64,000 nt of DNA, from IMG/VR virus record IMGVR_UViG_2595698890_000001, positions 1 to 64,000 of that record, one strand, 5' to 3'. Numbering within the stretch: position 1 is the stretch's first letter; each line of letters begins with the position of its first letter. Shown one piece after another: positions 1 through 64,000 of this stretch. Both the position numbers and the translations under genes were made by a program. The notes beneath the pieces were generated by a model. That model searched no databases. It was not told where the DNA came from and worked only from the letters and a program-made list of their open reading frames with translations. The stretch comes from a virus. Taxonomy: Duplodnaviria; Caudoviricetes.

Positions 1-71
1 ACGCCGCGTCGCCTCTGGGCTCCGGGCAGGGCACAGCGCAGCTGGGCACTGGCTCAATACCACGTACAACG

Positions 72-156
72 TTGACCATCGACCACGACCAATGACCGAC
101 GACCCCACGACCTATTGACCGGGGACAATTGACCATCGACCTATTGACACTGACCT
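72..156. repeat. GACC-periodic direct repeat array (~7 bp period)
   Basis: GACC at 74,81,87,94,101,109,117,131,138,152; TTGACCATCGACC at 72 and 129; GACCTATTGAC at 109 and 138. Confidence 0.8.
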
Positions 157-218
157 AGTAACGCTGTAGCATAGGGGGTGTCTAATATATAGCGACCCTA
201 AATTTTTTTCCAGCAGTC

Positions 219-926
219 ATGGGGGATTTTACTAAAATGGAAATAACATCGCGGATGTTCGTTAGCGACACTCCGTGCAAACGTGGACACGACCCGATAC
301 GCTACAAACGTACTAATGCCTGTGTGTTCTGTGCGAGGATTCGTAACCGCTACCGTAACATGATTGGACGTTGCCATGACCCAAAGCACCATAAGTACGA
401 GGATTACGGCGCACGTGGCATTACAGTGTGTCAGAGATGGCGTGAATCGTTCGAAGACTGGTACGAAGACATTGGGCAGCACCTAGTGGGCACCGACCTG
501 TCTATGGACCGTAAGAACAACGACGAGGGCTATTACCCGGGGAACGTGCGCATTGCAACTCCCGGTATGCAGAATCGTAACCAACGCCGCTCTGTACTAA
601 TAACGTATGACGGTATTACTAAAAACGCTACGGATTGGGCTACCGAGTTGGGGATGAAGCCTCACACTATTAGCGCGGGGTTTAAACGGGGAGTGCCAGT
701 TGAGGAACTTCTCTTTAACGTAAAGGTCTGTGAAGTATCGCGTGGGCATATTGAGATCCAGCGGGGAGGAAGACGGATGTGTCTTGCTGCTTGGTGTAGA
801 TTACTAAAATATTCCATACGTACAGTTGAAGACCGTGTTTATAAATTCGGTTGGAGCTACGCACAAGCATTGGGCTTTGCACCCCGTAAAGGGAAACTTC
901 GACCACCACCTACTAAGAAGGATTAG
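219..926 (+). CDS. HNH-type homing endonuclease-like protein
   Basis: MIGRC..YGARGITVC.RW..F..D..LSMDRKNND.GY.PGNVR.AT...QNRN motif typical of phage HNH endonucleases, followed by a putative DNA-binding tail. Confidence 0.75.
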   Translation: MGDFTKMEITSRMFVSDTPCKRGHDPIRYKRTNACVFCARIRNRYRNMIGRCHDPKHHKYEDYGARGITVCQRWRESFEDWYEDIGQHLVGTDLSMDRKNNDEGYYPGNVRIATPGMQNRNQRRSVLITYDGITKNATDWATELGMKPHTISAGFKRGVPVEELLFNVKVCEVSRGHIEIQRGGRRMCLAAWCRLLKYSIRTVEDRVYKFGWSYAQALGFAPRKGKLRPPPTKKD

Positions 927-930
927 TACA

Positions 931-1152
931 ATGGCTACAGAGCACCGTACGCTAGTAGTGGCATCCAAGGGACGTATGCCTTACGATGAGAAACACTACT
1001 ACCACTCCGGGAAGCCGGGTGAAGATGTTACGTTAGTAAACGAACGTAACTTCAAAACGGTACAGGGGAAGAAGTTCGACCTTGTGCTTTTCGTAGGGAA
1101 CATTGACGGCGAGACCCGTCGTAAATTCGCAGCATTGATAGGAGATTACTAA
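931..1152 (+). CDS. hypothetical protein
   Basis: ATG at 931 after AAGGA; tightly packed with neighbours. Confidence 0.6.
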   Translation: MATEHRTLVVASKGRMPYDEKHYYHSGKPGEDVTLVNERNFKTVQGKKFDLVLFVGNIDGETRRKFAALIGDY

Positions 1153-1153
1153 G

Positions 1154-1513
1154 ATGGAAATGCACTGCAAAGTAGCGCAGGACATCCTCGACGAGAGAAA
1201 AGTCCCGCGTAACAGTCGCATTGTAGCGGCTACACCCACCGCACAGAGCCTAGCGGTTTGTTACAACGGCACCGAGGAATCTAAGGAAGCCGTATTGTCT
1301 TTAGTTAATATGTGCGCTGATCGGTTTGGAGAAGCCATCTCCGTAGGGACGATTCCTCCCACGAATGCCCTGCTAATTACTAAGGGTGGGTGTGAGACTA
1401 AGCTGTCGTACTTCCACTGGCTGGTACTTTCTCCGTCGTACGAGCTGAAGGTGTGTAACCACGCCCGGTTTGAAGAGCAGTACGACCTTCCTTCCGACGA
1501 CTGCCAGTTCTAA
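1154..1513 (+). CDS. hypothetical protein, member of paralogous small-domain family
   Basis: GGAG RBS; A.CYNG...WLV....V....F..QY pattern shared with ORFs at 3161, 4033, 4680, 5254, 58235. Confidence 0.65.
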   Translation: MEMHCKVAQDILDERKVPRNSRIVAATPTAQSLAVCYNGTEESKEAVLSLVNMCADRFGEAISVGTIPPTNALLITKGGCETKLSYFHWLVLSPSYELKVCNHARFEEQYDLPSDDCQF

Positions 1514-1524
1514 GGAGCTACGTC

Positions 1525-1722
1525 ATGGCTAACATAGCCCGCTTACCTTTAGTAAAACGTACAAGTGTGCATTGGGCTCAGCTTACCGGGATTGTTGTAA
1601 TGGACCCGGATGGTTGGGACCGACAGAACTTCGACTACAGCTGGTCTGAAGAAACCATTGACTGGTTGGAGTTCATGGACCGGGTATCCGGCTCTACCAT
1701 CCTAATGAAACTGGAGAATTAG
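1525..1722 (+). CDS. small conserved-looking phage protein
   Basis: AGGAG RBS; DPDGWDR..F..SW.E.I...EF..R motif. Confidence 0.65.
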   Translation: MANIARLPLVKRTSVHWAQLTGIVVMDPDGWDRQNFDYSWSEETIDWLEFMDRVSGSTILMKLEN

Positions 1723-1726
1723 TAAA

Positions 1727-2080
1727 ATGGAACACAAAGTATTTGGCACTGCACAAGCCCTTCTCGTGGGTGGTTCACACTCCGGGAAGTTCGTCACCGT
1801 TAAAGGGGACCGTATCCAGCTGGAGAAGGAGGAGAATCGTCCCTGCCTGACACTGGGAACCCACGTAATGCAACGTGAGCAGTCACCCGACATTACCTTC
1901 ACTGTGGAAGATTACGTCAAGACGGACCACCGCTACGGAACGACCAACATCTTCGTGCTTGCGGGTATGCCCGGGGCGGATCTTCCATCTAAGCTACTGG
2001 CGATCTTAGTCCAGAAGCAGTCGGACATCGAGCAGTTAGAGAACGACCTTGATCTTTACCGCCGTGACCGTAGTTACTAA
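1727..2080 (+). CDS. hypothetical protein
   Basis: GGAG RBS, operon packing. Confidence 0.6.
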   Translation: MEHKVFGTAQALLVGGSHSGKFVTVKGDRIQLEKEENRPCLTLGTHVMQREQSPDITFTVEDYVKTDHRYGTTNIFVLAGMPGADLPSKLLAILVQKQSDIEQLENDLDLYRRDRSY

Positions 2081-2093
2081 GGAGATTAGTAAA

Positions 2094-2357
2094 ATGCGAC
2101 CTAGTATTATCGCGTGCGCTGTCATGCGCCGATTCCCCCGCCCGGAGATGCAAGAGCCTTTACCTTTAGTAAATTACGTGGCTGGTATGAGCCCGGGCAA
2201 AGCCGTAACTCATCCTCGCTGCGTATGGTCAGAAGCGGCTACCGCTGTTCGAAACTTCGGAAGCGTGATGAGCGCCTTCGCTGTAGAACGTGAAGACATC
2301 ATCTTGGACCTAATTGCCAAGGAAAACAAAGCTTACTATGGAGGGCATTTCGAATGA
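2094..2357 (+). CDS. hypothetical protein
   Basis: AAGGAG RBS before ATG 2094. Confidence 0.55.
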   Translation: MRPSIIACAVMRRFPRPEMQEPLPLVNYVAGMSPGKAVTHPRCVWSEAATAVRNFGSVMSAFAVEREDIILDLIAKENKAYYGGHFE

Positions 2358-2641
2358 CCACACCTTTAGTCTACGCACCAACGGTGCACACATTAGTAAA
2401 TACCTGCCGCCGTATAGGTATTACACCATCACGACCAGCATTGATCAGCCAGCCGGAGAACCTGAAGGGATTTGCCTTCGACAAGGGTGGCTACCCGTTC
2501 ATCATCTTCGTAGCCGGGCAGACTGTTCCGCTATGGCTGCACCAATTCGCAGTGATGAACAACGTAGTGCTGTTGGAACTGACAGAGCCCGTATTTAATT
2601 ACTATGAGCGGCTTAAATTCCGCTTCTCAAAACCAATGTGA
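2354..2641 (+). CDS. hypothetical protein
   Basis: ATGA overlap with upstream stop. Confidence 0.55.
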   Translation: MTTPLVYAPTVHTLVNTCRRIGITPSRPALISQPENLKGFAFDKGGYPFIIFVAGQTVPLWLHQFAVMNNVVLLELTEPVFNYYERLKFRFSKPM

Positions 2642-2657
2642 TCACAGGAGATCAGAA

Positions 2658-3161
2658 ATGGAAAACAACTACACGTACATCGAATTAGTAAAAGACGTAT
2701 TTGCTGCACTAAAGAACCTCGCGGAAAACGGCATACCCCTAACGGGTAAATCGGCGGCTACAGACGCCGCTATGCTGGGCGAGCGCTGCCCTGAGTTAGC
2801 GAAGGCTCCCATCGAAGACGTAGTAGAGGCTATGCGCCTTGTGCTGAACATCGACGGCACGTTTAAGTCGGGTATCGAAGAGAAGCTGGACTCACTGCAT
2901 GTGGTGTCAGCTGTAGTCATGGATTGTGACTTCGAAGACATCCTTAAAGACCATGAAGTGGCTTACTGCGTAGACAAGCATCTGGACGTATTCACCGTTG
3001 GTGCTTACAATGCCAAGGGCGGTGCGTGCGAGTGTTGTCGCCCGTACTACCGTGAAGGCGTCTACCTACTGCGTGCAATCTGCATGAAGACTGGCGACGA
3101 TATTACTAAAACTGTGTTAGACCGTAAACTGGCTAACTCTCAAGTTGGAGACAACAAATAA
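2658..3161 (+). CDS. hypothetical protein with CxCC motif
   Basis: AGGAG RBS; GGACECC. Confidence 0.6.
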   Translation: MENNYTYIELVKDVFAALKNLAENGIPLTGKSAATDAAMLGERCPELAKAPIEDVVEAMRLVLNIDGTFKSGIEEKLDSLHVVSAVVMDCDFEDILKDHEVAYCVDKHLDVFTVGAYNAKGGACECCRPYYREGVYLLRAICMKTGDDITKTVLDRKLANSQVGDNK

Positions 3162-3946
3162 TGCAATACCCTATTCTAGTAACAGGTCCGGTAGGATCTC
3201 TGGCATTGCAGTACACTGTAGACAACTCGGACCGCGTGATCGAGATTGTCCGCAACATGCTGGGCGAGGACTTTACTCCTACGTTCCGAGAGCCGGATGT
3301 ACTCCAGTACCCTGTCATGGGTGGTATGCAGCTAATCAAGATTGGCTGTTGGATCGTGTGGGATACGAAGTCGTTGCACTGTGTGGATGACATCTACTTC
3401 GGTAAGAACTGGGTTCCCGTTGAGAAGCCGCTAGACGCTCCAGTACCAGACCCGGTAGGTGAAGGTCGCGCAATCGTTAGTTACGCCGTGGGCGACTCTA
3501 CCATCGCAGAAGGCGTTACGTTCATCATGGACAATGGGATTGCCAAGCACACGGCTCACTGCATTCGCGGTGACTGGATGCCTTACGATGACATCTACGG
3601 GCAGCTGTGCTTAGTATTCCCGGAGAACGGTGGTATGGGTACTCTGGCTATTCAGGACCTAGACCCGGAAACTAAGCTCACGATGAACTACTGTGGGGCT
3701 GTGGAAGCTGCTAAGCAAGGGCACCGCGTGTGTCGTAGTGGCTGGAATGGTGACGACATGTTCTTGGTGTACATCCCGGAGGCTGAAGTAAGCACCGATG
3801 GTACGGGCTTGCGTCCGTTCTTTGGTAGCACTATGCCTCTACGCGCCCACTGGTTACTAAAAACAGCTCAGGGTGACGTAGCCGTCTGGAGTCCAGCGGT
3901 ATCGGACAGCCTAGCGGAAGACTGGGAAATCTACAGCCCAGAATAA
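3161..3946 (+). CDS. multidomain protein with C-terminal DUF2829 (Tad2-like) domain
   Basis: MNY..AVEA.K.G.RV.R.GWNG..MFL...LKTAQG....W.P...D.LAEDW is the DUF2829 signature. Confidence 0.8.
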   Translation: MQYPILVTGPVGSLALQYTVDNSDRVIEIVRNMLGEDFTPTFREPDVLQYPVMGGMQLIKIGCWIVWDTKSLHCVDDIYFGKNWVPVEKPLDAPVPDPVGEGRAIVSYAVGDSTIAEGVTFIMDNGIAKHTAHCIRGDWMPYDDIYGQLCLVFPENGGMGTLAIQDLDPETKLTMNYCGAVEAAKQGHRVCRSGWNGDDMFLVYIPEAEVSTDGTGLRPFFGSTMPLRAHWLLKTAQGDVAVWSPAVSDSLAEDWEIYSPE

Positions 3947-3960
3947 TTTACTAAAATGTA

Positions 3961-3989
3961 TTGACTATAGGAAACAGGGGGAATATACT
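3961..3989 (+). promoter_or_regulatory. sigma70-type promoter
   Basis: TTGACT-17-TATACT, preceded by TTTACTAAA. Confidence 0.8.
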
Positions 3990-4032
3990 TCTCCCTGTTG
4001 TCGTTTTTACTAAACCAAAAATGGAGTAAATC

Positions 4033-4668
4033 ATGGAAACTGCATCTCAACTGAAACCCGTCACTTACAAGCGCCCTGAGCACCAACGCTACGGGGTTCA
4101 ATTTACTAAACGCACTGTAGGTACGGTAATACAGTCCCTGATAAACCTAGACGCGGTTGAAACACTGTCTCTCGGTGAAGAAGCCGTGGACCCGGGATAC
4201 GGTCGTCGTGAGCGCGTTACTAAGCCTTGCATTACTGTCCATCCCCGTGAGGAGTTCTTCCAGAACTTCCCGCACCGTTACGACCCAGAAGGTGAGTCTG
4301 AGATCTACATCTTTGAAGATGAGTACCTAGTCCTGCTTGGTGATGGCGACTTTGTTGTACTCTCCGCTCAGGAGTTCGAATCCACATACAAGTACGGTGA
4401 AGACCGTGAGATGATCCAAGCCGTGGCTTCGCAGCCACCAGTGGTGACAGACGAGTCGCTAGGGCTGGCACCGGACCGTGAGCGCCAAGAAGCTGTGGAA
4501 GTGGCTATCCAGCGCGGAGAGCTTTACCCTGAACCCGAGGCGGAAGAGCTGCCGGGAGTAGAGGAGCGAGACCCCAACGAAGAAGAACGCACCAAGCCGC
4601 CCCGCGCTAAGAAGATGGCTACTCGCCGTACTCGTGGCGTGGACCCTCGCTGTGACGATAACCTGTAG
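4033..4668 (+). CDS. hypothetical protein (paralog family domain plus acidic/basic tail)
   Basis: GGAG RBS; GVQFT...EYLVL..DGDF.V....FESTY. Confidence 0.7.
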   Translation: METASQLKPVTYKRPEHQRYGVQFTKRTVGTVIQSLINLDAVETLSLGEEAVDPGYGRRERVTKPCITVHPREEFFQNFPHRYDPEGESEIYIFEDEYLVLLGDGDFVVLSAQEFESTYKYGEDREMIQAVASQPPVVTDESLGLAPDRERQEAVEVAIQRGELYPEPEAEELPGVEERDPNEEERTKPPRAKKMATRRTRGVDPRCDDNL

Positions 4669-4679
4669 GAGACAGAATC

Positions 4680-5252
4680 ATGGATACAACTTTACTAACA
4701 GTAACACCAGTACGCCCTATTCGTGCTATGCAGTACAACGGGAGCAACTGGGCGCAAGCACGTTCTTTCGCAGCTCGCTACGCCAGCACCGAGATCATGC
4801 TCAATCTAAAAGCAGATAGTGACCTTGTTGCCAACATTGCCGATGGAACCCTAACCATCCCGAAAGGCAACTACATAGTGGCGTACGGCAAGTGGGACCT
4901 ACGCACCTACACGCCCGAAGAGTTTACTAAAAACTTCGCTGGACAGCCTAGCGGTCAAAACGATTTACTAAACGTTGAGATGGACAATGACCGCATTGTG
5001 ATGTCTATCGGCATTGAAGCCATGCGCATGAGTATCGAGTCCGGGCAAGCAGACTTTAGTGTAGGTGGCGCTGTGCACATCCAAGACACGCACATCTTCG
5101 GCTTGGAGATGGTGGACTATCTCAAGGTAGAGGCTGAAGATGGAGGCACGCCTATCCACCGTATGCTGGACGCGGTTGCCTTGGAAGCTTTGGATGGTGG
5201 TGCTCATGGCATCATGGTATTGGATGAAGACGACCTAACGGTGGACCACTAA
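4680..5252 (+). CDS. hypothetical protein (paralog family domain plus acidic C-domain)
   Basis: AGGAG RBS; PIRAMQYNGSN...KGNYIV......TPEEF. Confidence 0.7.
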   Translation: MDTTLLTVTPVRPIRAMQYNGSNWAQARSFAARYASTEIMLNLKADSDLVANIADGTLTIPKGNYIVAYGKWDLRTYTPEEFTKNFAGQPSGQNDLLNVEMDNDRIVMSIGIEAMRMSIESGQADFSVGGAVHIQDTHIFGLEMVDYLKVEAEDGGTPIHRMLDAVALEALDGGAHGIMVLDEDDLTVDH

Positions 5253-5253
5253 T

Positions 5254-5745
5254 ATGCCTGTAGTAACTGTTAGAAGAACAAGCCCGATCATAGCCTTGCA
5301 GTTTACTGGTGATAATCACGAGGAGGTGATCGCCTTCCTAAGACAGCGTGGTGGTACTGAGGTGCTACTACACCACGGCAACACGCTGAAGGTCGGATCG
5401 GACTGCTTCTTATCGTGGACTGTGCGCAAAGGCGACTGGCTAGTGCATGAGAAGGGTAGTGTTTGCGAGGTTGTGTTCGAAGACTTCTTCCCAGACTCTT
5501 ACCACATCATCAAAAGCGGTCCCTTTTTCGGTAAGAAGGTTGTGGTGTCCGGGACCTTCCGCGAGGCTACCCGACACGCCATAAAGGACCTGCTCTTATC
5601 TAGTGGTGCTGAAGTGTACGGTAGTGTCAACAAGTTCACAGACATCTTAGTGTGTGGCAAAGACGCAGGTTCGAAGCTTACTAAAGCTAAAGAGCTGGGC
5701 ATAGAGATTATCTACGAGAGTGAGATCTTGTCCCTGCTGAAGTAA
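5254..5745 (+). CDS. paralog family domain fused to LigA-type BRCT domain
   Basis: C-terminal GKKVVVSGT....R......L...GA.V.GSV.K.TD.LV.G..AGSKL.KA.ELGI.II.E. Confidence 0.85.
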   Translation: MPVVTVRRTSPIIALQFTGDNHEEVIAFLRQRGGTEVLLHHGNTLKVGSDCFLSWTVRKGDWLVHEKGSVCEVVFEDFFPDSYHIIKSGPFFGKKVVVSGTFREATRHAIKDLLLSSGAEVYGSVNKFTDILVCGKDAGSKLTKAKELGIEIIYESEILSLLK

Positions 5746-5753
5746 GGATTACT

Positions 5754-5777
5754 AAGCCCCTTAATTGGGGCTTTTTT
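5754..5777 (+). terminator. intrinsic terminator
   Basis: AAGCCCC-ttaatt-GGGGCTT followed by T run. Confidence 0.8.
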
Positions 5778-5787
5778 GTATCTGTAG

Positions 5788-5815
5788 TTGACATAAGAAA
5801 CTACGAGCGTATAAT
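5788..5815 (+). promoter_or_regulatory. sigma70-type promoter
   Basis: TTGACA-16-TATAAT. Confidence 0.8.
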
Positions 5816-5851
5816 TCATTACTAACAGTCACTCACAAGGAGTTTACTAAA

Positions 5852-6328
5852 ATGGGAATCCGATGTTTCCTGTTTGGACACAAGGCAGATGTCAAACGTC
5901 CAAATAACGTGAACCACATGTTCACACCCACCCAGCTGACAATAAGCGTGTTCGGTGAGCCGGGTATAACACCACCCATCTACACCGGATACACCTACAT
6001 GGGAGAAATAGCCACGTGTACGCGCTGTGGTGAAGACTTCGATGCTACTTGGCTAGATATTCCAGTTATACAGCCAAAAACGCCGGAGACGCCCAGTGGG
6101 GAGCCCCCGTGGTCGCTAAACGACGAGCACCGACAGCTTTACTTGTTCTGGGTGGACGTAACCAAGAAACACTCATGTGCGGACCAGTTCATCACGCGCA
6201 AGCAGGTATCGTACTTGTGGCGTTGTATATACAAAATTACTAACGACCGAGAACGCTTAACGCAGGTGGAGAAGGATACCTGTAACGACATCATCCGCCA
6301 GTACTGGCGTAACAAGAAGGCAAGATAA
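5852..6328 (+). CDS. hypothetical protein with C..FGH / CxRC putative Zn site
   Basis: AAGGAG RBS; CFLFGHK ... CTRCG. Confidence 0.65.
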   Translation: MGIRCFLFGHKADVKRPNNVNHMFTPTQLTISVFGEPGITPPIYTGYTYMGEIATCTRCGEDFDATWLDIPVIQPKTPETPSGEPPWSLNDEHRQLYLFWVDVTKKHSCADQFITRKQVSYLWRCIYKITNDRERLTQVEKDTCNDIIRQYWRNKKAR

Positions 6329-6534
6329 TGCGTATATTACTAATACTAGCACTGGCGCTGCTATCAGGATGCGCCTCCCCGGAACGTCTGCACAACATGC
6401 ACTGTGACCAATGGGTGCGTGACCAAGTGATCAACCACGGACGCGACATGATGGAAGCCGTCAAAGAGTGTGGGTACAAGAAGACCCCGCGTGTTAAGCC
6501 GGGCGACTTATACCCACGCGTGAGGGTTTACTAA
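6328..6534 (+). CDS. small lipoprotein
   Basis: Hydrophobic signal peptide with lipobox LSGC. Confidence 0.7.
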   Translation: MRILLILALALLSGCASPERLHNMHCDQWVRDQVINHGRDMMEAVKECGYKKTPRVKPGDLYPRVRVY

Positions 6535-6758
6535 TGAAGATTTACTACTTCGCATCGTTCGACCACTTCCTGACATGGGTAGATTGGAATCTCTACGCAA
6601 ACGGACACTTGCTCCTGATCTTCATCTGGTCGTTCATACTGGTACGCCAGCTAACCGGGATACGCGTCAAGATGTGGCAAGCACTGGCTAACACTGCGGC
6701 TGTGGTCCTAGTGTGGCTGTTCGTAGTGTACACAGCCTACGGAACTGGCGTTGGTTAA
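6534..6758 (+). CDS. small membrane protein
   Basis: Two hydrophobic segments; TAATG coupling. Confidence 0.6.
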   Translation: MKIYYFASFDHFLTWVDWNLYANGHLLLIFIWSFILVRQLTGIRVKMWQALANTAAVVLVWLFVVYTAYGTGVG

Positions 6759-6772
6759 TTTACTAAAAAGTA

Positions 6773-6801
6773 TTGACCTCTATCTGAAACAGCGTTACTA
6801 T
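6773..6801 (+). promoter_or_regulatory. sigma70-type promoter for AphA-like gene
   Basis: TTGACC-17-TACTAT, preceded by TTTACTAAA. Confidence 0.7.
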
Positions 6802-6841
6802 CATCACCACTAACTAACATAACAACTGAGAGATTACTAAA

Positions 6842-7375
6842 ATGGCTACTATCACCAACCTACAGAAAGTACTTATCCACTTCGTGGCTACTGGCAAAGA
6901 CGTTACTGGCTACCAGATCGCACACCACTGCATGGCTGAGCACGACCTGCACTGGACTGCTTCTCACCAACAGGTGTACCGCGAACTGCGCCGCCTAGAA
7001 GCAGCTGGTATTCTAACGTGTGAAGAGATTCCGCAGGACGGCAAGCCTAACAAGTTCATCTACCACCTAACTGAAGACAAAGGCGTCAAGGCTTACGATG
7101 ACCTCCGCGCTCACGAGCCGTGCGACTACGTTGGTCTTAACACTCAGGCTACTATCCACGCTCTATTCCCTACGAAAGAGTACTACGCGGCTTACCTACA
7201 GAAGCGTAACGAAGAGTGCGAAGCCTTGTACTTGCGTAAGTGCCAAGACGGTGTTTCCAAGATGGAAGAGGCGCTGATTGACCGTCGTATCTTGATCCTG
7301 CACGCTGAGTGTACGTTCGCCCAGAAGATGCTAATGCTTCTTGACGAAGAAAACCCGGTTGTATCAGAGCAGTAA
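6842..7375 (+). CDS. PadR-family winged-helix regulator, AphA-like
   Basis: TGY.I..., W.ASHQQVYREL, LTC...PQ.GKP....Y..T match Vibrio AphA as recalled; 177 aa, similar length. Confidence 0.85.
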   Translation: MATITNLQKVLIHFVATGKDVTGYQIAHHCMAEHDLHWTASHQQVYRELRRLEAAGILTCEEIPQDGKPNKFIYHLTEDKGVKAYDDLRAHEPCDYVGLNTQATIHALFPTKEYYAAYLQKRNEECEALYLRKCQDGVSKMEEALIDRRILILHAECTFAQKMLMLLDEENPVVSEQ

Positions 7376-7402
7376 TTTACTAAACTTAAAGGAGCAGAAG
7401 TC

Positions 7403-7735
7403 ATGCGATTCTCAACAATCACTGTAGGTCATAAGTACTCGAAATGGGTAGCTGCGGGAATGGAGCTAAGTCATCACAACCTAGCCCCGCTACTAAGTGC
7501 CGCTGTAAAGCCAACACAGCGCATAGTATCCATGACCTACCACGATAGGGGTGGTATGGGTGCCCACTACGACATAGTGCTGGAAAACTACGAAGTCCCT
7601 ATGGTGGACAATGTGCAGGAGAACTACGAGTACTACCGTACCATGTGTGCGAATAACTGGCAGACCGACCCAATGCTTAATCCCAACGCTACGGATGCTA
7701 TATCGAAGAAGCCCGCACGACGCTCCCGCAAGTAA
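7403..7735 (+). CDS. hypothetical protein with basic tail
   Basis: AAGGAG RBS; ends KKPARRSRK. Confidence 0.65.
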   Translation: MRFSTITVGHKYSKWVAAGMELSHHNLAPLLSAAVKPTQRIVSMTYHDRGGMGAHYDIVLENYEVPMVDNVQENYEYYRTMCANNWQTDPMLNPNATDAISKKPARRSRK

Positions 7736-7738
7736 AAC

Positions 7739-7766
7739 AAGACCCTCGCACATGCGGGGGTTTTTT
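7739..7766 (+). terminator. intrinsic terminator
   Basis: ACCCTCGCA-ca-TGCGGGGGT plus T run. Confidence 0.7.
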
Positions 7767-7802
7767 ATGTATAATCCGCCCGAACCAACTGGAGGAATTA
7801 GT

Positions 7803-8138
7803 ATGAGCATACTCGACTCAATCATAACCGGAACAGTGATCCCGACATTCAGTATCGACGCGGGATTTATTGGGTCTGACATGCAGGACATCGTTGTGGA
7901 GTACACCGAAGTATCTCGATCCGAGGTGGGGACCACGCTAACGGCGCTTTACACGAAGTACCCAAACTTCAAGGCTACCTGCCGAGCTGAGATTCCCAAG
8001 CACACACCACTGAGCTCAAGCCAAGTTAATACGGCGTTCGCCAACGCAGAAAAGAACCCAGCCTCGACTCTTAGTGTGTTTATCGGACTACTAGCCAGCT
8101 ACTGGCTAAACCACTGTAGAAACAATAAGGACAAGTAG
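7803..8138 (+). CDS. hypothetical protein
   Basis: GGAGG RBS before ATG 7803. Confidence 0.6.
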   Translation: MSILDSIITGTVIPTFSIDAGFIGSDMQDIVVEYTEVSRSEVGTTLTALYTKYPNFKATCRAEIPKHTPLSSSQVNTAFANAEKNPASTLSVFIGLLASYWLNHCRNNKDK

Positions 8139-8166
8139 CCGTATGGTTGTCTAAAAGGAGACCGTC

Positions 8167-8463
8167 ATGCGTAAAGAAGTATCTTGTTTTAGTAAGGGTG
8201 GTAAGTTGACTCGTGAGATGAAAGTCATCTTAGACGTGGCGACTACCATAGAGCTAGCTTTAGTAAATAACTCGGACAAAGAGCCGTTGGTTGTAATGGT
8301 CCAAACGGCACGCCGCCTGAAGCAGTCCCCTCGATACCGCAAGCAGTGGGCACAGTCCATTGTTAATAAATACCTACACGCCGATGCTCGCGTACTGCAA
8401 GCACATCGTGATACCGTAGACAGCTTATTCGCCCTGCGTGATGCTGGCTATAAAACTTACTAA
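8167..8463 (+). CDS. hypothetical protein
   Basis: AAGGAG RBS. Confidence 0.6.
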   Translation: MRKEVSCFSKGGKLTREMKVILDVATTIELALVNNSDKEPLVVMVQTARRLKQSPRYRKQWAQSIVNKYLHADARVLQAHRDTVDSLFALRDAGYKTY

Positions 8464-8478
8464 CTGAAAGGAGGGATT

Positions 8479-9129
8479 GTGGGAGCACTTCCTAATAACA
8501 GCCGAAAAGAGTCGAAGGACTCACCAGACCTTTACGTGACTAACCACCCGTTAGCCATCCCCGGTCTGTTTTCTCGATGGCGTCCAGAACCGGGCTCATT
8601 GATCCTAGAGCCCTGCTGTGGGCTGTGTCATATCTCTGACCGCCTAGAAGAGTTTGGGCATGTAGTTCACAGCTTCGACCTGTACAACTGGGGTCGTGGT
8701 AACTGTCGTCCTGAGTACGATGCCCAAGAGTACCAGTATGACCAGTACGAGTGTATTATTACTAATCCGCCGTACAACCACGCGATGCCGATTGTACTAA
8801 ACCTTCTGGAAACGGCGCTGGCGGAAAACGGCTCTATGGCTATGCTACTACGCCTAGAGTTCCAGACAGGCAAAGCACGTGCAGCTGCCTTAGAGCAAAC
8901 ACCACTAAAATACATCCTACCGTTCTCATTCCGTATCGAGTGTGACAAGGGTGTGGTGCTGGAGGAGAACGATGACGGATCGTACGCTACCGAAATCGAG
9001 AAGTCCCCGAACTCCTCTAACTACGCGTGGTTTATCTGGGAAGCTGGCTACGAGGGCTACCCAACCACTAAGTACATCCACCAAGACCAAGCTGAAGCGG
9101 TACTCGCTGAGCTTACTAAAGGAGAATAA
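8479..9129 (+). CDS. DNA amino-methyltransferase (likely N6-adenine)
   Basis: SAM-binding LEPCCG.C and catalytic ITNPPY motifs; GTG start after GAGG. Confidence 0.8.
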   Translation: MGALPNNSRKESKDSPDLYVTNHPLAIPGLFSRWRPEPGSLILEPCCGLCHISDRLEEFGHVVHSFDLYNWGRGNCRPEYDAQEYQYDQYECIITNPPYNHAMPIVLNLLETALAENGSMAMLLRLEFQTGKARAAALEQTPLKYILPFSFRIECDKGVVLEENDDGSYATEIEKSPNSSNYAWFIWEAGYEGYPTTKYIHQDQAEAVLAELTKGE

Positions 9130-9133
9130 TCCA

Positions 9134-9535
9134 ATGCGAAATCCAACCGTAAAAGAAGTGGCGGACGAGATCGAAAGTCTTACGAGAGGATCAGGCACCA
9201 CACTGCGCAACAGTATCATGGTGGCAGTAAATACTATGCGTGAGGGCGGTCCACTCACGCTGTTTGGGTACGTTGTAGATAAGACCGGGGAGGCTACCGT
9301 CTTCAAGTGCGAGGTTCCAGTTGAGGAGGTAGTGGGCGTCTACCCGAGCACGGGTGAGATCATCGTCCGTGTAGACCCTCCGATCACCGGGGCTCGACTA
9401 TTTCCTACAATGGAGGTCGCCCGCGTACGAGCTTCACACAGAGTAGTGCAGCGCATGGAGAAACTGCGCAAGCATAGTCGTGAAGTCTCTGGTCTTACTG
9501 CTAGTAAAGTACCGCTGCTGAAGCTACCTCAGTAA
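9134..9535 (+). CDS. hypothetical protein
   Basis: AAGGAG RBS before ATG 9134. Confidence 0.6.
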   Translation: MRNPTVKEVADEIESLTRGSGTTLRNSIMVAVNTMREGGPLTLFGYVVDKTGEATVFKCEVPVEEVVGVYPSTGEIIVRVDPPITGARLFPTMEVARVRASHRVVQRMEKLRKHSREVSGLTASKVPLLKLPQ

Positions 9536-9546
9536 ACCACCACCTC

Positions 9547-9573
9547 AAAGGGCGCATATAGCGCCCTTTTTTT
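9547..9573 (+). terminator. intrinsic terminator
   Basis: AAAGGGCGC-atata-GCGCCCTTT plus T run. Confidence 0.8.
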
Positions 9574-9623
9574 AATGTGTGCAATAATTGAGCCTGACAT
9601 CCAATCCAACGGAGGTATTACCG

Positions 9624-9968
9624 ATGTCTGTTCCAGTTAGAACACATAAAACAAAACCGATCCTCGTAACCAATGGGGCGGTAGAGGTTCCTGTGGACCC
9701 GAATTACCCACACACGTTCGTGAGTGTCTACCCTACGTTCGCCAACGGTGAGCCTAGAACTTTTCTGGATGGCATAAGCGGTGAGTTTAAGGTCGAGTAC
9801 CTGACGGCTACCTGCCCCCACTACCAGCAAGGTAAGGAGGGTGACATCACAGCCAAAACTCCCAAGGACGTGTCCGTTTCCGCTAATTTACTAAAAGTAA
9901 AAGTCACACCGAGCGGTGTGTCAGGCGCTACACACTTTGTTGTAGCCATCTCTCAGAACATTACATAA
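9624..9968 (+). CDS. beta-rich putative virion accessory protein
   Basis: GGAGG RBS; first gene of terminator-bounded cluster. Confidence 0.6.
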   Translation: MSVPVRTHKTKPILVTNGAVEVPVDPNYPHTFVSVYPTFANGEPRTFLDGISGEFKVEYLTATCPHYQQGKEGDITAKTPKDVSVSANLLKVKVTPSGVSGATHFVVAISQNIT

Positions 9969-9983
9969 TGGGAGCACTGTAGA

Positions 9984-11648
9984 ATGCTTAATCCAGCTTA
10001 CGGAAGAGGTACTGGCGGTGACGCTGGTTCCGACGGTCCAGTAAAAGGACCTGTTTACCTCACTGGGGACGCCAACACGGACGGAAGCCTACGTCTGACC
10101 GCTGTGGATGATGCTGCCCTAGGTAAAGTGGTGATCGTAGAGGAGCGTAAGGACGGTGCGTGGGTTGACCTCGGCACAGTCACTAACGAGCTTACTAATA
10201 GAACTGGCACCTTGTATCTACGCGGCAACAGCTCTACTCCCGGATCATGGCGTGTAACAGCCAAGAACGGCACTACCGTGATAGAGGAGCGCATAGGGTC
10301 AGTTTGGGAGCACCGAGCTACCTTGGATGACGTGTTTACTACAGACACGATCATGCTTCGCGGAAGAGACTCCCAGATACGCCACGCTATCGGTAAAGGC
10401 GGTGTGGCTATGGACATCACGCCAGAACACCTATCGCTAGGGGACGGTACTATCCCAGTACGACTACTGGGAACCAGTGACCATACGGCTCCGGGAGTAG
10501 CTTACCCGTTCCAATCGCCAATCCCACCGAAACACGCGCAGTACGAGGACACAGCGAATAAGAAGAGTGTTACTAAGGCTGTGCGTACCTTCAAAGCTGT
10601 CTTCGACGCTTTCCGCATATTCCGGTTCTACGCGGTAGCTGATAGCAGTGCTCAATACCGAGTACGCGTACTTAATCCCAAGGGTGTTGTGCTGTACGAG
10701 AGTGCTGACGATAACCAGTGGGCAGCTAAGCAGGACCTTCCTTCGGTTACTAACAAGGAGACCAGCGTAGACCCGGGGCGTGAGATTCTTGTATATGGTG
10801 CCAAGCCCTTCGAGGACATCACCCTAGAAGTGGAATTTACTAAACAGGTGCAGATGTTCCAAGACGGAGCAGAGCCCGCCATGTTCGTAGAGACCAACAA
10901 GTGGAATAAGCGTCAAGTGCAGGTTAAACCCCAGACGCACTCTCTTGTCGATGGTGGTAAGAGTGTGTTCCTGAAGGACGACGTGAATGGTCTTCTGGGA
11001 GCACTCCCAGCTACACTACTGGGTGGAGAGTCTGCCGACGTGGAGGTAGCTCCAATTCCCGCCTTTGCTCCCGAGTACGGACCACGCGCTGTGTCTACCC
11101 GGGGAGGATCAGAGCCTGCCGACGGTAGTAACGGGATCGGGTTCGCTCGCGGTACTGCGTCCTACGCGGATCACAGGTCCATCATTGCCATCGAATTTTT
11201 CTCGGCTGTAGATTACAAGGGTCCTCTTATCTACGAGGTGTGGGAGTCTAAAGGGAAGCCGGGAGACCCCGACTACGTGGAGATGCACAAGCTGCGATCT
11301 ACTAATAAGTTCCCGGACGGTGACTACAAGGTAGGCGATAAGGTAGTCCTAACGTTCCCAGCACCTATCGAGGTATCCGCTGGGGTCCGCTACTACTACA
11401 AAACCATTCTGGCTAATGGACTGCCCCTGCGTGTTTGGAAGGGGTCGAATGGTAACAGCTACAGAAAGATGTACTACAGGTCGTTTGAGCGAAACCGCCT
11501 AGCCACCGTGAACGCGCTGACGCTTCTTTCTCGGGGTATCGGTGAGATGCTAAACTCCATATCACCTAACAACAACTTCCTGTTCACAGAGAATAACAGT
11601 CTCATACAGTGGGGAGACATCTCCTCTATTGAGTGGGTTAGAGACTAA
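9984..11648 (+). CDS. putative fibre/adhesin-like virion protein
   Basis: Duplicated N-terminal motif G..YL.G...T.GS.R......EER....W; beta-rich 554 aa. Confidence 0.5.
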   Translation: MLNPAYGRGTGGDAGSDGPVKGPVYLTGDANTDGSLRLTAVDDAALGKVVIVEERKDGAWVDLGTVTNELTNRTGTLYLRGNSSTPGSWRVTAKNGTTVIEERIGSVWEHRATLDDVFTTDTIMLRGRDSQIRHAIGKGGVAMDITPEHLSLGDGTIPVRLLGTSDHTAPGVAYPFQSPIPPKHAQYEDTANKKSVTKAVRTFKAVFDAFRIFRFYAVADSSAQYRVRVLNPKGVVLYESADDNQWAAKQDLPSVTNKETSVDPGREILVYGAKPFEDITLEVEFTKQVQMFQDGAEPAMFVETNKWNKRQVQVKPQTHSLVDGGKSVFLKDDVNGLLGALPATLLGGESADVEVAPIPAFAPEYGPRAVSTRGGSEPADGSNGIGFARGTASYADHRSIIAIEFFSAVDYKGPLIYEVWESKGKPGDPDYVEMHKLRSTNKFPDGDYKVGDKVVLTFPAPIEVSAGVRYYYKTILANGLPLRVWKGSNGNSYRKMYYRSFERNRLATVNALTLLSRGIGEMLNSISPNNNFLFTENNSLIQWGDISSIEWVRD

Positions 11649-11659
11649 GGAGATTACTA

Positions 11660-12148
11660 ATGGGATTACTACAAGGCTCCCTATCCGAGATGAAGTCTGG
11701 GGATTTAGGGTTACTAAAAAAATCGGGGCGTCTGTACGAGTGGGACATGCCTCGATTCAAAGGGATCGTAGGTAGGGCAGCACACCCCTCCGCGACGAAC
11801 ATGACTTCCGGGCTTGACTTCAACGCGGCTACCTACGAGAACGGGGCTATCATGTTCGAGGTAACTGCGGAAGCGACTGGCGTTGCCATTATATTCGTAA
11901 GCGTGACCTTAGACTCTGTTAGCGGGACTACGACCAGCTTTAAGCTCTTTAAGAACGATGTGGGTGTGTTGCACTCAGAGCGTCACGTCGGCTTCTCCGA
12001 GTTGTCAGGCAACAAGGAGATGACTTCTCCTTCGACCATCGTAGTGCCTGTTGAGAAGGGTGATAAGTTGTCATTCCGCGCTCGTGGGAAGGCGGTATTC
12101 GCAAACGCCACTTTTGGCAAGACACGTCTAAAATTACTAATAATTTAG
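11660..12148 (+). CDS. C1q/BclA-CTD-like beta-sandwich protein
   Basis: Pattern L.KN.....TIVVPVEKGDKLSFR typical of C1q-like folds (inference). Confidence 0.45.
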   Translation: MGLLQGSLSEMKSGDLGLLKKSGRLYEWDMPRFKGIVGRAAHPSATNMTSGLDFNAATYENGAIMFEVTAEATGVAIIFVSVTLDSVSGTTTSFKLFKNDVGVLHSERHVGFSELSGNKEMTSPSTIVVPVEKGDKLSFRARGKAVFANATFGKTRLKLLII

Positions 12149-12157
12149 GAGTACACA

Positions 12158-12637
12158 ATGAGAATCACAGACATAGTTACCACAGCTTCTGACACAGACG
12201 AGTTGATCCTAAAGCGTGGAAACGACTTCTTTTCTATCCCAATCTCAGTGCTGCGAGAGGCGACGGCTCCTGCGCACGTATCAGTAACAGCTCCTAAGTC
12301 GTCCGTCGAGGTGGCGAAGGATGCTACAGAGGAGATCATGAAGGCAGAGGCTCCCGAAGCGGGAACGTACATAGCCGTAGCCACACTACGATCTCGCACC
12401 CACAACACCTCTGCGTATGGCGTAGCATCGCTTTATAAGGGTGGGGTGCTAGTTGCTAATAGTGAGACCGAGACTGGGTTCGGGGAAGACGTACGCACCA
12501 GCGTGGTGTTGTACGAAGTGCTGTCTCTTACTAAGGGTCAAGAGGTGGGTGTTCGCTTAACCGCTAATGGCGATAAGATCACCGCGTACAGCGATGACGA
12601 CGGGCGCTCCGTAGTGTCATTGGTGCGGATCTCATAA
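12158..12637 (+). CDS. C1q/BclA-CTD-like beta-sandwich protein
   Basis: PEAGTY.....LYKGG..V.NSE...VLSLTKGQEVGVR. Confidence 0.5.
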   Translation: MRITDIVTTASDTDELILKRGNDFFSIPISVLREATAPAHVSVTAPKSSVEVAKDATEEIMKAEAPEAGTYIAVATLRSRTHNTSAYGVASLYKGGVLVANSETETGFGEDVRTSVVLYEVLSLTKGQEVGVRLTANGDKITAYSDDDGRSVVSLVRIS

Positions 12638-12652
12638 CGCACCACTATAGAC

Positions 12653-12678
12653 AAGCCCGCCAGATGGTGGGCTTTTTT
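12653..12678 (+). terminator. intrinsic terminator
   Basis: AAGCCCGCC-agat-GGTGGGCTT plus T run. Confidence 0.8.
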
Positions 12679-12722
12679 CTTTTAACGTATAGTCAACTAG
12701 GTTTTTACTAAGAGTAACGGAG

Positions 12723-13169
12723 ATGCGAACAAACAGAGAAGAGACTAAGGAGTCGCTTTTGTGGAGTATGGACGAGATCCTGCTGGCTCCTAACCGCGTG
12801 GTTCCGGCACTGCTAACCAGTGCGTATTTGTACTACCTCCGCAGTGATATGCAGCCGATAATGCGAGACGAGGACTTTGACCAGTGTTGCCGACTGCTGC
12901 GTAGGAAGTACCGCGAAATCGACCACCCACATAAGCGCCTGATCAAGATGTCGGACCTTAGTGCCGGAACCTTATTCCGACTCCGGGAGCATGACTACCC
13001 AACGATAGTCAAAGTGGTGGCTGTAGAAATGTCGCTGGGCACGCTTTACGACAAACCGATGCCTACGCCCCGCCCTAAGCCGGAAAAGCGCGTACGTAAG
13101 CGCAGGGTTCGAAATAACGGGGGTTCTAGCTCAGGACCTAAAGGTTTTTTAAATAGGAGAAGAAAATGA
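12723..13169 (+). CDS. stand-alone NAD+-ligase domain Ia-like (Nlig-Ia) protein with basic tail
   Basis: AYLYY....PIM.DEDFD..C..L resembles LigA domain Ia YY..D.P.I.D.EYD.L. Confidence 0.65.
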   Translation: MRTNREETKESLLWSMDEILLAPNRVVPALLTSAYLYYLRSDMQPIMRDEDFDQCCRLLRRKYREIDHPHKRLIKMSDLSAGTLFRLREHDYPTIVKVVAVEMSLGTLYDKPMPTPRPKPEKRVRKRRVRNNGGSSSGPKGFLNRRRK

Positions 13170-13621
13170 GTGTAACAGGGTCTGTAATATTGCTGGTTTT
13201 ACTAATGGAGGCGTTGTCATGGGGGTTCTACCTGCTGTGGACGCGTTTAGTAAAAAGCGGTCGCGTGGCTGCGGTGAAGTTTGGTAAGCGCAAGCACTGG
13301 GCTGACCTTAACCACACCTACGACCGAATATACTTCCGAGGGTTCTGGACACCGTTCGTTATGGTGACGGAGCGTGACTGCCCAATCCCGGAATTTACTA
13401 AGAACCATCCTGACGAGCTGGCTTCAGCCGCTGTCCGCAGTTTTGTTCAGAAGCTGATAGACGACAGTAGTCTCGTCCTAGACACAGAGGCTAAAGACGA
13501 GTTGTTTCGCCAGTACGAGTTATGGATGTTAGTAAACGCCATGCCCGACAACGGATACGCGCTGATCGAGGACTGGCGAGACCAGCTAAACCCAGCCAAC
13601 GATGGAGAAGACGATGAATAA
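13166..13621 (+). CDS. membrane-anchored hypothetical protein
   Basis: N-terminal TM helix; AGGAG RBS. Confidence 0.6.
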   Translation: MSVTGSVILLVLLMEALSWGFYLLWTRLVKSGRVAAVKFGKRKHWADLNHTYDRIYFRGFWTPFVMVTERDCPIPEFTKNHPDELASAAVRSFVQKLIDDSSLVLDTEAKDELFRQYELWMLVNAMPDNGYALIEDWRDQLNPANDGEDDE

Positions 13622-14267
13622 CACGAAAGTGCGTGAAGCTCTGATTGAGCACTACGGCTTACTGCTCGAAGACGATAAGGCAAACTACTACCTCCAGCCT
13701 AGAGATGCCGACTTCCTGTTCGAGCATGGAACGACTAAGGCGTACTTAGTAAAGAATCCTTGGTCAGCGGGACAGGCTAAGCTTCCTAATGTGGACGTTT
13801 GTGCAATGGCGCTCACAGAGTTGTGTGCTGCTGCCGGGATCGTACTGAACGACACCATACAGGGAGCCCAGTTCGTAGGTGACGGTACTAACCAGTTTGA
13901 CTTCCTACGCGTGCCGATGCGTGGTGTTGTTATGGCGATCACCGTCATTGAAGCTCCGAGTGCTCTAGGGGCTATCCACGTCCTAGGAGAGACCGCAGCG
14001 CGATGCTACGCCCTCGTGTCAATATTCCGCGATGACTCCCAGATCAACAGTCAGGGTCAGGAGTTCATTTCGCAGAACATGAATATGCACACCGGGATGA
14101 TCCACACATGCCTGTTCCGACTGGCTCTGGACGAAGCGCAGGACGCTTTCCCGGTGTACGTTCCTAAGATGGTAAGCCCGAACGGGTACGCTACCCCACA
14201 GGAAGCGATTGACAACCAGCCAGAAGACGTTAAAAATATGGTCCCAGTGACGGACTTTAAGCAGTAA
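13614..14267 (+). CDS. hypothetical protein
   Basis: GGAG RBS before ATG 13614. Confidence 0.65.
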   Translation: MNNTKVREALIEHYGLLLEDDKANYYLQPRDADFLFEHGTTKAYLVKNPWSAGQAKLPNVDVCAMALTELCAAAGIVLNDTIQGAQFVGDGTNQFDFLRVPMRGVVMAITVIEAPSALGAIHVLGETAARCYALVSIFRDDSQINSQGQEFISQNMNMHTGMIHTCLFRLALDEAQDAFPVYVPKMVSPNGYATPQEAIDNQPEDVKNMVPVTDFKQ

Positions 14268-14302
14268 GTCACTAGGCGAACCAGACTTCCTTCGGGAAAC
14301 CC

Positions 14303-14337
14303 AAACCGCTCCAGCTTCCAGCCGGGGCGGTTTTTTT
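14303..14337 (+). terminator. intrinsic terminator
   Basis: AAACCGCTCC...GGGGCGGTTTTTTT. Confidence 0.7.
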
Positions 14338-14375
14338 ATATCATCTGTCTGGAAATTACTTCACGAGGATTACCG

Positions 14376-14720
14376 ATGGGCGAACTAACCAAGGGGGTGC
14401 TATCGAAACAAGACCTATTTAAAGTCCAAGCAGGACGCTGCTTTTACTGCTGCAAGCCGATGTCTCCGGGGTCGTACGATGCGCACCTCCGATCCAACGG
14501 CTACACACGCGACCACTTCATCCCGAAATGTGAGGGAGTGCTCGGTTTTAATAATATTGTTTTGAGTTGTAGGGACTGCAACGAGCGAAAGGGAAGCCAA
14601 GACCCGTCTAACAAGGCGCTGGCTAAATACGAACTCTTACTAAGTGTCAGATTGAGTTTCCCGGATGTCTGCGATAAAGACATCAAACGCATAGCTCGAT
14701 GGCGGCTTTACCATTTTTAA
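14376..14720 (+). CDS. HNH endonuclease adjacent to terminase
   Basis: Q.GRCFYC ... TRDHFIP...G.....NIVLSCRDCN..KG. Confidence 0.85.
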   Translation: MGELTKGVLSKQDLFKVQAGRCFYCCKPMSPGSYDAHLRSNGYTRDHFIPKCEGVLGFNNIVLSCRDCNERKGSQDPSNKALAKYELLLSVRLSFPDVCDKDIKRIARWRLYHF

Positions 14721-14744
14721 GTTTAGTAAAGAGAGGTACTGGCA

Positions 14745-16052
14745 ATGTCAGGTTTCTGGAGAAAAGAGCCCCCAGTGATGGACGAGAACGGCAAGCTTAT
14801 CAAGGGTGGGATGTTCCCACACCAGCTTGAGTTCTGGGAATCCGAGAGCTTCATCAAGGCTCTTGTTACTGGGTACGGTGGGGGAAAGACTTTCACCGCT
14901 GGTAAGTGGTCGATAGCGATGGCTCTTACTAACTCGGGCATACCATTCATGTGTGTGTCCCCATCGTACAAGGTTGCCCGTAAAACGATAGTAATCACCA
15001 TCAAGGAGTTGCTGCAAGGCAAGCAGACTCTTCTTGAAGGCTTCAGCTGGAAGTACAACAAGTCGGATTGGGAGTTCCTGATCCGATACCGTGGGCGTGA
15101 GGGGATCATCTGGATTGGCTCTGGGGACGACCCGGACGCGCTTAAAGGTCCTAACTTGTGTGGCGCTCTGATCGATGAGCCGTTCATACAGCCGCGTGAA
15201 GTATTCGAGCAGATGCTCGCTCGTGTACGTCACCCGGGGGCAGTGCAGAAGCACATCGGACTAACAGGAACACCCGAGGACCTTAACTGGGGTTACGACA
15301 TCACTGAAGGCGACGAGAAAGACAACTTCGACGTACACCTAATCCAAGCATCCTCGAAAGAGAACAAGGCTCTGGACAAGGAGTACACGGAGCGTCTGGA
15401 ACGCGGTCTTAGCGAGCAAGCGGCAGAATCATACGTTAGTGGTAAGTTCGTTCCGCTGGCTAAGGGTCGTGTTTACTACGGGTTCTCGCGTGAGCGTAAC
15501 GTTATGGAGTTCCCGGAAATTCCTAAAGGCGCTGAAATTGGCTTTGGTCTCGACTTCAACGTGAACCCAATGTCGGCGGCTATGTTCTGGACACTCAATG
15601 GACACATCCACTTCTTTGATGAGATCCTGCTACCGAACTCGGACACTTACGACATGTGTGAGACTATACTCGACCTGTACGGAGAGTACCGTCCAGTCTG
15701 TTACCCGGATGCTACCGGACGTAAGCGCCAAACTAACGCCGCTGCTGGTATGACCGACTTCCGTATAATTAAGGATGAGTACAAGATTAAGATTAACGTT
15801 GGTTCTGTGAACCCTCCTAAGCGTGACCGATTCAACATCGTGAACGGAAAGCTTAATCCTAAGAAGGGTTTGCCGACTATGACCGTCTCCCCTAAGTGCT
15901 CGAAGATGATCCGTTACATGGAGTCATATTCACACGAGAAGATGAACCAACAGGAAGAAATGTCACACATTCTTGATGCAATGGGCTACCCTGTAGCTCG
16001 ACTATTCCCACTTAACATGCGTGCCGAGATTAAGAAACTGGCAGGTCACTAA
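14745..16052 (+). CDS. terL: terminase large subunit
   Basis: PHQ, Walker A GYGGGKT, Walker B LIDE, TGTPE, nuclease GLDFN and HILDAMGY. Confidence 0.95.
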   Translation: MSGFWRKEPPVMDENGKLIKGGMFPHQLEFWESESFIKALVTGYGGGKTFTAGKWSIAMALTNSGIPFMCVSPSYKVARKTIVITIKELLQGKQTLLEGFSWKYNKSDWEFLIRYRGREGIIWIGSGDDPDALKGPNLCGALIDEPFIQPREVFEQMLARVRHPGAVQKHIGLTGTPEDLNWGYDITEGDEKDNFDVHLIQASSKENKALDKEYTERLERGLSEQAAESYVSGKFVPLAKGRVYYGFSRERNVMEFPEIPKGAEIGFGLDFNVNPMSAAMFWTLNGHIHFFDEILLPNSDTYDMCETILDLYGEYRPVCYPDATGRKRQTNAAAGMTDFRIIKDEYKIKINVGSVNPPKRDRFNIVNGKLNPKKGLPTMTVSPKCSKMIRYMESYSHEKMNQQEEMSHILDAMGYPVARLFPLNMRAEIKKLAGH

Positions 16053-16064
16053 GGAGTTTTACTA

Positions 16065-17609
16065 ATGGCTAAAAAGTCTAAGCAGGAAGAAGTTAAAACA
16101 ATCCCTGCGAAAGAAATCGAATACAAGCACCCAACGTACCACGCCAAGATCAAGCGTTGGCAGAAGAACCGTTTAGTGTGTTCGGGTACAGACAAGGTTA
16201 AAGAAGCGGGCGAGACCTTGCTGCCAAAACTAGAGGGGCAGAGCTCTTCTGAGTACGAAGCGATGGTTGTCCGTGCTAACTTCTTCCCGGGAGCACTGCG
16301 TGCCCTGCACGGTACTAACGGTATGATTCATGCCAAGAACCCGACCATCAACTTTCCAGAAAGTAAGCTACACCATCTTACTAATATTGGTCTGTCAGGG
16401 TCCTCTATCGCTGAAGTGGCGGAGGAGATCACTGAAGAGCAGATGCTGCAAGGCTGGGTGGGGATATTTGCTTTCTACACGCACACTGAGGGTGTAGGGG
16501 AGCTGAAGCCGTTCCTCTCGGTAATTCAAGCGGAGAGTATCTGGGACTGGCGCTTTGCTTTAGTAAACGGCGTCAAGCAGCTAACCTACGTTAAGTTCGT
16601 GGAGCTGGTAGCGTCTGAGAACTCGAACATGTTCTACACGGAGATGGTCCAACAGGTAACACAGCTCTGGTTAGACAAAGACGGCAAGCTTAACCACCGT
16701 ATCTGCCAGAAGGTCAAGAAGGGTGAAGGTGGTGAGAGCCACTGGATTCAGAAGCAGGGCGGCGCTGTTTTAGTAAGAGGTAAGCAGGTCGAGGGCGTTC
16801 CTTTCCGCCTGATCGGTGCTCGTAAAATGTCGGGCAAGCCTGAAGAAGCGCCTATCGAGCCTATCGTAGACGTGAACATCTCGCACTACATCACCTCTGC
16901 CGACTTGGAGCAAGGTCGCCACTTCACGGCATTGCCAACACCGTACATCTGTTCCGCTGCGGTGGATGCCGATAAAGAGTTCCGAATCGGTGGATACAAC
17001 TGCTGGGTGATCCCGGAAGCGGACGCTAAGGTAGGCATGCTTGAGTACACCGGGCAGGGTCTGCTCTCGCTGGAGAAAGCCGACACTGAGAAGAAGTGGG
17101 AAATGGCGGTTCTGGGTGCGCGTATGCTCCAGAACGACAAGAAAGCCAACGAGTCAAAGGATACGGTTCGACTGCGACAGACTGGTGAGAACAGCATCGT
17201 TACTAACGTCGCTCGCCAGTGCTCGACAGCACTCACTTACTTGATCCGCGAGTTCGTAGCTCCTTGGACACTGGTATCCTCCACGGAGAAGGTAAGCTTC
17301 GTACTCACCACGGACTTCCTTACTATCGAGATCTCCACGGATATGCTCAACTCAATGGCAGCATTGGTGGCTACGGATAAGATGTCTATGGAAACGTTCT
17401 TCTACAACTTGCAGCGTGGCGGTATCTACGAAGCGGGTACGACTATCGAGAAGGAGCTGGAGCGTATCGAGAAGATGCGAGAGAAGGACCCCGCTCTTAC
17501 TAAACGTAAAGGCGACGTGGTAGACCTCGATGAAGATGAGGTGGAGAACGACCACGTAGACAACCGTGACAAGTCCAAGGACAAGGACGATGGTAAAGGG
17601 GAAGAATAG
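16065..17609 (+). CDS. portal protein (DUF4055-like)
   Basis: Follows terL; LPKLEGQ...Y..RA.F, N.SHY..SAD, LE.TG.GL, M.VLGAR motifs. Confidence 0.9.
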   Translation: MAKKSKQEEVKTIPAKEIEYKHPTYHAKIKRWQKNRLVCSGTDKVKEAGETLLPKLEGQSSSEYEAMVVRANFFPGALRALHGTNGMIHAKNPTINFPESKLHHLTNIGLSGSSIAEVAEEITEEQMLQGWVGIFAFYTHTEGVGELKPFLSVIQAESIWDWRFALVNGVKQLTYVKFVELVASENSNMFYTEMVQQVTQLWLDKDGKLNHRICQKVKKGEGGESHWIQKQGGAVLVRGKQVEGVPFRLIGARKMSGKPEEAPIEPIVDVNISHYITSADLEQGRHFTALPTPYICSAAVDADKEFRIGGYNCWVIPEADAKVGMLEYTGQGLLSLEKADTEKKWEMAVLGARMLQNDKKANESKDTVRLRQTGENSIVTNVARQCSTALTYLIREFVAPWTLVSSTEKVSFVLTTDFLTIEISTDMLNSMAALVATDKMSMETFFYNLQRGGIYEAGTTIEKELERIEKMREKDPALTKRKGDVVDLDEDEVENDHVDNRDKSKDKDDGKGEE

Positions 17610-18727
17610 TGGCGAACATTAGTGACAATCTGGCGGTAGTATTAGCTGACCACCAGATTGATCTCTACCGCTACGAAGCAAATCAGCGGCAGGACATTGC
17701 CGCTTTTCTGCTGGCTATGGCGGACGAGATTAGAAAAGCTATTATCAGCGCGGACGTAGAATCCGTTCCTTTTGTTACTAAGAAGAAGCTCAATGCTTTA
17801 CTAAAAGAGATTGAGCAGATCATCAAGCAGTACTACCGCGACGCACGTGACTACCACCTCGGGGAACTGAAAGAGCTCAGTGTCCTTGAATACGCGGCGG
17901 CAGCTGCTAACATTAACAGCGTGGTGGGTGTTACCGTCTTCGAGACGTTCCTTACTAACCACTTCCTAGAGAGCGTAGTTAGTAATGTTCTAATCGAGGG
18001 CGCTCCATCAAAAGAGTGGTGGGCTCGACAGGCTACGGACACGATGGAGAAGTTCGTAGACCAGATCCGAATGGGCGTGGCTCTAGGTGAGACTAACGAT
18101 CAGCTGATTAAACGTGTTCTAGGAAACTTCACAGGCACGTATAGTAGGAGGAAGTTAGCGGACGGGACTACCAAACGCTACGGCAACTACGAAGGCGGAA
18201 TCTTAAATGGCTCTCGCAGCAATGCTTCTACTTTAGTAAGAAGCTCTGTTCAGGCGATTGCCAATGATGCTAAGATGCGCCTGTACGCAGCTAATGATGA
18301 CCTGATTTACGGATACCAGCAACTATCAGTTCTGGACCTCAAAACTTCAGACATCTGCATCGCACGTAGTGGCTTAGCTTGGACGGTTGACGGAAAGCCT
18401 ATTGGCAATCACAAGAAGCGTTTCCGTATCCCACCGCTACACTGGAACTGTCGGTCACTGCTCATGCCTATTCTCAAGTCGTGGCAAGATATGCCCGGCA
18501 AAGTGGTTACAAGTTTACCGGGGAGTATGCAAGCTAGCATGGATGGATTAGTTAGTGCGTCTGAGACGTATGAAGATATGCTAAAACGACGCTCGGATCG
18601 TGAGGTACGCCAAGTACTCGGTCCAGCTCGATACAAGTTATGGAAGGCTGGCAAACTAAGCCTACGTGACTTAACTGATCAAGATGATCGCCCATTAACA
18701 TTGAAACAACTTCGAGAACGTGTTTAA
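17609..18727 (+). CDS. minor head morphogenesis protein (SPP1 gp7 / Mu gpF-like)
   Basis: LD.KTS.IC..R.G ... PPLHWNCRS. Confidence 0.9.
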   Translation: MANISDNLAVVLADHQIDLYRYEANQRQDIAAFLLAMADEIRKAIISADVESVPFVTKKKLNALLKEIEQIIKQYYRDARDYHLGELKELSVLEYAAAAANINSVVGVTVFETFLTNHFLESVVSNVLIEGAPSKEWWARQATDTMEKFVDQIRMGVALGETNDQLIKRVLGNFTGTYSRRKLADGTTKRYGNYEGGILNGSRSNASTLVRSSVQAIANDAKMRLYAANDDLIYGYQQLSVLDLKTSDICIARSGLAWTVDGKPIGNHKKRFRIPPLHWNCRSLLMPILKSWQDMPGKVVTSLPGSMQASMDGLVSASETYEDMLKRRSDREVRQVLGPARYKLWKAGKLSLRDLTDQDDRPLTLKQLRERV

Positions 18728-18774
18728 AATACACCTCGAAATTTACTAACCGTAAAAACCTAAAGGAAGTAATC

Positions 18775-19572
18775 ATGCTTAAATTCCGTGTTGCTAAAAT
18801 CGACGACGTTGAAGAACAATTCCGCCACCTGTACATCCAGCAAGCGGATGGCTCTTTTCAGCTTGGTGTTGAAGGTGCTGTAGATAAAACTAAGGTAGAT
18901 GAGTTCCGTAACACAAATACCAATCTAACTCAGCAAAAAGAGCAGTTAGAGCAGCAACTACAGCAAATGGCACAGCAATTCGATGGTCTTGATCCAGAAA
19001 AAGCTAAAGAAGCTATGGAGATGATGAACAAGATCCGCGACCAGAAGCTAATCGAAGAAGGTAAGATCGAAGAGCTTATCGAAGCGCGTACCAAAGACAT
19101 GATGACCAATCATCAATCGCGTGAGCAAGAGCTAACTGGCTCTATCAAAGAGTGGGAAACTAAGTTCGGCAACCTGCAAGGTCAATACCGTAAGCTGCGT
19201 ATCGGTTCAGACATCCTAGGCTCGCTAGACAAGATCGGTAAGATCCACGGTTCATCTCGTGACATCATCACCGACCTAGCGGCTCAAGTTTGGCATCTGG
19301 GTGACGACGACAAGCTCGTCGCTATGAAGGGCGACCAGAAAGTCTACAGCCCTACGGACGCAACCAAGCCGCTTACTCCTGAAGAGTGGTGTCTACAGCT
19401 TGCGAATGACCGTCCGTACCTGTTCGAGTCAACTACTACAATGGGTAGCGGTCAAGGCGGTCAATCTGGTGGTCAGCACGTTAAGGGTGTGATCAGCGGT
19501 GACGACATGGATGCTTTCGAGCAGAACTTGGAAGCAATCGCAGCTGGTGAAGTTCAAGTTAACGTCGGTTAA
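18775..19572 (+). CDS. capsid scaffolding protein
   Basis: Coiled-coil, LY....DG.F.L.VEG N-terminus, PYLF...G.G C-terminus, position before capsid gene. Confidence 0.8.
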   Translation: MLKFRVAKIDDVEEQFRHLYIQQADGSFQLGVEGAVDKTKVDEFRNTNTNLTQQKEQLEQQLQQMAQQFDGLDPEKAKEAMEMMNKIRDQKLIEEGKIEELIEARTKDMMTNHQSREQELTGSIKEWETKFGNLQGQYRKLRIGSDILGSLDKIGKIHGSSRDIITDLAAQVWHLGDDDKLVAMKGDQKVYSPTDATKPLTPEEWCLQLANDRPYLFESTTTMGSGQGGQSGGQHVKGVISGDDMDAFEQNLEAIAAGEVQVNVG

Positions 19573-19595
19573 TTTTTACTAAGATTAAAGTGCAT

Positions 19596-19620
19596 AAAGC
19601 CACCTTCGGGTGGCTTTTTT
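19596..19620 (+). terminator. intrinsic terminator
   Basis: AAAGCCACC-ttcg-GGTGGCTTT. Confidence 0.85.
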
Positions 19621-19777
19621 AGTTTTTATTAATAAGAGGCTTGACGACTGTCTGTATTTGGGTTTTATAATGTAACCAACAAAGCAAAACTTACTTAACG
19701 GCGGGGTCGTTATTTAAGGGTTTCGGGGAAACCATGCGAACTAACTTTATTAAACGACAACACGAGGATTTAGCACT

Positions 19778-20905
19778 ATGGCTAATACTTTAGAAGCTGT
19801 CGCCCCGAAGCTGTTAGCTCAGGGCTTGATGGCACTTCGCGGCACGAACGTAATGCCTACTTTAGTAAACCGCGACTATGATCGTGATTTAGCAGCCAAG
19901 GGTCTGACAGTGGATATTCCAATCCCTTCAGCTGTTCCTACGCAGGACGTTGCACCGGGCGCAACTCCTCCAAACACTGGCGACATCGCACCTACTGTAG
20001 CGAAAGTTACACTAGACAAGTGGAAAGAAGCACCGTTCTACCTAACGGATAAAGACGTTAAGCAATCTATGAACGGCATTATCCCACTACAGGCATCTGA
20101 AGCGGTTAAGTCTCTAGTAAACGACGTGAACGCCGACATCCTTGGTAAGTACACTTCAGTTTACGGCATGGTTGGTACTCCGGGTGTGACTCCATTCGGT
20201 TCAAACACTAAAGAAGCAACGGACGCTCGTACTAAGCTGAACATCCAGCTTGCACCGGGTCAAGACCGTCGTTTCGTTATGGACCCATCTGCGGAAGGTA
20301 ACGCGCTTAACCTACGTGCATTTAACGACACTAACTTCGCAGTAACTGCGCAAGACGTTCGTGACGGTAAGATGGCTCGTAAACTTGGCTTCGACTGGGC
20401 GATGGATCAACAAGTACCTGTACACGCAGCTGGTCTTTCCACTGCGGCTGTTAACGGTGCTGGTCAGACTGGCAACCAACTTGCGTTCGACGGCGGTGTT
20501 AACGCTGCGGATGGCGGTGCTGCTGTTAAAGCTGGTGACATCTTCACAATTGCGGGCGACGCACAGACTTACGCCGTAGTTGCAACAACTGGCGCTAAAG
20601 CTGGTACTTTGACAATCACTCCGTCTATCAAGAAAGCTCCGGCTGACGACGCTGTGATCACGTTCAAACCTACTCACACTGTTAACTTGGCATTCCACCG
20701 CGACGCGTTCGCATTCGCATCTCGTCCTCTGGCTGACCAAACTACAGGCTTGGGCAACATCATCCGTACAGCTACAGACCCAGTCACTGGTCTTGCTCTA
20801 CGTCTTGAAATCAGCCGTGAGCACAAACGTACTCGCTTCTCGTACGACCTACTATGGGGTTCTTCTCTAGTACGTCCTGAGCTTGCAGTCCGCGTTGCTG
20901 GCTAA
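19778..20905 (+). CDS. major capsid protein (P22 coat-like family)
   Basis: VNRDYD...G.TV.IP, NLAFHRDAFAFASRPL, DLLWG..LVRPELAVR; high-expression codon bias. Confidence 0.92.
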   Translation: MANTLEAVAPKLLAQGLMALRGTNVMPTLVNRDYDRDLAAKGLTVDIPIPSAVPTQDVAPGATPPNTGDIAPTVAKVTLDKWKEAPFYLTDKDVKQSMNGIIPLQASEAVKSLVNDVNADILGKYTSVYGMVGTPGVTPFGSNTKEATDARTKLNIQLAPGQDRRFVMDPSAEGNALNLRAFNDTNFAVTAQDVRDGKMARKLGFDWAMDQQVPVHAAGLSTAAVNGAGQTGNQLAFDGGVNAADGGAAVKAGDIFTIAGDAQTYAVVATTGAKAGTLTITPSIKKAPADDAVITFKPTHTVNLAFHRDAFAFASRPLADQTTGLGNIIRTATDPVTGLALRLEISREHKRTRFSYDLLWGSSLVRPELAVRVAG

Positions 20906-20981
20906 TAGCGTATAGGTTGTTGGGAGGTTGGGATTGCCCACCTCCCTTTTATTTTAACTTTAGTAAACGAGAGTGAATACT

Positions 20982-21446
20982 ATGTCTCAGATTGACCCAC
21001 AAGCGATGCTACAACAAATCCTAGCGGCTTCAGACAATCCGGCTGAACTGCTACGTGGTGCGATTCAAGAAGCTACACAAGGCGAAGGCTCTAACAACGC
21101 ACTTCAACAGCTTGAGCTACTTCTTGCGTCTGATCCAAACCTTAAACACCACCTACGCTCTGGTATGCCTTCAAGCATCCAAGAGCACTTGCGTTACGTA
21201 CCGACTATGGTAGTTACATTCCAGAACGGTGCGTTCGGTGGTAAGCCAATGACGATCAATACTTCTGACTTCGACGAAGCCCTGCACAAAAAAGTGGATA
21301 TGGGTAAGTTAGTAAAAGAAGCTGCTAAGCAGGTAGAAGATGCTACGGACGAAACGGATGAGACTCCAGCGCCGGAAGAGCCAGCTGCTACTACTGAAGG
21401 CGAAGAAGATGCGCCTAAGCAACAACGCTCACGCCGTCGTAACTAA
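20982..21446 (+). CDS. hypothetical head-associated protein, acidic then Arg-rich tail
   Basis: Follows capsid gene; strong codon bias; ends RSRRRN. Confidence 0.7.
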   Translation: MSQIDPQAMLQQILAASDNPAELLRGAIQEATQGEGSNNALQQLELLLASDPNLKHHLRSGMPSSIQEHLRYVPTMVVTFQNGAFGGKPMTINTSDFDEALHKKVDMGKLVKEAAKQVEDATDETDETPAPEEPAATTEGEEDAPKQQRSRRRN

Positions 21447-21524
21447 TCTTAGTAACCGACACGGCGGATTGATTTGGAAGGAGGGGGCTTAGCTTCCTCC
21501 TTTTTTCGTTTCTGGAGATTACTA

Positions 21525-22067
21525 ATGGCAATCACATTAATTGTACAACAGGGTCGATACCCTATTCGCGGAGCTAACTCCTTCGCATCGGTGGAAGACG
21601 CCGACAAGTACCACGAGCAACGCGGTAACACTGCGTGGGCTGCATTAGACGCGGAGAAGAAGAAAGCCGCTCTGATCCAAGCTACGGACTTCATGGCAAG
21701 CGAGTACAAGTTCCGTGGGCGCAAGATGTATGGTGAGGAGGACCCTAACTTCCCACAACTTCTTCCTTTCCCACGCGCAGAGTTTGAGGACTCGGCTGGA
21801 AGATCTATTCTGGAGACACCGCAGGGTGTTGTCCGTGCGACTATCGAACTGGCTGGATACGCTTCAAAAGCACCTCTTTATCCGAACCAAGAGAACTTAC
21901 TAAAACCGGGTGGTCTAGTTACTAAAGTTAGTAAGAAGACTGGTCCTCTCACAACAACATACGAATACGCCAACCCTACTGTGGTACTGCGAGCTACACC
22001 TCTCTACAAGAAGGTCACTGGCTGGCTTAACGACTACACGTACACCAATGGTCGTATTCTTCGCTAG
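21525..22067 (+). CDS. head-tail adaptor (DnaT-like ssDNA-binding annotation family)
   Basis: GANSFASVE.AD.YH..RG...W......K.AAL..AT.F, L.FPR, P..V..AT.ELA. Confidence 0.85.
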   Translation: MAITLIVQQGRYPIRGANSFASVEDADKYHEQRGNTAWAALDAEKKKAALIQATDFMASEYKFRGRKMYGEEDPNFPQLLPFPRAEFEDSAGRSILETPQGVVRATIELAGYASKAPLYPNQENLLKPGGLVTKVSKKTGPLTTTYEYANPTVVLRATPLYKKVTGWLNDYTYTNGRILR

Positions 22068-22078
22068 GAGTCTTATTA

Positions 22079-22471
22079 ATGTCTGATTATACGCAGGAGC
22101 AACTAGACGCTCTAGAGAGTATCAAGGAAGCGGGAGCACAGTTCGACTTTGAACTTACCACGTTCACAGCGAATGCAGACAAGCCTTGGTTGGGTGGCAC
22201 ACCCTCAGTAGAGAAGATTCAACTGTGGGCGTGCGTGTTCCCCACTAGCACCGCTCCCGGGGCTCTGACGGAGCCAATGTTCAAGGAAGGTACTTTAGTG
22301 GAGTCGCAGACCCGGTACATATTAGCCGCTGGGGAGGGTAGAACAACTCACCCTAATACTGGCGACGTTATGAAAAACCTAGAGGGTAGCGATTGGTCTA
22401 TAATGGGATGCGCCCCGCTGACTGTTAATGGTCAAGGCGCAATAATTTACGAGATGGTAGTAAAACGATGA
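22079..22471 (+). CDS. head closure / neck protein
   Basis: Position and size in the neck module. Confidence 0.65.
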   Translation: MSDYTQEQLDALESIKEAGAQFDFELTTFTANADKPWLGGTPSVEKIQLWACVFPTSTAPGALTEPMFKEGTLVESQTRYILAAGEGRTTHPNTGDVMKNLEGSDWSIMGCAPLTVNGQGAIIYEMVVKR

Positions 22472-22887
22472 GAGATGATAAAGCTAGAGAGGTGATCGGG
22501 GAGGCGTTAGTCGCAGGTCTAAAAGCTGCGGGTATCACCATCGACATAGCTCAAGAGGGCTACCCGTACAAGGGCGCAGCCAATAAGCCTTACCTTGAGG
22601 TGAGCTTCAGTGTAGAATCGACCTCAAGCCAGTCATTAGGCGACGCGGGGAACAGGTCTTTTGTCCGCGACGGTGTTTTCCACGTGAACGTATACACACC
22701 CTTCACAGCTGGAAGCTCTGCCATGACAGCTCACATTTACGCACTGGCAGTGCGTGATATTTTCGAAGGCAAGCACTTCGATAAAGACCTTTGGTTCTGG
22801 GAGTGTAAAGCCTCGCCAGCGGGATCAAACGGAAACTATAACGTAGCGTACGCGAACTGCGCGTTCCGCTTTCAAGAAATCAAGTAG
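22468..22887 (+). CDS. tail terminator protein
   Basis: S.Q.SLG..G.R.F.R.G...V.V.TP...G; precedes tail tube gene. Confidence 0.75.
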   Translation: MRDDKAREVIGEALVAGLKAAGITIDIAQEGYPYKGAANKPYLEVSFSVESTSSQSLGDAGNRSFVRDGVFHVNVYTPFTAGSSAMTAHIYALAVRDIFEGKHFDKDLWFWECKASPAGSNGNYNVAYANCAFRFQEIK

Positions 22888-22898
22888 GAGACTTACTA

Positions 22899-24341
22899 AT
22901 GAGTGATACTAACCGTGTCCGCCTCGCTCTCTTAGAAGAGACGACGCCGGGAGTAGTACCAAACAATCCAAAGTTAGTTCGCCAGCGTGTTACTAACATG
23001 CCATCCCTAGCGGTGACACCGGAAACCATCGAGTCTGAAGAGCTGGACCCAACTATGCAGACTACCGACCTTATCAAAGTAGGTCAGTCTGTAGGTGGTG
23101 AGTTCGGCATGGAGTTCAGCTACGACGCACAGCACCAAGTTATGATCGGCGTTATGCGTAACAGCTGGCAGAGCCATCCTAAATACGTGGGTGCTGAAGT
23201 TGGTTCTATCTCAGCTGGTAAGGTTGGCGTTGCCAACAAGACCGCTATCATCCCGGTAGGTGCGCTAGTACTGCTGAAGAACTTCAACAACAATGCCAAC
23301 AATGGCGTGAAGCCTGTTACGGCGGCTACGGCTACTGAGATCACCGCTACTGGTGTTGTGGCTGATACTGCTAAGACAGGAAAAGAAGCTGTACACCTTG
23401 TGGGATTCCAAGGCGGTGAGGGGCACTTGTCTGTCAGTGCGAATGAGCTTATCGCGTCGTCGGCGTCTAACTTAGATTTTACTAAGTTTAAACTTCGTCC
23501 GGGCTCACTGATCAAGATCGGTGGGAAGGACGCAGCTAACCGCTTCGCCACAGCCGCTGTTAACGGTCGCGTGCGTGTTACTAAGGTTGAGGCTAAGAAG
23601 TTAACGCTCACTGGCTTACCGACAGGCTGGGCAGCTGACAACGGCAGTGGCAAGAAGATCTCTGTGTGGACACCGGAAGACGACATCGTTAACGGTGTGG
23701 CTACTAAAGCGTTTACGTTCCTACAATCGTTCCTAGACCACAACCCGGTAACACACCAAGTGTTTAACGGGATGCGCGTGGGTACTCTTAACATGGAGAT
23801 GCGTTCTAAACAGATCGTAACCTTCACTGTTAACGCACAGGGTACTAAGGGCGACATCAACGAGTCAGGCATCGCAAGCGCGACTATCTTGCCAGCGTCT
23901 ACGGACACAGTGATCAACACCTCTTCAAACGTAGCTGAGCTACAAGAGAATGGGCAGAAGATCGCGGGTCCTAACTACGTTACGGGCATGACACTGGCGC
24001 TTAACAACAACCCACGTAACGATGACGCTATCGGCTACGAGTCTCCGGTTAACATCGGTGGCGGTACGTTCCAGCTAACAGGCACCATCAATACCTACTT
24101 CGGCAACAAGTCGATGGTAGAGAAGGTGATCAACAACAGCGAGACTTCATTGCTGCTGGACTTCGTAGACGGAAGCGGTCAGCACGTCGTATGGGATGCT
24201 CCTCGCGTTAAGTACTCAAGCGGCTCTCCGGCGGTATCGGGCAAGAACGCGGCTAACACCGCAGACTTGGGCTACACCGCTCTGAAACACCCAGATTACG
24301 GCTACACACTGGGCGTACAGAAGTTCCGCTACATGGAATAA
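22899..24341 (+). CDS. major tail tube protein
   Basis: EETTPGV.P, SEEL, G...G.F..E.S; 480 aa with inserted beta domain. Confidence 0.85.
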   Translation: MSDTNRVRLALLEETTPGVVPNNPKLVRQRVTNMPSLAVTPETIESEELDPTMQTTDLIKVGQSVGGEFGMEFSYDAQHQVMIGVMRNSWQSHPKYVGAEVGSISAGKVGVANKTAIIPVGALVLLKNFNNNANNGVKPVTAATATEITATGVVADTAKTGKEAVHLVGFQGGEGHLSVSANELIASSASNLDFTKFKLRPGSLIKIGGKDAANRFATAAVNGRVRVTKVEAKKLTLTGLPTGWAADNGSGKKISVWTPEDDIVNGVATKAFTFLQSFLDHNPVTHQVFNGMRVGTLNMEMRSKQIVTFTVNAQGTKGDINESGIASATILPASTDTVINTSSNVAELQENGQKIAGPNYVTGMTLALNNNPRNDDAIGYESPVNIGGGTFQLTGTINTYFGNKSMVEKVINNSETSLLLDFVDGSGQHVVWDAPRVKYSSGSPAVSGKNAANTADLGYTALKHPDYGYTLGVQKFRYME

Positions 24342-24380
24342 TCATGGCACTTGCGCCAAGAGCAAACCTAGAATAAGATC

Positions 24381-24405
24381 AAAGCGTCCATAAGGGCGCT
24401 TTTTT
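24381..24405 (+). terminator. intrinsic terminator
   Basis: AAAGCGTCC-ataa-GGGCGCTTT plus T run. Confidence 0.75.
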
Positions 24406-24430
24406 AATATTAGTAAACAAGGAAAATACA

Positions 24431-24886
24431 ATGAGTAAGAAGACTTCTCCTTTCGCTATGTTCCGCACTTCAACTAACGACGAAGTGAATGGTGTGTATA
24501 TTAACTACGGCTCGTTCCGTATCCTAGTAGCACACGCTGGCGGCGCAAACACGGCGTACAACCGCCTACTTATGAAACTGGGCAAGCCTTACCTTAAACT
24601 GATCAAGTCGGGCAACCTACCGGAAGAAGTTACGAAAGAGATCGATGAGAAGCTGTACACGCAGACTATCATCAAAGGCTTCCAAGTGGATGAGTCCAAA
24701 GACGGTGATAAAGAGCCTAAGTGGGTATCGGGCATCCCGACTGAAAGCGGTGAAGTTGTCGAGTACAACGAAGAGAACTTAGTAAACCTACTGCGTGAGC
24801 TTCCGCACCTATTTGACGACATCAAAGCATTCGCTATGGATATGTCGAACTTCAAACCGGATCTGGAAGTAGCGAAGGGAAACTAA
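24431..24886 (+). CDS. tail assembly chaperone (gpG-like)
   Basis: F.T....E..GV...YG..RI.VA.AGG.N; ends at slippery G GGA AAC. Confidence 0.85.
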   Translation: MSKKTSPFAMFRTSTNDEVNGVYINYGSFRILVAHAGGANTAYNRLLMKLGKPYLKLIKSGNLPEEVTKEIDEKLYTQTIIKGFQVDESKDGDKEPKWVSGIPTESGEVVEYNEENLVNLLRELPHLFDDIKAFAMDMSNFKPDLEVAKGN

Positions 24887-25275
24887 TAGAGTTTCTAAAG
24901 CATGAGCTGGAATATGGCGACGAGGATTTTGATTTCATCATCGAAGCTGCAATCGAAGCCGGAGACGAGATTCCGGCTTTTGCTTCAGAAGCGCCTAAAC
25001 TACTCGACCCGTTAGTACCGACTTATAACATGTTCTGGGATATGTACCGTTTCAGACGTGTTACCGCTAAAAACGATTTTGTCCCTTGGGAAGTCCTTGA
25101 ACGGTTCGCCGCTAAGTATGGGATTAGAGAGCTAGGAGAGTTTCAAGAGTTCTGCGAGCTGTTTCGAGAAATGGAAATGGTCTACCTAGAACACCTAGCT
25201 GAGCAACACGAGCAGGAAGAAACTCAACAGCAAGAACAAGGGGGACAGCATGGCGGATTTCTCGGAAATTCCTAA
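24877..25275 (+). CDS. gpT-like frameshift extension of tail chaperone (-1 frame)
   Basis: The -1 frame is open from GGGAAAC (24877-24883) through the 25030..25275 ORF: GKLIEFLKHELEYG...MFWDMY. Confidence 0.85.
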   Translation, partial: GKLIEFLKHELEYGDEDFDFIIEAAIEAGDEIPAFASEAPKLLDPLVPTYNMFWDMYRFRRVTAKNDFVPWEVLERFAAKYGIRELGEFQEFCELFREMEMVYLEHLAEQHEQEETQQQEQGGQHGGFLGNS

Positions 25276-25705
25276 AGACCTAAAGCATTTCGCTTTTACC
25301 CTCCAAGCTAATACCGAAACAAGGCAGCGTGAAGTTGCCTTGACCATCACCCGCGAGTTAATGCAGCGAAACCCTAAGAAGACGGGCAGATCCGCAGGTA
25401 ACTGGCAGGTTGGTGTCAATCGCCCTAAGTTAATAGTCCAACAGCCCCCTGACCCTGAGAAGGTGAAGTCGGGTGAGATTAGTAAAACAGCCCACGCATT
25501 CGTAAAGAAACAACTTACTAAAGCTATAAGCGAAATTACTAATTCTCCACTGTCTGGATTAGACCCGGTGATTTACATTAGTAATACTGTTGACTATGTA
25601 GTTTTACTAAACACCATTCGACCATCAAAACAGGCAGCACCGGGTTGGATTGAATCCTCTATCCGTTTCGGAGCTGACAGCACTAAAGGGGTGAAATTAA
25701 GCTAA
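25250..25705 (+). CDS. HK97 gp10-like tail completion protein
   Basis: NP.KTGR..GNW, IYISN.V.Y...L...S.QA..GW. Confidence 0.8.
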   Translation: MADFSEIPKDLKHFAFTLQANTETRQREVALTITRELMQRNPKKTGRSAGNWQVGVNRPKLIVQQPPDPEKVKSGEISKTAHAFVKKQLTKAISEITNSPLSGLDPVIYISNTVDYVVLLNTIRPSKQAAPGWIESSIRFGADSTKGVKLS

Positions 25706-28551
25706 TGGCTGGAGAAAGCTATATCATCAAAGTCCGGCAGCAAGGTGCGCGAGAGGTCAAGCGATCTATCGAAGACATCGGAGCTGGTGCCAAGCGGACC
25801 ACAAACTCATTGGAGGCTATGCGTAAAGGGCTGAACCTCCTCTTGGGCTTGTACGGTCTGACAGCACTACAACAGTATGCCGACGAATACCAAAACTTGG
25901 ATGCAAAGCTGAAGATTGCAACGCATAGTACCGAAGAGCTGGCTCGTGCAGAGGACCAGCTTTTCCGCATTGCAAACAGAACGTATTCATCCTTCTCAAG
26001 TACCGTTGACCTATACGCACGTTTTGAGCGTTCTACCCGGAGCCTCAAGATTTCGCAGGACAACTTACTACAAATCACGGAGACCGTTAACAAAGCCATC
26101 GCGTTATCCGGTGCGAGTACTCAGGCTGCTAACGCTGCAATCCTACAGCTTGGTCAGGGTATGGCTGCGGGCACGCTGCGTGGTGACGAACTTAACTCCG
26201 TACTCGAACAGGCTCCACGACTTGCCGAGGCTATTGCTACAGGCATGGGTGTAGCGGTTGGTAACTTGAAGCGCTTGGGTGAGCAGGGTCTGATCACTAC
26301 CGAGCAGGTTCTGAACGCGCTAGCCTCTCAGGGTGCTGCAATCGACGAGGAGTTCCTGAACGTTAACCTGACCATCGGCAAAGCGATGGAGGTTCTTAAC
26401 AACCAGATATTGCGTGCTATCGGTCAGCTGGACAGCAAGTTAGGAATCTCATCTACTATTGCGAAAGCTTTAGTAACGTTGAGCCAAAACTTAGACCAAG
26501 TTGCAGGTGCTGCTTTAGGTGCCGCCGCTGGTCTTGCGGTCATGTACGCACCATCATTACTAAAAGGTTTAGTAACCGTTACCAGATTAGTAAAAGGTCT
26601 GACGCTGGCGATGGTTTCCAACCCGTTCGGTGCGATTGCAGTAGCCGCTGCCACCCTCATCGGTTATCTGACCGTAATGGGCGACCAGATTCAGCCCCTG
26701 AGCGATAGTTTCGCTACTGTGGCTGACTTTGCTACCGCTGGGTTCGATATGGCTTCAGAATCGCTCTCAGGGCTTTACAGCCTAATCGAGAACGATGTGA
26801 ATAACGCGCTGAACTCGATGCAGGGTCTTGCCGACGAGCTGTTTAGTAAAATGGGACCGATAATCGACCAAGCAATGGCTATCGCCTACGATGCTGTCAA
26901 CAAGGTGATCGGCGCGTTTGTAGTGGCTCGTAAGATTGCTGCCACCGTGTTCGAGGTTGCTCTGCGTGGGGCGTCTTCGCTATGGGAAGGTCTGACTGCT
27001 TTCTACGACTTCTCTGTCGGTCTTACTAAATCGCTGTTCCAGACAGTGGGTGGTATTGCCGATCAGGTATCGAAGAGCACTGGCATCACGATGGACCGAC
27101 TTTTAGTAAGCTTCAAGAATGTTCTGAACACAGCTATCGGTGTGTTTACAATCATTCCACGCTTGGCTTACCAGATGGCGGTTAGTGTGGCTAAGAACTT
27201 CGAGGCGCTGTTCGAGGACATAGGCAACATGGGTGATGCTACTATGGCTGCGCTCAAAGCTGCGTTCTCCGGTGGAGACTTTACAGCTGCCTTCGAAGCG
27301 ATTCGATCACAGTCTAACGGCGCGTTGACCGACATGCGCGGAGACATGGAAGGCGTTCTGAAGGAAACATTTAGTAAAGACTACGTGGGTGATTTGATTA
27401 CTCAGGTAGGCGTACTAAAAGACCAGTTCATGGACACCTTTGGCAGCGACCTTAGTAAAGACTACCTGAGCGATGCGCAAGTGTCTCTTAGTAATTTCTA
27501 CAAGGAGTTTAAAGCACGTGCTGAAGACGCCGCCACTGCACGTCTCGCAGCTGAGCAGGAAGTCACGGCTGAGTACGAGAAGCAAGACAAGATCATCACC
27601 GATAGTCCGGCATTCAGTACCGACCAGATTGCTGAGTTTACTAAGAAGCTTAACGGTATGCGTGAGACCCTTAACGGCATGAACCCAACTTGGGAGCGTT
27701 CACTAGAGGTGATCGGCACATGGCGTGACGGTGCCTTAGATGCTGTGGACAAGAACTGGGAGCGATACCAAGAGTACGCGGACATGGTTAACGAGGTAAC
27801 TCGTGAGAAGATCACGGCTGCGTACTGGGAGATGATGGATAGCTCTGAGAACGCATTCGAAGGCATGATCTCTAAAGCCAATGAGATGCAGAAGGAGTAC
27901 GACAACGTAGCCGCTCTGATGAAGAAGGGTATCGGGACAGTAATCGACGGACTTACTAACCAGTTAATGCAGTTCGCAATGACAGGTAAACTAAGCTTCC
28001 GTGAGCTGGCTTCTAGTCTGGCAATGTCCATCGCCCAGATGATGATGCGTATGCTTGTCATGCGTGCTGTTCTGGCAGCGTTGAACGTTATCCCGGGCTT
28101 CTCGGCTGCTATGGCTGGTGCCGACGTTGCTGGTCAGGCAATGACGGGGGCTGGCGCTGCCGCCAACTTCGCGCAATCCACGGCTACCCTCCAGCAGGGT
28201 ATGGGTCAGGCTCAAGCCGCTGGCGCTAAGATGTACGCTAAGGGCGGTATCTTTAGTAAGGGTGTGGAGATGTTCGCTAACGGAGCTGCGTTCACGAATA
28301 GCGTGGTGTCCCGACCAACGAACTTCGCAATGGCTGGCGGTCTTGGTATGATGGGCGAAGCAGGTCCCGAGGCAATCATGCCTCTATCACGAGGATCAGA
28401 CGGTAAGCTAGGCGTTCAGGCTAGTGGTTCCGCTTCTCCCGAGGTCAACGTGTACTTTGTACAGAGTGCCGAGGAAGCGGCAGAGCTTATGGCACAAAAC
28501 CCTAAAGCAGTTAATAAATTAGTAAGAGCAATAGACGAGGTTAAAGGATAA
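25705..28551 (+). CDS. tape measure protein
   Basis: Tape_meas-like N-domain (QLGQGMA.G.LRGDELNSVLEQAP), C-terminal GEAGPEAIMPL; 948 aa. Confidence 0.95.
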   Translation: MAGESYIIKVRQQGAREVKRSIEDIGAGAKRTTNSLEAMRKGLNLLLGLYGLTALQQYADEYQNLDAKLKIATHSTEELARAEDQLFRIANRTYSSFSSTVDLYARFERSTRSLKISQDNLLQITETVNKAIALSGASTQAANAAILQLGQGMAAGTLRGDELNSVLEQAPRLAEAIATGMGVAVGNLKRLGEQGLITTEQVLNALASQGAAIDEEFLNVNLTIGKAMEVLNNQILRAIGQLDSKLGISSTIAKALVTLSQNLDQVAGAALGAAAGLAVMYAPSLLKGLVTVTRLVKGLTLAMVSNPFGAIAVAAATLIGYLTVMGDQIQPLSDSFATVADFATAGFDMASESLSGLYSLIENDVNNALNSMQGLADELFSKMGPIIDQAMAIAYDAVNKVIGAFVVARKIAATVFEVALRGASSLWEGLTAFYDFSVGLTKSLFQTVGGIADQVSKSTGITMDRLLVSFKNVLNTAIGVFTIIPRLAYQMAVSVAKNFEALFEDIGNMGDATMAALKAAFSGGDFTAAFEAIRSQSNGALTDMRGDMEGVLKETFSKDYVGDLITQVGVLKDQFMDTFGSDLSKDYLSDAQVSLSNFYKEFKARAEDAATARLAAEQEVTAEYEKQDKIITDSPAFSTDQIAEFTKKLNGMRETLNGMNPTWERSLEVIGTWRDGALDAVDKNWERYQEYADMVNEVTREKITAAYWEMMDSSENAFEGMISKANEMQKEYDNVAALMKKGIGTVIDGLTNQLMQFAMTGKLSFRELASSLAMSIAQMMMRMLVMRAVLAALNVIPGFSAAMAGADVAGQAMTGAGAAANFAQSTATLQQGMGQAQAAGAKMYAKGGIFSKGVEMFANGAAFTNSVVSRPTNFAMAGGLGMMGEAGPEAIMPLSRGSDGKLGVQASGSASPEVNVYFVQSAEEAAELMAQNPKAVNKLVRAIDEVKG

Positions 28552-28554
28552 AAA

Positions 28555-29376
28555 ATGGCATTTCAAACGGGAACAGCCTCGGGCTACAAAGACCTGATGG
28601 CTAAGCTCCGAACGTTTGCTACAGCCAATGGGTGGGAGTCTGTTAAGTACTCCAACCCATCTAGTGGCGAGCACGAGCTAGTATTAAAATCCACAGGACC
28701 GGGCGGGGATGACTCCATCCATGTCGGCTACCGTACAGTCACCAACACAGCATCGGACTACTTCAACTGGGACTTATGGACATCGCAGGTGTACACAGGC
28801 GGTGACTTCTGGTCTCAGGCTGGGCAATCTCCGCGCCGCTGCTTACTACTATGGAATAACAATATTCCATACTGGTTTGTAGTTACTAAGCGAAGTATCG
28901 TCGTGGTGGCTAACGTAAGTACTACCTACCATGTTTCATACAACGGGCTGATCACTCCATACACCTCTAAGGGGCACTGGGTTGCTCCGCTAGCCAGCGG
29001 TGCCTCTAGTAGTGTTAATACCCTGCGCTGGTCGGACACGAGTGCTAACGTGGGTGGTCTGCAAAAGGTAAACGGTACGGCTACGATAACAATCCGCGAT
29101 AAGGACGGGAATTGGGCGAACGTACACACGATGTATCCGCATTCTGGAGGAGGTCCTATTTTACTAAATGGGTACTCCTCGGGAAACAAGGCGGTCCAAC
29201 AGTATATCTATTTTGCATCGGACCGTGTTCTGGGGGAGCCTGAGAACCTATTCTACGTGAATGGCGCTACACTACAGCCGGGACAGACTTTGAATAACGA
29301 ACAAGGCAATTTCGTATGTATCCCCAACATATTCCGGTCGGGGGTTCAGGATTTCTACGCAGTGAGGTTAGTATAA
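28555..29376 (+). CDS. virion tail structural protein
   Basis: MA.QTGTA....DL..KL..F...NGW; follows tape measure gene. Confidence 0.75.
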   Translation: MAFQTGTASGYKDLMAKLRTFATANGWESVKYSNPSSGEHELVLKSTGPGGDDSIHVGYRTVTNTASDYFNWDLWTSQVYTGGDFWSQAGQSPRRCLLLWNNNIPYWFVVTKRSIVVVANVSTTYHVSYNGLITPYTSKGHWVAPLASGASSSVNTLRWSDTSANVGGLQKVNGTATITIRDKDGNWANVHTMYPHSGGGPILLNGYSSGNKAVQQYIYFASDRVLGEPENLFYVNGATLQPGQTLNNEQGNFVCIPNIFRSGVQDFYAVRLV

Positions 29377-30305
29377 TGCCTTTTTACTCATTAACTGGGG
29401 TGGAGACACCCGAGAAATTGTTCGCAGCCGTAAAGGAGAAGTTAGAACTTAACGGCTACGCCAACGTAACAGCGACAGCTTCCTCCGTAGTGTTCGAAGG
29501 ACCTACCACAGCCTCCGGTCAGCGTTGGAGCGGCTACTGCTCGGTAGGTAAGCAAGGGTCGCAGCGGTCCTACTACACGTCTATCTCCGTGGGTGAGGGT
29601 GTGTCTGGAACATCCCACATCAACAGCTCGGGGAACGCGACTCCCCTGAATAACGGCAACTACAACAGACAGACTAACCATAACATCTGGATCAACGGTG
29701 ATACTACGTTGCAGCTCTTCATTACCAAGCGGGCGGTTATACTGCGTATAATCGGAAGAGACGCTGCCTACGCAAGCAGTGACTTCAACAATACGATGAT
29801 CGTGTATGCTCTGGGTAAGACTACCGGGGAGTTCGGAAGTAAAGACTTCATCCTGTGCTCAGGACCGCAGAGTAAAATAGTTGGTCGCTGGTACTACTCA
29901 ACAGCACTAGGCACTCCGTACAGGTCCTACAACGGCGGAGCTCCCGAGACCAACACCAAGATCTTAAAGTACGACACCGCTGGTAACAAGAGCTGGGCTA
30001 ACAGTAGATCGTCGGAGAATGGATTCTACGGTAAGGCGGGGGATGCTAACTCAGAGGGCAGGTACATGGGGATTCTTAGTAAGATGAAATTCCCAGATAG
30101 TATGACCACCGTGATGATGCCGATGTACATCCGGTCAGGGGGAGAGCTCTACGGTGAGCTAGACAGTATGAGAGCCGTCCCCATGACTTACTACAACACG
30201 GGAGGCTCCTTCACACTAAACTCCAAGAAATGGCTGGTGTGCAGTACCACGGAGTACCGAGCGGACAACAACGCGCACATGGGCTTCGCGCTGAGAGAGG
30301 ACTGA
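29376..30305 (+). CDS. virion tail structural protein
   Basis: Architecture resembles upstream gene (GELD near C-terminus); TAATG coupling. Confidence 0.7.
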   Translation: MPFYSLTGVETPEKLFAAVKEKLELNGYANVTATASSVVFEGPTTASGQRWSGYCSVGKQGSQRSYYTSISVGEGVSGTSHINSSGNATPLNNGNYNRQTNHNIWINGDTTLQLFITKRAVILRIIGRDAAYASSDFNNTMIVYALGKTTGEFGSKDFILCSGPQSKIVGRWYYSTALGTPYRSYNGGAPETNTKILKYDTAGNKSWANSRSSENGFYGKAGDANSEGRYMGILSKMKFPDSMTTVMMPMYIRSGGELYGELDSMRAVPMTYYNTGGSFTLNSKKWLVCSTTEYRADNNAHMGFALRED

Positions 30306-31981
30306 TGGCAGACGGATACTTACTAACTGGGGCGCTATGGTCCCAGTTGATACCAGACCCACCGATCCCTACACCGCAGCCACTGTATGACGGGGGTCGG
30401 AACTTAACGTACGCTTCTCCGGGATCAGTTAGGGCTCGTGAGCAGCCGCCTACAGGCAGGAAGGCTTACTCCCACTTGGGATTCTGGGAGGACTTCAAGA
30501 ACACCCTGTTCATACAGCCACAGGAGATTGACCTCGGGGCGATCCTAACGGCTAGTACGCACTCAATTAAGGTGTGGTCCTCGTACGAGACCACCCTTAC
30601 AGCACCGAGTGTAACCGCCACCGGAACAACTGGTCTGGAGATCTCAGGCACTACCAGCAACGTCAAGCTGTATCCGTATGGTGGCTTCCAAGACTATACG
30701 GTCAGCGTTACTATGGGAGTGGTAGGCGTTCTTGATGCTAAGTATAAATGGGAGTTCCCGAGCATACCGGACGCACTGAAAACTCTTAGTATTACGGGCA
30801 CGAGGGTTATCATCTACGATGCGCCCCCACAGAAGCGCGTGCAGGAGAAGTTGTCGTGGAAGACGCAGGTGATTAAGACGATCAACACGGACGAGCAACG
30901 CCTCAGACTGCGTGAGCGACCTGAGTACTCTGTCACCTACAAGGCATTGTTGCGTATTGAGGACTCCACGGCGTATGAGGCTATGATGTTCGGCTTAGGT
31001 TCGGGCGCTCTGGCTGTCCCGCTATGGCATGAGAGCGTTAGGCATAATGGGACTATCCCTGCGGGCGCTAAGTCTATCAACATCCCGACCAACCTTAGTA
31101 ACTTCGCGCAGGGTCAGCGTGTTGTTCTGTGGGCGGGCATGGACTCTTACGAGACTGTAGAGCTAGCGTCTGTGGGTAGCGGCACGATGTCGTTCAAGGC
31201 AGCTACACTCAGGGCGTGGGAATCTCCTCTAGTAATACCGCTGTACTACGGTAACGTGGATAAGAGCTCGTACGGAAAGTACCGTGTATCAGCTGTGGCA
31301 AGCACAGTGCAGTACACTATGGTAGATACGCTAGACATAGGGACAAGACAACCATACCCGACTTACGAGGGACTGGCGATCCTTACGGACACGCTTTTTA
31401 CTTTTAGTAAAAACGCCCCGACGGACATCCACCACGACACCCACGAGCTCAAACTAGGGTTTAAACCGCCGACAAATGTAGCCAAGTTCAAGTACCCAAG
31501 TGTTACTAAGGACTGGGATGTTGTTCTGTATGGTCAGGAAGATGTGCTCAACTTCAAGAAATGGCTTAACCTACTTGGTGGGCAGCAAAAGCCATTCTGG
31601 TATCGCACGGGGCGCAAGGAGATTCTTCCTTTTGGAACGTCGCTGACCACGGGTAAGGACCTAAAAATAAAGGACGTGGGGTATGCGGAGTACTACGCCG
31701 GGGTTGCTACGCGGAAATGGATTGCAGTGCAGCGAAAGAGCGATATGTCTTGGCAGTACTTCTCTGTTACTAAAGCTACTAAGGGTGAGTCTTCTCCGGG
31801 AGACTCTAAATTTGAGATCCTGACGTTGGACAGGAACCTCCCGTACGAGATAGACCCTTCGGCGGTGGAGATGATCTGCCTACTTATTCCAGTACGACTT
31901 GCTTCCGATGAGGTTGTGATAGACTGGGAGGACCTAACGTACGCTAGAAGTTCACTCAAGATATTGGAGGTTAGTAAATAA
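30305..31981 (+). CDS. distal tail / tail assembly protein
   Basis: E.L.W.T.V......EQR..LR..P, PLW, L.GQ.KPFW, VRLASD. Confidence 0.75.
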   Translation: MADGYLLTGALWSQLIPDPPIPTPQPLYDGGRNLTYASPGSVRAREQPPTGRKAYSHLGFWEDFKNTLFIQPQEIDLGAILTASTHSIKVWSSYETTLTAPSVTATGTTGLEISGTTSNVKLYPYGGFQDYTVSVTMGVVGVLDAKYKWEFPSIPDALKTLSITGTRVIIYDAPPQKRVQEKLSWKTQVIKTINTDEQRLRLRERPEYSVTYKALLRIEDSTAYEAMMFGLGSGALAVPLWHESVRHNGTIPAGAKSINIPTNLSNFAQGQRVVLWAGMDSYETVELASVGSGTMSFKAATLRAWESPLVIPLYYGNVDKSSYGKYRVSAVASTVQYTMVDTLDIGTRQPYPTYEGLAILTDTLFTFSKNAPTDIHHDTHELKLGFKPPTNVAKFKYPSVTKDWDVVLYGQEDVLNFKKWLNLLGGQQKPFWYRTGRKEILPFGTSLTTGKDLKIKDVGYAEYYAGVATRKWIAVQRKSDMSWQYFSVTKATKGESSPGDSKFEILTLDRNLPYEIDPSAVEMICLLIPVRLASDEVVIDWEDLTYARSSLKILEVSK

Positions 31982-32793
31982 TGAGCTACAACGGTAAAGA
32001 GGGTAGCTTGTATGATGGTAGACCAGTAACGGTCTACCACTTCAACTACGGCGGTAAAGACTACTGGTACACTTCAGCTGATACGGCTATAAAAGACCCC
32101 ACGGGGTCTTTCGATATTCCACCAGTCCACATTAAGCACGGAACGATCAAGGAGACTACCGAGGACAAGCGTGCTTCCGTCAAGATAGAGCTGGACGCAC
32201 ACACGGACCTTGGGAAAGCCCTGCGGGTCAACCCCGTAGATTCAGTGTGTAAGGTGAATATACTGCGAACACATCGTAACGACACTGCTAAGCAGTGGGT
32301 CTACTACTGGAGAGGTAACGTGTCGTTGGTGGGTAGGGAGGAAGCTCAAGTGCTAGCCCTTGAGTGCTCACACATGCTTACCGCGCTTGCGACTGGCGGG
32401 CTTAGAGCCCGATACAACTACCACTGCCCACACGCGCTGTACGGACCGAGCTGTAGAGCCAAGGTGACACCCGATAAGACTAAGGAGTTCGTGGTTTCAG
32501 CAATCTCCGGGAGCCATGTCAGCCTGACCGGGTGGTCTGCGACAAAATGGTGGGATGGTGGTCAACTACATTTTGCCAGTGAGAGTCATAGGCGTTACAT
32601 TATGACCTCCAACACTACGGGTGTTACGCTAGACGCCGTTCCTCGGGGTCTGTCCGTAGGGGATACAGTTACCCTACAAGCAGGGTGCGACCGGACTAAG
32701 GCTACGTGCCAAACTAAGTTTAGTAACCTGCCAAATTACGGCGGCTACCTAGCGGTCCCGGTAAAGAACCCGTTCCAAGACGGGATTGTTTAA
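31981..32793 (+). CDS. tail tip protein, BR0599/DUF2163-like with Cys cluster
   Basis: CPHALY...C and GCDRT..TC..KF.N..NYGG...VP.KNP. Confidence 0.85.
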   Translation: MSYNGKEGSLYDGRPVTVYHFNYGGKDYWYTSADTAIKDPTGSFDIPPVHIKHGTIKETTEDKRASVKIELDAHTDLGKALRVNPVDSVCKVNILRTHRNDTAKQWVYYWRGNVSLVGREEAQVLALECSHMLTALATGGLRARYNYHCPHALYGPSCRAKVTPDKTKEFVVSAISGSHVSLTGWSATKWWDGGQLHFASESHRRYIMTSNTTGVTLDAVPRGLSVGDTVTLQAGCDRTKATCQTKFSNLPNYGGYLAVPVKNPFQDGIV

Positions 32794-32813
32794 GTTTAGT
32801 AAAAGGGGGTTTT

Positions 32814-33053
32814 ATGGCAATACAAGCACTGTGGTATCTAGTTGTGCTAGTGGTGGCGCTCATAGTCGCTGTAGCTCTAGCGCCCAAACCACCAAAACCG
32901 GATTCACCACAGACTGATGACATTAACGCTCCGACAGCTTCCGAGAACGAGCTAATCCCGGTGGCTTTCGGAACCACGTGGCTACAGAAGCCAAACATAG
33001 TCTGGTACGGTAAAACTGGCACGGACGAGATTAGGACGAAAGGTGGTAAGTAA
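32814..33053 (+). CDS. small tail assembly protein
   Basis: PTA.E...IPV.FGT.....PN..WYG ... KGGK. Confidence 0.75.
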   Translation: MAIQALWYLVVLVVALIVAVALAPKPPKPDSPQTDDINAPTASENELIPVAFGTTWLQKPNIVWYGKTGTDEIRTKGGK

Positions 33054-33298
33054 TGGCAGACCGCGTAGAGCTCCTGCCGGGGGAGGAGGATTTCAGGATC
33101 TTCCTCTCCGATTTCGATCAGGAGTCTGTAAAACAATTCAACTGTCATAGCGGTATGCGTGACAAGTGCTCCCACTACGACCTTGACTGGTGGGATTTTC
33201 TTAACAACGGGATCATGTTTTCAGAGTTGCAAGCACTGGAGGATGGTCAGGTAAACCGATGCTTAGTGGAGATTTTAAATGGGCGGCGGAAAGGGTAG
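33053..33298 (+). CDS. small tail assembly protein
   Basis: C..G.R......LDW.DFL.NGI motif in tail tip module. Confidence 0.7.
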   Translation: MADRVELLPGEEDFRIFLSDFDQESVKQFNCHSGMRDKCSHYDLDWWDFLNNGIMFSELQALEDGQVNRCLVEILNGRRKG

Positions 33299-35837
33299 TA
33301 AGAGTCAGGTAACGGGCTATAAGTACTACGGATCGATGCACCTTGTACTCTGCCATCGTGGTATCGAGTCGATAGACCGAATCCGCGTAGGCGATAAAGT
33401 AGTATCGAGTGAGGTGATCACTCGTAGTAACAATCTAAAACTAATGGACAAGTGGAACACTTTTGGCGGCGATAAGCGCGAGGGTGGTGTAGTAGGTTTT
33501 ACTAAATTCTTCTTCGGAGACGACGACCAGTACGTTAGCTCCGTCATCGACGGGCTGTTCGAGAGTGGCATTGCGTACCGTGGAGTTGTGTCTGCGGTAA
33601 TGCCGAAGATGTACTTCTCGGCAAACAACCCGTACATCAAGCCGTGGTCGTTTCGCGTCCGGTCTTTCCCAGACACTCCGGGGCTAAGCAGAACACATGT
33701 TAAGATCGCTATCTCTGATGGTGTGGAGAACATGAACCCAGCACATATCATCTACGCTTGCTTAGTATCTCGCAGTGACCGTTGGGGTCTTGGTCTTAAC
33801 TACCAGGATGATATAGATGTAGGCTCGTTCGCTTCAGCTGCCCAGATTATGTACACCGAGAAGCTGGGTCTGGGAATTTCATGGGATAACAACGCCGGGG
33901 TAGACGACTTCATACAGGAGATCCTACGGCACATAGACGGCGCTTTATTTGTGGACCAGACAAGCGGCAAGCTGAAGCTGAAGCTTTTCCGTGGCGATTA
34001 CAAGGTCGAGGATTTGGACACGCTCGATGGCAGCATAATTCACGACATTGAGAAGTTTGACTACCCACAGTGGGGCAATATAACCACTCAAGTCACTGTT
34101 AGTTACGTGGACGCAGCTGAAGGAAAGCACAAGCCTGTGACTGTTCATAACGTTGCAGCGCGTGACATTCAGGGGAGAGACGTAGCCGCAGAGCTCAAAT
34201 TCCCGGGAATTAACAATAAGTGGTTGGCTAACCGAATTGCTTCACGAGAGCTCAACCAGTTGTCCCGACGTTTAGTAAATGGCGTGCTGATCTGTAACCG
34301 AAAAGCGTCCAAATACTCGATAGGCGATGTAGTAATCGTTGACCTGCCTGAGCGCGAGTTGGATAAGTTAGTAATGCGCGTGATAGAGAAGGCGTACGGG
34401 TCGGAGCTGGATGAGAAGGTACGCCTTACGGTAGTTGAGGACACCTTCAAGACTGTAGACCCGCTGGTGACAGACGACAGCGATTCCAGCTGGACGAGTC
34501 CAGACAAAGCGCCGGAGCCTGTGGACTACCAGAAGCTCACTGAAGCCACCTACTGGGAAGTCGTTTCTTTCGTAGGCGACTCGCCTATCGACTGGGACAC
34601 ACTGGGTGACAACTTCGGCTTTGTGCGTACTCTGGCAGTTAGCGACGTTGGTTTCGGTTACGACATCTATTCCACGACTGGGGGCAGTAGCGGTACTTTC
34701 GAAGATAAGTCAGACGGTCAGTTTACTAACCGTGGGCAGCTTACAGCAGCCCTACCTATAAATACCCCAGCGGAGACAAAAGTCCTCGTCAAGAATCTAC
34801 AGGACAAGAGCATCGTGCCTACCAATGTTCCAGTGCTAATCGGCGCGGAATGGTGTTGGCTTAAAGCGTTCAATCAGCTTACAGGCGAGATGACCGTGCT
34901 CCGTGGTATCAATGACACCGTTCCAGCTGCCCACGCTATTGATACTGAGGTGTGGGTATGTCGTGACGTAGGAACCTCGTTTGACACTACTAAGTATCTA
35001 GTGGGGCAGACAGCGACGGTTAAGCTTCTTACTAAGACTCCTTCGGGCACACTAGCTCTTAACAGGGCTCCAAGCGCGTCGATAACCCTGAGTAACCGAG
35101 CGCACAGACCGTACCCTCCAGCACGACTACGCATCAACGGATCGTATCTGGCTACGTCCTCTGGGGAACGCCTGAAGGTGGAGTGGGTACACCGCAACCG
35201 TCTAATGCAGTCTGATAAGGTCCCTATGTCTCAAGCAGACGGTAGTATTGCTTCAGAGGCGGGCGTAACCTACGAGCTGGCTATCAAGGGCGCGGTGAGT
35301 GGTACGGCGCTGATTGACAAGAAGGGTATTACTGGGACACTCGAAGAGATTAACCAGAAGGACCACTTGTACAAACTGAGCCGTGCAGACAAGCAGGTGC
35401 GCGTAGAGCTACAATCACGTCGCGCTTACGGAAAGTCTACGCTGACATCGTTTACTAAATGGAACCACCTAGTAACATGGAACCCGCCGGAGACCGACAC
35501 AGTTACCCCGGAAGGTGGTCAGGCATACAAGCTAGGCGACCGTGTTAACGACATCCACCTCCAGTACAAGGACTCGTACGCAGAATACAAGTTCGACCTA
35601 TCGGCGGACCGTGCGCGTAACAACGCCCTCACCATCGAGGTTCGCAAGACGAACATGCAGGGTGAGATGATCCAAGTTGAAGTATTCCGAAACAATAGTC
35701 GCGTGTACAACAGTACTAAGCAGGTTGGTAGTATCTGGCGGGTCAGTTCGCTCCAAGAAGGTGCGTACCGGATCAAGATGAGCAACAAGTCTACTGTTAC
35801 GGATGTAAACATGCTGGCAAGACTTGTTCCAGCGTAA
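33279..35837 (+). CDS. central tail tip / host specificity protein (Phage-tail_3-like)
   Basis: GYKYY..MH..LC, NPY.KPW, MNPAHII, RG..DTVP..H, R..RPYPP. Confidence 0.85.
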   Translation: MGGGKGSKSQVTGYKYYGSMHLVLCHRGIESIDRIRVGDKVVSSEVITRSNNLKLMDKWNTFGGDKREGGVVGFTKFFFGDDDQYVSSVIDGLFESGIAYRGVVSAVMPKMYFSANNPYIKPWSFRVRSFPDTPGLSRTHVKIAISDGVENMNPAHIIYACLVSRSDRWGLGLNYQDDIDVGSFASAAQIMYTEKLGLGISWDNNAGVDDFIQEILRHIDGALFVDQTSGKLKLKLFRGDYKVEDLDTLDGSIIHDIEKFDYPQWGNITTQVTVSYVDAAEGKHKPVTVHNVAARDIQGRDVAAELKFPGINNKWLANRIASRELNQLSRRLVNGVLICNRKASKYSIGDVVIVDLPERELDKLVMRVIEKAYGSELDEKVRLTVVEDTFKTVDPLVTDDSDSSWTSPDKAPEPVDYQKLTEATYWEVVSFVGDSPIDWDTLGDNFGFVRTLAVSDVGFGYDIYSTTGGSSGTFEDKSDGQFTNRGQLTAALPINTPAETKVLVKNLQDKSIVPTNVPVLIGAEWCWLKAFNQLTGEMTVLRGINDTVPAAHAIDTEVWVCRDVGTSFDTTKYLVGQTATVKLLTKTPSGTLALNRAPSASITLSNRAHRPYPPARLRINGSYLATSSGERLKVEWVHRNRLMQSDKVPMSQADGSIASEAGVTYELAIKGAVSGTALIDKKGITGTLEEINQKDHLYKLSRADKQVRVELQSRRAYGKSTLTSFTKWNHLVTWNPPETDTVTPEGGQAYKLGDRVNDIHLQYKDSYAEYKFDLSADRARNNALTIEVRKTNMQGEMIQVEVFRNNSRVYNSTKQVGSIWRVSSLQEGAYRIKMSNKSTVTDVNMLARLVPA

Positions 35838-35892
35838 CCTAGTGCTCAAGTATTAGTATGTGAGCTTTTCTGTAACTAATTGAGGTGATAGT

Positions 35893-36312
35893 ATGAACGC
35901 CGCTGTTAATAGTAAGGGTCGTGATGATCCGAACGTGGTTGAAATGTGTCCGAAAGGACCTTCTAGTAAGGGGGATGGCAATGTGCCAAATGATACAAAC
36001 AAGCACATAGCTGCGGTACTCGTCCTACTGGTAGCGGGGGCGATTACTTGGGCTGGGTTTCAACTCAGCGACAATAACGCAGCAATGAGGGCTCAGGCGG
36101 TCGTCTCGCAGAGTCAGAACGATTTACTTAAACAACTCACATCCGATGTCAGGATCATCCAAGGTGGCTTGGCGACGCAAAATGGGGACCTCCGTGTACT
36201 GCGGACAGACCTGAATAACACCATGAACCGTGTTGACCGCATCGAAGGTGCGCAGCAGTTCTTGGACCAGAAAGTAATGTCTGCATTAGCGGACAAGGCA
36301 AAGGAGCAATAA
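35893..36312 (+). CDS. single-TM coiled-coil protein of lysis cassette (holin/antiholin-like)
   Basis: One TM helix then coiled coil; precedes holin and endolysin. Confidence 0.55.
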   Translation: MNAAVNSKGRDDPNVVEMCPKGPSSKGDGNVPNDTNKHIAAVLVLLVAGAITWAGFQLSDNNAAMRAQAVVSQSQNDLLKQLTSDVRIIQGGLATQNGDLRVLRTDLNNTMNRVDRIEGAQQFLDQKVMSALADKAKEQ

Positions 36313-36314
36313 CG

Positions 36315-36596
36315 ATGAAGATGCGCGAGATGCTAATGCTCGCGCTATCCATTGTGATAGCGTTAGCGGTGGTAATGCTTATGGCGGACCCATCAACGTT
36401 TGGTTTAATCTTAGTAAAGACAGCTAAGGCGGTAGTCGCGCTGGCAGCTTTACGTCTAACAGTCTACTACTTGGACAAGGTGGTAGGCATCGACTTCAAG
36501 AAAGCGATGGGGGGATGGGATGGTCAGGCTATGGCTATTTATCTCGGTGCTCGTTTCATTGGTGCTGCCGTTCTCTTCGGCTGCGTCTTTGGTTAA
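36315..36596 (+). CDS. holin
   Basis: 93 aa, about 3 TM segments, MKM dual-start-like N-terminus, upstream of endolysin. Confidence 0.7.
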   Translation: MKMREMLMLALSIVIALAVVMLMADPSTFGLILVKTAKAVVALAALRLTVYYLDKVVGIDFKKAMGGWDGQAMAIYLGARFIGAAVLFGCVFG

Positions 36597-37110
36597 GAAC
36601 ACCGAGTACGATCATCTAATCTACAAGGCATGGGAGAACTACGTACCACAGACGCAATGCTGGCACTGGCTGAAAGCACAGTACTACCAAGAGAGTTTGC
36701 TGAAGCCGGATGCCAAGAGTCATGTGGGGGCTATGGGAATAGCACAGGTCATGCCCGGTACTTGGTTAGACATTAGTAAGAAACTCCGTTTTAACGCACG
36801 AGCGTCACCCTACGACCCTGAGCTCTCAATCGAAGCTGGCGCTTACTACCTGAATTACCAGTGGAGCCAGTGGCGAGCAAAGCGGACTTTCGAAGATAGA
36901 ATCAGCTTAGCCTTTGCAGGATACAACGCAGGACTGGGCAACATACTAAAAGCACAGCGCCTGTCCGGGGGTCGGGCAGATTGGAAGTCGATTAGCGAAG
37001 CACTCCCGGGAGTCACGGGAGAGAACAGCAAGGAGACCATCCAGTACGTCGAACGTATCTTCCGCTGGAAGAAACAACTAGACGAGCATCGAAGTTGTGT
37101 AATTTACTAA
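36520..37110 (+). CDS. endolysin, SLT lytic transglycosylase with N-terminal signal sequence
   Basis: QES..P.A.S.VGAMG.AQ.MPGTW, YNAG.GN, ET..YV. Confidence 0.92.
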   Translation: MVRLWLFISVLVSLVLPFSSAASLVKNTEYDHLIYKAWENYVPQTQCWHWLKAQYYQESLLKPDAKSHVGAMGIAQVMPGTWLDISKKLRFNARASPYDPELSIEAGAYYLNYQWSQWRAKRTFEDRISLAFAGYNAGLGNILKAQRLSGGRADWKSISEALPGVTGENSKETIQYVERIFRWKKQLDEHRSCVIY

Positions 37111-37119
37111 AACTATAAC

Positions 37120-37145
37120 AGGGAGCTTCGGCTCCCTTTATTTTT
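37120..37145 (+). terminator. intrinsic terminator
   Basis: AGGGAGC-ttcg-GCTCCCT plus T-rich tail. Confidence 0.8.
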
Positions 37146-37165
37146 ACTAATGTGAGATTACTAAA

Positions 37166-37660
37166 ATGTTTGGTACATTACTAAGATACGGAGGCACATT
37201 ACTAAAAGGTGTGTCTGCATTCTGGAACCGATACAAATTACTAATTATTTTGTCCGTCGCGCTGGGAGCGATTTACAGGGCGTATTCGATTGGATATGAC
37301 CTAGGTTCCACCTATGAGCGACAAAAGGCTACCACGGCGATTCTGGACGCCACAAACAAGGCTAGAGAGGAAGAGCTTTCCTACTACCGGGACCAGATAG
37401 CCCGCTTAAACGAAAAACACCGCAAAGAACTCGAATTGGAGAAGAGTAATGTTAAGATACAAACCGTCATTGAGACCAAGTGGCTTACTAAAACGCCAGT
37501 GTGTGAGATTAGTAAAACTGACCCTGAGCAGTTTGTTTTTAGTAATGAGTATGTCGGCTTGTACAACGACGCAGTACGTGCAGCCAACAGAGCCACCCAA
37601 GAAGGACATCCCGCCGGAATTACTAAAACGCTGCCCACCAATGAAGACAGTGGAGAGTAA
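37166..37660 (+). CDS. i-spanin (Rz-like)
   Basis: TM anchor, coiled coil, C-terminal Cys; follows endolysin. Confidence 0.75.
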   Translation: MFGTLLRYGGTLLKGVSAFWNRYKLLIILSVALGAIYRAYSIGYDLGSTYERQKATTAILDATNKAREEELSYYRDQIARLNEKHRKELELEKSNVKIQTVIETKWLTKTPVCEISKTDPEQFVFSNEYVGLYNDAVRAANRATQEGHPAGITKTLPTNEDSGE

Positions 37661-37760
37661 CGACCCTTGGGTTTTACTAAAAGTGGCTACCGAGAATGTG
37701 GGGACGGCTGCAAGCTGCATACTCGACTACCACACCCTACAGGACACAGTTAGCGACTGA
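37503..37760 (+). CDS. o-spanin (Rz1-like lipoprotein) overlapping i-spanin
   Basis: Probable GTG start; lipobox MSAC, Pro-rich PPELL..CP. Confidence 0.75.
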   Translation: MRLVKLTLSSLFLVMSMSACTTTQYVQPTEPPKKDIPPELLKRCPPMKTVESNDPWVLLKVATENVGTAASCILDYHTLQDTVSD

Positions 37761-37773
37761 CTCGCCATAGTGG

Positions 37774-37802
37774 TTGACAGGAGGGCGTCAATATGTCATG
37801 AT
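37774..37802 (+). promoter_or_regulatory. promoter of replication operon with overlapping inverted repeat
   Basis: TTGACA-17-CATGAT; GGAGGGC.TCA / TGA.GCCCTCC dyad. Confidence 0.6.
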
Positions 37803-37837
37803 GCCCTCCGTACTGTAAAACAACAGGAGACAATGCC

Positions 37838-38146
37838 ATGTCAAGAGTACCGACGGACCTGACAGTAAGCCGTAAGGTAATGCAGGACCTATCAACACGT
37901 GAAGCCCTCGTGCTTGCGTATATCCAAGCCCGCTTAGATTATTCTACTAGCAAAGAGCGTAAGATGGAGGACGATCTAATCTGGGTCCGCGTACCTGCGC
38001 AAGAGATTGCGGAAGAGCTGGGTATGAGTGGGCGTACTGTTCAGAGGTCTATCCCACTCTTAGTAAAAGCAGGGAAGCTTACCACTAAGAAACTATCGTA
38101 TGATTCGATGGATAGTGCCAACTGGTTTGCAGTTACTAAGGAGTAG
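37838..38146 (+). CDS. winged HTH DNA-binding protein
   Basis: QEIAEELGMS.RTVQR.I..L...G. Confidence 0.8.
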   Translation: MSRVPTDLTVSRKVMQDLSTREALVLAYIQARLDYSTSKERKMEDDLIWVRVPAQEIAEELGMSGRTVQRSIPLLVKAGKLTTKKLSYDSMDSANWFAVTKE

Positions 38147-38148
38147 GC

Positions 38149-39231
38149 ATGTCTGAAGATAAAGTGGTGCGTCTGAGTACCGCGTTAGACCCAGACACAG
38201 TACCACACGCCTTATGTAAGATTCAGTTCGCTCAGGTTCCTGTGGATGTTATCGAAGACCTATCCAATATGGGCGTTAGTGGCAGAGCGGCGCTAACAGT
38301 GTTTGCGTGGCTTCAAGCTAAGCCTGAAGACTGGCAGATCGTCAATGAGGTGATTATGAGCCAGCTGGGGTTTAGTTCTGGAGGACTGGCAGCGGCTTTA
38401 AAAGTACTAAAGGAAGTGGGTCTCTTAGTAAAAGAGCCGATCCGGTGTACCAAGTGCGGAAAGGTTGCGTTTCATCGAAGCATATTGTCCCCACACCCGG
38501 CATTCTCAATCGACTTTCTAAAAGTAAAGTATGCGATGGTGCTGGGAAAGTGCTGCTCACCAACCGGAGACACGGTAGTTAGGAAGGCTGGAAGACCCAG
38601 TATCCATAATTTAGATACTGGACCAAATGTCCAGAATCTAAATACCCATAGGGTGGACTCTCCACACAGTGGGCAAATAGATACTACATATAAGGATAAT
38701 AACTTACATGGATTATCTACTAATAAAGAATCTTCTAACGAAGATTCTATCCCCTCTAAGCGGGTGCGGAGACCTCGGCGTAAGCAGGAGGGCTTTAACG
38801 TTAGTAAACCAAAAGAAAGAAAGCCTCGTACGAAGAGTGTGGAACTTACTAAACATGTGTTTACTCTAGAGAACGTGGGAGGTGAAGAGCACACTCTTAC
38901 TAAAGCGAACTTCGAACTACTCTATGATTTCGTGGAAAGACAGAAGATTGCTCTTACCCGGGGTGAGCTAGACGCTTGGCTGGAAATAAATAATGCAAGC
39001 TTAGGCTTGAAGATTAAGACGAAGCGTTCCGTGGTGGCTACCATCAAGAACTGGCTGGCGCGTTACAGCGAAGCAGACCGCTGGAAAATAGACAAGCACT
39101 TGGGTAAGAATACTGGGCGTGTTGGGTCACGCAGACCACAGCGTCTTAACGGCAACTTGAGTGATCGCCATCGAGAGAGTGAGATCCGAGTTCCAGCGCA
39201 CTTACAAAAACTAATGGATAAGGAGTCTTAG
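38149..39231 (+). CDS. replication initiator-like protein
   Basis: N-terminal wHTH (L.KP.DW ... AL..L.EVG), low-complexity linker, directly upstream of DnaC-like gene. Confidence 0.65.
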   Translation: MSEDKVVRLSTALDPDTVPHALCKIQFAQVPVDVIEDLSNMGVSGRAALTVFAWLQAKPEDWQIVNEVIMSQLGFSSGGLAAALKVLKEVGLLVKEPIRCTKCGKVAFHRSILSPHPAFSIDFLKVKYAMVLGKCCSPTGDTVVRKAGRPSIHNLDTGPNVQNLNTHRVDSPHSGQIDTTYKDNNLHGLSTNKESSNEDSIPSKRVRRPRRKQEGFNVSKPKERKPRTKSVELTKHVFTLENVGGEEHTLTKANFELLYDFVERQKIALTRGELDAWLEINNASLGLKIKTKRSVVATIKNWLARYSEADRWKIDKHLGKNTGRVGSRRPQRLNGNLSDRHRESEIRVPAHLQKLMDKES

Positions 39232-39235
39232 TAAA

Positions 39236-40072
39236 ATGACTAGCTTAAACAAACTAAGAACGATTGCAGACAGGATCAGTATCGGGCAGCTCCCACAACG
39301 ACGTGGTGAGTACCGTGCCATCCTCAAGCAGCTAGCGGAGGCAGGGGACGACGTTAGTCAATACATCCGTCCCAAGTTCCACCCCCGGGTGAACAAGATG
39401 CGTACTCGCGGCATACCTGCCGTACACCGCCGTAGTACGTTCGCGTCGTTCGAGGCTACGGGAAGCCTCAAAGCCAAGAAGGAAATGGTGGAGGCTTACG
39501 CAGAGAACTTTACCGAGATGTTTGAGTCCGGTACTAACTTGGTACTCATCGGCGGTAACGGCGTGGGCAAGACGCACCTAGCTAGTGCCTTGGGCATCAA
39601 GCTGGGAATCCGCACTTGTACCATTGCGGAAACTAGATCGTACTTCGAGGAGTTATCGGAGGACGACGAGTTGTACTACGAGCTGTTTGGGGACAACGTG
39701 CCTCCGTTCAAGTTCGTGAACATCGAGCGAACCATGCAGGACTTAATGCACGCTTTCGACAGCAAGATGAACAACTGGGACGATGGCAATGCTTTCCGAG
39801 TGGCTGAGTCTGAGTTCCAACAACTGGTAGAGCTTAAAGGTTTACTAATCTTGGACGAGTACGCGGCGACTAAGGTAAACCCGATGTGCTTGAACTTCCT
39901 AAACCGATTGGCTACCTACCGCTACGACAACAACTTGCCAACGTGCATTATTACTAACCGCACTGAGGAAGAGTTACGTGAATACGACTCAACGGCAGCG
40001 AGTCGATTCTTGTCTCAAGGCGGTTTAGTAATCCGGTTCGAGGAGGACGACTATCGTGCAAAGGGTCGATAA
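39236..40072 (+). CDS. DnaC/IstB-like helicase loader ATPase
   Basis: GGNGVGKTHLA, LLILDE, RY.N.LPT.I.TN. Confidence 0.9.
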   Translation: MTSLNKLRTIADRISIGQLPQRRGEYRAILKQLAEAGDDVSQYIRPKFHPRVNKMRTRGIPAVHRRSTFASFEATGSLKAKKEMVEAYAENFTEMFESGTNLVLIGGNGVGKTHLASALGIKLGIRTCTIAETRSYFEELSEDDELYYELFGDNVPPFKFVNIERTMQDLMHAFDSKMNNWDDGNAFRVAESEFQQLVELKGLLILDEYAATKVNPMCLNFLNRLATYRYDNNLPTCIITNRTEEELREYDSTAASRFLSQGGLVIRFEEDDYRAKGR

Positions 40073-40478
40073 ACTTCGACGGGAATACAAGAATCTTTCC
40101 ATACAGGAGAAAAACCAATTCCTGTTCTGGTTGGGGCTTTCTTCGCAGAACGCCCCAGAACGGTTTTCAGACCGGAAGATATACGAATGCCTTCGGGCAT
40201 CGCTAAAGAAGCTGTCAGCAGCCGGAGATTTGCATTTTGAGGCGCTTAAAGATGGTCCTTCAGGCAAACATCTGGTTTCAGCGGTGGAAAAGCTAAATTC
40301 AGCGGCTGAGAACGTGGAATCCGAACATCGAGAGAGATTCTTACTAAAGTACTGCGCAACGGCTGTGGGGAGATTGGTAGCCATCGACTCTCCCCTAACG
40401 CTTCCTAATTTACTAAAAGTAATCTGCCGTCATCACGCGCAGATTACGGAGGACTTACAACGTGAGCTTTCTTACTAA
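40056..40478 (+). CDS. hypothetical protein
   Basis: GTG start after GGAGG; overlaps neighbours. Confidence 0.55.
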   Translation: MQRVDKLRREYKNLSIQEKNQFLFWLGLSSQNAPERFSDRKIYECLRASLKKLSAAGDLHFEALKDGPSGKHLVSAVEKLNSAAENVESEHRERFLLKYCATAVGRLVAIDSPLTLPNLLKVICRHHAQITEDLQRELSY

Positions 40479-41316
40479 AAAACAGAAAGTGCTTCTGCTA
40501 GTCGATGTGTCGAACATCATGTACAAGGCAATGCACATCCATAAACATCTTACTAAGGACGACAAGTTCACTGGTGGGATTTATGGCTTTATGGCTCAAG
40601 TAAACACAGCCATCCGCGAGAACGAAGCTACACACGTGGTTTTTTGCTGTGATCGCAAACCGTACTTCCGTGAGGAAGGTCTTAGTGTGGACTACAAGGC
40701 TGGTCGTGAGAAGTCGCCGGAGACAGAGGACCGCCTAGCCCAAACCGAGGATGCCGTTAACGAGCTAACAGCCTTCTTCACGAAGTGGGAGTTCGAAGGA
40801 CTTGAGGCGGACGACTTGATTGCCTACGCGGTACATCGCTACTACCACCGCTTTGATAAGATCATAGTGCAGACCAGCGACACCGACCCTTACCAGCTAT
40901 TCCGCGAGGGTGATACCAAGCTGGCATTCTGGAAGAACCAGAAGGACGGGCTGTTTACCTACGACGACTTCAAGGAAGCTACTGGGTTTACGGCTGGTAT
41001 GGAGTGGCTGGCTCAAGATGCTATCACAGGTGGGCACAACGGCATGGGCAAGGGTATCGTAGGTTACGGTCCGAAGCGAGCCACAGACCTTATACTCAAG
41101 CGTACGGTGTCGATACCACAGCTGCTCAGCATCTACCCAGACGCTGGGTACAACTTCACAGTAATGCAGCTACCGCACCATAAGATCAGCAAGTACTCGG
41201 GAGACATCCGACTAGAGCTTACCTGCATGAGTAGAAAAGACCTTACTAAATTCTGTCTATCGTATGGTATTAAAATGCCTCCGGCATGGGTCGAGTCTTT
41301 TACTAAGGTTAAATAA
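40462..41316 (+). CDS. 5'-3' exonuclease / RNase H (FEN family)
   Basis: LLVD.SN, YKAGR, GLEADDLI, G.GPK.A. Confidence 0.9.
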   Translation: MSFLTKKQKVLLLVDVSNIMYKAMHIHKHLTKDDKFTGGIYGFMAQVNTAIRENEATHVVFCCDRKPYFREEGLSVDYKAGREKSPETEDRLAQTEDAVNELTAFFTKWEFEGLEADDLIAYAVHRYYHRFDKIIVQTSDTDPYQLFREGDTKLAFWKNQKDGLFTYDDFKEATGFTAGMEWLAQDAITGGHNGMGKGIVGYGPKRATDLILKRTVSIPQLLSIYPDAGYNFTVMQLPHHKISKYSGDIRLELTCMSRKDLTKFCLSYGIKMPPAWVESFTKVK

Positions 41317-42935
41317 TGGCTACAAACAAAAACATGATGAGCATTCCAGATGCTCAGGACATCGTTACACTCGCGTGTTTTAGTGAGAAGGCAGCACCGC
41401 AGCTGTTCGCAAGTGTAACACTACGCCACTTGCCTAACGACAAGCTGCGTGAAGTGTTCTCTCGTGCTAAGGACTACTTTGATGAGTACGGCAAGCCTGT
41501 AGGCTCCCATATCACCAACGAGTTCGCAGACGAGCTTAATGACCGCAAACAGCGTGCTCGTGCTAACGGCTACCGCGACCTGATCGAAGGTCTGATGGAG
41601 AACGCCGAAGAGGTAAACGCAGAGTACGTGCTGAAGGGATTGCGTGACTTCCTGTGGGTGCAAGAGCTTCGCGGTAACATTCCTAAGCTGGTAGAGAATC
41701 TTGAAGACAACAAACTGAAGGAAACTGAGGCGATCCTCAACAAGCTGGCATCCACAAAGCAGGAGGAAGACTTTAACTACATCTGGGCTTCCGATATGGA
41801 GCAGGTGTACCAAGGGATCTTCCATCGTGAAGTCGGTGAGAGTCTTGAGATCGGCATCAAGGAGCTGGACGAGAACAACGTTCGACCTACCAAGAAAGAG
41901 CTTTTAGTAATGCTGGCACCGCCTAAGCGTGGTAAGTCATGGTTTGGTGTGCAATGCCTACGTGCGGGCGTGCAGAACCGACGCAAGAAGTGGAAGACTT
42001 TACTAATTACTCTTGAAATGGCTCACGTTAAGTTTGGTGAGCGTTTCGTGCAGAATTTGTGGGGTCGCTGCCTAGGTGAGCCTCAAGAGGTGTCGAGTAC
42101 AGTGATCGAGCGTGACGAGTTCGGGTTCATTAGTAATCTGCAAAACGAGCCACGCTATCAGTGCGAATCCATCTTAGATACTTTCGCAGATGAGAAGCAC
42201 GCAGCCCGAGCAACACAAGAATGGTTTGAGAAGCATTCTACAGAGCGCCCGTTCGTAATGGCTCAGTTCCCGACAGGTGCCTTTACTATGCGTAAACTGC
42301 GGGCTTTGGTAGACTGGTTAGATAAGGTCGAGGGTTGGCATCCAGATCAGATCATCCTCGATTACCCGGGGATCATGAAACTAGACATCAACAACAAGCG
42401 CCAAGCTATGAACCAGCTTTATCAGGACCTTCGTGGCTTCGCGGTTACTAACAATATCGCAATGGTTGCATTCCACCAGTCTAACCGTGACGGTGCTCGT
42501 GAGCAGGGTATCGACGACGTGATTGACGAAACGAATGCGGGCGAGGATTTTTCCGTAACACAGCACGCGGATTACCTCATAACTTACAACCAGTCCCCTG
42601 TTGAGCGTGAGCTTAACTTAGCGCGACTATACGTACCCCTTAACCGTAACGGTAAGGACAAGTACCAGATCGTAATCAGCCAGAACTACGCTACCGGGCA
42701 GTTCTGTTTGACGAGTGCGTATCGCGGGGGTGACTACACAGGACTTGTGGTGCCAGATGCAGAAGAAGCGAATGAGAACCCAACTCGTGAAAGAGCCGCA
42801 GTCGAGCCTCCGAAGGGATTCCAGATCGACGAGTATGGAACGTGGTTCGACCCGGAAACTGGCGAAGTCTGGAAAGGCAACAATAAGGGAGCAGGTAATG
42901 GGGAAGGTTCAGGATTTCTTAAACAGGGAGCTTGA
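41316..42935 (+). CDS. DnaB-like replicative helicase
   Basis: APPKRGKS, ITLEM, IILDY, HQSNRDG. Confidence 0.88.
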   Translation: MATNKNMMSIPDAQDIVTLACFSEKAAPQLFASVTLRHLPNDKLREVFSRAKDYFDEYGKPVGSHITNEFADELNDRKQRARANGYRDLIEGLMENAEEVNAEYVLKGLRDFLWVQELRGNIPKLVENLEDNKLKETEAILNKLASTKQEEDFNYIWASDMEQVYQGIFHREVGESLEIGIKELDENNVRPTKKELLVMLAPPKRGKSWFGVQCLRAGVQNRRKKWKTLLITLEMAHVKFGERFVQNLWGRCLGEPQEVSSTVIERDEFGFISNLQNEPRYQCESILDTFADEKHAARATQEWFEKHSTERPFVMAQFPTGAFTMRKLRALVDWLDKVEGWHPDQIILDYPGIMKLDINNKRQAMNQLYQDLRGFAVTNNIAMVAFHQSNRDGAREQGIDDVIDETNAGEDFSVTQHADYLITYNQSPVERELNLARLYVPLNRNGKDKYQIVISQNYATGQFCLTSAYRGGDYTGLVVPDAEEANENPTRERAAVEPPKGFQIDEYGTWFDPETGEVWKGNNKGAGNGEGSGFLKQGA

Positions 42936-44448
42936 CGACTGGCGCTGGCTGAAGGAGTTAGAGGACGATACTCCGATTTACGACGAATTAGTAAATTTGC
43001 CAGTACGCCCGGAGTTTGAGTTCCGCCCGTACATGTGTCAATTAGTGGGATACTGGATAGGGATCTGCAAAGATTCCTTCCTGTTCTTTATGCCGATGTC
43101 TTCTGGAAAGACCAAGCTGATCCTAGACATATTCAACTATCGAGCTCGTGAGGATGAGGACCTTCGCGGGCTTATCCTCGTTCCGCGTGTAGCCAACATC
43201 AAGACGTGGGTGGATCAGGTAGGCATACACGCTCCTAATCTACACGCACTGCCGATCCTTGGCTCTACGGACGAGAAGCGTCGCACGCTGTTTTCCGAAG
43301 CGGACCTGTACATAGCGTGCTATTCAGACCTTCAGTTCTTGATGGCTGACTTGCAGCAAGTTAAGGGCAAGAAGAAGAACCAGCGCAAGCCAAACGACCG
43401 TATGTGTCGTGAGGTACAGAAGCGCATCAACTTTGTCGCTTGTGATGAGATACACAAAGCAGGGAACCACGAGTCCTTGGTGTACAGACTTCTTAAACGT
43501 CTTACTAAAACAGCTCGATACCGCTATGGTATGACAGCCACACCGTTCAGCCGTAAGGTCGAGCGCCTGTGGGCTATCTTCAACCTGATTGACCACGGGG
43601 AGACCTTCGGGTCCACACTAACGTCATTCAGAGAGGTGTTCTTTACTAAACGCCGTAACGTGTGGTCCGGGTTCTTCGAGCACGTGTTCGACGACAACAT
43701 GAAACCAGACCTACACCGCCTAATGCAACACAGGTCAATACGATACGAAAACCACGAGGTTAAGGAACTGCCGCCTGTGGTTTATCGCCGTGAAGAGCTG
43801 GACATGTCTAAGGAGCAGCTACAGCTTTACCGAGATGCACGCAAGGGCTTGGTAGACTGCGGTGGTGAGGCTAAGGCAGAGCTTGAGGCTGCGTACATCC
43901 GATCTCGCCAAGCACTGGCTGGGTACGTCGAGTGGAAGAACGAGGACCGCAAAGTAGAGGGCAAGTACCTGAAGTCGGATGCTAAGCTAGACTGGGTGCA
44001 GTCGTTCTTAGACGACACGGAAGAGAAGGTCGTGATCTTCTACGCCTACACGAGTTCTGCTAAGCGTATTACGCAGTTACTAAAGAAGGAGAAGAAGAAG
44101 TTCTCGTGGATCTGGTCCGGGTGTAAAAACCCAATCAAGGCTTACGATGATTTCCGAAACAAGGACGATGTGCAGTTCATGGTAATCAACTTGGCTTCCG
44201 GGGATGCGGGTCTTCAGTTCGAGATGGCACGCTACTGCGTGTTCTATGAGTCTCCAGAAGACCCAGTTACCCGGGAACAAGCAGAGGGTCGTGTAGCTCG
44301 TGATGGGGAGACCGCCACAGACAACACGTACATAGTGGACCTTGTTACTAAGAAGTCGTTCGAGCCTAAACTCCTGAAGTCACTAGAGGATGGTCACAAC
44401 TTCCAAGAGGAGGTGCTTTCAGGTCGATTCAGAGACTGGGAGGACTAA
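42898..44448 (+). CDS. SNF2-family helicase
   Basis: MSSGKT, DEIH, MTATP, QAEGR..R.G; ATG 42898 more likely than 42715. Confidence 0.9.
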   Translation: MGKVQDFLNRELDDWRWLKELEDDTPIYDELVNLPVRPEFEFRPYMCQLVGYWIGICKDSFLFFMPMSSGKTKLILDIFNYRAREDEDLRGLILVPRVANIKTWVDQVGIHAPNLHALPILGSTDEKRRTLFSEADLYIACYSDLQFLMADLQQVKGKKKNQRKPNDRMCREVQKRINFVACDEIHKAGNHESLVYRLLKRLTKTARYRYGMTATPFSRKVERLWAIFNLIDHGETFGSTLTSFREVFFTKRRNVWSGFFEHVFDDNMKPDLHRLMQHRSIRYENHEVKELPPVVYRREELDMSKEQLQLYRDARKGLVDCGGEAKAELEAAYIRSRQALAGYVEWKNEDRKVEGKYLKSDAKLDWVQSFLDDTEEKVVIFYAYTSSAKRITQLLKKEKKKFSWIWSGCKNPIKAYDDFRNKDDVQFMVINLASGDAGLQFEMARYCVFYESPEDPVTREQAEGRVARDGETATDNTYIVDLVTKKSFEPKLLKSLEDGHNFQEEVLSGRFRDWED

Positions 44449-45062
44449 TGGCTTTACTAAGACGTAGAGTTATCCACACACCAACTAAGAGCGGGCGCTT
44501 ACGCGCTCGCCTTGTCGTTGAGAAGGTTACTAATAGTAAACCGACTACCCGCAAGCGCAAGAAGCGCCTAAAGGATTCCCTTCACAGCCAGCTATGCCTA
44601 CTAGCCAAGAAGTGGATCTACAAGCAGGGGTTTGGGGTAGCCGTGGATGACAGGATGAAAGCTGCCTGTGTTACCGGAGAGCAGCCGGACGCTTTAGGGT
44701 GGAGAGCTAGCGTTAGCATTCTGATCGAGGTCAAGACATCCCGAAGCGACTTCCTTGCCGACAAGAACAAGAAGTTCCGGGCAGACCCGTCGATAGGGAT
44801 GGGAGACTGGCGCTTTTACCTGTGTCCTAAAGACCTAATTAGTAAAGATGAGCTCCCGGAAGGTTGGGGGCTTCTCTACTATAGCGACGGCAAGATCCGT
44901 CGGGTGCACGGTGGTCCTAAAAGCAACGGGTGGACGTTCGACTCAATACCCTTCCGTGGTAATAAAGAGTGTGAGATGTCCTACATGTATTCGGCTCTCA
45001 GACGTATGGTAGTACGAGGTCACTTAGAGTCTATGTATTCAATGGACGGCATTAAGAAATGA
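44448..45062 (+). CDS. PD-(D/E)XK nuclease-like protein (MmcB-like)
   Basis: E.PDA.G....SILIEVKTSRSDF.AD..K..R, ELPEGWGL. Confidence 0.75.
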   Translation: MALLRRRVIHTPTKSGRLRARLVVEKVTNSKPTTRKRKKRLKDSLHSQLCLLAKKWIYKQGFGVAVDDRMKAACVTGEQPDALGWRASVSILIEVKTSRSDFLADKNKKFRADPSIGMGDWRFYLCPKDLISKDELPEGWGLLYYSDGKIRRVHGGPKSNGWTFDSIPFRGNKECEMSYMYSALRRMVVRGHLESMYSMDGIKK

Positions 45063-46183
45063 GTATTTTCAAACGTAAGGGCGTGGAAGCATGGCTTGAG
45101 ATCTTCAACAAGCATAGCATCACGTACGCAACTAAGCATAAGAACTGTAAGCGGGGCAACGTCGTAATTGACTGCCCTTTCTGTGCTAACTCTGAAGGCA
45201 AGTTCCACATGGGTGTGGACAAGAACGGTCGTTTCGGTTGCTGGAAGAACCAAGAGCACCGTGGGTCCTCCCCGCACAAGCTGCTCGTAGCACTGCTTCG
45301 AATCTCCCCGGCAGAAGCCTCCCGTATGGTGGGCGCTGACGAGGGTCAGGTAGACGAGGATGACTGGAACTCTTTACTAAGAAGTCTGAGTACGTGGGAA
45401 GAAGAAGACTACCCGGAAGACGACGACGAGGAAGAGGATGAGATAGTTAAGGGTATGAAGATGCCTAAGCAGTTCATCCCGGTAGCTCCGTTCGGAGACG
45501 CCGCCGATTACTTCTACTACATCATGGACCGTGGGTTTCCTCGGAAGGATGTTCGCAAATTAGTAAAACACTTCGACCTACGCTGTTGCGATACTTGGGA
45601 TCGTGTTGCCGGGAAGATTTGGTACGAGCGTATAATCACGCCAGTGTGCTTACATGGCGAGTTAATGTGTTGGGGTAGCCGAACCATAAACCCAGACGAC
45701 GAGCTGCGCTACATGTCCCTGCCAGCCGATGAGAGTATCATCCCCGTTAAGGAGTTGGTGTACAACTACGATAACTGCATGGAGGGCGGCAAGATACTTC
45801 TTTTAGTAGAGGGTCAGGTGGACGTGTGGAAGTTGGACTTCTACGGGAAAGAGCACGGGATACGCGCAGCTGGTCTTTTTAGTAAATCTATCGTACCATC
45901 TCAGGTAGACCTAGTGCATGACCTGAAGAAGCAGTTCGATCACACGTTCCTACTACTCGATGCGAACGAGGAAGCCTACGGACTTTCTTTGTGTGATTTA
46001 CTAAACGGGTACGGGAAGCGCGTTAAAACCCTCATCTGGGATGGTAACGACGAAGACCCGGGAGCGGCTACTTACAGAGAGCTAGAAACTTTTTTTAAAA
46101 AATTACTAAAAAAGACTTTACTAAAACGAACGAGGTCGGTACTATTACCTCGCTCCCAACGAAAGGGGACAAGAAATGAATGA
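45059..46183 (+). CDS. DNA primase
   Basis: Zn finger CPFC...CW, RI.TP, LYN-like, VEG..D, LD TOPRIM, DPG. Confidence 0.88.
   Translation: MSIFKRKGVEAWLEIFNKHSITYATKHKNCKRGNVVIDCPFCANSEGKFHMGVDKNGRFGCWKNQEHRGSSPHKLLVALLRISPAEASRMVGADEGQVDEDDWNSLLRSLSTWEEEDYPEDDDEEEDEIVKGMKMPKQFIPVAPFGDAADYFYYIMDRGFPRKDVRKLVKHFDLRCCDTWDRVAGKIWYERIITPVCLHGELMCWGSRTINPDDELRYMSLPADESIIPVKELVYNYDNCMEGGKILLLVEGQVDVWKLDFYGKEHGIRAAGLFSKSIVPSQVDLVHDLKKQFDHTFLLLDANEEAYGLSLCDLLNGYGKRVKTLIWDGNDEDPGAATYRELETFFKKLLKKTLLKRTRSVLLPRSQRKGTRNE
46117..46145 (+). promoter_or_regulatory. putative promoter whose -35 overlaps a TTACTAA site
   Basis: TTTACT-17-TACTAT; CGAGGT/ACCTCG dyad around the -10. Confidence 0.55.
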
Positions 46184-46703
46184 ATACCACGCGAAATTAG
46201 TAAAATCTAATTTCAAGGGCGTTCGAGAGATTTGCAAGGTAGAGCATCCTACCATCGCTGGTCAGACATTCCGTTACTTCGATTTCGATGACGAGAACTT
46301 GCTGGGAGTGATTGGTCCGGGTGGTCCGCAAATCTTTAACCCATCTACAGCGCACACCCACATGGGCGAAGTGCTGATTAAATGGATGGAATCTGGAGAC
46401 GAAGAAGTTTTTACTAAACTTAAACAAGTTGAGCAAAGACCTCGCCGTCGAAAACGTTCAAAATTAGTTGAAGACGAAAAACCAAAAACTCGTCAACGAC
46501 GTATAGTTAAAGCAGACAAAGGTGATGATGATGTCAATTCAAACCAACGTAAACGCAGACCACGGCTCAAACCCGCACATGAAACCTTCCGAGCAGACTT
46601 GGAAACCAAAGTTCGAGGGCGAAATCGAAGGGTACGTAATGAACTGGGTTCGCAACAACCACTGGAAAGTAAACCAGCAACTTCCCGACGTAGAAGACGT
46701 TAA
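46176..46703 (+). CDS. hypothetical protein with long Arg-rich C-terminus
   Basis: Follows promoter; overlaps next gene by about 170 bp. Confidence 0.6.
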   Translation: MNEYHAKLVKSNFKGVREICKVEHPTIAGQTFRYFDFDDENLLGVIGPGGPQIFNPSTAHTHMGEVLIKWMESGDEEVFTKLKQVEQRPRRRKRSKLVEDEKPKTRQRRIVKADKGDDDVNSNQRKRRPRLKPAHETFRADLETKVRGRNRRVRNELGSQQPLESKPATSRRRRR

Positions 46704-47154
46704 ACAGGAAGCTTACTGCATCTTTCTTTACGTGGAGGGTAAATACCCTAACATTGATAATCCACGTTGGTTCATGGATATGTTCAAAAGAACTTTTAGC
46801 TGTCGTATGGTTGATTGTTCTCGAAAACAGATTCGTCACAAAGAGCACTTCGCTGAAACGGACGTATTGTTTAGTGAAGGAGAGGAAAGCCTATCTCTTA
46901 CTGATATGATGGTAGGCGACCTCGAAACAGCGGCAATCGCAGAGCGTCTTATGGAAGAAGCGGACGGAGAAGTTAAGCAAGTACTACGTACGATCCTTAA
47001 CATGCCTTCAGAAGTTTTTACTATGGTTGAAGAAGCGTGGACAAGCCGTGGTAAACGTAAGGTAATGGGCAATCAGATGCTTTGCGCCTTATTAGGAAAA
47101 GACCCAAGCCAGACCAATTTGGTGAAAAAAGTTGAAGATCACTTTATTGGTTAA
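46531..47154 (+). CDS. sigma-factor-like protein (region 2)
   Basis: DVEDVKQEAY..F......Y.......F...F.......D..RK. Confidence 0.55.
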   Translation: MSIQTNVNADHGSNPHMKPSEQTWKPKFEGEIEGYVMNWVRNNHWKVNQQLPDVEDVKQEAYCIFLYVEGKYPNIDNPRWFMDMFKRTFSCRMVDCSRKQIRHKEHFAETDVLFSEGEESLSLTDMMVGDLETAAIAERLMEEADGEVKQVLRTILNMPSEVFTMVEEAWTSRGKRKVMGNQMLCALLGKDPSQTNLVKKVEDHFIG

Positions 47155-47224
47155 TTAAAATAGTTCGTATAGACACTATACAACACCAACTAACTTAGTT
47201 AACATTAGTAAATAAGGAATCATT

Positions 47225-48385
47225 ATGACTCTGACTAAAGCAATCCTAGAAGAACTTATCCAAGCAACTAACACTCCACGTGCAAAGCGTGACTCTCACG
47301 AGAAACACTTGCAGAAGATTGTTAAAGCTGTCGGCGCTCTTGACGACGATGCTTGGGACGCTCTTTCCGATGAAGCTGCGGAATGGTACAATGATGCCGT
47401 AAATGCAATTAACGACGGTCAAGACATCCCGGGCTCTGAAAAAGACCCGATGGAAGCCGAAGAAGAAAAACCAGCGCGTTCACGCCGTGGACGTAACACT
47501 AAAACTGAAGAAACGGAAAACCAACCAATGAAAAAAGTACTTGTAGCAATCGCACTAGCAGAAGTAGTTAAAGGCATCACAGCAACTGTAGTTTGTGGCG
47601 ATGACACTTTTGAAGGCGAAGTAATTGCGGTTACTAAGAAAGGTCGCGGCAAGAACGCAACTGTTGAAGAGTTCACTCTGAAAACAGCTGACGGTGAAGA
47701 AGTGTTTGGTGCTGAAGACTTGATCTTCGACGAAGGCGACAAGATCGAACGTCACGACGAAGCTCCAGCGGAAGAAGAGAAGAAGCCTTCTCGCTCACGT
47801 CGCGGCGCTAAGAAAGACGAAGAGCCAGCGGCTGAAGAAAAACCTACACGCTCTCGCCGTGGTGCTAAGAAAGAAGAGCCGAAGCCAGAGCCTGTTGAAG
47901 TTGAAACAGAAATCGCATTCAACGACATCGCTAAAGGCGACAAGCTGAAGCTTCAAGTTGAAGACGACGCTTTCGAAGGTGAAGTTAAAGCGGTTAAGAA
48001 ATCTGGTCGCGGCAAGAACGCTAAAGTAGCAGAGTTCACTCTTACTACGGCAGACGGCGAAGAAGTCTTCGAAGCAGACCACATTGTGGTTGAAGAAGGC
48101 GACAAGATCATCCGCGTTACTATGGAAGAGCCTAAAGCGGAAGCCGCTGGCGAAGAGAAGAAAACTGGTTCTCGTCGCGGTCGTGGTGCTAAGACAGGTG
48201 GTGCGGAATCAGCAGCTCACCAAGTACGTCGCCTAATCTGTGAAAACATGGACGCGGACAAGAAAGAAATCGAAGAGTTGATGGCTGAAAACGGCATCGA
48301 CATGAAACCTTCAACTTTCGACGTGCTATACAGCGAAGCGCACAGCCTAATCGGTGTTCTTCGTGAACTAGACAAGTTGGCATAA
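47225..48385 (+). CDS. highly expressed acidic/basic protein with duplicated domain
   Basis: Two copies of FEGEV.AV.K.GRGKNA.V.EFTL.TADGEEVF..EGDKI; repeated EEKP.RSRRG; optimal codons. Confidence 0.85.
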   Translation: MTLTKAILEELIQATNTPRAKRDSHEKHLQKIVKAVGALDDDAWDALSDEAAEWYNDAVNAINDGQDIPGSEKDPMEAEEEKPARSRRGRNTKTEETENQPMKKVLVAIALAEVVKGITATVVCGDDTFEGEVIAVTKKGRGKNATVEEFTLKTADGEEVFGAEDLIFDEGDKIERHDEAPAEEEKKPSRSRRGAKKDEEPAAEEKPTRSRRGAKKEEPKPEPVEVETEIAFNDIAKGDKLKLQVEDDAFEGEVKAVKKSGRGKNAKVAEFTLTTADGEEVFEADHIVVEEGDKIIRVTMEEPKAEAAGEEKKTGSRRGRGAKTGGAESAAHQVRRLICENMDADKKEIEELMAENGIDMKPSTFDVLYSEAHSLIGVLRELDKLA

Positions 48386-48406
48386 TCTGGCTTAGCCGGG
48401 TTCAAT

Positions 48407-48432
48407 AGGGGAGGCTTCGGCTTCCCCTTTTT
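48407..48432 (+). terminator. intrinsic terminator
   Basis: AGGGGAGGC-ttcg-GCTTCCCCT plus T run. Confidence 0.8.
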
Positions 48433-48454
48433 GTTTTTAGTAAGGAGATTACTA

Positions 48455-48847
48455 ATGGAACAAGAGCGATTTGTAGATGTAGCCGAGCTGCGTATGCTCG
48501 CTCGTGCAAAAGCACAACACCACTTGCACCAACGTTTACCTTTAGTAAAAAACCAGCACACAGCTCACGTGTACGGGTTTACTACCTTGGATTTATTGAG
48601 CGCAACGCTCTTCGCACAGGAAGCGAACCTACTACTAGCGTCACAACCATACAGAACGGTAAACAGCCACATACTGTTTTTCACGCCGACGAGCCGCCTA
48701 CAAGAAGCGGATGTGGTTGTGGGCTTTCGATACGATGACAACAACAACCCTGCTAACGTTAGGGACCACTTTCGGGATCGGGACTCGTTTCCCCGGTTCC
48801 TAGTCCTAACCCCGGAGGGCACGGACTGGAAGCCAGCGTGGGAATAG
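48455..48847 (+). CDS. hypothetical protein
   Basis: AAGGAG RBS before ATG 48455. Confidence 0.6.
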   Translation: MEQERFVDVAELRMLARAKAQHHLHQRLPLVKNQHTAHVYGFTTLDLLSATLFAQEANLLLASQPYRTVNSHILFFTPTSRLQEADVVVGFRYDDNNNPANVRDHFRDRDSFPRFLVLTPEGTDWKPAWE

Positions 48848-48851
48848 GTGC

Positions 48852-48880
48852 TTGCAAGCCATGTGAGGATTTAGTATAGT
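48852..48880 (+). promoter_or_regulatory. putative sigma70 promoter
   Basis: TTGCAA-17-TATAGT. Confidence 0.55.
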
Positions 48881-49011
48881 TTCACTCGGCATTGTGATCC
48901 TTAGAAATATCAACACTGTTGGCTTGTTTCAAGGGGGAGGCTATTATAGCTTCCCCCTTTCTTGTATCTGGCGTATAGGTACAGACTGATAACCCAATAG
49001 GAGCAACAACA

Positions 49012-50070
49012 ATGGCAACACTAGAGAAAGCCCATCTACAGCGCGTCCTCAACTTCATCAAGCCCGCACTATCACCACACGACTTTGTACCCGTGCTATC
49101 ACACTTCTGTTTCACGGCAGACGGTGATGTTTACGCGTATAACGACCTAGTTGGTGTTACGGTCCGCGAGCATGACTTCGGAATCGTGGGCGCGTTGCCG
49201 GGTAAGGATTTACTAAAAGTAATAAGCTCGTTTGGCAAAGCTGATATTCAGATCGAAGAGCTTGACAGCGGAGCGGGTGTGCTTATCAAGTCGGGACGTT
49301 CTAAGACCAAGCTGGCGATGCTTGGTGAGGACGACTTCGTGTACGACCCAGTTACTAACTCAGGGCTAGAGCCTCGCGTAGAGTTGGAGCTTTCCGAGGA
49401 AATCCTCGCGGCGTTCAAGAAGTGTATTACCGGGATCGGGGACGACCCTACTTGTCCGGCTCAGATGGGTGTGACTGTAACCGACAACTTCTTGTTCTCG
49501 ACAGACAACATCACAATCACCGCATACGAGTTTGAGGACCCAATTGAGGGGATTGGTCAGGTGATACTTCCAAAACAGTTCTGTGAGCTTGTGACAGAGC
49601 TTTCTAAGTACAATAAGTCGGAGGTCATCACCCTGTCGTTCTACGACGACAACGTGACGGCTATTTTGGAGGACGAGAGCGTGGAGATCACCACTCGTTT
49701 GATTAGCGACGATGAGCCGTTCGACTTCGAAGGCGTTCTAGAGTCATTCCTAGAAGATGACAACTTAGTAAAAATACCAACTGAGTTCAAGGACATGTTC
49801 GCCCGTGCCGAGGCTGTTTTAGGCAAAGGCGACGATGCCTTACTAAAAGTTCTGGTTGAGGACGAGGTTCTGTCTATCACCGCCAAGTCTGCCACCATCG
49901 AGCTTGATGACGAGTGCGATATGGATGCCGACCCGATCTCATTCCTAGTGGATGCTGGGATGGTAGCCCGGGCATGTAACTTCACATCGCACGTAGCACT
50001 ACTGGACTCCGCCATGTTCTTCAGCGACGGTGGGGCGTTCTACCACTTGATTAGTCACGGAGAGGAGTAA
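49012..50070 (+). CDS. DNA polymerase sliding clamp (beta/DnaN-like)
   Basis: 352 aa, P.LSHF N-terminus, GV...STD, VILPK.F, ITTRLI...F; adjacent to polymerase. Confidence 0.8.
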   Translation: MATLEKAHLQRVLNFIKPALSPHDFVPVLSHFCFTADGDVYAYNDLVGVTVREHDFGIVGALPGKDLLKVISSFGKADIQIEELDSGAGVLIKSGRSKTKLAMLGEDDFVYDPVTNSGLEPRVELELSEEILAAFKKCITGIGDDPTCPAQMGVTVTDNFLFSTDNITITAYEFEDPIEGIGQVILPKQFCELVTELSKYNKSEVITLSFYDDNVTAILEDESVEITTRLISDDEPFDFEGVLESFLEDDNLVKIPTEFKDMFARAEAVLGKGDDALLKVLVEDEVLSITAKSATIELDDECDMDADPISFLVDAGMVARACNFTSHVALLDSAMFFSDGGAFYHLISHGEE

Positions 50071-50072
50071 CT

Positions 50073-52727
50073 ATGGGCTTCTTCCATCAAAAGGGAGCTA
50101 AGGGCGGCAACCGCCGCCTTACGGGTAAGCAGCAAGCGTTCGAGCAGCAGAAGCATTTACTAAAGTCTGTTGGCGCTAAGAAGTTCGAAGGTGTGGGTGT
50201 TCAGCCGTGTGGTTCTGAGGACCCGGTAGTGTACCTGCTAGGGCTTACCCCAACCCCTAACCAACTACGTCGTGGGGACCTTACTAAAGGCGAGACTGCG
50301 CAGGTTATGCGTAAGTATTTTGGTCGTGACTTCTACTATGAGGATTGTCGCCACGGTGCTGTTGTGCGCGAGACTTTTGCCGAGTTGGACGAGGTTATCG
50401 ACGACGTTGTGATCGAGCAGTGGCGTGGTCTGACAGAGCGGGATATAGAAGAGTCTAAGCCAGCGGTAGTAGTCGCACTTGGTGCGGGTGCGTTGCGCTT
50501 CCTAACCGGGTCTGCGGACATCCACGGTATGCACGGTCGCATGTTACCCCACAAGATCGGTAATCATACGTTCTGGATACTCCCGGTGTTCGACCCTCGC
50601 TGGGTGATTAGTAAAGAGCACGACTTCTTCGTCAATGAGTACGAGGTCTGTGTTAAGACGCAAATCACTCGCCTTATGGATAGCATCGAGACCGGGACAT
50701 TGCCAGAGCCTGTAGTCTACGATAGTGGTTACGACGATGGCATCGAGATCATCATGGGTGAGGGCATCCAAGACGTGCACCGCGTAGAAGATGCGCTCCA
50801 TGACATGCTACGAGAACCGCTAGTATCTGTGGACTACGAGACACAGAACCTACGCCCGTACTTGGACGACTCTCGCTTACTAACTACCGCAGTGGGCACC
50901 TTCGACCGCACGGTAGCCTTCCCGGTAGACCACCCTAGAGCGTGGAACAACAAGACCCGCCGCCAAGTGATCGGGTTGTGGGGTGAGTACCTAGCGCAAG
51001 CGCCGAGGGCTATCGTGTACAACGCTACAATGGAGCAAGAGTGGACAGCGCACTACTACGGGTACAGCAACCTACGTAAGACGCAGTGGGAAGACTTGAT
51101 GGCAGCAGCCTACTGTCTGGACTCCAGAAAGGGGCATCTGTCGTTAGACGATTTCATCAAGTATAACTGTGGATTCGACTTGAAGAAGCTGTCCGGCAAG
51201 ATGAACAAGGCTAACATGGTAGGCGAGCGTCTAGACCGTGTGCTTATGTACAACGGACGAGATGTTAAGTGGACGTTCAAGGGCTTCGAAATCGGCATGG
51301 ACCGCCTGAAGCGTGAGGGAGAAGAACGACCTTACCACACTAAGGTACGCAACTCCGCTGCTCTTACCGGAATGCAGATGCGTGGTATGCCCCGTAATGA
51401 GGACGCCTTGTACGAGCTACAAGATACTCTTACTAACGATATTGCGGACGCAGAGGATGAATTACTAAACACCCCTGAAGTTCGGAAGTTTGAGCGCCAG
51501 CACGACACCGAGTTTAACCCGTCGTCACCGGACCACAACGTAACACTGTTCCGTGACATCCTGAAGCGTCCAGAGGGCAAGAAGGAGGGTAAGGGCAAGG
51601 ACGGTAAGCCTAAGTACAGTACGGACGAAGCTGCCTTGAGTTCCATGCCAGCAGACGAGTGTCCGTCGGCACCGTTGATACTAAAGTTGCGCGGTTTTAG
51701 TAAGTTAAAGTCAACCTACGTAGATGGCTTACTAACGCCCGTGACAGAGTTCATTGGGGACGAGAAGAAGCGTAAGGGGCTTGTGTATCCGGACGGACTA
51801 CTGCACCCTAACTACAACGGTATGTTTACTGCCACCGGGCGTCTGTCCTCGGATGAGCCGAACGCACAGAACTTCCCTAAGCGTAAGAATCGACACATCC
51901 GTAAGCCGATTGCACCGCCTCCGGGCTTCCGGGTAGTATCGCTCGACTTTGGTCAGATTGAAGCACGTGTATTCGGTATGGCATCACGAGATCCGAACTT
52001 CTGTAATGCGCTGTGGAATAATCTGGACGTTCACTTTGACTGGGCTGTTAAGATTAGTAACGAGTACCCGGCTATCTTGGACCGTATCTACGAGGAGTAC
52101 TACGATAAGGTAAACAAGATGGTAGACGGCGGGGTCAAAGAGTACGATGCGTTGATCAAGTGTCTTCGTGGCGACGTTAAGAACCAATGGGTGTTCCCTC
52201 AGTTCTTCGGCGCGGGCTTTAAGTCTTGTGCTCAAAGCCTCCACATCCCGGATGATAATGCGGAGTATCTACGAGAGATGTTCTGGGACGAGTTTGCCGG
52301 AGTACTAGAGTGGCAGAACGAAACACTAGAACGTGCTTACCGCAATGGCTTCGTACGCACCCTGAATGGCTTTAAGCGTTCGTTCCCTATGAGTAAGCAG
52401 GAGATCATCAACACGCCGATTCAGGGCACAGCGGCTGAAGTAGTACTAGAAGGCTTGTGCTTACTAAGTGAGGAATCTGCCCTGCTAGAAGACGTGTACA
52501 TGCACCCAATCATGCAGATACACGATGACTTGACCTTCATCATGCCTGAAGACGGCATGGACGAGCGTATAGCTCACGTAGCGGAGATCATGACTGGTGT
52601 TTACCGCACCTTTGACTTTGTTAACGTACCACTGCTCATCGAGGCTGAAGAAGGTCCCGACTGGTGTGACCAGAAAGTCTACGGTGAATACTCATCCACG
52701 CAGTTCGGACACGTTCGAGCTGATTAA
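50073..52727 (+). CDS. family A DNA polymerase with N-terminal UDG-like domain and 3'-5' exonuclease
   Basis: VVVALGA.AL (UDG-F4 fold), DYET exo [34 protein letters not shown]. Confidence 0.93.
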
Positions 52728-52774
52728 TACATGACCTCCCCCGGGAGGTCTTTAACTTTAGTAAAGAGGAAATT

Positions 52775-53614
52775 ATGCAACAATACCTCGCATTAGCACA
52801 GCGCATCATTGACGAGGGTGTGCTAGTAGAGAACCAGCGTACCGGGAAGAAGTGCCTAACGGTAATCAACGCAGACCTTACCTACAACCAACTACCCTTA
52901 GTAACAACCCGCAAGAGCTTCTGGAAAGCAGCTGTAGCCGAACTGCTTGGGTACATTCGTGGATACAGCAGTGCCGAAGATTTCCGAAAGCTGGGAACCA
53001 CCACTTGGGACGCTAACGCCAACAAGAATGAAGCTTGGCTTAATAACCCGTACCGCGTGGGCAATGACCACATGGGGCGTGTTTACGGTGTGCAGGGACG
53101 ATCTTGGGCTAAGCCGGATGGCGGTACTGTGGACCAGCTCAAGAAGATTGTGGATAATCTTACTAACGGTATCGACGACCGTGGGGAGATCCTGAACTTC
53201 TACAACCCGGGCGAGTTCCACATGGGATGCCTACGCCCGTGCATGTACAGCCACCACTTCTCACTGCTAGGAGACACCCTGTATCTCAACAGCACACAAC
53301 GCTCTTGTGATGTACCTTTGGGTCTGAACTTCAACATGGTTCAGGTGTACGTGTTCCTAGCGATCATGGCTCAAATCACCGGGCACAAGATGGGCACCGC
53401 GCACCACAAGATCGTGAACGCTCATATCTACGAAGACCAGATAGATCTCATGCGCGACGTACAGTTAACCCGAGAGCCGCTAGACCCACCCGTGTTGTGG
53501 ATCAACCCGGACATCAAGACACTAGAAGACTTGGAGACTTGGGTAACACTGGACGACTTTGATGTCTTTGGCTACAAACACCATGATCCAATAAAATATC
53601 CATTCACTGTTTAG
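52775..53614 (+). CDS. thyA: thymidylate synthase
   Basis: [26 protein letters not shown]; Vibrio/Pasteurella-type sequence. Confidence 0.97.
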
Positions 53615-53627
53615 TAAGGAGTACCAG

Positions 53628-54560
53628 ATGGAAACAAAACCACTACACGTAACACTACGCCCACAGACCTTTGATGAGATCATCGGTCACGACGCCGTAG
53701 TAAAAGACGTGCAGAACCAGCTAGACAGCAACCAACGCTGTTACTTATTCATGGGACCTCCCGGGTGTGGTAAGACTACTTTCGGCAATGTAATTGCTCG
53801 CCACGTAGAGTCTGAGAACGTGATCGAAGTAGACGCGGGCAGTACCAGTAAGGCAGAACAGGTCCGTGAGCTTGTGGAGAAAGCCAAGTACAAGGGCTTC
53901 GGCAAGAACCCTATCCGCGTGTACATCATCAACGAGGTACAGGCTTTTAGTAAAGCGTCATGGGATGCGATGCTGGACATCATGGAAAGCCCTCCGGCTC
54001 ATGTGTACTTCATTCTAACTACCACGGAATCTACTAAGGTTCCTAAAGCCGTCAAGACTCGCTGCGCTTCATACGAGCTAAAACCGCTGAACAAGAAGGC
54101 TCTGAACGAGCTTGTAGACTTCGTGCTGGATGAGGGTGAGCTGGACGTTCCAGAAGAGTTTATTGACGTTGTGATTAGCAAGTGCGAGGGCTCCCCTCGA
54201 CAGCTGATCCAGTTCCTCCTAAAAGCGGAGTCAGCCGCAAGTCGCGCCGACCTAAATACGCTGTTGGATGAGGCTGACGACGATAAGCAGATCATCGACC
54301 TTGCCCGTGCCCTCGCGTTTACTAAAGGTAAAAAGTGGAGTAAAGTGCAGGAGATCTTGAAAGACCTCAAGGACACTCCACCGGAGAGCATCCGAATCGT
54401 AGTCACTACTTACGTGTCCGGGTGTATGCTGAACGCCAAGTCGGAAGCTGAAGCTGAGAAGTTCCACCGTATCTTGGACGCGTTCTCCACGCCGTGTAAC
54501 CCCACTGACAAACTAGGTCCGATTTTACTAGCTTGCGGTGATATTTGTTTCGGGGAATAA
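53628..54560 (+). CDS. clamp loader AAA+ subunit (DnaX gamma/tau-like)
   Basis: RPQTFDEIIG, GPPGCGKTT, IINE, E.PP.HV.FIL.TTE..K.P...TRC. Confidence 0.9.
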   Translation: METKPLHVTLRPQTFDEIIGHDAVVKDVQNQLDSNQRCYLFMGPPGCGKTTFGNVIARHVESENVIEVDAGSTSKAEQVRELVEKAKYKGFGKNPIRVYIINEVQAFSKASWDAMLDIMESPPAHVYFILTTTESTKVPKAVKTRCASYELKPLNKKALNELVDFVLDEGELDVPEEFIDVVISKCEGSPRQLIQFLLKAESAASRADLNTLLDEADDDKQIIDLARALAFTKGKKWSKVQEILKDLKDTPPESIRIVVTTYVSGCMLNAKSEAEAEKFHRILDAFSTPCNPTDKLGPILLACGDICFGE

Positions 54561-54565
54561 AATAA

Positions 54566-55057
54566 ATGTCGTATGACACTTCAGAAACTGCAATCCGATC
54601 ATTTAAGGGTCGCCTACGTATAGATAAGAACGATTTGGACAACGAGCTTGTTGAGCAATCGCACTTATTCTTCGAGGTATCAGAACGCCTTACTTGGGCG
54701 AAAGCAGAACGCGACGAGATTAAGCGCGAATGCGATGAACTTGCCGGGGAGATCAAAGCGGAGATATTCGCGGATAACCCTAAGATGGCAGACACCAAAG
54801 CTACAGCTTTAGTAAAGAAGGACGCAGATTTTATTGAGCGTTACCGAGAAAAAACTGAAGCGGATCGTATAGTTGGAGCATGGGAGGCGCTTGTAGAAGC
54901 ATTCAAGTCTCGCGGCTACATGCTCCGTCAACTGGCGGACCTGTATGTAGCGAACTACTACTCTCCGATTAGTGGTGGTGAATCGCAAGATGACAAGCGT
55001 CGTAAGAGTGCCGAGCGCACAGAGCGTAGTGAAAGCAGAAGACGACGGAGCAGATAG
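54566..55057 (+). CDS. UvsY-like recombination mediator (putative)
   Basis: L.ID...LD.E...Q, helical, EAF..R.YML..L; upstream of SSB and RecA. Confidence 0.55.
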   Translation: MSYDTSETAIRSFKGRLRIDKNDLDNELVEQSHLFFEVSERLTWAKAERDEIKRECDELAGEIKAEIFADNPKMADTKATALVKKDADFIERYREKTEADRIVGAWEALVEAFKSRGYMLRQLADLYVANYYSPISGGESQDDKRRKSAERTERSESRRRRSR

Positions 55058-55190
55058 TTATGGAGCATTTACCAGCACTAGCGGGAATTGTGGTAATATC
55101 CCCTATCGCCATTTACGCAGCAGCGCGTATGGCTACCAAGGCTTACTTTTTCAGTAAGCTAGAGTTTCTTACTAAAGTTAAAACAAAAGG

Positions 55191-56363
55191 ATGGCAATAA
55201 TGTCAAGACGTGATCGTAACAGTCGTGGTGGTCGTAAAGGTTTCGAGTACAAGAAACGTTCTAAAGAGCAGGTACAGAAACGTGCCGACCAGTCTTCAGG
55301 CGACTTTAAGTCAATCTTCAAAGACGGCATTAAGCTGTTTAAGCCTAAGAAGGGCGACAACGCAATCCGCATCCTCCCGGCTACTTGGGAAGACCCGGAC
55401 CACTACGCACTAGACGTGCATGTCCACTACGGTGTTGGTGCTGACGAAGAGCGCGTGCTAGCACTACACGAGATGTTAGGTGAAGATGACCCAATCCGTG
55501 AGATGCGCATGGACTACGAGCAAGCTGGCAACAAGGAGATGGCTAAGGCTTGTCGTCCGGGACGTGCTTGTGCGATGTGGGTAATCGACTTGGACAACGA
55601 AGCTGAAGGTCCGCAGATGTACCTAGCGCCACCTACGGTAGACGCTGGTATCGCGCAGGTTAGTATCGACAAGCGTTCTGGTGAGATGTACGACATTGAC
55701 GACCCAGACAACGGCTACGAAGTCTACTTTACTAAACAGGGCGAAGGGATGAACACGAAGTACGTGGGCTTCCAGATTTCACGCAACCCATCTGAAGTAG
55801 ATGAAGAGCACTTAGATTACGCCATCGAGAACCCAATCCCGGACTGCTTAGTTTACTTAGAGTACGACGAGATTGCTAAGATGATCGACGGCTGGGAACC
55901 AACTCCACGCGGTAAAGGTGGTAAAGACGGTGGTAAAGAAAAGCCTAAATCATATCGCGGACGTGACCGTGATCGCGGTGACGACGCTGATGATAGCCGC
56001 AGCCGTCGCGGTGGCAGCGACGATAGCAAGTCTGGCGGTGATCGCGGTGAAGGTGATTACCAATACGATGACGTTATGGCGGCAGACTGGGAAGAGCTTG
56101 AGCAGATTATCGAGCTTGAAGAACTTGACATTGACCCAATGGACTTTGACGAAGATGACCAAGAAGGCTGTGCTAAAGCAATCTGTGAAGAACTGGGCAT
56201 TGAGAAACCTAAGCCTACTCGCTCTGCTCGCGGTGGCTCTCGTCGTAGCCGTGGCGGTGATAGTGACGATGGTGATTCTCGATCTTCCCGCCGCCGTGGT
56301 CGTGGCGACGACGGTGATGACAGCTCTGAACGCGTTCGCGGTATGCGTCGAAATCGTCGCTAA
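55191..56363 (+). CDS. single-stranded DNA-binding protein (gp32-like) with disordered D/R/G tail
   Basis: FKPK.GDN.IRILP, H.HY, D.D.G......G.G..TKY. Confidence 0.75.
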   Translation: MAIMSRRDRNSRGGRKGFEYKKRSKEQVQKRADQSSGDFKSIFKDGIKLFKPKKGDNAIRILPATWEDPDHYALDVHVHYGVGADEERVLALHEMLGEDDPIREMRMDYEQAGNKEMAKACRPGRACAMWVIDLDNEAEGPQMYLAPPTVDAGIAQVSIDKRSGEMYDIDDPDNGYEVYFTKQGEGMNTKYVGFQISRNPSEVDEEHLDYAIENPIPDCLVYLEYDEIAKMIDGWEPTPRGKGGKDGGKEKPKSYRGRDRDRGDDADDSRSRRGGSDDSKSGGDRGEGDYQYDDVMAADWEELEQIIELEELDIDPMDFDEDDQEGCAKAICEELGIEKPKPTRSARGGSRRSRGGDSDDGDSRSSRRRGRGDDGDDSSERVRGMRRNRR

Positions 56364-56392
56364 GTATCGTAAAGAAGTAGATTAGTAAAACC

Positions 56393-56415
56393 AAGGGAGG
56401 CGAAAGTCTCCCTTT
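56393..56415 (+). terminator. intrinsic terminator
   Basis: AAGGGAGGC-gaaa-GTCTCCCTT. Confidence 0.7.
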
Positions 56416-56432
56416 CGTTAGTTCTGGAGAAA

Positions 56433-57074
56433 GTGAAAATGACTCGTGGTGTTATCGTAGCAATTGAGGGCTTTGACGGCTCAGGCAAATCAACTCTTAC
56501 TAAGCAGTTAGTAGAAGAGCTTAGTAATTACAACGTTCGTGTAGTGCAAACTCGTCAACCGGGCGGGACTCCCTTCGCGGAAGAAATCCGCTCCTTACTA
56601 ATGACCGGGCAGCGTGACCGCAGCCAGCGTGTCGAAGCACATCTATTCCTAGCCGCTCGACACGACTTATACGACAAGCTGATCCAGCCCGAAGTAGAAG
56701 CGGGTAGTATTGTGGTCTGTGACCGACATTACATCTCATCCCTAGCCAACCAGCCGGAATGTGCCGAGATGTTCCTACAAGACCGTGTGTTTGACCCGGA
56801 CGTGTGGATCATGGCTCGATGCCCATTCCCGGTGTGTATTACCCGCAGTGAAGCGCGTGGCGATACGGACGCGTTCAGTGATGACGACCTAGTGGAGAAG
56901 CGTGCCCAGTATGACCGCTACCAGCACGGCTTACGCTCGGCTAAGCAATTTAGTGCTACCGACTCAATCTTTACCATCGACACGGACCTAGGATTAACAA
57001 GCTCACGTGAGCAGGTGAAGAAGGTTGCCAGCTACATCGTAAACCTAAACAAACAACGTCCGTATAATTCATAG
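56433..57074 (+). CDS. tmk: thymidylate kinase
   Basis: IEGFDGSGKST, TRQPGGT...E.IR, LF.AAR, CDR...S..A.Q. Confidence 0.92.
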   Translation: MKMTRGVIVAIEGFDGSGKSTLTKQLVEELSNYNVRVVQTRQPGGTPFAEEIRSLLMTGQRDRSQRVEAHLFLAARHDLYDKLIQPEVEAGSIVVCDRHYISSLANQPECAEMFLQDRVFDPDVWIMARCPFPVCITRSEARGDTDAFSDDDLVEKRAQYDRYQHGLRSAKQFSATDSIFTIDTDLGLTSSREQVKKVASYIVNLNKQRPYNS

Positions 57075-57102
57075 TGTTCAATGCACTTTAAGGTTAGTAA
57101 AA

Positions 57103-58215
57103 ATGACAGAAACAAGACGCCGCCGTACTAAAGCTGTTGAGAAGGACGAGGCTAAGAAGCCACGTACACGCCGCTCAAAAGCTCCAGAAACGGCTTCAGA
57201 AGAAAAACCGAAGGAACGTGCGAACGCGTACTTCGTATCCACGGAGAAAGGCGTGGAGGGCTTTTCTACCGGGTGTTGTTTGTTCGACCAAGCCCTAGGT
57301 GGTATCGGGTGGGCTACCCGTCGTATCATCAACATCGTAGGTGACAAATCGACTGGTAAGACACTCTTAGCCATCGAAGGTATGATCAACTTCCACCGCA
57401 CCTTCATCGATCAGAACCCGCGTATCATTTACAAGGAGTGTGAATCCGCGTTCGACGAGCCGTACGCAGCTGCTCTAGGCTTACCACTGGACGACATCGA
57501 GGTAGACGACGACCTTGATACCGTGGAAGACATGTACGAAGACATCGAGCGCATCGTTATGGAAGCAGAGCGAGACCCGCGCCCTATACTGTACATCGTG
57601 GATAGCTTGGATGGTCTAAGTGACCGCGCGGAACAGGGTCGTAAGATTGACGAAGCCAGCTATGGTCAGGATAAGGCTAAGAAGCTTTCAGAGTTCTTCC
57701 GTAAGAAGAAGAAGGTGATGTCTAAGGCTAACATTACTTTACTAATAGTAAGCCAGATTCGTGATAACATTAACGCCGCTGCCTTTGGTAAAAAGTCAAA
57801 GCGCTCAGGCGGCAAGGCTTTGGACTTTTATTGTAGTCAAGTAGTGTGGCTAGCAAACCTAGGCAAAGTGACTAAGGCTGTCAAAGGCAAGAAGCGTATC
57901 GTTGGGGTAGACATCCGAGCAGCTATCGAGAAGAACAAGGTGGGCAACCCATTCCGCACCGCCGATTACCCGATAATTTTTGGGTATGGCTGTGATGACA
58001 TCTACGCTTCCGTTGAGTGGCTACAGTCAAACGTGGGCTGGGATGTGCTTGAGGACCTAGGCTTCAAGAAGACCACCTACAAAGCTATGTGCGCTAAGAT
58101 CCGCGATAAAGGTGGTGTAGAGGCTAAGGAGTTACGGGAGAAGCTGAACGCCTTAGTAATCCACCACTGGCAAGAGATAGAGCTAGATCTTATGCCTCAA
58201 AGCAGCAAGTATTAA
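57103..58215 (+). CDS. recA: RecA/UvsX-like recombinase
   Basis: STG...D.ALG.G, G.KSTGKT, IVDS, SQIRD, GG.AL.FY.S, KNKV..PFR. Confidence 0.92.
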   Translation: MTETRRRRTKAVEKDEAKKPRTRRSKAPETASEEKPKERANAYFVSTEKGVEGFSTGCCLFDQALGGIGWATRRIINIVGDKSTGKTLLAIEGMINFHRTFIDQNPRIIYKECESAFDEPYAAALGLPLDDIEVDDDLDTVEDMYEDIERIVMEAERDPRPILYIVDSLDGLSDRAEQGRKIDEASYGQDKAKKLSEFFRKKKKVMSKANITLLIVSQIRDNINAAAFGKKSKRSGGKALDFYCSQVVWLANLGKVTKAVKGKKRIVGVDIRAAIEKNKVGNPFRTADYPIIFGYGCDDIYASVEWLQSNVGWDVLEDLGFKKTTYKAMCAKIRDKGGVEAKELREKLNALVIHHWQEIELDLMPQSSKY

Positions 58216-58234
58216 CTTTAGTAAAGGAGGCGGT

Positions 58235-58747
58235 ATGCCTATTCAAGTTGCAACTAAGAAACCAGTCCCGGTACAGTTCGTAGTGTGGAAGGGGGATAAC
58301 CTAAAAGAAGTGCTCGACTTCACAGGTAAGCATCCGAAGTTTGACGAGTGGTTCGACAGCTTTGAAGACTTCCAACGCCACGTGCAAGCAGACGGCTGCA
58401 TCTTCAAAATCCTTACTAAAGAAGGTACTATGAAGGCGCTAGTGGGTGACTACATCATCCGTGGTGTTAAAGGCGAGCATTACCCATGCAAACCAGAAAT
58501 CTTCCTTCAGACCTACGAGATTGGGCTGAAGCCTGAGATGAGCACTTCAGAGATCCAGATTGCCTTGCAGAAGTGTGATGGATACGGTGAGTGGATGCTT
58601 AACTGGGTAGCGGTAGAGTACGTAGGAAACGAGTTCCAGCGTATCCCGGTGTTTATCTGCTACCACCCAGACGAGACGCCGTTCTTCGCCTCGTCCGACC
58701 CACAGCTAGCGGTACGAGCTTTCGCAAAGTACCCATACAAGGGATAA
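58235..58747 (+). CDS. conserved phage protein (paralog family domain)
   Basis: KKPV.V....W.G.N..E ... T.EG.M.A..GDYII.GV.GE.YPCKP.IF..TYE. Confidence 0.8.
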   Translation: MPIQVATKKPVPVQFVVWKGDNLKEVLDFTGKHPKFDEWFDSFEDFQRHVQADGCIFKILTKEGTMKALVGDYIIRGVKGEHYPCKPEIFLQTYEIGLKPEMSTSEIQIALQKCDGYGEWMLNWVAVEYVGNEFQRIPVFICYHPDETPFFASSDPQLAVRAFAKYPYKG

Positions 58748-58796
58748 CTTTAGTAAACTAGGGGACTTCGGTCCCCTTCATACATTGGAGACCAGC

Positions 58797-59387
58797 ATGA
58801 TCGAAGAAGACCTGTACATGGGCTTAGACTGCTCCCTAAACAACTCGGGCATTACGATCTTTGGTAAGCAAACAGGATACATCTATGAGAGCATCAAGCC
58901 TAAGTGCCAAGGGTATGAGCGCCTTGCTTTTATCCACGATAGTCTTACTAAAATACTCGATAAATACCCGAACATCAAAGGAGCTAACATCGAGCGGTAT
59001 GCCTACGGCAAGGGCGGTGATAATAAGTCCAATGCCGGGATGGTATTCAACATCGGTGAAGGCGGTGGCGTCGTGCGACTGGCGTTATTTTCGAAGCAAA
59101 TACCTGTCCTCCTCACTAGCCCGAATACTGGGAAGAAGTACGCTACTGGAAAGGGTACAGGCGGCAAGGAAATAATCCTGAAGGAAGTGTACAAACGCTT
59201 CGGAGAGGACCTTAACGACGACAACCTCGCCGACGCTTTAGTAATGGCACGTATAGCTTACCACTGGTTTACAGATGACTACGAAGGTCTTACTAAGGCT
59301 CAGATAGAAGCGGTAAAAGCTGCCTCTCTCGAATACGAGCCGCCTAAGCCTAAGAGTCGCCGCAAAAGGAGAGTAACTAAGAAATGA
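58797..59387 (+). CDS. ruvC: RuvC-like Holliday junction resolvase
   Basis: GLD.SL..SG, IE.Y, E.GG, P...KK.ATGKG...K, DDN.ADA. Confidence 0.88.
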   Translation: MIEEDLYMGLDCSLNNSGITIFGKQTGYIYESIKPKCQGYERLAFIHDSLTKILDKYPNIKGANIERYAYGKGGDNKSNAGMVFNIGEGGGVVRLALFSKQIPVLLTSPNTGKKYATGKGTGGKEIILKEVYKRFGEDLNDDNLADALVMARIAYHWFTDDYEGLTKAQIEAVKAASLEYEPPKPKSRRKRRVTKK

Positions 59388-60379
59388 ATCGCCTGATTTG
59401 CGCGGATACTCATTTCACACCAAAGCCCCTAGACGAGTACCGTTGGGGGCTTTTTGAGTATCTGAAGAAGTGGTGTGTTAAGTACGAGGTAGACGAGCTT
59501 TGGATCTTAGGAGATATGACCGACGCTAAAGAAGGTCACAATGCTGAGTTCGTCAACCGTTTAGTAAACTGCATCTCGGAGCTCGCGGAGGTAGTTCCGG
59601 TATATATCTTGAGAGGAAATCATGATTACGCTGTTTCACACTGCGCCTTCTTTGAATTTTTACGCAAGCTGCCTAATGTGTATTGGATTGACCGCCCTAC
59701 TACTGTGTACGGCGTTCGCTGCTTTCCACACAGCAAGAACCCTGCGGAAGATTGGAAGACGCTGTTGGACGACCTTGACGAGTACGATTACGCGTTTTTC
59801 CACCAGTGCTTTGTTGGATCGAAATCAAGCCTAGGTCATATACTAGAGGGGACCGACCTAGACCTTACTAAACTTAAACACTGTAAAGTCTACGCCGGGG
59901 ACATCCACCTACCGCAAACTGTTCGCGGTATCGAGTACGTGGGAAGTCCTTACCCTACCACTTACGGGGACCGCTTCCTTGGTCGATGTCTGTTGGAAAC
60001 GCCAGAAGGTAGAATCCAGCTGCACTACCCTACGATCCAGAAATGCACCCTAGTGGTAGGGTCCGTGCCGGAGATTTACGAGGCTCACCTTTACCCGGGA
60101 GACCAAGTTAAGATCCGCTACAAGATTAGTAAGAAGGACCGTGCTGAGTGGACTAACATCAAGAACACCATCAAAGCCGCTTGCGATGACTTGGGAGTAG
60201 TGCTTGGTGGCGTTGAGCTCATCACAGACGTGGTTGAAAAGGTTGAGCCGAAGGAGAGTTCATCTGAAGTGCTAAAAGCCTCAGAGAGCTCCATCCTGAA
60301 GCAATTCGCAGTAAAAGAAGACCTGCCGGACGACTACTTAAACACAGGGCTTATAATTCTCCGGGAGGGTGAGCTATGA
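59384..60379 (+). CDS. Mre11/SbcD-like metallophosphoesterase nuclease
   Basis: ADTH, LGD, GNHD, GDIH, YVGSP. Confidence 0.92.
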   Translation: MNRLICADTHFTPKPLDEYRWGLFEYLKKWCVKYEVDELWILGDMTDAKEGHNAEFVNRLVNCISELAEVVPVYILRGNHDYAVSHCAFFEFLRKLPNVYWIDRPTTVYGVRCFPHSKNPAEDWKTLLDDLDEYDYAFFHQCFVGSKSSLGHILEGTDLDLTKLKHCKVYAGDIHLPQTVRGIEYVGSPYPTTYGDRFLGRCLLETPEGRIQLHYPTIQKCTLVVGSVPEIYEAHLYPGDQVKIRYKISKKDRAEWTNIKNTIKAACDDLGVVLGGVELITDVVEKVEPKESSSEVLKASESSILKQFAVKEDLPDDYLNTGLIILREGEL

Positions 60380-62232
60380 GTTTGCATTTACTAAATATCC
60401 GTGGAGAGAAGTTCAAGAGCTTTGTGGAGCCCTTCGATTTCTGCCTAAACCGACAGCCGGGGTTGTACCTACTGCGGGGTGATAACGTAGCCGAGCCGAG
60501 CCTAGGTGGTAACGGTGTTGGTAAGTCTACCATCTGGGACGCACTATTCTGGGCATTCACCGGGACGACGTTGCGTAACCTGAAGAACACAGACGTGAAG
60601 CCTTGGGGAACATCTGGAAGTACTTGGGTGGAGTTCCAAGCGTGTTTGGATGAGGACCTGATCACGGTACGCCGCCAGACATCACCGAACGCGTTGACTA
60701 TCGAGTCTGACAACCACCAGACAGGACCACAGGACATCTCTACAGAGGAGTTACTAAGATTCTTCAACATGGATGAAACCCAGCTCTTGCACTCTCTGAT
60801 TGTCGGTCAGTTTGGGACATTCTTCTTTGATATGCTCCCGGCTAAGAAGCAGGAACTCTTCTCATCCATCTTGTCGCTCGATGTCTGGATCAGCCGCAGT
60901 AAAGTAGCTGGTCAGATGGTTAAGGACATGAAGAACGCCCTCCAGCTGGCAGAGGTCGAGTACGGTAAGCTTGAGTCTGCGCTGGCTACGCTTGGTAAGG
61001 TAGGATACGAGGGAGATGCCGACCAGTGGGAAGAGGAGCACGCCATCGAGCTTGAGGAGTGGGAAGCCACTATCGAACGTCTAAAGCACGAGCTTGGCAC
61101 TAAGGACATTAGTAAGATTGATAAGGACCGTACGTGGGCTGAGCAATTACTAAATGACGTAGAGAGCACCCTCCGGGAGATGAAGCGAGAGATCGATAAC
61201 CTGAAGGAAGACATCCGGGAAGTAGAAGCAGACAAGCGGGACGCCGACAATGCCATCGAGGACATGCTCAAGGACTTGGCTGTGACTATGGATCAAGGTG
61301 AGTGCTCATACTGCGGGCATGGTGTATCTGACAACGAGATAGACCGTCTGGAGAGCAGCACCCGAGTAAAAGTTGACGAGCTTGAGGATAAGATCGACAG
61401 CCTTATTGACGAGGGCAAAGAGCTGCAAAAGGACTTGAAGCCTAAGCAGGACTACTACGAGGACCAGCAGCGTGAGCGCGAGGGACTACTAGACAAGCTT
61501 AGTAAATTAGACTCGGAAGCCCGTATGGTTTCACAGGACAGGAAGCGTATCGAGCGCGAGCTACGCCACGCTGAAGGGTCCTACGATAAACTACTACGGA
61601 CAGAGAACCCTTGGGCTAAGCTGCGAGATGATAACGAGTCCGATGCAATCGAATTAGGTGCAAAGATTATCGAGTGTAACGAGACTATTAGTAACCTGAA
61701 TACAGCGATAGCACGTACTCAGTACTGGGTGAAAGGATTCAAGGACGTACGCTTGTTCATGATCGATAACTACCTTGTGGACCTAGAAGTGGAGGTCAAT
61801 AACTCCATCAAGCAGCTGGGATTAGATGGCTGGCGTATAGAGTTCTCCGTAGATAGGGAGACCCAGCGCGGTACGATCAAGAAAGGATTCGAGGTCTACG
61901 TGTACTCACCACGCAATACTAAGCCTGTTAAGTGGGAGTGCTGGAGTGGGGGCGAATCCTCACGACTTAAACTGGCGGGCGAGCTAGGGCTTATGGAGAT
62001 GATCTTCACGGCTACCGGGCAGGAACCTAACATCGAGGTGTTTGACGAGCCGACTAGCTTTATGTCCCCAGAAGGTATCGAAGACCTTCTAGAGCTACTG
62101 CGAGAGCGTGCTTTACTAAAGCAGAAGCAGATTTATATAATCGACCACCACTCGATCAACTTCGGAGGATTCGAGGGTGTGATCACCATTCAACGCGATA
62201 ACCTAGGAAGTCGCATACTGGAGACCAGATAA
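60376..62232 (+). CDS. Rad50/SbcC-like ABC ATPase
   Basis: NGVGKST, coiled coil with CSYC hook, SGGE signature, FDEP, IDH. Confidence 0.93.
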   Translation: MSLHLLNIRGEKFKSFVEPFDFCLNRQPGLYLLRGDNVAEPSLGGNGVGKSTIWDALFWAFTGTTLRNLKNTDVKPWGTSGSTWVEFQACLDEDLITVRRQTSPNALTIESDNHQTGPQDISTEELLRFFNMDETQLLHSLIVGQFGTFFFDMLPAKKQELFSSILSLDVWISRSKVAGQMVKDMKNALQLAEVEYGKLESALATLGKVGYEGDADQWEEEHAIELEEWEATIERLKHELGTKDISKIDKDRTWAEQLLNDVESTLREMKREIDNLKEDIREVEADKRDADNAIEDMLKDLAVTMDQGECSYCGHGVSDNEIDRLESSTRVKVDELEDKIDSLIDEGKELQKDLKPKQDYYEDQQREREGLLDKLSKLDSEARMVSQDRKRIERELRHAEGSYDKLLRTENPWAKLRDDNESDAIELGAKIIECNETISNLNTAIARTQYWVKGFKDVRLFMIDNYLVDLEVEVNNSIKQLGLDGWRIEFSVDRETQRGTIKKGFEVYVYSPRNTKPVKWECWSGGESSRLKLAGELGLMEMIFTATGQEPNIEVFDEPTSFMSPEGIEDLLELLRERALLKQKQIYIIDHHSINFGGFEGVITIQRDNLGSRILETR

Positions 62233-62849
62233 TGCTAAATTTTACTGTTAGTAAAACTAACCTGATTATGTTCCCGTGGGTTCGTAACACACTCGTAGCG
62301 GAAGACACACAGCCTTGTATCAGCGGCGTGTTTAACGTTAAGTTTGTGCTCAACGCAGAGTCTCAATCGGACTCGGAAGAGATTGTGGACCACTCATTCA
62401 TCGACGCCTATGCGGGCATGATCGCGGACTTGTTCCGTGATACTAACATCGTGTGGGATAAGGACGAGGCTGGGCGTACGGTGGCGAAGTCCATCCACGA
62501 GTCTTACCCTCGCACTCGAATCCTGACAACGCCGTACAACCCTACTATGGAGAACGTAGCCGGGATGTTCTACGCGATTATGCACCGCGTGCTGTGTGCT
62601 AGTAACTTTACTAACTCGGAAGACCCGGACCTATGCCTTGTGTCTGTAGTGCTGGAAGACGTAACACGTGGGCATTCGGCTGAGTGTACGCAGTGGGCGC
62701 ACGAGGGGCGCTACATGAAGAACGGTGCACAATTCCATTGGACGGAATCCATCACGGACTTATCTGAGTTTGACGTGGTATCACTTTTTACTGAGGACGT
62801 TCGTATAGGTGTTCCAGTAGCAGGTACTACGGTAGACAAGTATGAGTAG
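62232..62849 (+). CDS. QueD/PTPS-like T-fold protein, catalytically degenerate
   Basis: IVD.S.I, NPT.EN.A, L.SV.L.D pattern of QueD; N-terminal His/Cys ligands absent. Confidence 0.6.
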   Translation: MLNFTVSKTNLIMFPWVRNTLVAEDTQPCISGVFNVKFVLNAESQSDSEEIVDHSFIDAYAGMIADLFRDTNIVWDKDEAGRTVAKSIHESYPRTRILTTPYNPTMENVAGMFYAIMHRVLCASNFTNSEDPDLCLVSVVLEDVTRGHSAECTQWAHEGRYMKNGAQFHWTESITDLSEFDVVSLFTEDVRIGVPVAGTTVDKYE

Positions 62850-63201
62850 CCAAGAATTACAAATTAACGATGTCGTGGAAGTGGTGGTTACGTCTAACCA
62901 CTTCCTTGAGATGTTTAACAAGGTGGGTCGTATAACCAAGAAGCACGGCTCATTTTACTGGGTAAAGTTCAAGTTTAATTTTAGTAACGACAATAAGCAT
63001 TTACACGTTTACGACCAAGTAGACTTTGGACCTTTCAGCATCAACCAACTAAAACTATTGGAGAAATCAGAAAATGACTCAAGCAGCGAAGAAAGTACTA
63101 AGCCTGTCGCAAATCGTAGGAAAGTTCGCCGGGTGCGTAATCGAATTGAACCGCAACCAGTTCCCCGCCCAACTAGAAGGCGTCGTGCAAGACTTAACTA
63201 A
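62842..63201 (+). CDS. small SH3/KOW-like protein with Arg-rich tail
   Basis: INDVVEV...KVGRI......Y.VKF ... F...QL. Confidence 0.5.
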   Translation: MSSQELQINDVVEVVVTSNHFLEMFNKVGRITKKHGSFYWVKFKFNFSNDNKHLHVYDQVDFGPFSINQLKLLEKSENDSSSEESTKPVANRRKVRRVRNRIEPQPVPRPTRRRRARLN

Positions 63202-64000
63202 CCACTTTAAGTTTTTCTCGCAGAACCTAGGCGGCGTAGACATGGTGGATTACAGTCGTAGTGAGTTCTACGACTTACTAGAGGAGTACTTGAACCAAGA
63301 TACTCGTTGTTGGGAATGGAACAAGCCGGACGGTGATGGGCACTTTATTGACCTTACTGCGCTAGTGCAGAACGTAACCTACGAGTTGTACGGTCCGACT
63401 TCTACAGTTCATGAAGTACCGCCGAAGAATGACTACAGCCGACTAGACAGTTTCGATAGTAAGAAGACTGTTAAGGCTGCGGTAATTGCGGCATTCTCGG
63501 TAGAGCGTCGTGAAGTAGAAGTGTGCATCGAAGGTGACGACACTAACCCGATTGAAGTAATCAAAGTAACTGACGACTTCTTCGCACGCTCACTGCCTGT
63601 AGCTGGTCAATCTGTTTTAGTAATCTATGAGAACGGCTACCAGTCACACAGCCCGTTAGACGTGTTTACTAAAGGCTATGACCGTGCGTTCGCAATCAAC
63701 GACCCGGCAACTACGATGCCTACACACGCTTACGTAGAGAGCTGCCTAGGCACCTTGTCACAAGACTACTTTGAGCCGGATGCGACGATCATCAACTGCA
63801 TGAAAGAGTTCATCATTAGCGGCAACGTTCTAGATGGCTACAAGAAGTCTACTTTCTATGGGCGTGAGCGTCCAGTCGTGGATCTGGCGGAGAAGTTGGA
63901 GATCGCGGATATTGCAGACTGGCGTCGTCTTGAGCGTAAAGAACAAGCCTTGTTCCACGCGGTGATCGGTATGGCTACTGAGAGTACGGAGCTGGTAGAG
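63074..64000 (+). CDS. multidomain protein with MazG-like nucleotide pyrophosphohydrolase domain (3' truncated by window)
   Basis: My translation: MTQAAKK...KTVKAA...YENGYQSHSPLDVFTKGY...LDGYKKSTFYG...LFHAVIGMATESTELVE; GGAG RBS; absent from ORF track because there is no stop. Confidence 0.7.
   Translation, partial: MTQAAKKVLSLSQIVGKFAGCVIELNRNQFPAQLEGVVQDLTNHFKFFSQNLGGVDMVDYSRSEFYDLLEEYLNQDTRCWEWNKPDGDGHFIDLTALVQNVTYELYGPTSTVHEVPPKNDYSRLDSFDSKKTVKAAVIAAFSVERREVEVCIEGDDTNPIEVIKVTDDFFARSLPVAGQSVLVIYENGYQSHSPLDVFTKGYDRAFAINDPATTMPTHAYVESCLGTLSQDYFEPDATIINCMKEFIISGNVLDGYKKSTFYGRERPVVDLAEKLEIADIADWRRLERKEQALFHAVIGMATESTELVE

Follow-up and report, generated by a model that had tools for sequence, protein, structure and literature searches.

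Chi, KOPS and DUS/USS are over-represented short words read along a whole replicon by a protein machine, and parS, Noc, SlmA and matS are dispersed palindromic sites that are bound by dimers and organise DNA. The closest known analogue of the array described here, however, is cyanobacterial HIP1 (GCGATCGC). According to two reports, HIP1 is a short palindrome that recurs exactly, genome-wide and also within genes, at 15 to 300 times the expected frequency; its position is conserved within and between reading frames, and its function was long unknown (PMC5861425, PMC4390886). A further report describes its recognition by two orphan methyltransferases and its recent connection with transformation (PMC13756078).

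We analysed a window of 64,000 nt (the whole stretch of DNA presented above) from a small, lytic phage of the genus Mardecavirus, in keeping with the original prediction, which had guessed a Vibrio phage. Its word TTASTAA (S, C or G) resembles HIP1 in being hyper-abundant in and between genes (~30-fold enrichment), in positional conservation beyond background and in leaving a codon and amino-acid imprint. The two differ in that HIP1 is an 8-bp, G+C-rich, even palindrome of cellular chromosomes, whereas TTASTAA is a 7-bp, A+T-rich, odd pseudo-palindrome of lytic phages that is rare in the host; moreover, HIP1 has cognate orphan methyltransferases, while searches of both motif-rich phages described below with three Pfam families found none. 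The same sequence is also that of fungal Yap1/AP-1-type bZIP sites (TTA(C/G)TAA, TGA(C/G)TCA), with 3-1-3 half-sites around a C/G centre, but those sites are eukaryotic and lie in promoters, whereas TTASTAA forms a genome-wide array in a phage. Among the matches listed for the spelling "TTASTAA", only yeast or fungal Yap1 papers appeared. No bZIP was present among the best 25 of 140 Pfam families matched by the 143 proteins of the two motif-rich phages, and the likeness shows no more than that a word of this kind is readable by a symmetric dimer.

Abundance and placement of TTASTAA

The array was first delimited by exact matching:

229..63672, no strand assigned: array of 223 TTASTAA sites (first at 229, last at 63666-63672), 136 in the C form (TTACTAA) and 87 in the G form (TTAGTAA) on the + strand

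These 223 copies, counted over 64,000 nt, compare with 7.5 expected from base composition and with two copies of the reversed control AATSATT, i.e. an enrichment of roughly 30 times chance. The array runs on past the window, and the whole 78,751-bp record holds 294 sites. TTASTAA is the top 7-mer of the window, the runner-up without overlap (CTTCTTC) reaching 47 copies, and on the + strand of the record the C form occurs 166 times and the G form 128 times, where Markov models of order 1-3 allow for 5-20 of either (z = 72 for TTASTAA against the order-2 model). The motif is sharp: one-mismatch neighbours are at background level (0-13 copies each), TTAWTAA has just 5-6 copies, and TASTAA lacking the leading T is rare (~50 of ~340). 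Every site contains exactly one G:C pair. At the flanks, 42-50% of sites have T at -1 and A at +1, and G is avoided at -1. Gaps within the window have a median of 245 bp and a maximum of 1133 bp, with one site per ~270 bp of phage DNA, and in three Mardecaviruses the spacing is slightly more even than random (CV 0.83-0.87 vs 0.99, P < 0.01). HIP1-type elements are further expected to show periodicity over long distances (10-90 kb) along a chromosome; in this phage, of only 79 kb, spacing was assessed at short range (CV 0.87 vs 0.99). The earlier manual estimates (~220 copies, ~8 expected, 25-30x, a largest gap of ~1.1 kb) thus stood up to recounting, and the A/T extension then noted corresponds to the weak flank preference.

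Chi/KOPS and DUS/USS words are asymmetric and strand-biased, whereas TTASTAA is symmetric and both its forms are frequent on one strand. Since it is a pseudo-palindrome and its forms have no strand-bias switch point in 4-kb bins, we rejected a polar word of the Chi/KOPS type.

All called genes lie on the + strand, and within genes the sites occupy only the two frames free of an in-frame stop. In the 78.7-kb record, 88 sites read TTA-STA-A and 112 read xTT-AST-AAx, as the L-L/L-V and x-T/S-K readings proposed earlier imply; a further 6 form the stop codon itself. While 206 sites are coding, 88 of the 294 are non-coding or at gene edges, yet non-coding DNA makes up 11.7% of the record, so that site density is ~3-fold higher there than in coding DNA. 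Particular placements in the window are the following:

5749..5850, no strand assigned: 3 intergenic sites beside a terminator-like hairpin, which, like a TTGACA...TATAAT promoter-like stretch in the same interval, is predicted from sequence
11654..11660, no strand assigned: a site acting as stop/start junction, TTACTAATG
16059-16065 and 22893-22899: the same stop/start arrangement of TTASTAA
25479..25610, no strand assigned: 5 sites in 132 bp within a tail-module gene
26470..26593, no strand assigned: 4-site cluster in the tape-measure gene (named from the R01/SSP002 annotation)
37104..37244, no strand assigned: the densest cluster of the window, 6 sites in 141 bp, covering a terminator-like hairpin between two genes together with the beginning of the gene that follows, directly upstream of the replication module

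Coding constraint and conservation of the sites

An array of this kind might be a by-product of codon usage, amino-acid composition, off-frame stops or a repeated protein motif; indeed, the word contains TAA and TAG, and 10 of the 100 stop codons of the whole record lie inside one. Nevertheless, shuffling synonymous codons within genes yielded 20.7 +/- 4.4 copies (maximum 36 in 300 shuffles) and shuffling codon order 8.1 +/- 2.7, versus 202 observed, and the rarity of TASTAA without the leading T also speaks against such an origin. Together with the excess in non-coding DNA and the synonymous conservation given below, the shuffles refute it, and we attach practically no probability to it. The original statement that this is not a protein motif is therefore upheld, as the enrichment survives an amino-acid-preserving null. 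The proteins do carry an imprint: tripeptides compatible with the motif are ~2-fold over-represented in the window phage, and in 8 orthologues shared with the motif-poor Edwardsiella phage ZHS they amount to 1.24 versus 0.87 per 100 aa, with 30 TTASTAA sites versus 1.

The three Mardecavirus genomes counted carry 286-300 copies each. Compared with SSP002, of the same genus and ~78% identical in DNA, 184 of 237 aligned sites were kept, whereas 23% of 58,642 background 7-mers and 105 of 386 composition-matched WWWSWWW 7-mers were identical; with R01, 264 of 271 sites were kept versus 72% of background 7-mers. A central C<->G flip was carried by 14 of the 184 sites kept in SSP002. Among codons with unchanged amino acid, 173 of 201 inside motifs were identical (86%) versus 504 of 1027 of the same codon types outside (49%; p = 6e-24), while amino-acid conservation was alike inside and outside (82% vs 77%). 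The sites are thus far more conserved than comparable synonymous positions, the point at which the original prediction had exposed itself to refutation. Lost sites were replaced nearby no more than by chance (P = 0.13).

The thymidylate synthase gene illustrates how sites are acquired:

52775..53614, + strand: thyA, 83% amino-acid identity to Vibrio ThyA
52898-52904 and 53160-53166: the internal TTASTAA sites of thyA

Given its identity to Vibrio ThyA, the gene is host-derived, and since 77 of 80 Vibrio thyA orthologues have no internal TTASTAA, its two sites were acquired once the gene had entered the phage. These results show that the motif is created and then retained wherever the coding sequence permits, preferentially in non-coding DNA, and the sequence comparisons indicate that selection on the DNA holds it in place; coding does not account for the enrichment.

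At least 40 Mardecavirus isolates have been sequenced, for phage therapy in aquaculture and food safety, and the host field of one relative (PV702358.1) reads Vibrio natriegens Vmax, a laboratory strain. The literature searched on these isolates does not mention the motif, nor did the literature covered by our searches describe such a system in phages, in agreement with the original prediction, which knew of none.

A second motif-rich phage, host genomes and candidate readers

A second phage, G002 (74,118 bp, 33% GC), has 234 TTASTAA copies as its top 7-mer, with 192 in genes versus 53 +/- 6 in synonymous shuffles. Both lineages show one and the same mirror-symmetric flank preference. G002 tolerates one 5.9-kb motif-free block, and therefore no strict spacing is needed. 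It is unrelated to the window phage except for the replication/recombination module, and the families common to both, among the BLAST, PHROG and Pfam matches listed, concern replication and recombination only. The relevant genes of the window are:

45059..46183, + strand: DnaG/T7-type primase with Zn-finger and TOPRIM motifs (phrog_47), among the few proteins common to G002 and found in motif-poor relatives too
47225..48385, + strand: 386-aa protein with no family assigned, just upstream of the sliding clamp
49012..58215, + strand: replication/recombination core in the same order as in G002, with beta-clamp, family-A polymerase with an N-terminal UDG-like domain, (thyA), clamp loader, phrog_1069 protein, gp32-like SSB, thymidylate kinase and RecA/UvsX

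Both phages have RecA/UvsX, a mediator-like protein, a Mre11/Rad50-like nuclease and a junction resolvase, and both encode HNH or endonuclease VII-like nucleases; the window phage has several HNH nucleases, and these genes are not common to G002. TTASTAA is not enriched in about 100 other relatives of the module, many of which have genes for modifying DNA with 7-deazaguanine. DpdA and Que genes were present in Edwardsiella phage ZHS, Dinoroseobacter phage R5C, Pseudanabaena phage Pan1 and ~24 of 78 IMG/VR loci, and in relatives with the same module DpdA/QueC/FolE genes occupy the slot between primase and clamp. Such 7-deazaguanine or hydroxymethyl marks likewise make phage DNA distinguishable from that of the host, but they alter bases, whereas TTASTAA is the base sequence itself; it may be functionally equivalent to chemical marking. 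Modification genes went undetected in both motif-rich lineages: the DpdA, QueC and FolE proteins of ZHS and R5C gave no BLASTP hit (E <= 0.01) in either proteome, which led us to reject a DpdA system, and the methyltransferase families PF01555, PF00145 and PF02086 had no match in either phage, divergent enzymes being possible. The Pfam TGT model carried no information on DpdA, since even the annotated DpdA proteins of ZHS and R5C escaped it. The product of 8479-9129, named "DNA methyltransferase" in the SSP002 record, has no Pfam match.

Five Vibrio genomes hold 273-824 TTASTAA copies per 4.0-5.8 Mb (0.07-0.14 per kb, or one per ~7-15 kb), about half the number of the reversed control, i.e. 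a ~2-fold under-representation. The density in the phage is ~35 times higher, a contrast that is what a self-mark requires. A DNA uptake sequence was rejected, since uptake words are enriched in their own chromosome and these five genomes are depleted of TTASTAA.

All the checked proteins common to both motif-rich phages recur in motif-poor relatives. In the 386-aa protein the N-terminal domain is helical, the linkers are charged and contain SRRG(R/A) repeats, and the C-terminal part is modelled with confidence as a three-helix bundle. The protein is syntenic with one of 270 aa in G002, the two being 35% identical over the C-terminal 60 aa; as a reader of TTASTAA it is a weak candidate, because its family also recurs in motif-poor relatives. 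Two other candidates were discarded. The PadR-family regulator has no counterpart in G002:

6842..7375, + strand: PadR-family winged-helix regulator

The ParB-like gene lies outside the window (record 67027-68073), with 6 motif copies within the 250 bp upstream, and the ParB N-terminal domain is present in the window phage and absent from G002, which argues equally against a ParB/parS or Noc-type array. Furthermore, parS, Noc, SlmA and matS sites measure 12-16 bp, and a chromosome of megabase size has tens of them, in contrast to ~300 TTASTAA sites per 79 kb.

Competing explanations and significance

We tentatively favour, at somewhat less than an even chance, the reading that selection maintains TTASTAA as a dense array across the genome, whose exact sites would be recognised by a sequence-specific protein of two-fold symmetry, most likely phage-encoded, that would bind or process double-stranded DNA. 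Core and flanks are both two-fold symmetric and C<->G flips at the centre are tolerated, which fits a symmetric dimer acting on double-stranded DNA. The dimeric binder of the original prediction is thus partly supported, by symmetry, selection and host contrast, but the proteins common to G002 did not furnish the reader, and the roles it suggested in compaction, shielding or packaging are conjectural. The array may enable some phage function, in replication, recombination, DNA organisation or protection from nuclease, to distinguish phage DNA from that of the host, as a mark in the sequence taking the role of base modification in related phages. A bolder proposal, which we hold to be quite unlikely, is that two lineages write a self-mark in sequence, where many supergroup members do so chemically with 7-deazaguanine, and that a phage protein reads it; through the array this protein would collect or protect phage DNA and keep host DNA out of replication, recombination or degradation, a possible reader being the conserved clamp-adjacent protein with its charged linker and three-helix domain.

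Selfish or neutral drive, by very-short-patch-type mismatch repair or gene conversion on heteroduplex during recombination-dependent replication, is unlikely. Near-motifs would become motifs and mutated ones would be restored from co-infecting genomes, so that positional conservation could arise in a recombining population in the absence of function. The full recombination set and the nucleases of both phages, the all-or-none sharpness, which fits enzyme-like recognition, the lack of compensatory turnover and the gap tolerated by G002 agree with it, and biased repair has been discussed for HIP1 in PMC5861425; the same report, however, takes HIP1 conservation inside and between genes as evidence for selection over biased repair. 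Drive is also opposed by undepleted one-mismatch neighbours (~4.8 copies per strand, as expected) and by spacing more even than random in three genomes, and no Vsr-type or mismatch-specific enzyme was identified in the motif-rich phages; the UDG-like domain is expected in motif-poor ZHS as well, since its polymerase aligns full length (38% identity). We regard as improbable that the sites are targets of a site-specific nickase or base-modifying enzyme, the chemical change (T5-style single-strand interruptions or a modified central G:C pair) being the functional mark. An odd-length exact palindrome with an S centre is an architecture typical of restriction-type enzymes, each site offers one G:C pair, relatives have 7-deazaguanine genes in the primase-clamp slot and the window phage has several HNH nucleases. 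On the other hand, the methyltransferase and DpdA/QueC/FolE searches were negative, HNH genes differ between the lineages, and enzyme targets are not normally enriched, so that enrichment would still require a useful mark.

Still less probable is a single-stranded start word needed by the DnaG/T7-type primase, an initiator or a helicase loader, which would be enriched on both strands and would limit efficient priming to phage DNA. Both lineages share a homologous, syntenic replication module with a Zn-finger/TOPRIM primase, the two orientations are near-equal in frequency, and typical Okazaki fragments are somewhat longer than the ~270-bp spacing. Yet no word is enriched in 16 of the 18 IMG/VR loci that carry this primase family, the family is present in 8 of 10 further motif-poor relatives, and the window primase is closer to that of ZHS (31% identity, E = 8e-46) than to that of G002 (25.5%, E = 6e-19); single-strand reading would moreover leave the palindromic core, symmetric flanks and C<->G flips unexplained. 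Binding sites for a host protein, by which the phage would recruit or titrate a bacterial factor, are very doubtful. The Vibrio under-representation could mean that the word matters to the host, but the G002 terminase is closest (36-38% identity) to those of Cellulophaga, Croceibacter and related phages, and G002 probably infects Flavobacteriia; host factors with one and the same 7-bp specificity would thus have to exist in two phyla, and the nearest relatives of each motif-rich lineage lack the motif.

To our knowledge, phage genomes usually avoid short palindromes, and the over-representation of TTASTAA is the reverse of this. Roughly 2,000 genome bases are fixed at the DNA level, with protein sequences shaped too, so that in phage engineering or recoding synonymous changes at ~300 places are not neutral. 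The hundreds of sites can be recoded synonymously, which in a small lytic phage makes testing easy. A reader protein, if found, would represent a new kind of viral self/host discrimination without chemical modification, with a bearing on host DNA degradation, replication compartments and counter-defence. The array resembles a mark of phage DNA written into its sequence. Should the bolder proposal above be true, no sequence-encoded self-identity system would have been described for a virus before, and the unsolved problem of HIP1 would gain a tractable model.

Abundance and sharpness of the TTASTAA motif

The window covers the leading 64 kb of a virus record of 78,751 bp (hereafter G000), which megablast placed in the genus Mardecavirus of Vibrio siphophages: phage R01 matched a 14-kb query over 81% of its length at 93% identity, with SSP002 and some 38 further Vibrio phages at ~79%. 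Every large reading frame of the window is on the + strand and, on the basis of the R01 and SSP002 annotation plus our own scans, the genes are arranged as an early block followed by packaging, head and tail, then lysis and finally a big replication/recombination module. In the window, the pseudo-palindrome TTA(C/G)TAA (TTASTAA) was found 223 times (136 TTACTAA and 87 TTAGTAA, spanning positions 229-63672) against 7.5 copies expected from base composition, while the reversed, non-complemented control AATSATT appeared twice; in the whole record the two words numbered 294 and 9. TTASTAA was the top 7-mer of the window, where the remaining top 7-mers all overlapped it; for the whole record, z was 72 against an order-2 Markov model. 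The 38 one-mismatch neighbours had 0-13 copies each (5 for TTAATAA and 6 for TTATTAA), and the leading T was missing from just about 50 of some 340 TASTAA hexamers. Flank preference was mirror-symmetric: position -1 was T and position +1 was A in 42% of coding and 50% of non-coding sites, and G preceded the motif in no more than 8-15%. The original prediction, which had counted about 220 copies where about 8 were expected and described an A/T extension as usual, is borne out on both points. Sites in three Mardecaviruses were spaced a little more evenly than random placement would give (CV 0.83-0.87 versus 0.99), the largest gap being about 1.15 kb instead of the expected 1.6 kb or so. Just two reading frames of at least 600 nt in the window were free of the motif:

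18775-19572, scaffold/protease-like gene, no motif copy
46522-47154, 210-aa unknown protein of the replication module, no motif copy

Within genes, the motif fell in the two frames that have no in-frame stop; in six further cases the motif itself provided the stop and, overall, a motif enclosed 10 of 100 stop codons. A synonymous shuffle that preserved the protein and codon usage of each gene left 20.7 +/- 4.4 copies (maximum 36 in 300 shuffles) of the 202 observed, and shuffling codon order left 8.1 +/- 2.7. The enrichment thus persists against the codon-preserving null that had been proposed for it, and the earlier claim that this is not a protein motif stands. Tripeptides capable of carrying the motif had about twice the frequency predicted from amino-acid composition, and amounted to 1.24 per 100 residues versus 0.87 in eight orthologues of ZHS, a motif-poor Edwardsiella phage; in the same eight genes, there were 30 motif copies in our phage and one in ZHS. 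Moreover, non-coding DNA makes up 11.7% of the record yet holds 88 of the 294 sites, with stop/start junctions, positions before terminator-like hairpins and promoter-like stretches as frequent settings by eye. The motif enrichment is not a coding artefact.

Conservation between phages and contrast with host DNA

In the whole-genome alignment with R01, 264 of 271 aligned sites remained a motif, compared with 72% of 67,064 background 7-mers. For the more distant SSP002 the figures were 184 of 237 and 23% of 58,642, and a composition-matched control of non-motif WWWSWWW words was identical in 105 of 386 cases. The central base was swapped between C and G in 14 of the 184 kept sites, each time altering an amino acid (L/V or T/S), which fits a reader (a hypothetical protein recognising TTASTAA) that treats both forms as equivalent. 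When the five motif-building codon types were compared at positions with an unchanged amino acid, the codon was also the same in 173 of 201 cases within motifs versus 504 of 1027 elsewhere (Fisher p = 6e-24), with similar amino-acid conservation in the two sets (82% and 77%, respectively). The sites are thus better conserved than other synonymous positions, the reverse of what would have counted against the original prediction. Gains balanced losses, 53 sites being specific to G000 and 52 to SSP002, and in this pair lost sites were not replaced nearby beyond expectation (P = 0.13). At the DNA level, purifying selection acts on the TTASTAA sites. Window positions 9984-12650 were absent from the R01 alignment, where the match begins at base 2686 of query 9984-24341; this stretch contains a 554-aa reading frame for which Pfam gave no match, is as rich in motifs as usual, with 8 sites over 2.7 kb, and was probably exchanged inside a pool of motif-bearing phages.

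The comparison of related phages with Vibrio chromosomes that had been suggested earlier gave 286 copies in R01 and 300 in SSP002, versus 273-824 in five Vibrio genomes of 4.0-5.8 Mb, where the motif count was about half that of the reversed control and its density about 35-fold below that of the phage. With such a contrast, the array would be usable as a mark of self. One gene of the window has close Vibrio counterparts:

52775-53614, + strand, thyA, encoding a protein 79-83% identical to ThyA of 80 Vibrio species

Since the identity to Vibrio ThyA reaches 83%, the gene is host-acquired, a clear case of fairly recent transfer from host to phage. It bears two internal motif copies, which are common to SSP002 and missing from 77 of the 80 Vibrio orthologues. 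The first lies in a conserved PLVTT peptide, which just 3 of 79 Vibrio genes encode with the codons that form the motif; the second has no motif counterpart in any of 69 Vibrio genes, and there the phage protein reads N against R in 53 of the 69 Vibrio proteins.

A second motif-rich lineage and the shared replication module

A three-site pattern scan of IMG/VR disclosed G002, a complete phage of 74,118 bp with terminal repeats and 33% G+C, whose top 7-mer was also TTASTAA (234 copies, z = 38, versus 41 of the reversed control). Its genes carried 192 copies versus 53 +/- 6 in synonymous shuffles and its flank preference was that of G000, while a 5.9-kb tail-fibre gene block had zero sites. The G002 terminase was 36-38% identical to its closest matches, from Cellulophaga, Croceibacter and related phages, and on this affinity we infer a host of the Flavobacteriia. 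The two IMG/VR pattern scans thus bring the motif-rich lineages to at least two and, judged by sequence, those of G000 and G002 are unrelated apart from a shared replication/recombination module. Two other records from the second scan (G023 and G024) were rejected as motif-rich because the excess was only about 2.3-fold and neighbour words were equally common, which is not the TTASTAA phenomenon.

By BLAST, PHROG and Pfam, this module was the only common ground of G000 and G002, with conserved gene order: initiator, DnaB-like helicase, SNF2 helicase and Zn-finger/TOPRIM primase; a protein of unknown family, beta-clamp and a family-A polymerase with a UDG-like N-terminal domain; then clamp loader, phrog_1069 protein, SSB and RecA/UvsX, plus a junction resolvase and a Mre11/Rad50-like nuclease. 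BLASTP under strict and under relaxed settings matched only the clamp loader, RecA, polymerase, primase, clamp and SNF2 helicase, together with a weak syntenic match between a 386-aa protein of G000 (window 47225-48385, adjoining the clamp gene) and a 270-aa protein of G002. When 143 proteins were scanned against PHROG and Pfam, no more than the initiator, mediator-like and Mre11/Rad50 families came in addition; phrog_1810, HNH and endonuclease VII turned out to be paralogues within G000 and not shared. The polymerase N-terminal domain (window 50217-50621) matched the uracil-DNA glycosylase superfamily weakly (E = 2.4e-5) and that of G002 clearly (E = 4.5e-14), the G002 polymerase being divided over two genes on either side of an HNH-like one.

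In IMG/VR, 16 of 18 primase-family loci and 78 of 80 clamp-loader loci (highest observed/expected 1.6) had no motif enrichment; it was also absent from all 12 loci with a RecA 44-58% identical to that of G002, and from the cultured relatives ZHS, R5C (Dinoroseobacter) and Pan1 (Pseudanabaena). Likewise, a metagenome scan with the clamp-loader alignment, which picked up generic P-loop patterns, produced no motif-rich locus among the 53 listed. In whole-record analysis of four motif-poor relatives, no k-mer had a comparable excess. Some relatives had mildly over-represented palindromes, and the sole standout on whole records was CCCGGG(C) in G012 (70 copies versus 12.5 expected), with nothing comparable in G013, G014 and G018. 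G012 is an IMG/VR record of 91,723 bp and 39% G+C (loci L315-L319); its word may represent repeated hairpins, and is much weaker than TTASTAA and different in kind. The replication module alone does not bring the motif and, since these other carriers are not enriched, only two lineages are known in which the trait has arisen or persisted.

The genes DpdA, QueC and FolE, which serve to modify DNA with 7-deazaguanine, are present in many motif-poor relatives, including the three cultured ones:

L312, R5C, 7-deazaguanine cluster
L313, Pan1, 7-deazaguanine cluster
L314, ZHS, 7-deazaguanine cluster

Taken over these relatives together, the cluster comprises DpdA, QueC, FolE and QueD/E/F. In ZHS it occupies the slot between primase and sliding clamp, which in Mardecaviruses holds only small unknown genes, and DpdA lay within 10 kb of the clamp loader in about 24 of 78 IMG/VR loci (L153-L231). 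No G000 or G002 protein gave a BLAST match to the DpdA, QueC or FolE proteins of ZHS and R5C at E <= 0.01. The Pfam TGT model did not recover even the annotated DpdA of these two phages. This complementary pattern of motif and 7-deazaguanine genes is suggestive only, because several motif-poor loci are also without DpdA in the visible stretch.

Candidate readers and possible functions of the array

No reader was found by BLAST, PHROG and Pfam among the gene families common to G000 and G002. A PadR-like protein encoded at window 6842-7375 and a ParB-like protein were discarded as common readers, both being absent from G002, the latter despite six TTASTAA sites within about 200 bp (record 66786-66987) directly upstream of its gene, where they overlap TTGAC-type promoter-like boxes:

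record 67027-68073, outside the window, ParB-like gene with HTH_ParB and ParB_N domains

The 386-aa protein is a weak lead only. Its C-terminal 80 residues are confidently predicted to form a three-helix bundle (pLDDT 85). Against the PDB, Foldseek gave nothing better than E = 1.8 for this model, the top-ranked chains being DNA-binding domains (ArgR, CENP-B, StbA, HMG boxes) and none significant, and in the Atlas the protein had a poor model and no usable match. The family is also present in motif-poor relatives, and its G000 and G002 members did not cluster together.

Other genes of G000 include a putative anti-defence set (Tad2-, Tad5- and Acb3-like) and proteins sharing the phrog_1810 domain:

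window 3161-3946, Tad2-like domain protein (Thoeris inhibitor), E = 1.6e-18
window 63074-64000, on to 64258 in the record, Tad5-like protein, E = 1.1e-25, annotated in relatives as MazG-like pyrophosphatase
record 65023-65682, just outside the window, Acb3-like CBASS inhibitor, E = 3.5e-81
window 3188-3430, 4713-4889, 5287-5505 and 58256-58528, phrog_1810 domain
window 5254-5745, 163-aa "DNA ligase" in the annotation of relatives, only Pfam match BRCT

The phrog_1810 domain, of about 80 aa, is N-terminal in four different G000 proteins, fused to varied C-terminal parts that include the Tad2-like and BRCT domains, and was not found in G002. Pfam detected no ligase catalytic domain in the 163-aa protein.

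The literature searched in full text contained no account of TTASTAA in phages, in agreement with the original prediction that no such system had been described; in the OPA17 paper, "motif" was absent and related terms matched only unrelated content. HIP1 of cyanobacteria is the closest phenomenon known. This exact palindrome is reported to occur at 15- to 300-fold excess and to be conserved both inside genes and between them, which has been argued to reflect selection and not biased repair (PMC5861425), and it has been tied to two methyltransferases and lately linked to DNA uptake (PMC4390886, PMC13756078). TTASTAA resembles HIP1 in abundance and conservation; unlike HIP1, it has no methyltransferase counterpart among the three families screened and is A+T-rich, of odd length and viral.

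Several explanations can be weighed. A recombination-linked conversion drive, to be set beside the recombination genes that the two lineages share, seems to us unlikely. We give still less credit to a target for nicking or modification; G000 and G002 had no match to three DNA methyltransferase families. A word for priming or initiation is the least probable of these, primase and initiator being shared by both phages and the primase family being frequent in loci without enrichment. The reading that we tentatively prefer is that of protein recognition sites. An exact symmetric word with symmetric flanks and an interchangeable centre would suit a two-fold symmetric protein recognising double-stranded DNA, and fungal Yap1 sites, literally the same word, indicate that such a 3-1-3 arrangement is readable by a dimer. 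TTASTAA would then be a selected array of candidate protein recognition sites, possibly marking the phage DNA for a phage function.

Follow-up and report, generated by a model that had tools for sequence, protein, structure and literature searches.

The window analysed here is a 64,000-base stretch of DNA, bases 1–64,000 of a 78,751-base virus record from an SSP002/R01-like (Mardecavirus) Vibrio siphophage. Positions 6842–7375 hold a genuine open reading frame (ORF), present in the ORF list, which starts with ATG and encodes 177 residues. The features of the locus are:

6756–6778, plus strand: element TAATTTACTAAAAAGTATTGACC, with the 12-mer TAATTTACTAAA 5 nt upstream of the −35 hexamer and a near-copy at 3944–3966.
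6773–6801, plus strand: putative sigma-70-like promoter TTGACC-17-TACTAT (consensus scan, 9 of 12 positions; conservation in SSP002).
6786–6798, plus strand: candidate imperfect inverted repeat GAAAC-AGC-GTTAC, which overlaps both the spacer and the −10 hexamer; in SSP002 it reads GAAACAACGTTAC.
6842–7375, plus strand: coding sequence, stop codon included, of a predicted PadR subfamily-1 regulator of 177 aa (ORF list, PF03551, phrog_13512, AlphaFold model).
6857–7072, plus strand: N-terminal, DNA-binding segment (modelled secondary structure; aligned with AphA 1yg2 and B. subtilis PadR 5x11).
6953–6988, plus strand: WTASHQQVYREL, start of the predicted recognition helix, residues 38–49 (alignment with B. 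subtilis PadR).
7031–7048, plus strand: wing tip PQDGKP, residues 64–69 (alignments; Q65, G67 and K68 nearly invariant, P69 invariant).
7145–7351, plus strand: C-terminal helical domain, residues 102–170, the predicted PadR subfamily-1 dimerisation domain (AlphaFold helices 102–106, 112–133 and 140–170; structural matches).
7403–7735, plus strand: downstream ORF of 110 aa, phrog_33329 (E 1.8e-69), starting 27 nt past the stop codon of the regulator, with the ribosome-binding site AAGGAG.
7739–7764, plus strand: terminator-like hairpin with a T-run (11 base pairs, of which 6 are G-C, by consensus scan).

Judged from its sequence and its modelled structure, the gene product is a two-domain winged-helix transcription factor of PadR subfamily 1. 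The Pfam PadR family (PF03551) matched residues 17–79 with an E-value of 4.7e-9 and 36.5 bits against a cut-off of 27, and the phrog_13512 profile matched over its full length (E 2.2e-76; residues 2–174 on profile positions 1–177 of 178). Both matches are far above chance, whereas none of the NCBIfam models came near its own cut-off. The protein has the two domains of subfamily 1, falls into its ~ 19–22 kDa class, and its C-terminal domain consists of two long helices. The original prediction had described this reading frame together with a W.ASHQQVYREL helix, a wing and a C-terminal helical region. The helix is present as WTASHQQVYREL, and the C-terminal region corresponds to helices 112–133 and 140–170 of the AlphaFold model. 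The wing also exists, but its proposed form, TC..PQ.GKP, is one residue short; the actual sequence is LTCEEIPQDGKPN, in which three residues separate TC from PQ, and AphA has the same spacing.

The gene had further been credited with its own sigma70 promoter. The putative site at 6773–6801 agrees with this, as a modest match (9/12) whose hexamers are both kept in phage SSP002, together with part of the spacer. The region of the 6756–6778 element cross-matches the SSP002 counterpart of 3944–3966, and the copy at 3944 is ~ 95% conserved in SSP002. In the window, GWAAC-N3-GTTWC is matched only by the imperfect repeat at 6786–6798; at least one match arose in 38 of 100 shuffles, so the repeat is without statistical support, and its role as a candidate autoregulatory site is speculative. 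We also considered GAAAC in the spacers of promoter-like sites and rejected it: three such sites were found against 1.0 expected, five of 100 shuffles reached three, and one of the sites overlaps a terminator-like hairpin. The 110-aa ORF, for which the Pfam search gave no match, is probably co-transcribed with the regulator. With the promoter-like site, the regulator, the small ORF and the hairpin in succession, the layout looks like a two-gene unit.

The AlphaFold model, computed from an alignment of 52 sequences, had a mean pLDDT of 93.3. In Foldseek and VIA-align comparisons, the whole-chain matches were all two-domain PadR subfamily-1 proteins. The Z scores were tied, at 14.6 for B. subtilis PadR (5x11), 14.6 and 14.1 for VanR, and 13.8 for AphA (1yg2; rmsd 3.0 over 153 aligned residues), and therefore the fold does not single out AphA. 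B. subtilis PadR and Corynebacterium VanR are effector-responsive repressors of PadR subfamily 1. The phage protein resembles both (5x11; 5z7b and 6lg2) in its whole-chain fold and in the conservation of the hot-spot residues; it differs in being only 18–25% identical to them, and their operator type, ATGT-N8-ACAT, is missing from the window.

According to the available text of PMC5728393, the DNA-binding hot spots of B. subtilis PadR are Tyr20, Tyr42 and Lys67, with a basic residue at position 67, and His38, Ser39 and Gln40 contact bases. In our alignment, the three hot spots correspond to Tyr24, Tyr46 and Lys71 of the phage protein, which thus carries the PadR signature. Moreover, His42, Gln43, Gln44 and Tyr46 align with the base-contacting His38, Ser39, Gln40 and Tyr42. 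Among the 52 aligned relatives, His42, Gln43 and Tyr46 are invariant, and Gln44 is kept in at least 90%.

The matches to an effector-binding PadR (5x11) and to VanR with vanillate are as good as that to AphA, and they raise the possibility of a ligand-responsive local regulator. Such a protein would sense a small-molecule ligand in its interdomain pocket and would control only its own small operon, including the 7403–7735 ORF, or neighbouring genes. The compact arrangement of promoter, regulator, small ORF and terminator would suit this role, and the accessible part of PMC5728393 describes PadR-family regulators as typically local in action. Nevertheless, the downstream ORF has no recognisable function and the promoter has no evident palindromic operator, and we regard the ligand-responsive role as rather improbable.

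The carrier is closely related to known vibriophages. Over bases 6000–8500, the DNA identity to Vibrio phage R01 is 93%, and the PadR protein is 99.4% identical to that of R01 and 73.6–74.1% identical to that of 36 SSP002-group phages; the genus given in the SSP002 record is Mardecavirus. In the literature, as far as the accessible text goes, one Mardecavirus isolate is described as lytic (PMC13729227), and the Mardecavirus-type phage MAR10 is called temperate (PMC13670528). Our PHROG scan covered 101 ORFs, namely 80 in the window with a length of 50 aa or more and, for the final 15.7 kb of the record, 21 chosen among the listed ORFs of 70 aa or more. Packaging, head, tail and lysis genes and a full replication set were among the matches, and 13 of the 101 ORFs had none. 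Neither an integrase nor an excisionase nor a CI-type repressor appeared among these ORFs, and no lysogeny genes were found. The PadR gene, whose neighbours are small leftward genes, gave the sole “transcription regulation” match. The only other recognisable sequence-specific DNA binder encoded in the genome is a ParB-like protein (67,027–68,073 of the record).

AphA is the low-cell-density quorum-sensing and virulence regulator of Vibrio, linked to LuxR/HapR by reciprocal control. The original prediction took the phage gene for an AphA homologue. Homology stands: in a sequence search of solved structures, V. cholerae AphA (1yg2) was the best match (E 1.2e-13, versus 5.4e-7 for PadR), although only residues 10–81 were aligned. 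Orthology does not. A search over 1.84 billion protein cluster representatives returned 396 matches at E ≤ 0.001, of which we examined the best 150. The closest representatives, P0003 (43% identity), P0004 (39%) and P0005 (35%), aligned with the phage protein over its full length, and the two that carry an AphA N-terminus, P0029 and P0034, ranked 29th and 34th among those 150. Twenty-seven non-AphA representatives outscored the first AphA-cluster representative, and the phage protein and AphA are not mutual closest relatives. A word-indexed protein search with the phage protein returned two proteins.

The motif evidence offered for AphA kinship fared unevenly. The AphA motif given in the original prediction, WKASHQQVYREL, is correct for Vibrio AphA. 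W.ASHQQVYREL, by contrast, is not specific to AphA: among 151 proteins (the best 150 of the 396 matches and P0002 from the word-indexed search), 26 have it, and 84 have SHQQ[VI]Y.

We drew on named Vibrio genomes for 80 chromosomal aphA loci, in 78 of which the gene encodes 179 aa. With V. harveyi AphA, the phage protein shares 29% identity over 173 residues, and the similarity to AphA is distributed unevenly along the chain. Compared with five AphA sequences, identity is 39–40% over residues 1–81 and drops to 9–13% over residues 82–177, so that the C-terminal domain cannot be called AphA-like; over the same residues 82–177, identity to P0002–P0004 is 36–74%. The likeness to AphA is restricted to the DNA-binding, winged-helix half. 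The two proteins share the subfamily-1 architecture, a similar length (177 and 179 aa), the start of the recognition helix except for one residue (W-T/K-ASHQQVYREL), PQ.GKP in the wing and a comparable fold (Z 13.8). They differ in that the phage protein has a shorter linker between the C-terminal helices, a wing with NKF instead of DRK, and a place in a separate clade; it is also phage-encoded and does not occupy the conserved chromosomal aphA locus.

PadR subfamily-1 proteins, as the available portion of PMC5728393 states, dimerise via the C-terminal domain, which in doing so contacts the N-terminal domain of the partner. The common architecture and nearly equal lengths could be taken to mean that the phage protein acts as a dominant-negative partner, forming inactive heterodimers with host AphA. 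We consider this highly improbable, because the similarity of the dimerisation domains is near-random, and AphA has extra residues between the helices.

The phylogenetic tree comprised 126 sequences: four phage proteins, 10 of the 80 AphA proteins and 112 of 149 matches, the 37 others being omitted for lengths outside 150–210 aa. The 10 AphA proteins and two representatives formed one group of 12 (support 94) within a set of 19. The window protein joined the SSP002 group (support 99) and then P0003 and P0004 (support 99), within a clade of 58 (support 98). This clade and the AphA-containing set of 19 were sisters within a clade of 77 (support 97). Holding AphA and the phage group together cost 56.4 log-likelihood units and was rejected by the AU test (p-AU 0.0004), which was run on a subset of 48 sequences under LG+G4; we must note that this grouping was defined only once the first tree had been seen and that the simpler model also rejects a few true clades. 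The proposed comparison of AphA with generic PadR proteins thus has a divided outcome: the phage protein lies in a separate clade, yet this clade is the nearest neighbour of that of AphA and not an unrelated one. Taken together, the search ranks, the C-terminal divergence, the sister-clade placement and the AU test rule out an AphA orthologue, and the phage protein is best described, on the sequences compared, as a distant paralogue of AphA.

When host genomes were searched locus by locus, AphA was the best match in two of three Vibrio genomes (V. harveyi and V. metoecus), whereas V. diabolicus has a closer paralogue. A match at E ≤ 1e-5 was found in 181 of 201 Vibrionaceae genomes, most of which showed the same N-terminal match pattern. 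The best of them reached just 64.5 bits and 32% identity, so the gene is not a recent capture from the host.

The relatives of the phage protein are tied to the host family. The 66 phage records that gave a match all belong to Vibrio phages; 29 of them lie below 60% identity, and the 23 of these among the matches listed are at ~ 28%, including V. crassostreae phages. In the tree, two proteins of these more distant phages (D65 and 431E45.1) fall inside the same clade of 58, on a different branch, so that the branch sister to the AphA-containing one includes other Vibrio phage proteins as well. Several of the relatives among the cluster representatives are located on contigs of 33–88 kb, and the named ones include Photobacterium contigs of 82–88 kb, one labelled as a plasmid. 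In PLSDB, 26 records matched, all typed as non-mobilisable: 22 from Vibrio, one from Photobacterium, two from Synechocystis and one from Bacillus. On a 93-kb V. alginolyticus plasmid, the PadR gene adjoins a gene for a Ref-family nuclease and tail genes, the makeup of a P1-like phage-plasmid. Its protein is only 33–34% identical to that of the window; judged by similarity alone, related PadR genes appear to sit in P1-like phage-plasmids. A scan of IMG/VR for wider relatives returned SSP002 only, and the metagenome scan gave no close relative, the best match having 36% identity over part of the phage protein.

This distribution over unrelated phage types that share only a host family (66/66 Vibrio phages; 23/26 plasmids from Vibrio or Photobacterium) could point to a host-directed role. 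The phage protein would then be a mimic of AphA that binds the AphA-type operators of the Vibrio chromosome and either steers the cell towards the low-cell-density programme or locks it out of it, and quorum-sensing-controlled defences, receptors or physiology would shift during infection. A host target is conceivable because AphA has identical residues at the base-contacting positions Tyr24, His42, Gln43, Gln44 and Tyr46. The host-genome matches to AphA described above fit this proposal too, and it has been made in print for phrog_13512 (PMC13670528, in its available text). Against it, all 52 aligned relatives keep these residues with little or no variation, and therefore they are no mark of AphA-type specificity. 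The wing differs (NKF versus DRK), the protein belongs to a different clade, and its C-terminal domain is unrelated in sequence, so AphA partner contacts are unlikely to be kept. On balance, we judge AphA mimicry to be unlikely, though of appreciable weight.

The scans for operators on the phage DNA gave little to build on. The AphA ChIP-seq consensus, according to the accessible part of PMC6855506, is ATGCAA-N4-TTGCAT, and there are functional sites that match it at only 6–7 of 12 positions. No site with two or fewer mismatches occurs in the 78,751 phage bases, near the gene or elsewhere, which is in line with the earlier remark that no canonical ATATGCA-N6-TGCATAT box was visible close to it. 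Boxes with three mismatches are at chance level, with 14 in the window (18.8 ± 4.4 expected) and 17 in the whole genome. As a control, we scanned the 500 nt upstream of aphA at 78 Vibrio loci, where the best match had three mismatches in 14 and four in 64. Since the control loci do no better than this and functional sites can match so loosely, the absence of AphA boxes from the phage is weak evidence. The PadR-type boxes ATGT-N8-ACAT and ACAT-N8-ATGT had no match in the window, and no inverted repeat around the PadR gene stood out. Counting dyads in 27 intergenic regions revealed no recurrent one except those built on TTASTAA, and the palindromes upstream of the genes of relatives had no motif in common. 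That an operator-like repeat was not found on the phage genome can be counted in favour of AphA mimicry; given the control loci, sequence scans settle neither reading.

The exact palindrome TTASTAA recurs throughout the genome, with 294 copies in 78,751 bases (plus-strand centre C in 166 and G in 128), whereas each one-mismatch variant has 5–21 copies. In the plus-strand genes of the window, TTACTAA occurred 115 times against 12.4 ± 3.0 in 200 synonymous-codon shuffles, and TTAGTAA 66 times against 6.3 ± 2.2, an enrichment of about 10-fold over the synonymous-codon null. The copies are dispersed, without preferred spacing. Within stretches aligned to SSP002 (72% identity), 22 of 31 window copies were TTASTAA at the same place, while control 7-mers were fully identical in 14.8%. 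The enrichment is missing from the stretches of V. crassostreae phages, the phage-plasmid stretch and the Vibrio chromosomal loci that were checked. We found no link between the heptamer and the small adenine methyltransferase of the phage (8479–9126) through the relatives of that enzyme; the nearest one outside the group, from Aeromonas phage Akh-2, is 32% identical, and Akh-2 has 22 TTASTAA in 49 kb at 40% G+C, the heptamer being outside its top 7-mers. In a literature search on TTACTAA in phages, the 15 papers listed, out of 665, were unrelated to judge from title and abstract.

One could suppose that the PadR protein reads this heptamer throughout the genome, as it is one of just two recognisable sequence-specific DNA binders and copies of TTASTAA flank its gene. 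The geometry speaks against it: the half-sites of a PadR dimer are ~ 10–12 bp apart, as in the operators ATGT-N8-ACAT and ATGCAA-N4-TTGCAT, to which a 7-bp palindrome without preferred spacing between copies is ill-fitting. In addition, two V. crassostreae phages with a PadR protein of the same broad clade have one and no copies of the motif (in 8.5 kb each). We think it very doubtful that the heptamer is the target.

We tentatively favour action of the PadR protein mainly on the phage's own transcription, with a confidence just short of even, and place it before AphA mimicry, the ligand-sensing local regulator, the heterodimer with AphA and the heptamer reader. In the proposed sequence of events, host RNA polymerase would transcribe the PadR gene soon after infection, and the product would homodimerise through its own C-terminal domain. 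The homodimer would bind an inverted repeat of ~ 16 bp by means of the HQQVY helix and the GKP wing, and it would mainly autoregulate and shut off or switch early phage promoters. The conserved promoter-like site counts in favour of this phage-directed role, as does the lack of any other match to a transcription-regulator family in the 78.7-kb genome. Counted against it are the lack of an operator on the phage DNA and the missing statistical support for the candidate at 6786–6798.

The idea of a phage AphA homologue is already in print for phrog_13512. In its available text, PMC13670528 (Environ Microbiome 2026, and a preprint) names phrog_13512 a phage “AphA homolog” from in silico work, with no experiments. 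According to this paper, the homolog is ~ 35% identical to host AphA, folds similarly and falls in a clade separate from bacterial AphA; the paper includes the protein of the Mardecavirus-type phage vB_VpaS_MAR10 in the comparison and speculates on quorum sensing and a lysis-lysogeny switch. Its prophage.8 “AphA homolog” belongs to the same PHROG family as the window protein. The carriers differ: as described there, prophage.8 can be induced and is a P1-like prophage or phage-plasmid with an adjoining Ref nuclease, whereas the window comes from a siphophage with no lysogeny genes found; the Ref nuclease context of the V. alginolyticus plasmid agrees with that of prophage.8. A viral “aphA” is also listed in the accessible part of PMC11295528, and PMC12685585, likewise in its available text, proposes the same where a jumbo vibriophage carries PadR genes. 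Our literature search turned up no paper that combines PadR and SSP002. The useful results here are the limitation of the likeness to the DNA-binding half, the clade-wide occurrence of the motif cited for AphA, and the fact that neither an AphA box nor another operator is legible in the phage DNA. A quorum-sensing hijack by the window protein is a hypothesis.

In a broader version of the host-directed proposal, the phage-borne sister clade would be a host-takeover factor specific to Vibrionaceae, acting at AphA-type operators and rewiring the quorum-sensing state, in infection or in carriage, without pairing with AphA. It would span Mardecavirus siphophages, V. crassostreae phages and P1-like phage-plasmids, each with a PadR protein whose DNA-reading residues match those of AphA. 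Both the takeover function and its extent over these three carrier types seem to us improbable, if not strongly so. On present evidence, the gene encodes an ordinary-looking phage transcription factor, whose kinship with AphA is real and distant. If host AphA-type sites were its targets, a common lytic group of vibriophages would be equipped with a substitute for a quorum-sensing master regulator. Many such phages have been proposed for biocontrol in aquaculture and food, and such a substitute, if real, would bear on the evasion of density-controlled defences and on the virulence or biofilm behaviour of surviving cells.

The exact 7-bp palindrome TTASTAA occurred 294 times across the 78.7-kb genome, with 5–21 occurrences for each of its one-mismatch variants. 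Intragenic copies were approximately 10-fold more frequent than in a synonymous-codon-shuffle null. The heptamer position was kept in the related Vibrio phage SSP002 for 22 of the 31 alignable copies, compared to 14.8% for control 7-mers. Candidates for a TTASTAA reader are a small adenine methyltransferase and a ParB-like protein encoded outside the window. The copies discussed here and the ParB-like gene are as follows:

37104–37205 of the window, example of a TTASTAA cluster
6756–6767 and 7373–7384 of the window, TTASTAA copies on either side of the PadR regulator gene
67027–68073 of the full genome record (G000:C1; 4027–5073 of L184, a segment reaching beyond the window), ParB-like protein of 348 aa, phrog_32069, E 7e-238

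Pfam HTH_ParB matched the 348-aa protein with 29.5 bits, and ParB_N reached 26.0 bits, slightly below the cut-off. KorB, a repressor of the ParB family, targets a short palindrome with G/C at its centre, and it is on account of this resemblance that the ParB-like protein may be considered a candidate reader of TTASTAA. In the phage that encodes it, neither a lysogeny nor a plasmid-maintenance module was found.

The early region also carries a near-identical pair of a 23-bp element, TAATTTACTAAAAWGTATTGAC, at 3944–3966 and 6756–6778 of the window. At both sites, the 12-mer of the element lies 5 nt 5′ of a −35-like TTGAC. Conservation in SSP002 is ~95% across the 3944 copy and the sequence around it; the −10-like hexamer belonging to this copy is located inside the loop of a terminator-like hairpin.

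Relatives of the PadR regulator are found in other mobile elements. In P1-like phage-plasmids, PadR genes whose products are 28–34% identical to that of the window adjoin a Ref nuclease and tail genes. Vibrio phage D65 encodes a PadR protein that belongs to the same 58-row clade of the tree as the window protein, and a perfect palindrome precedes its gene. The respective positions are:

8953–9486 of L185 (V. alginolyticus plasmid NZ_CP082321.1), PadR gene of a P1-like phage-plasmid
3947–3966 of L082 (Vibrio phage D65), ACACAT-N8-ATGTGT, ~35–55 nt 5′ of the D65 PadR gene

The D65 palindrome is a possible operator; a counterpart was absent from the 64-kb window.

Four further features of the window deserve mention:

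6328–6534, ORF of 68 aa, two genes 5′ of the regulator
29377–30229, 853 bases without a + strand ORF of at least 50 aa
41317–42714, 1,398 bases, likewise
62232–62846, ORF of 205 aa, phrog_34362

The 68-aa ORF begins with a lipoprotein-type signal (…LALALLSGC…) and weakly matched an Rz-like spanin (phrog_1275, E 4.7e-6); the lysis genes lie ~30 kb away, at 36520–37657. Around the two long stretches, the genome is densely packed in one orientation. Their sole ORFs, small and on the − strand, had no PHROG matches. An origin, regulatory RNAs or small genes that escaped recognition might be located in these stretches. Lastly, the 205-aa ORF weakly matched a QueD-like family (phrog_2389, E 7e-6) and is adjoined, just past the window end, by a MazG-like gene; together, these hint that the phage performs nucleotide or base-modification chemistry.
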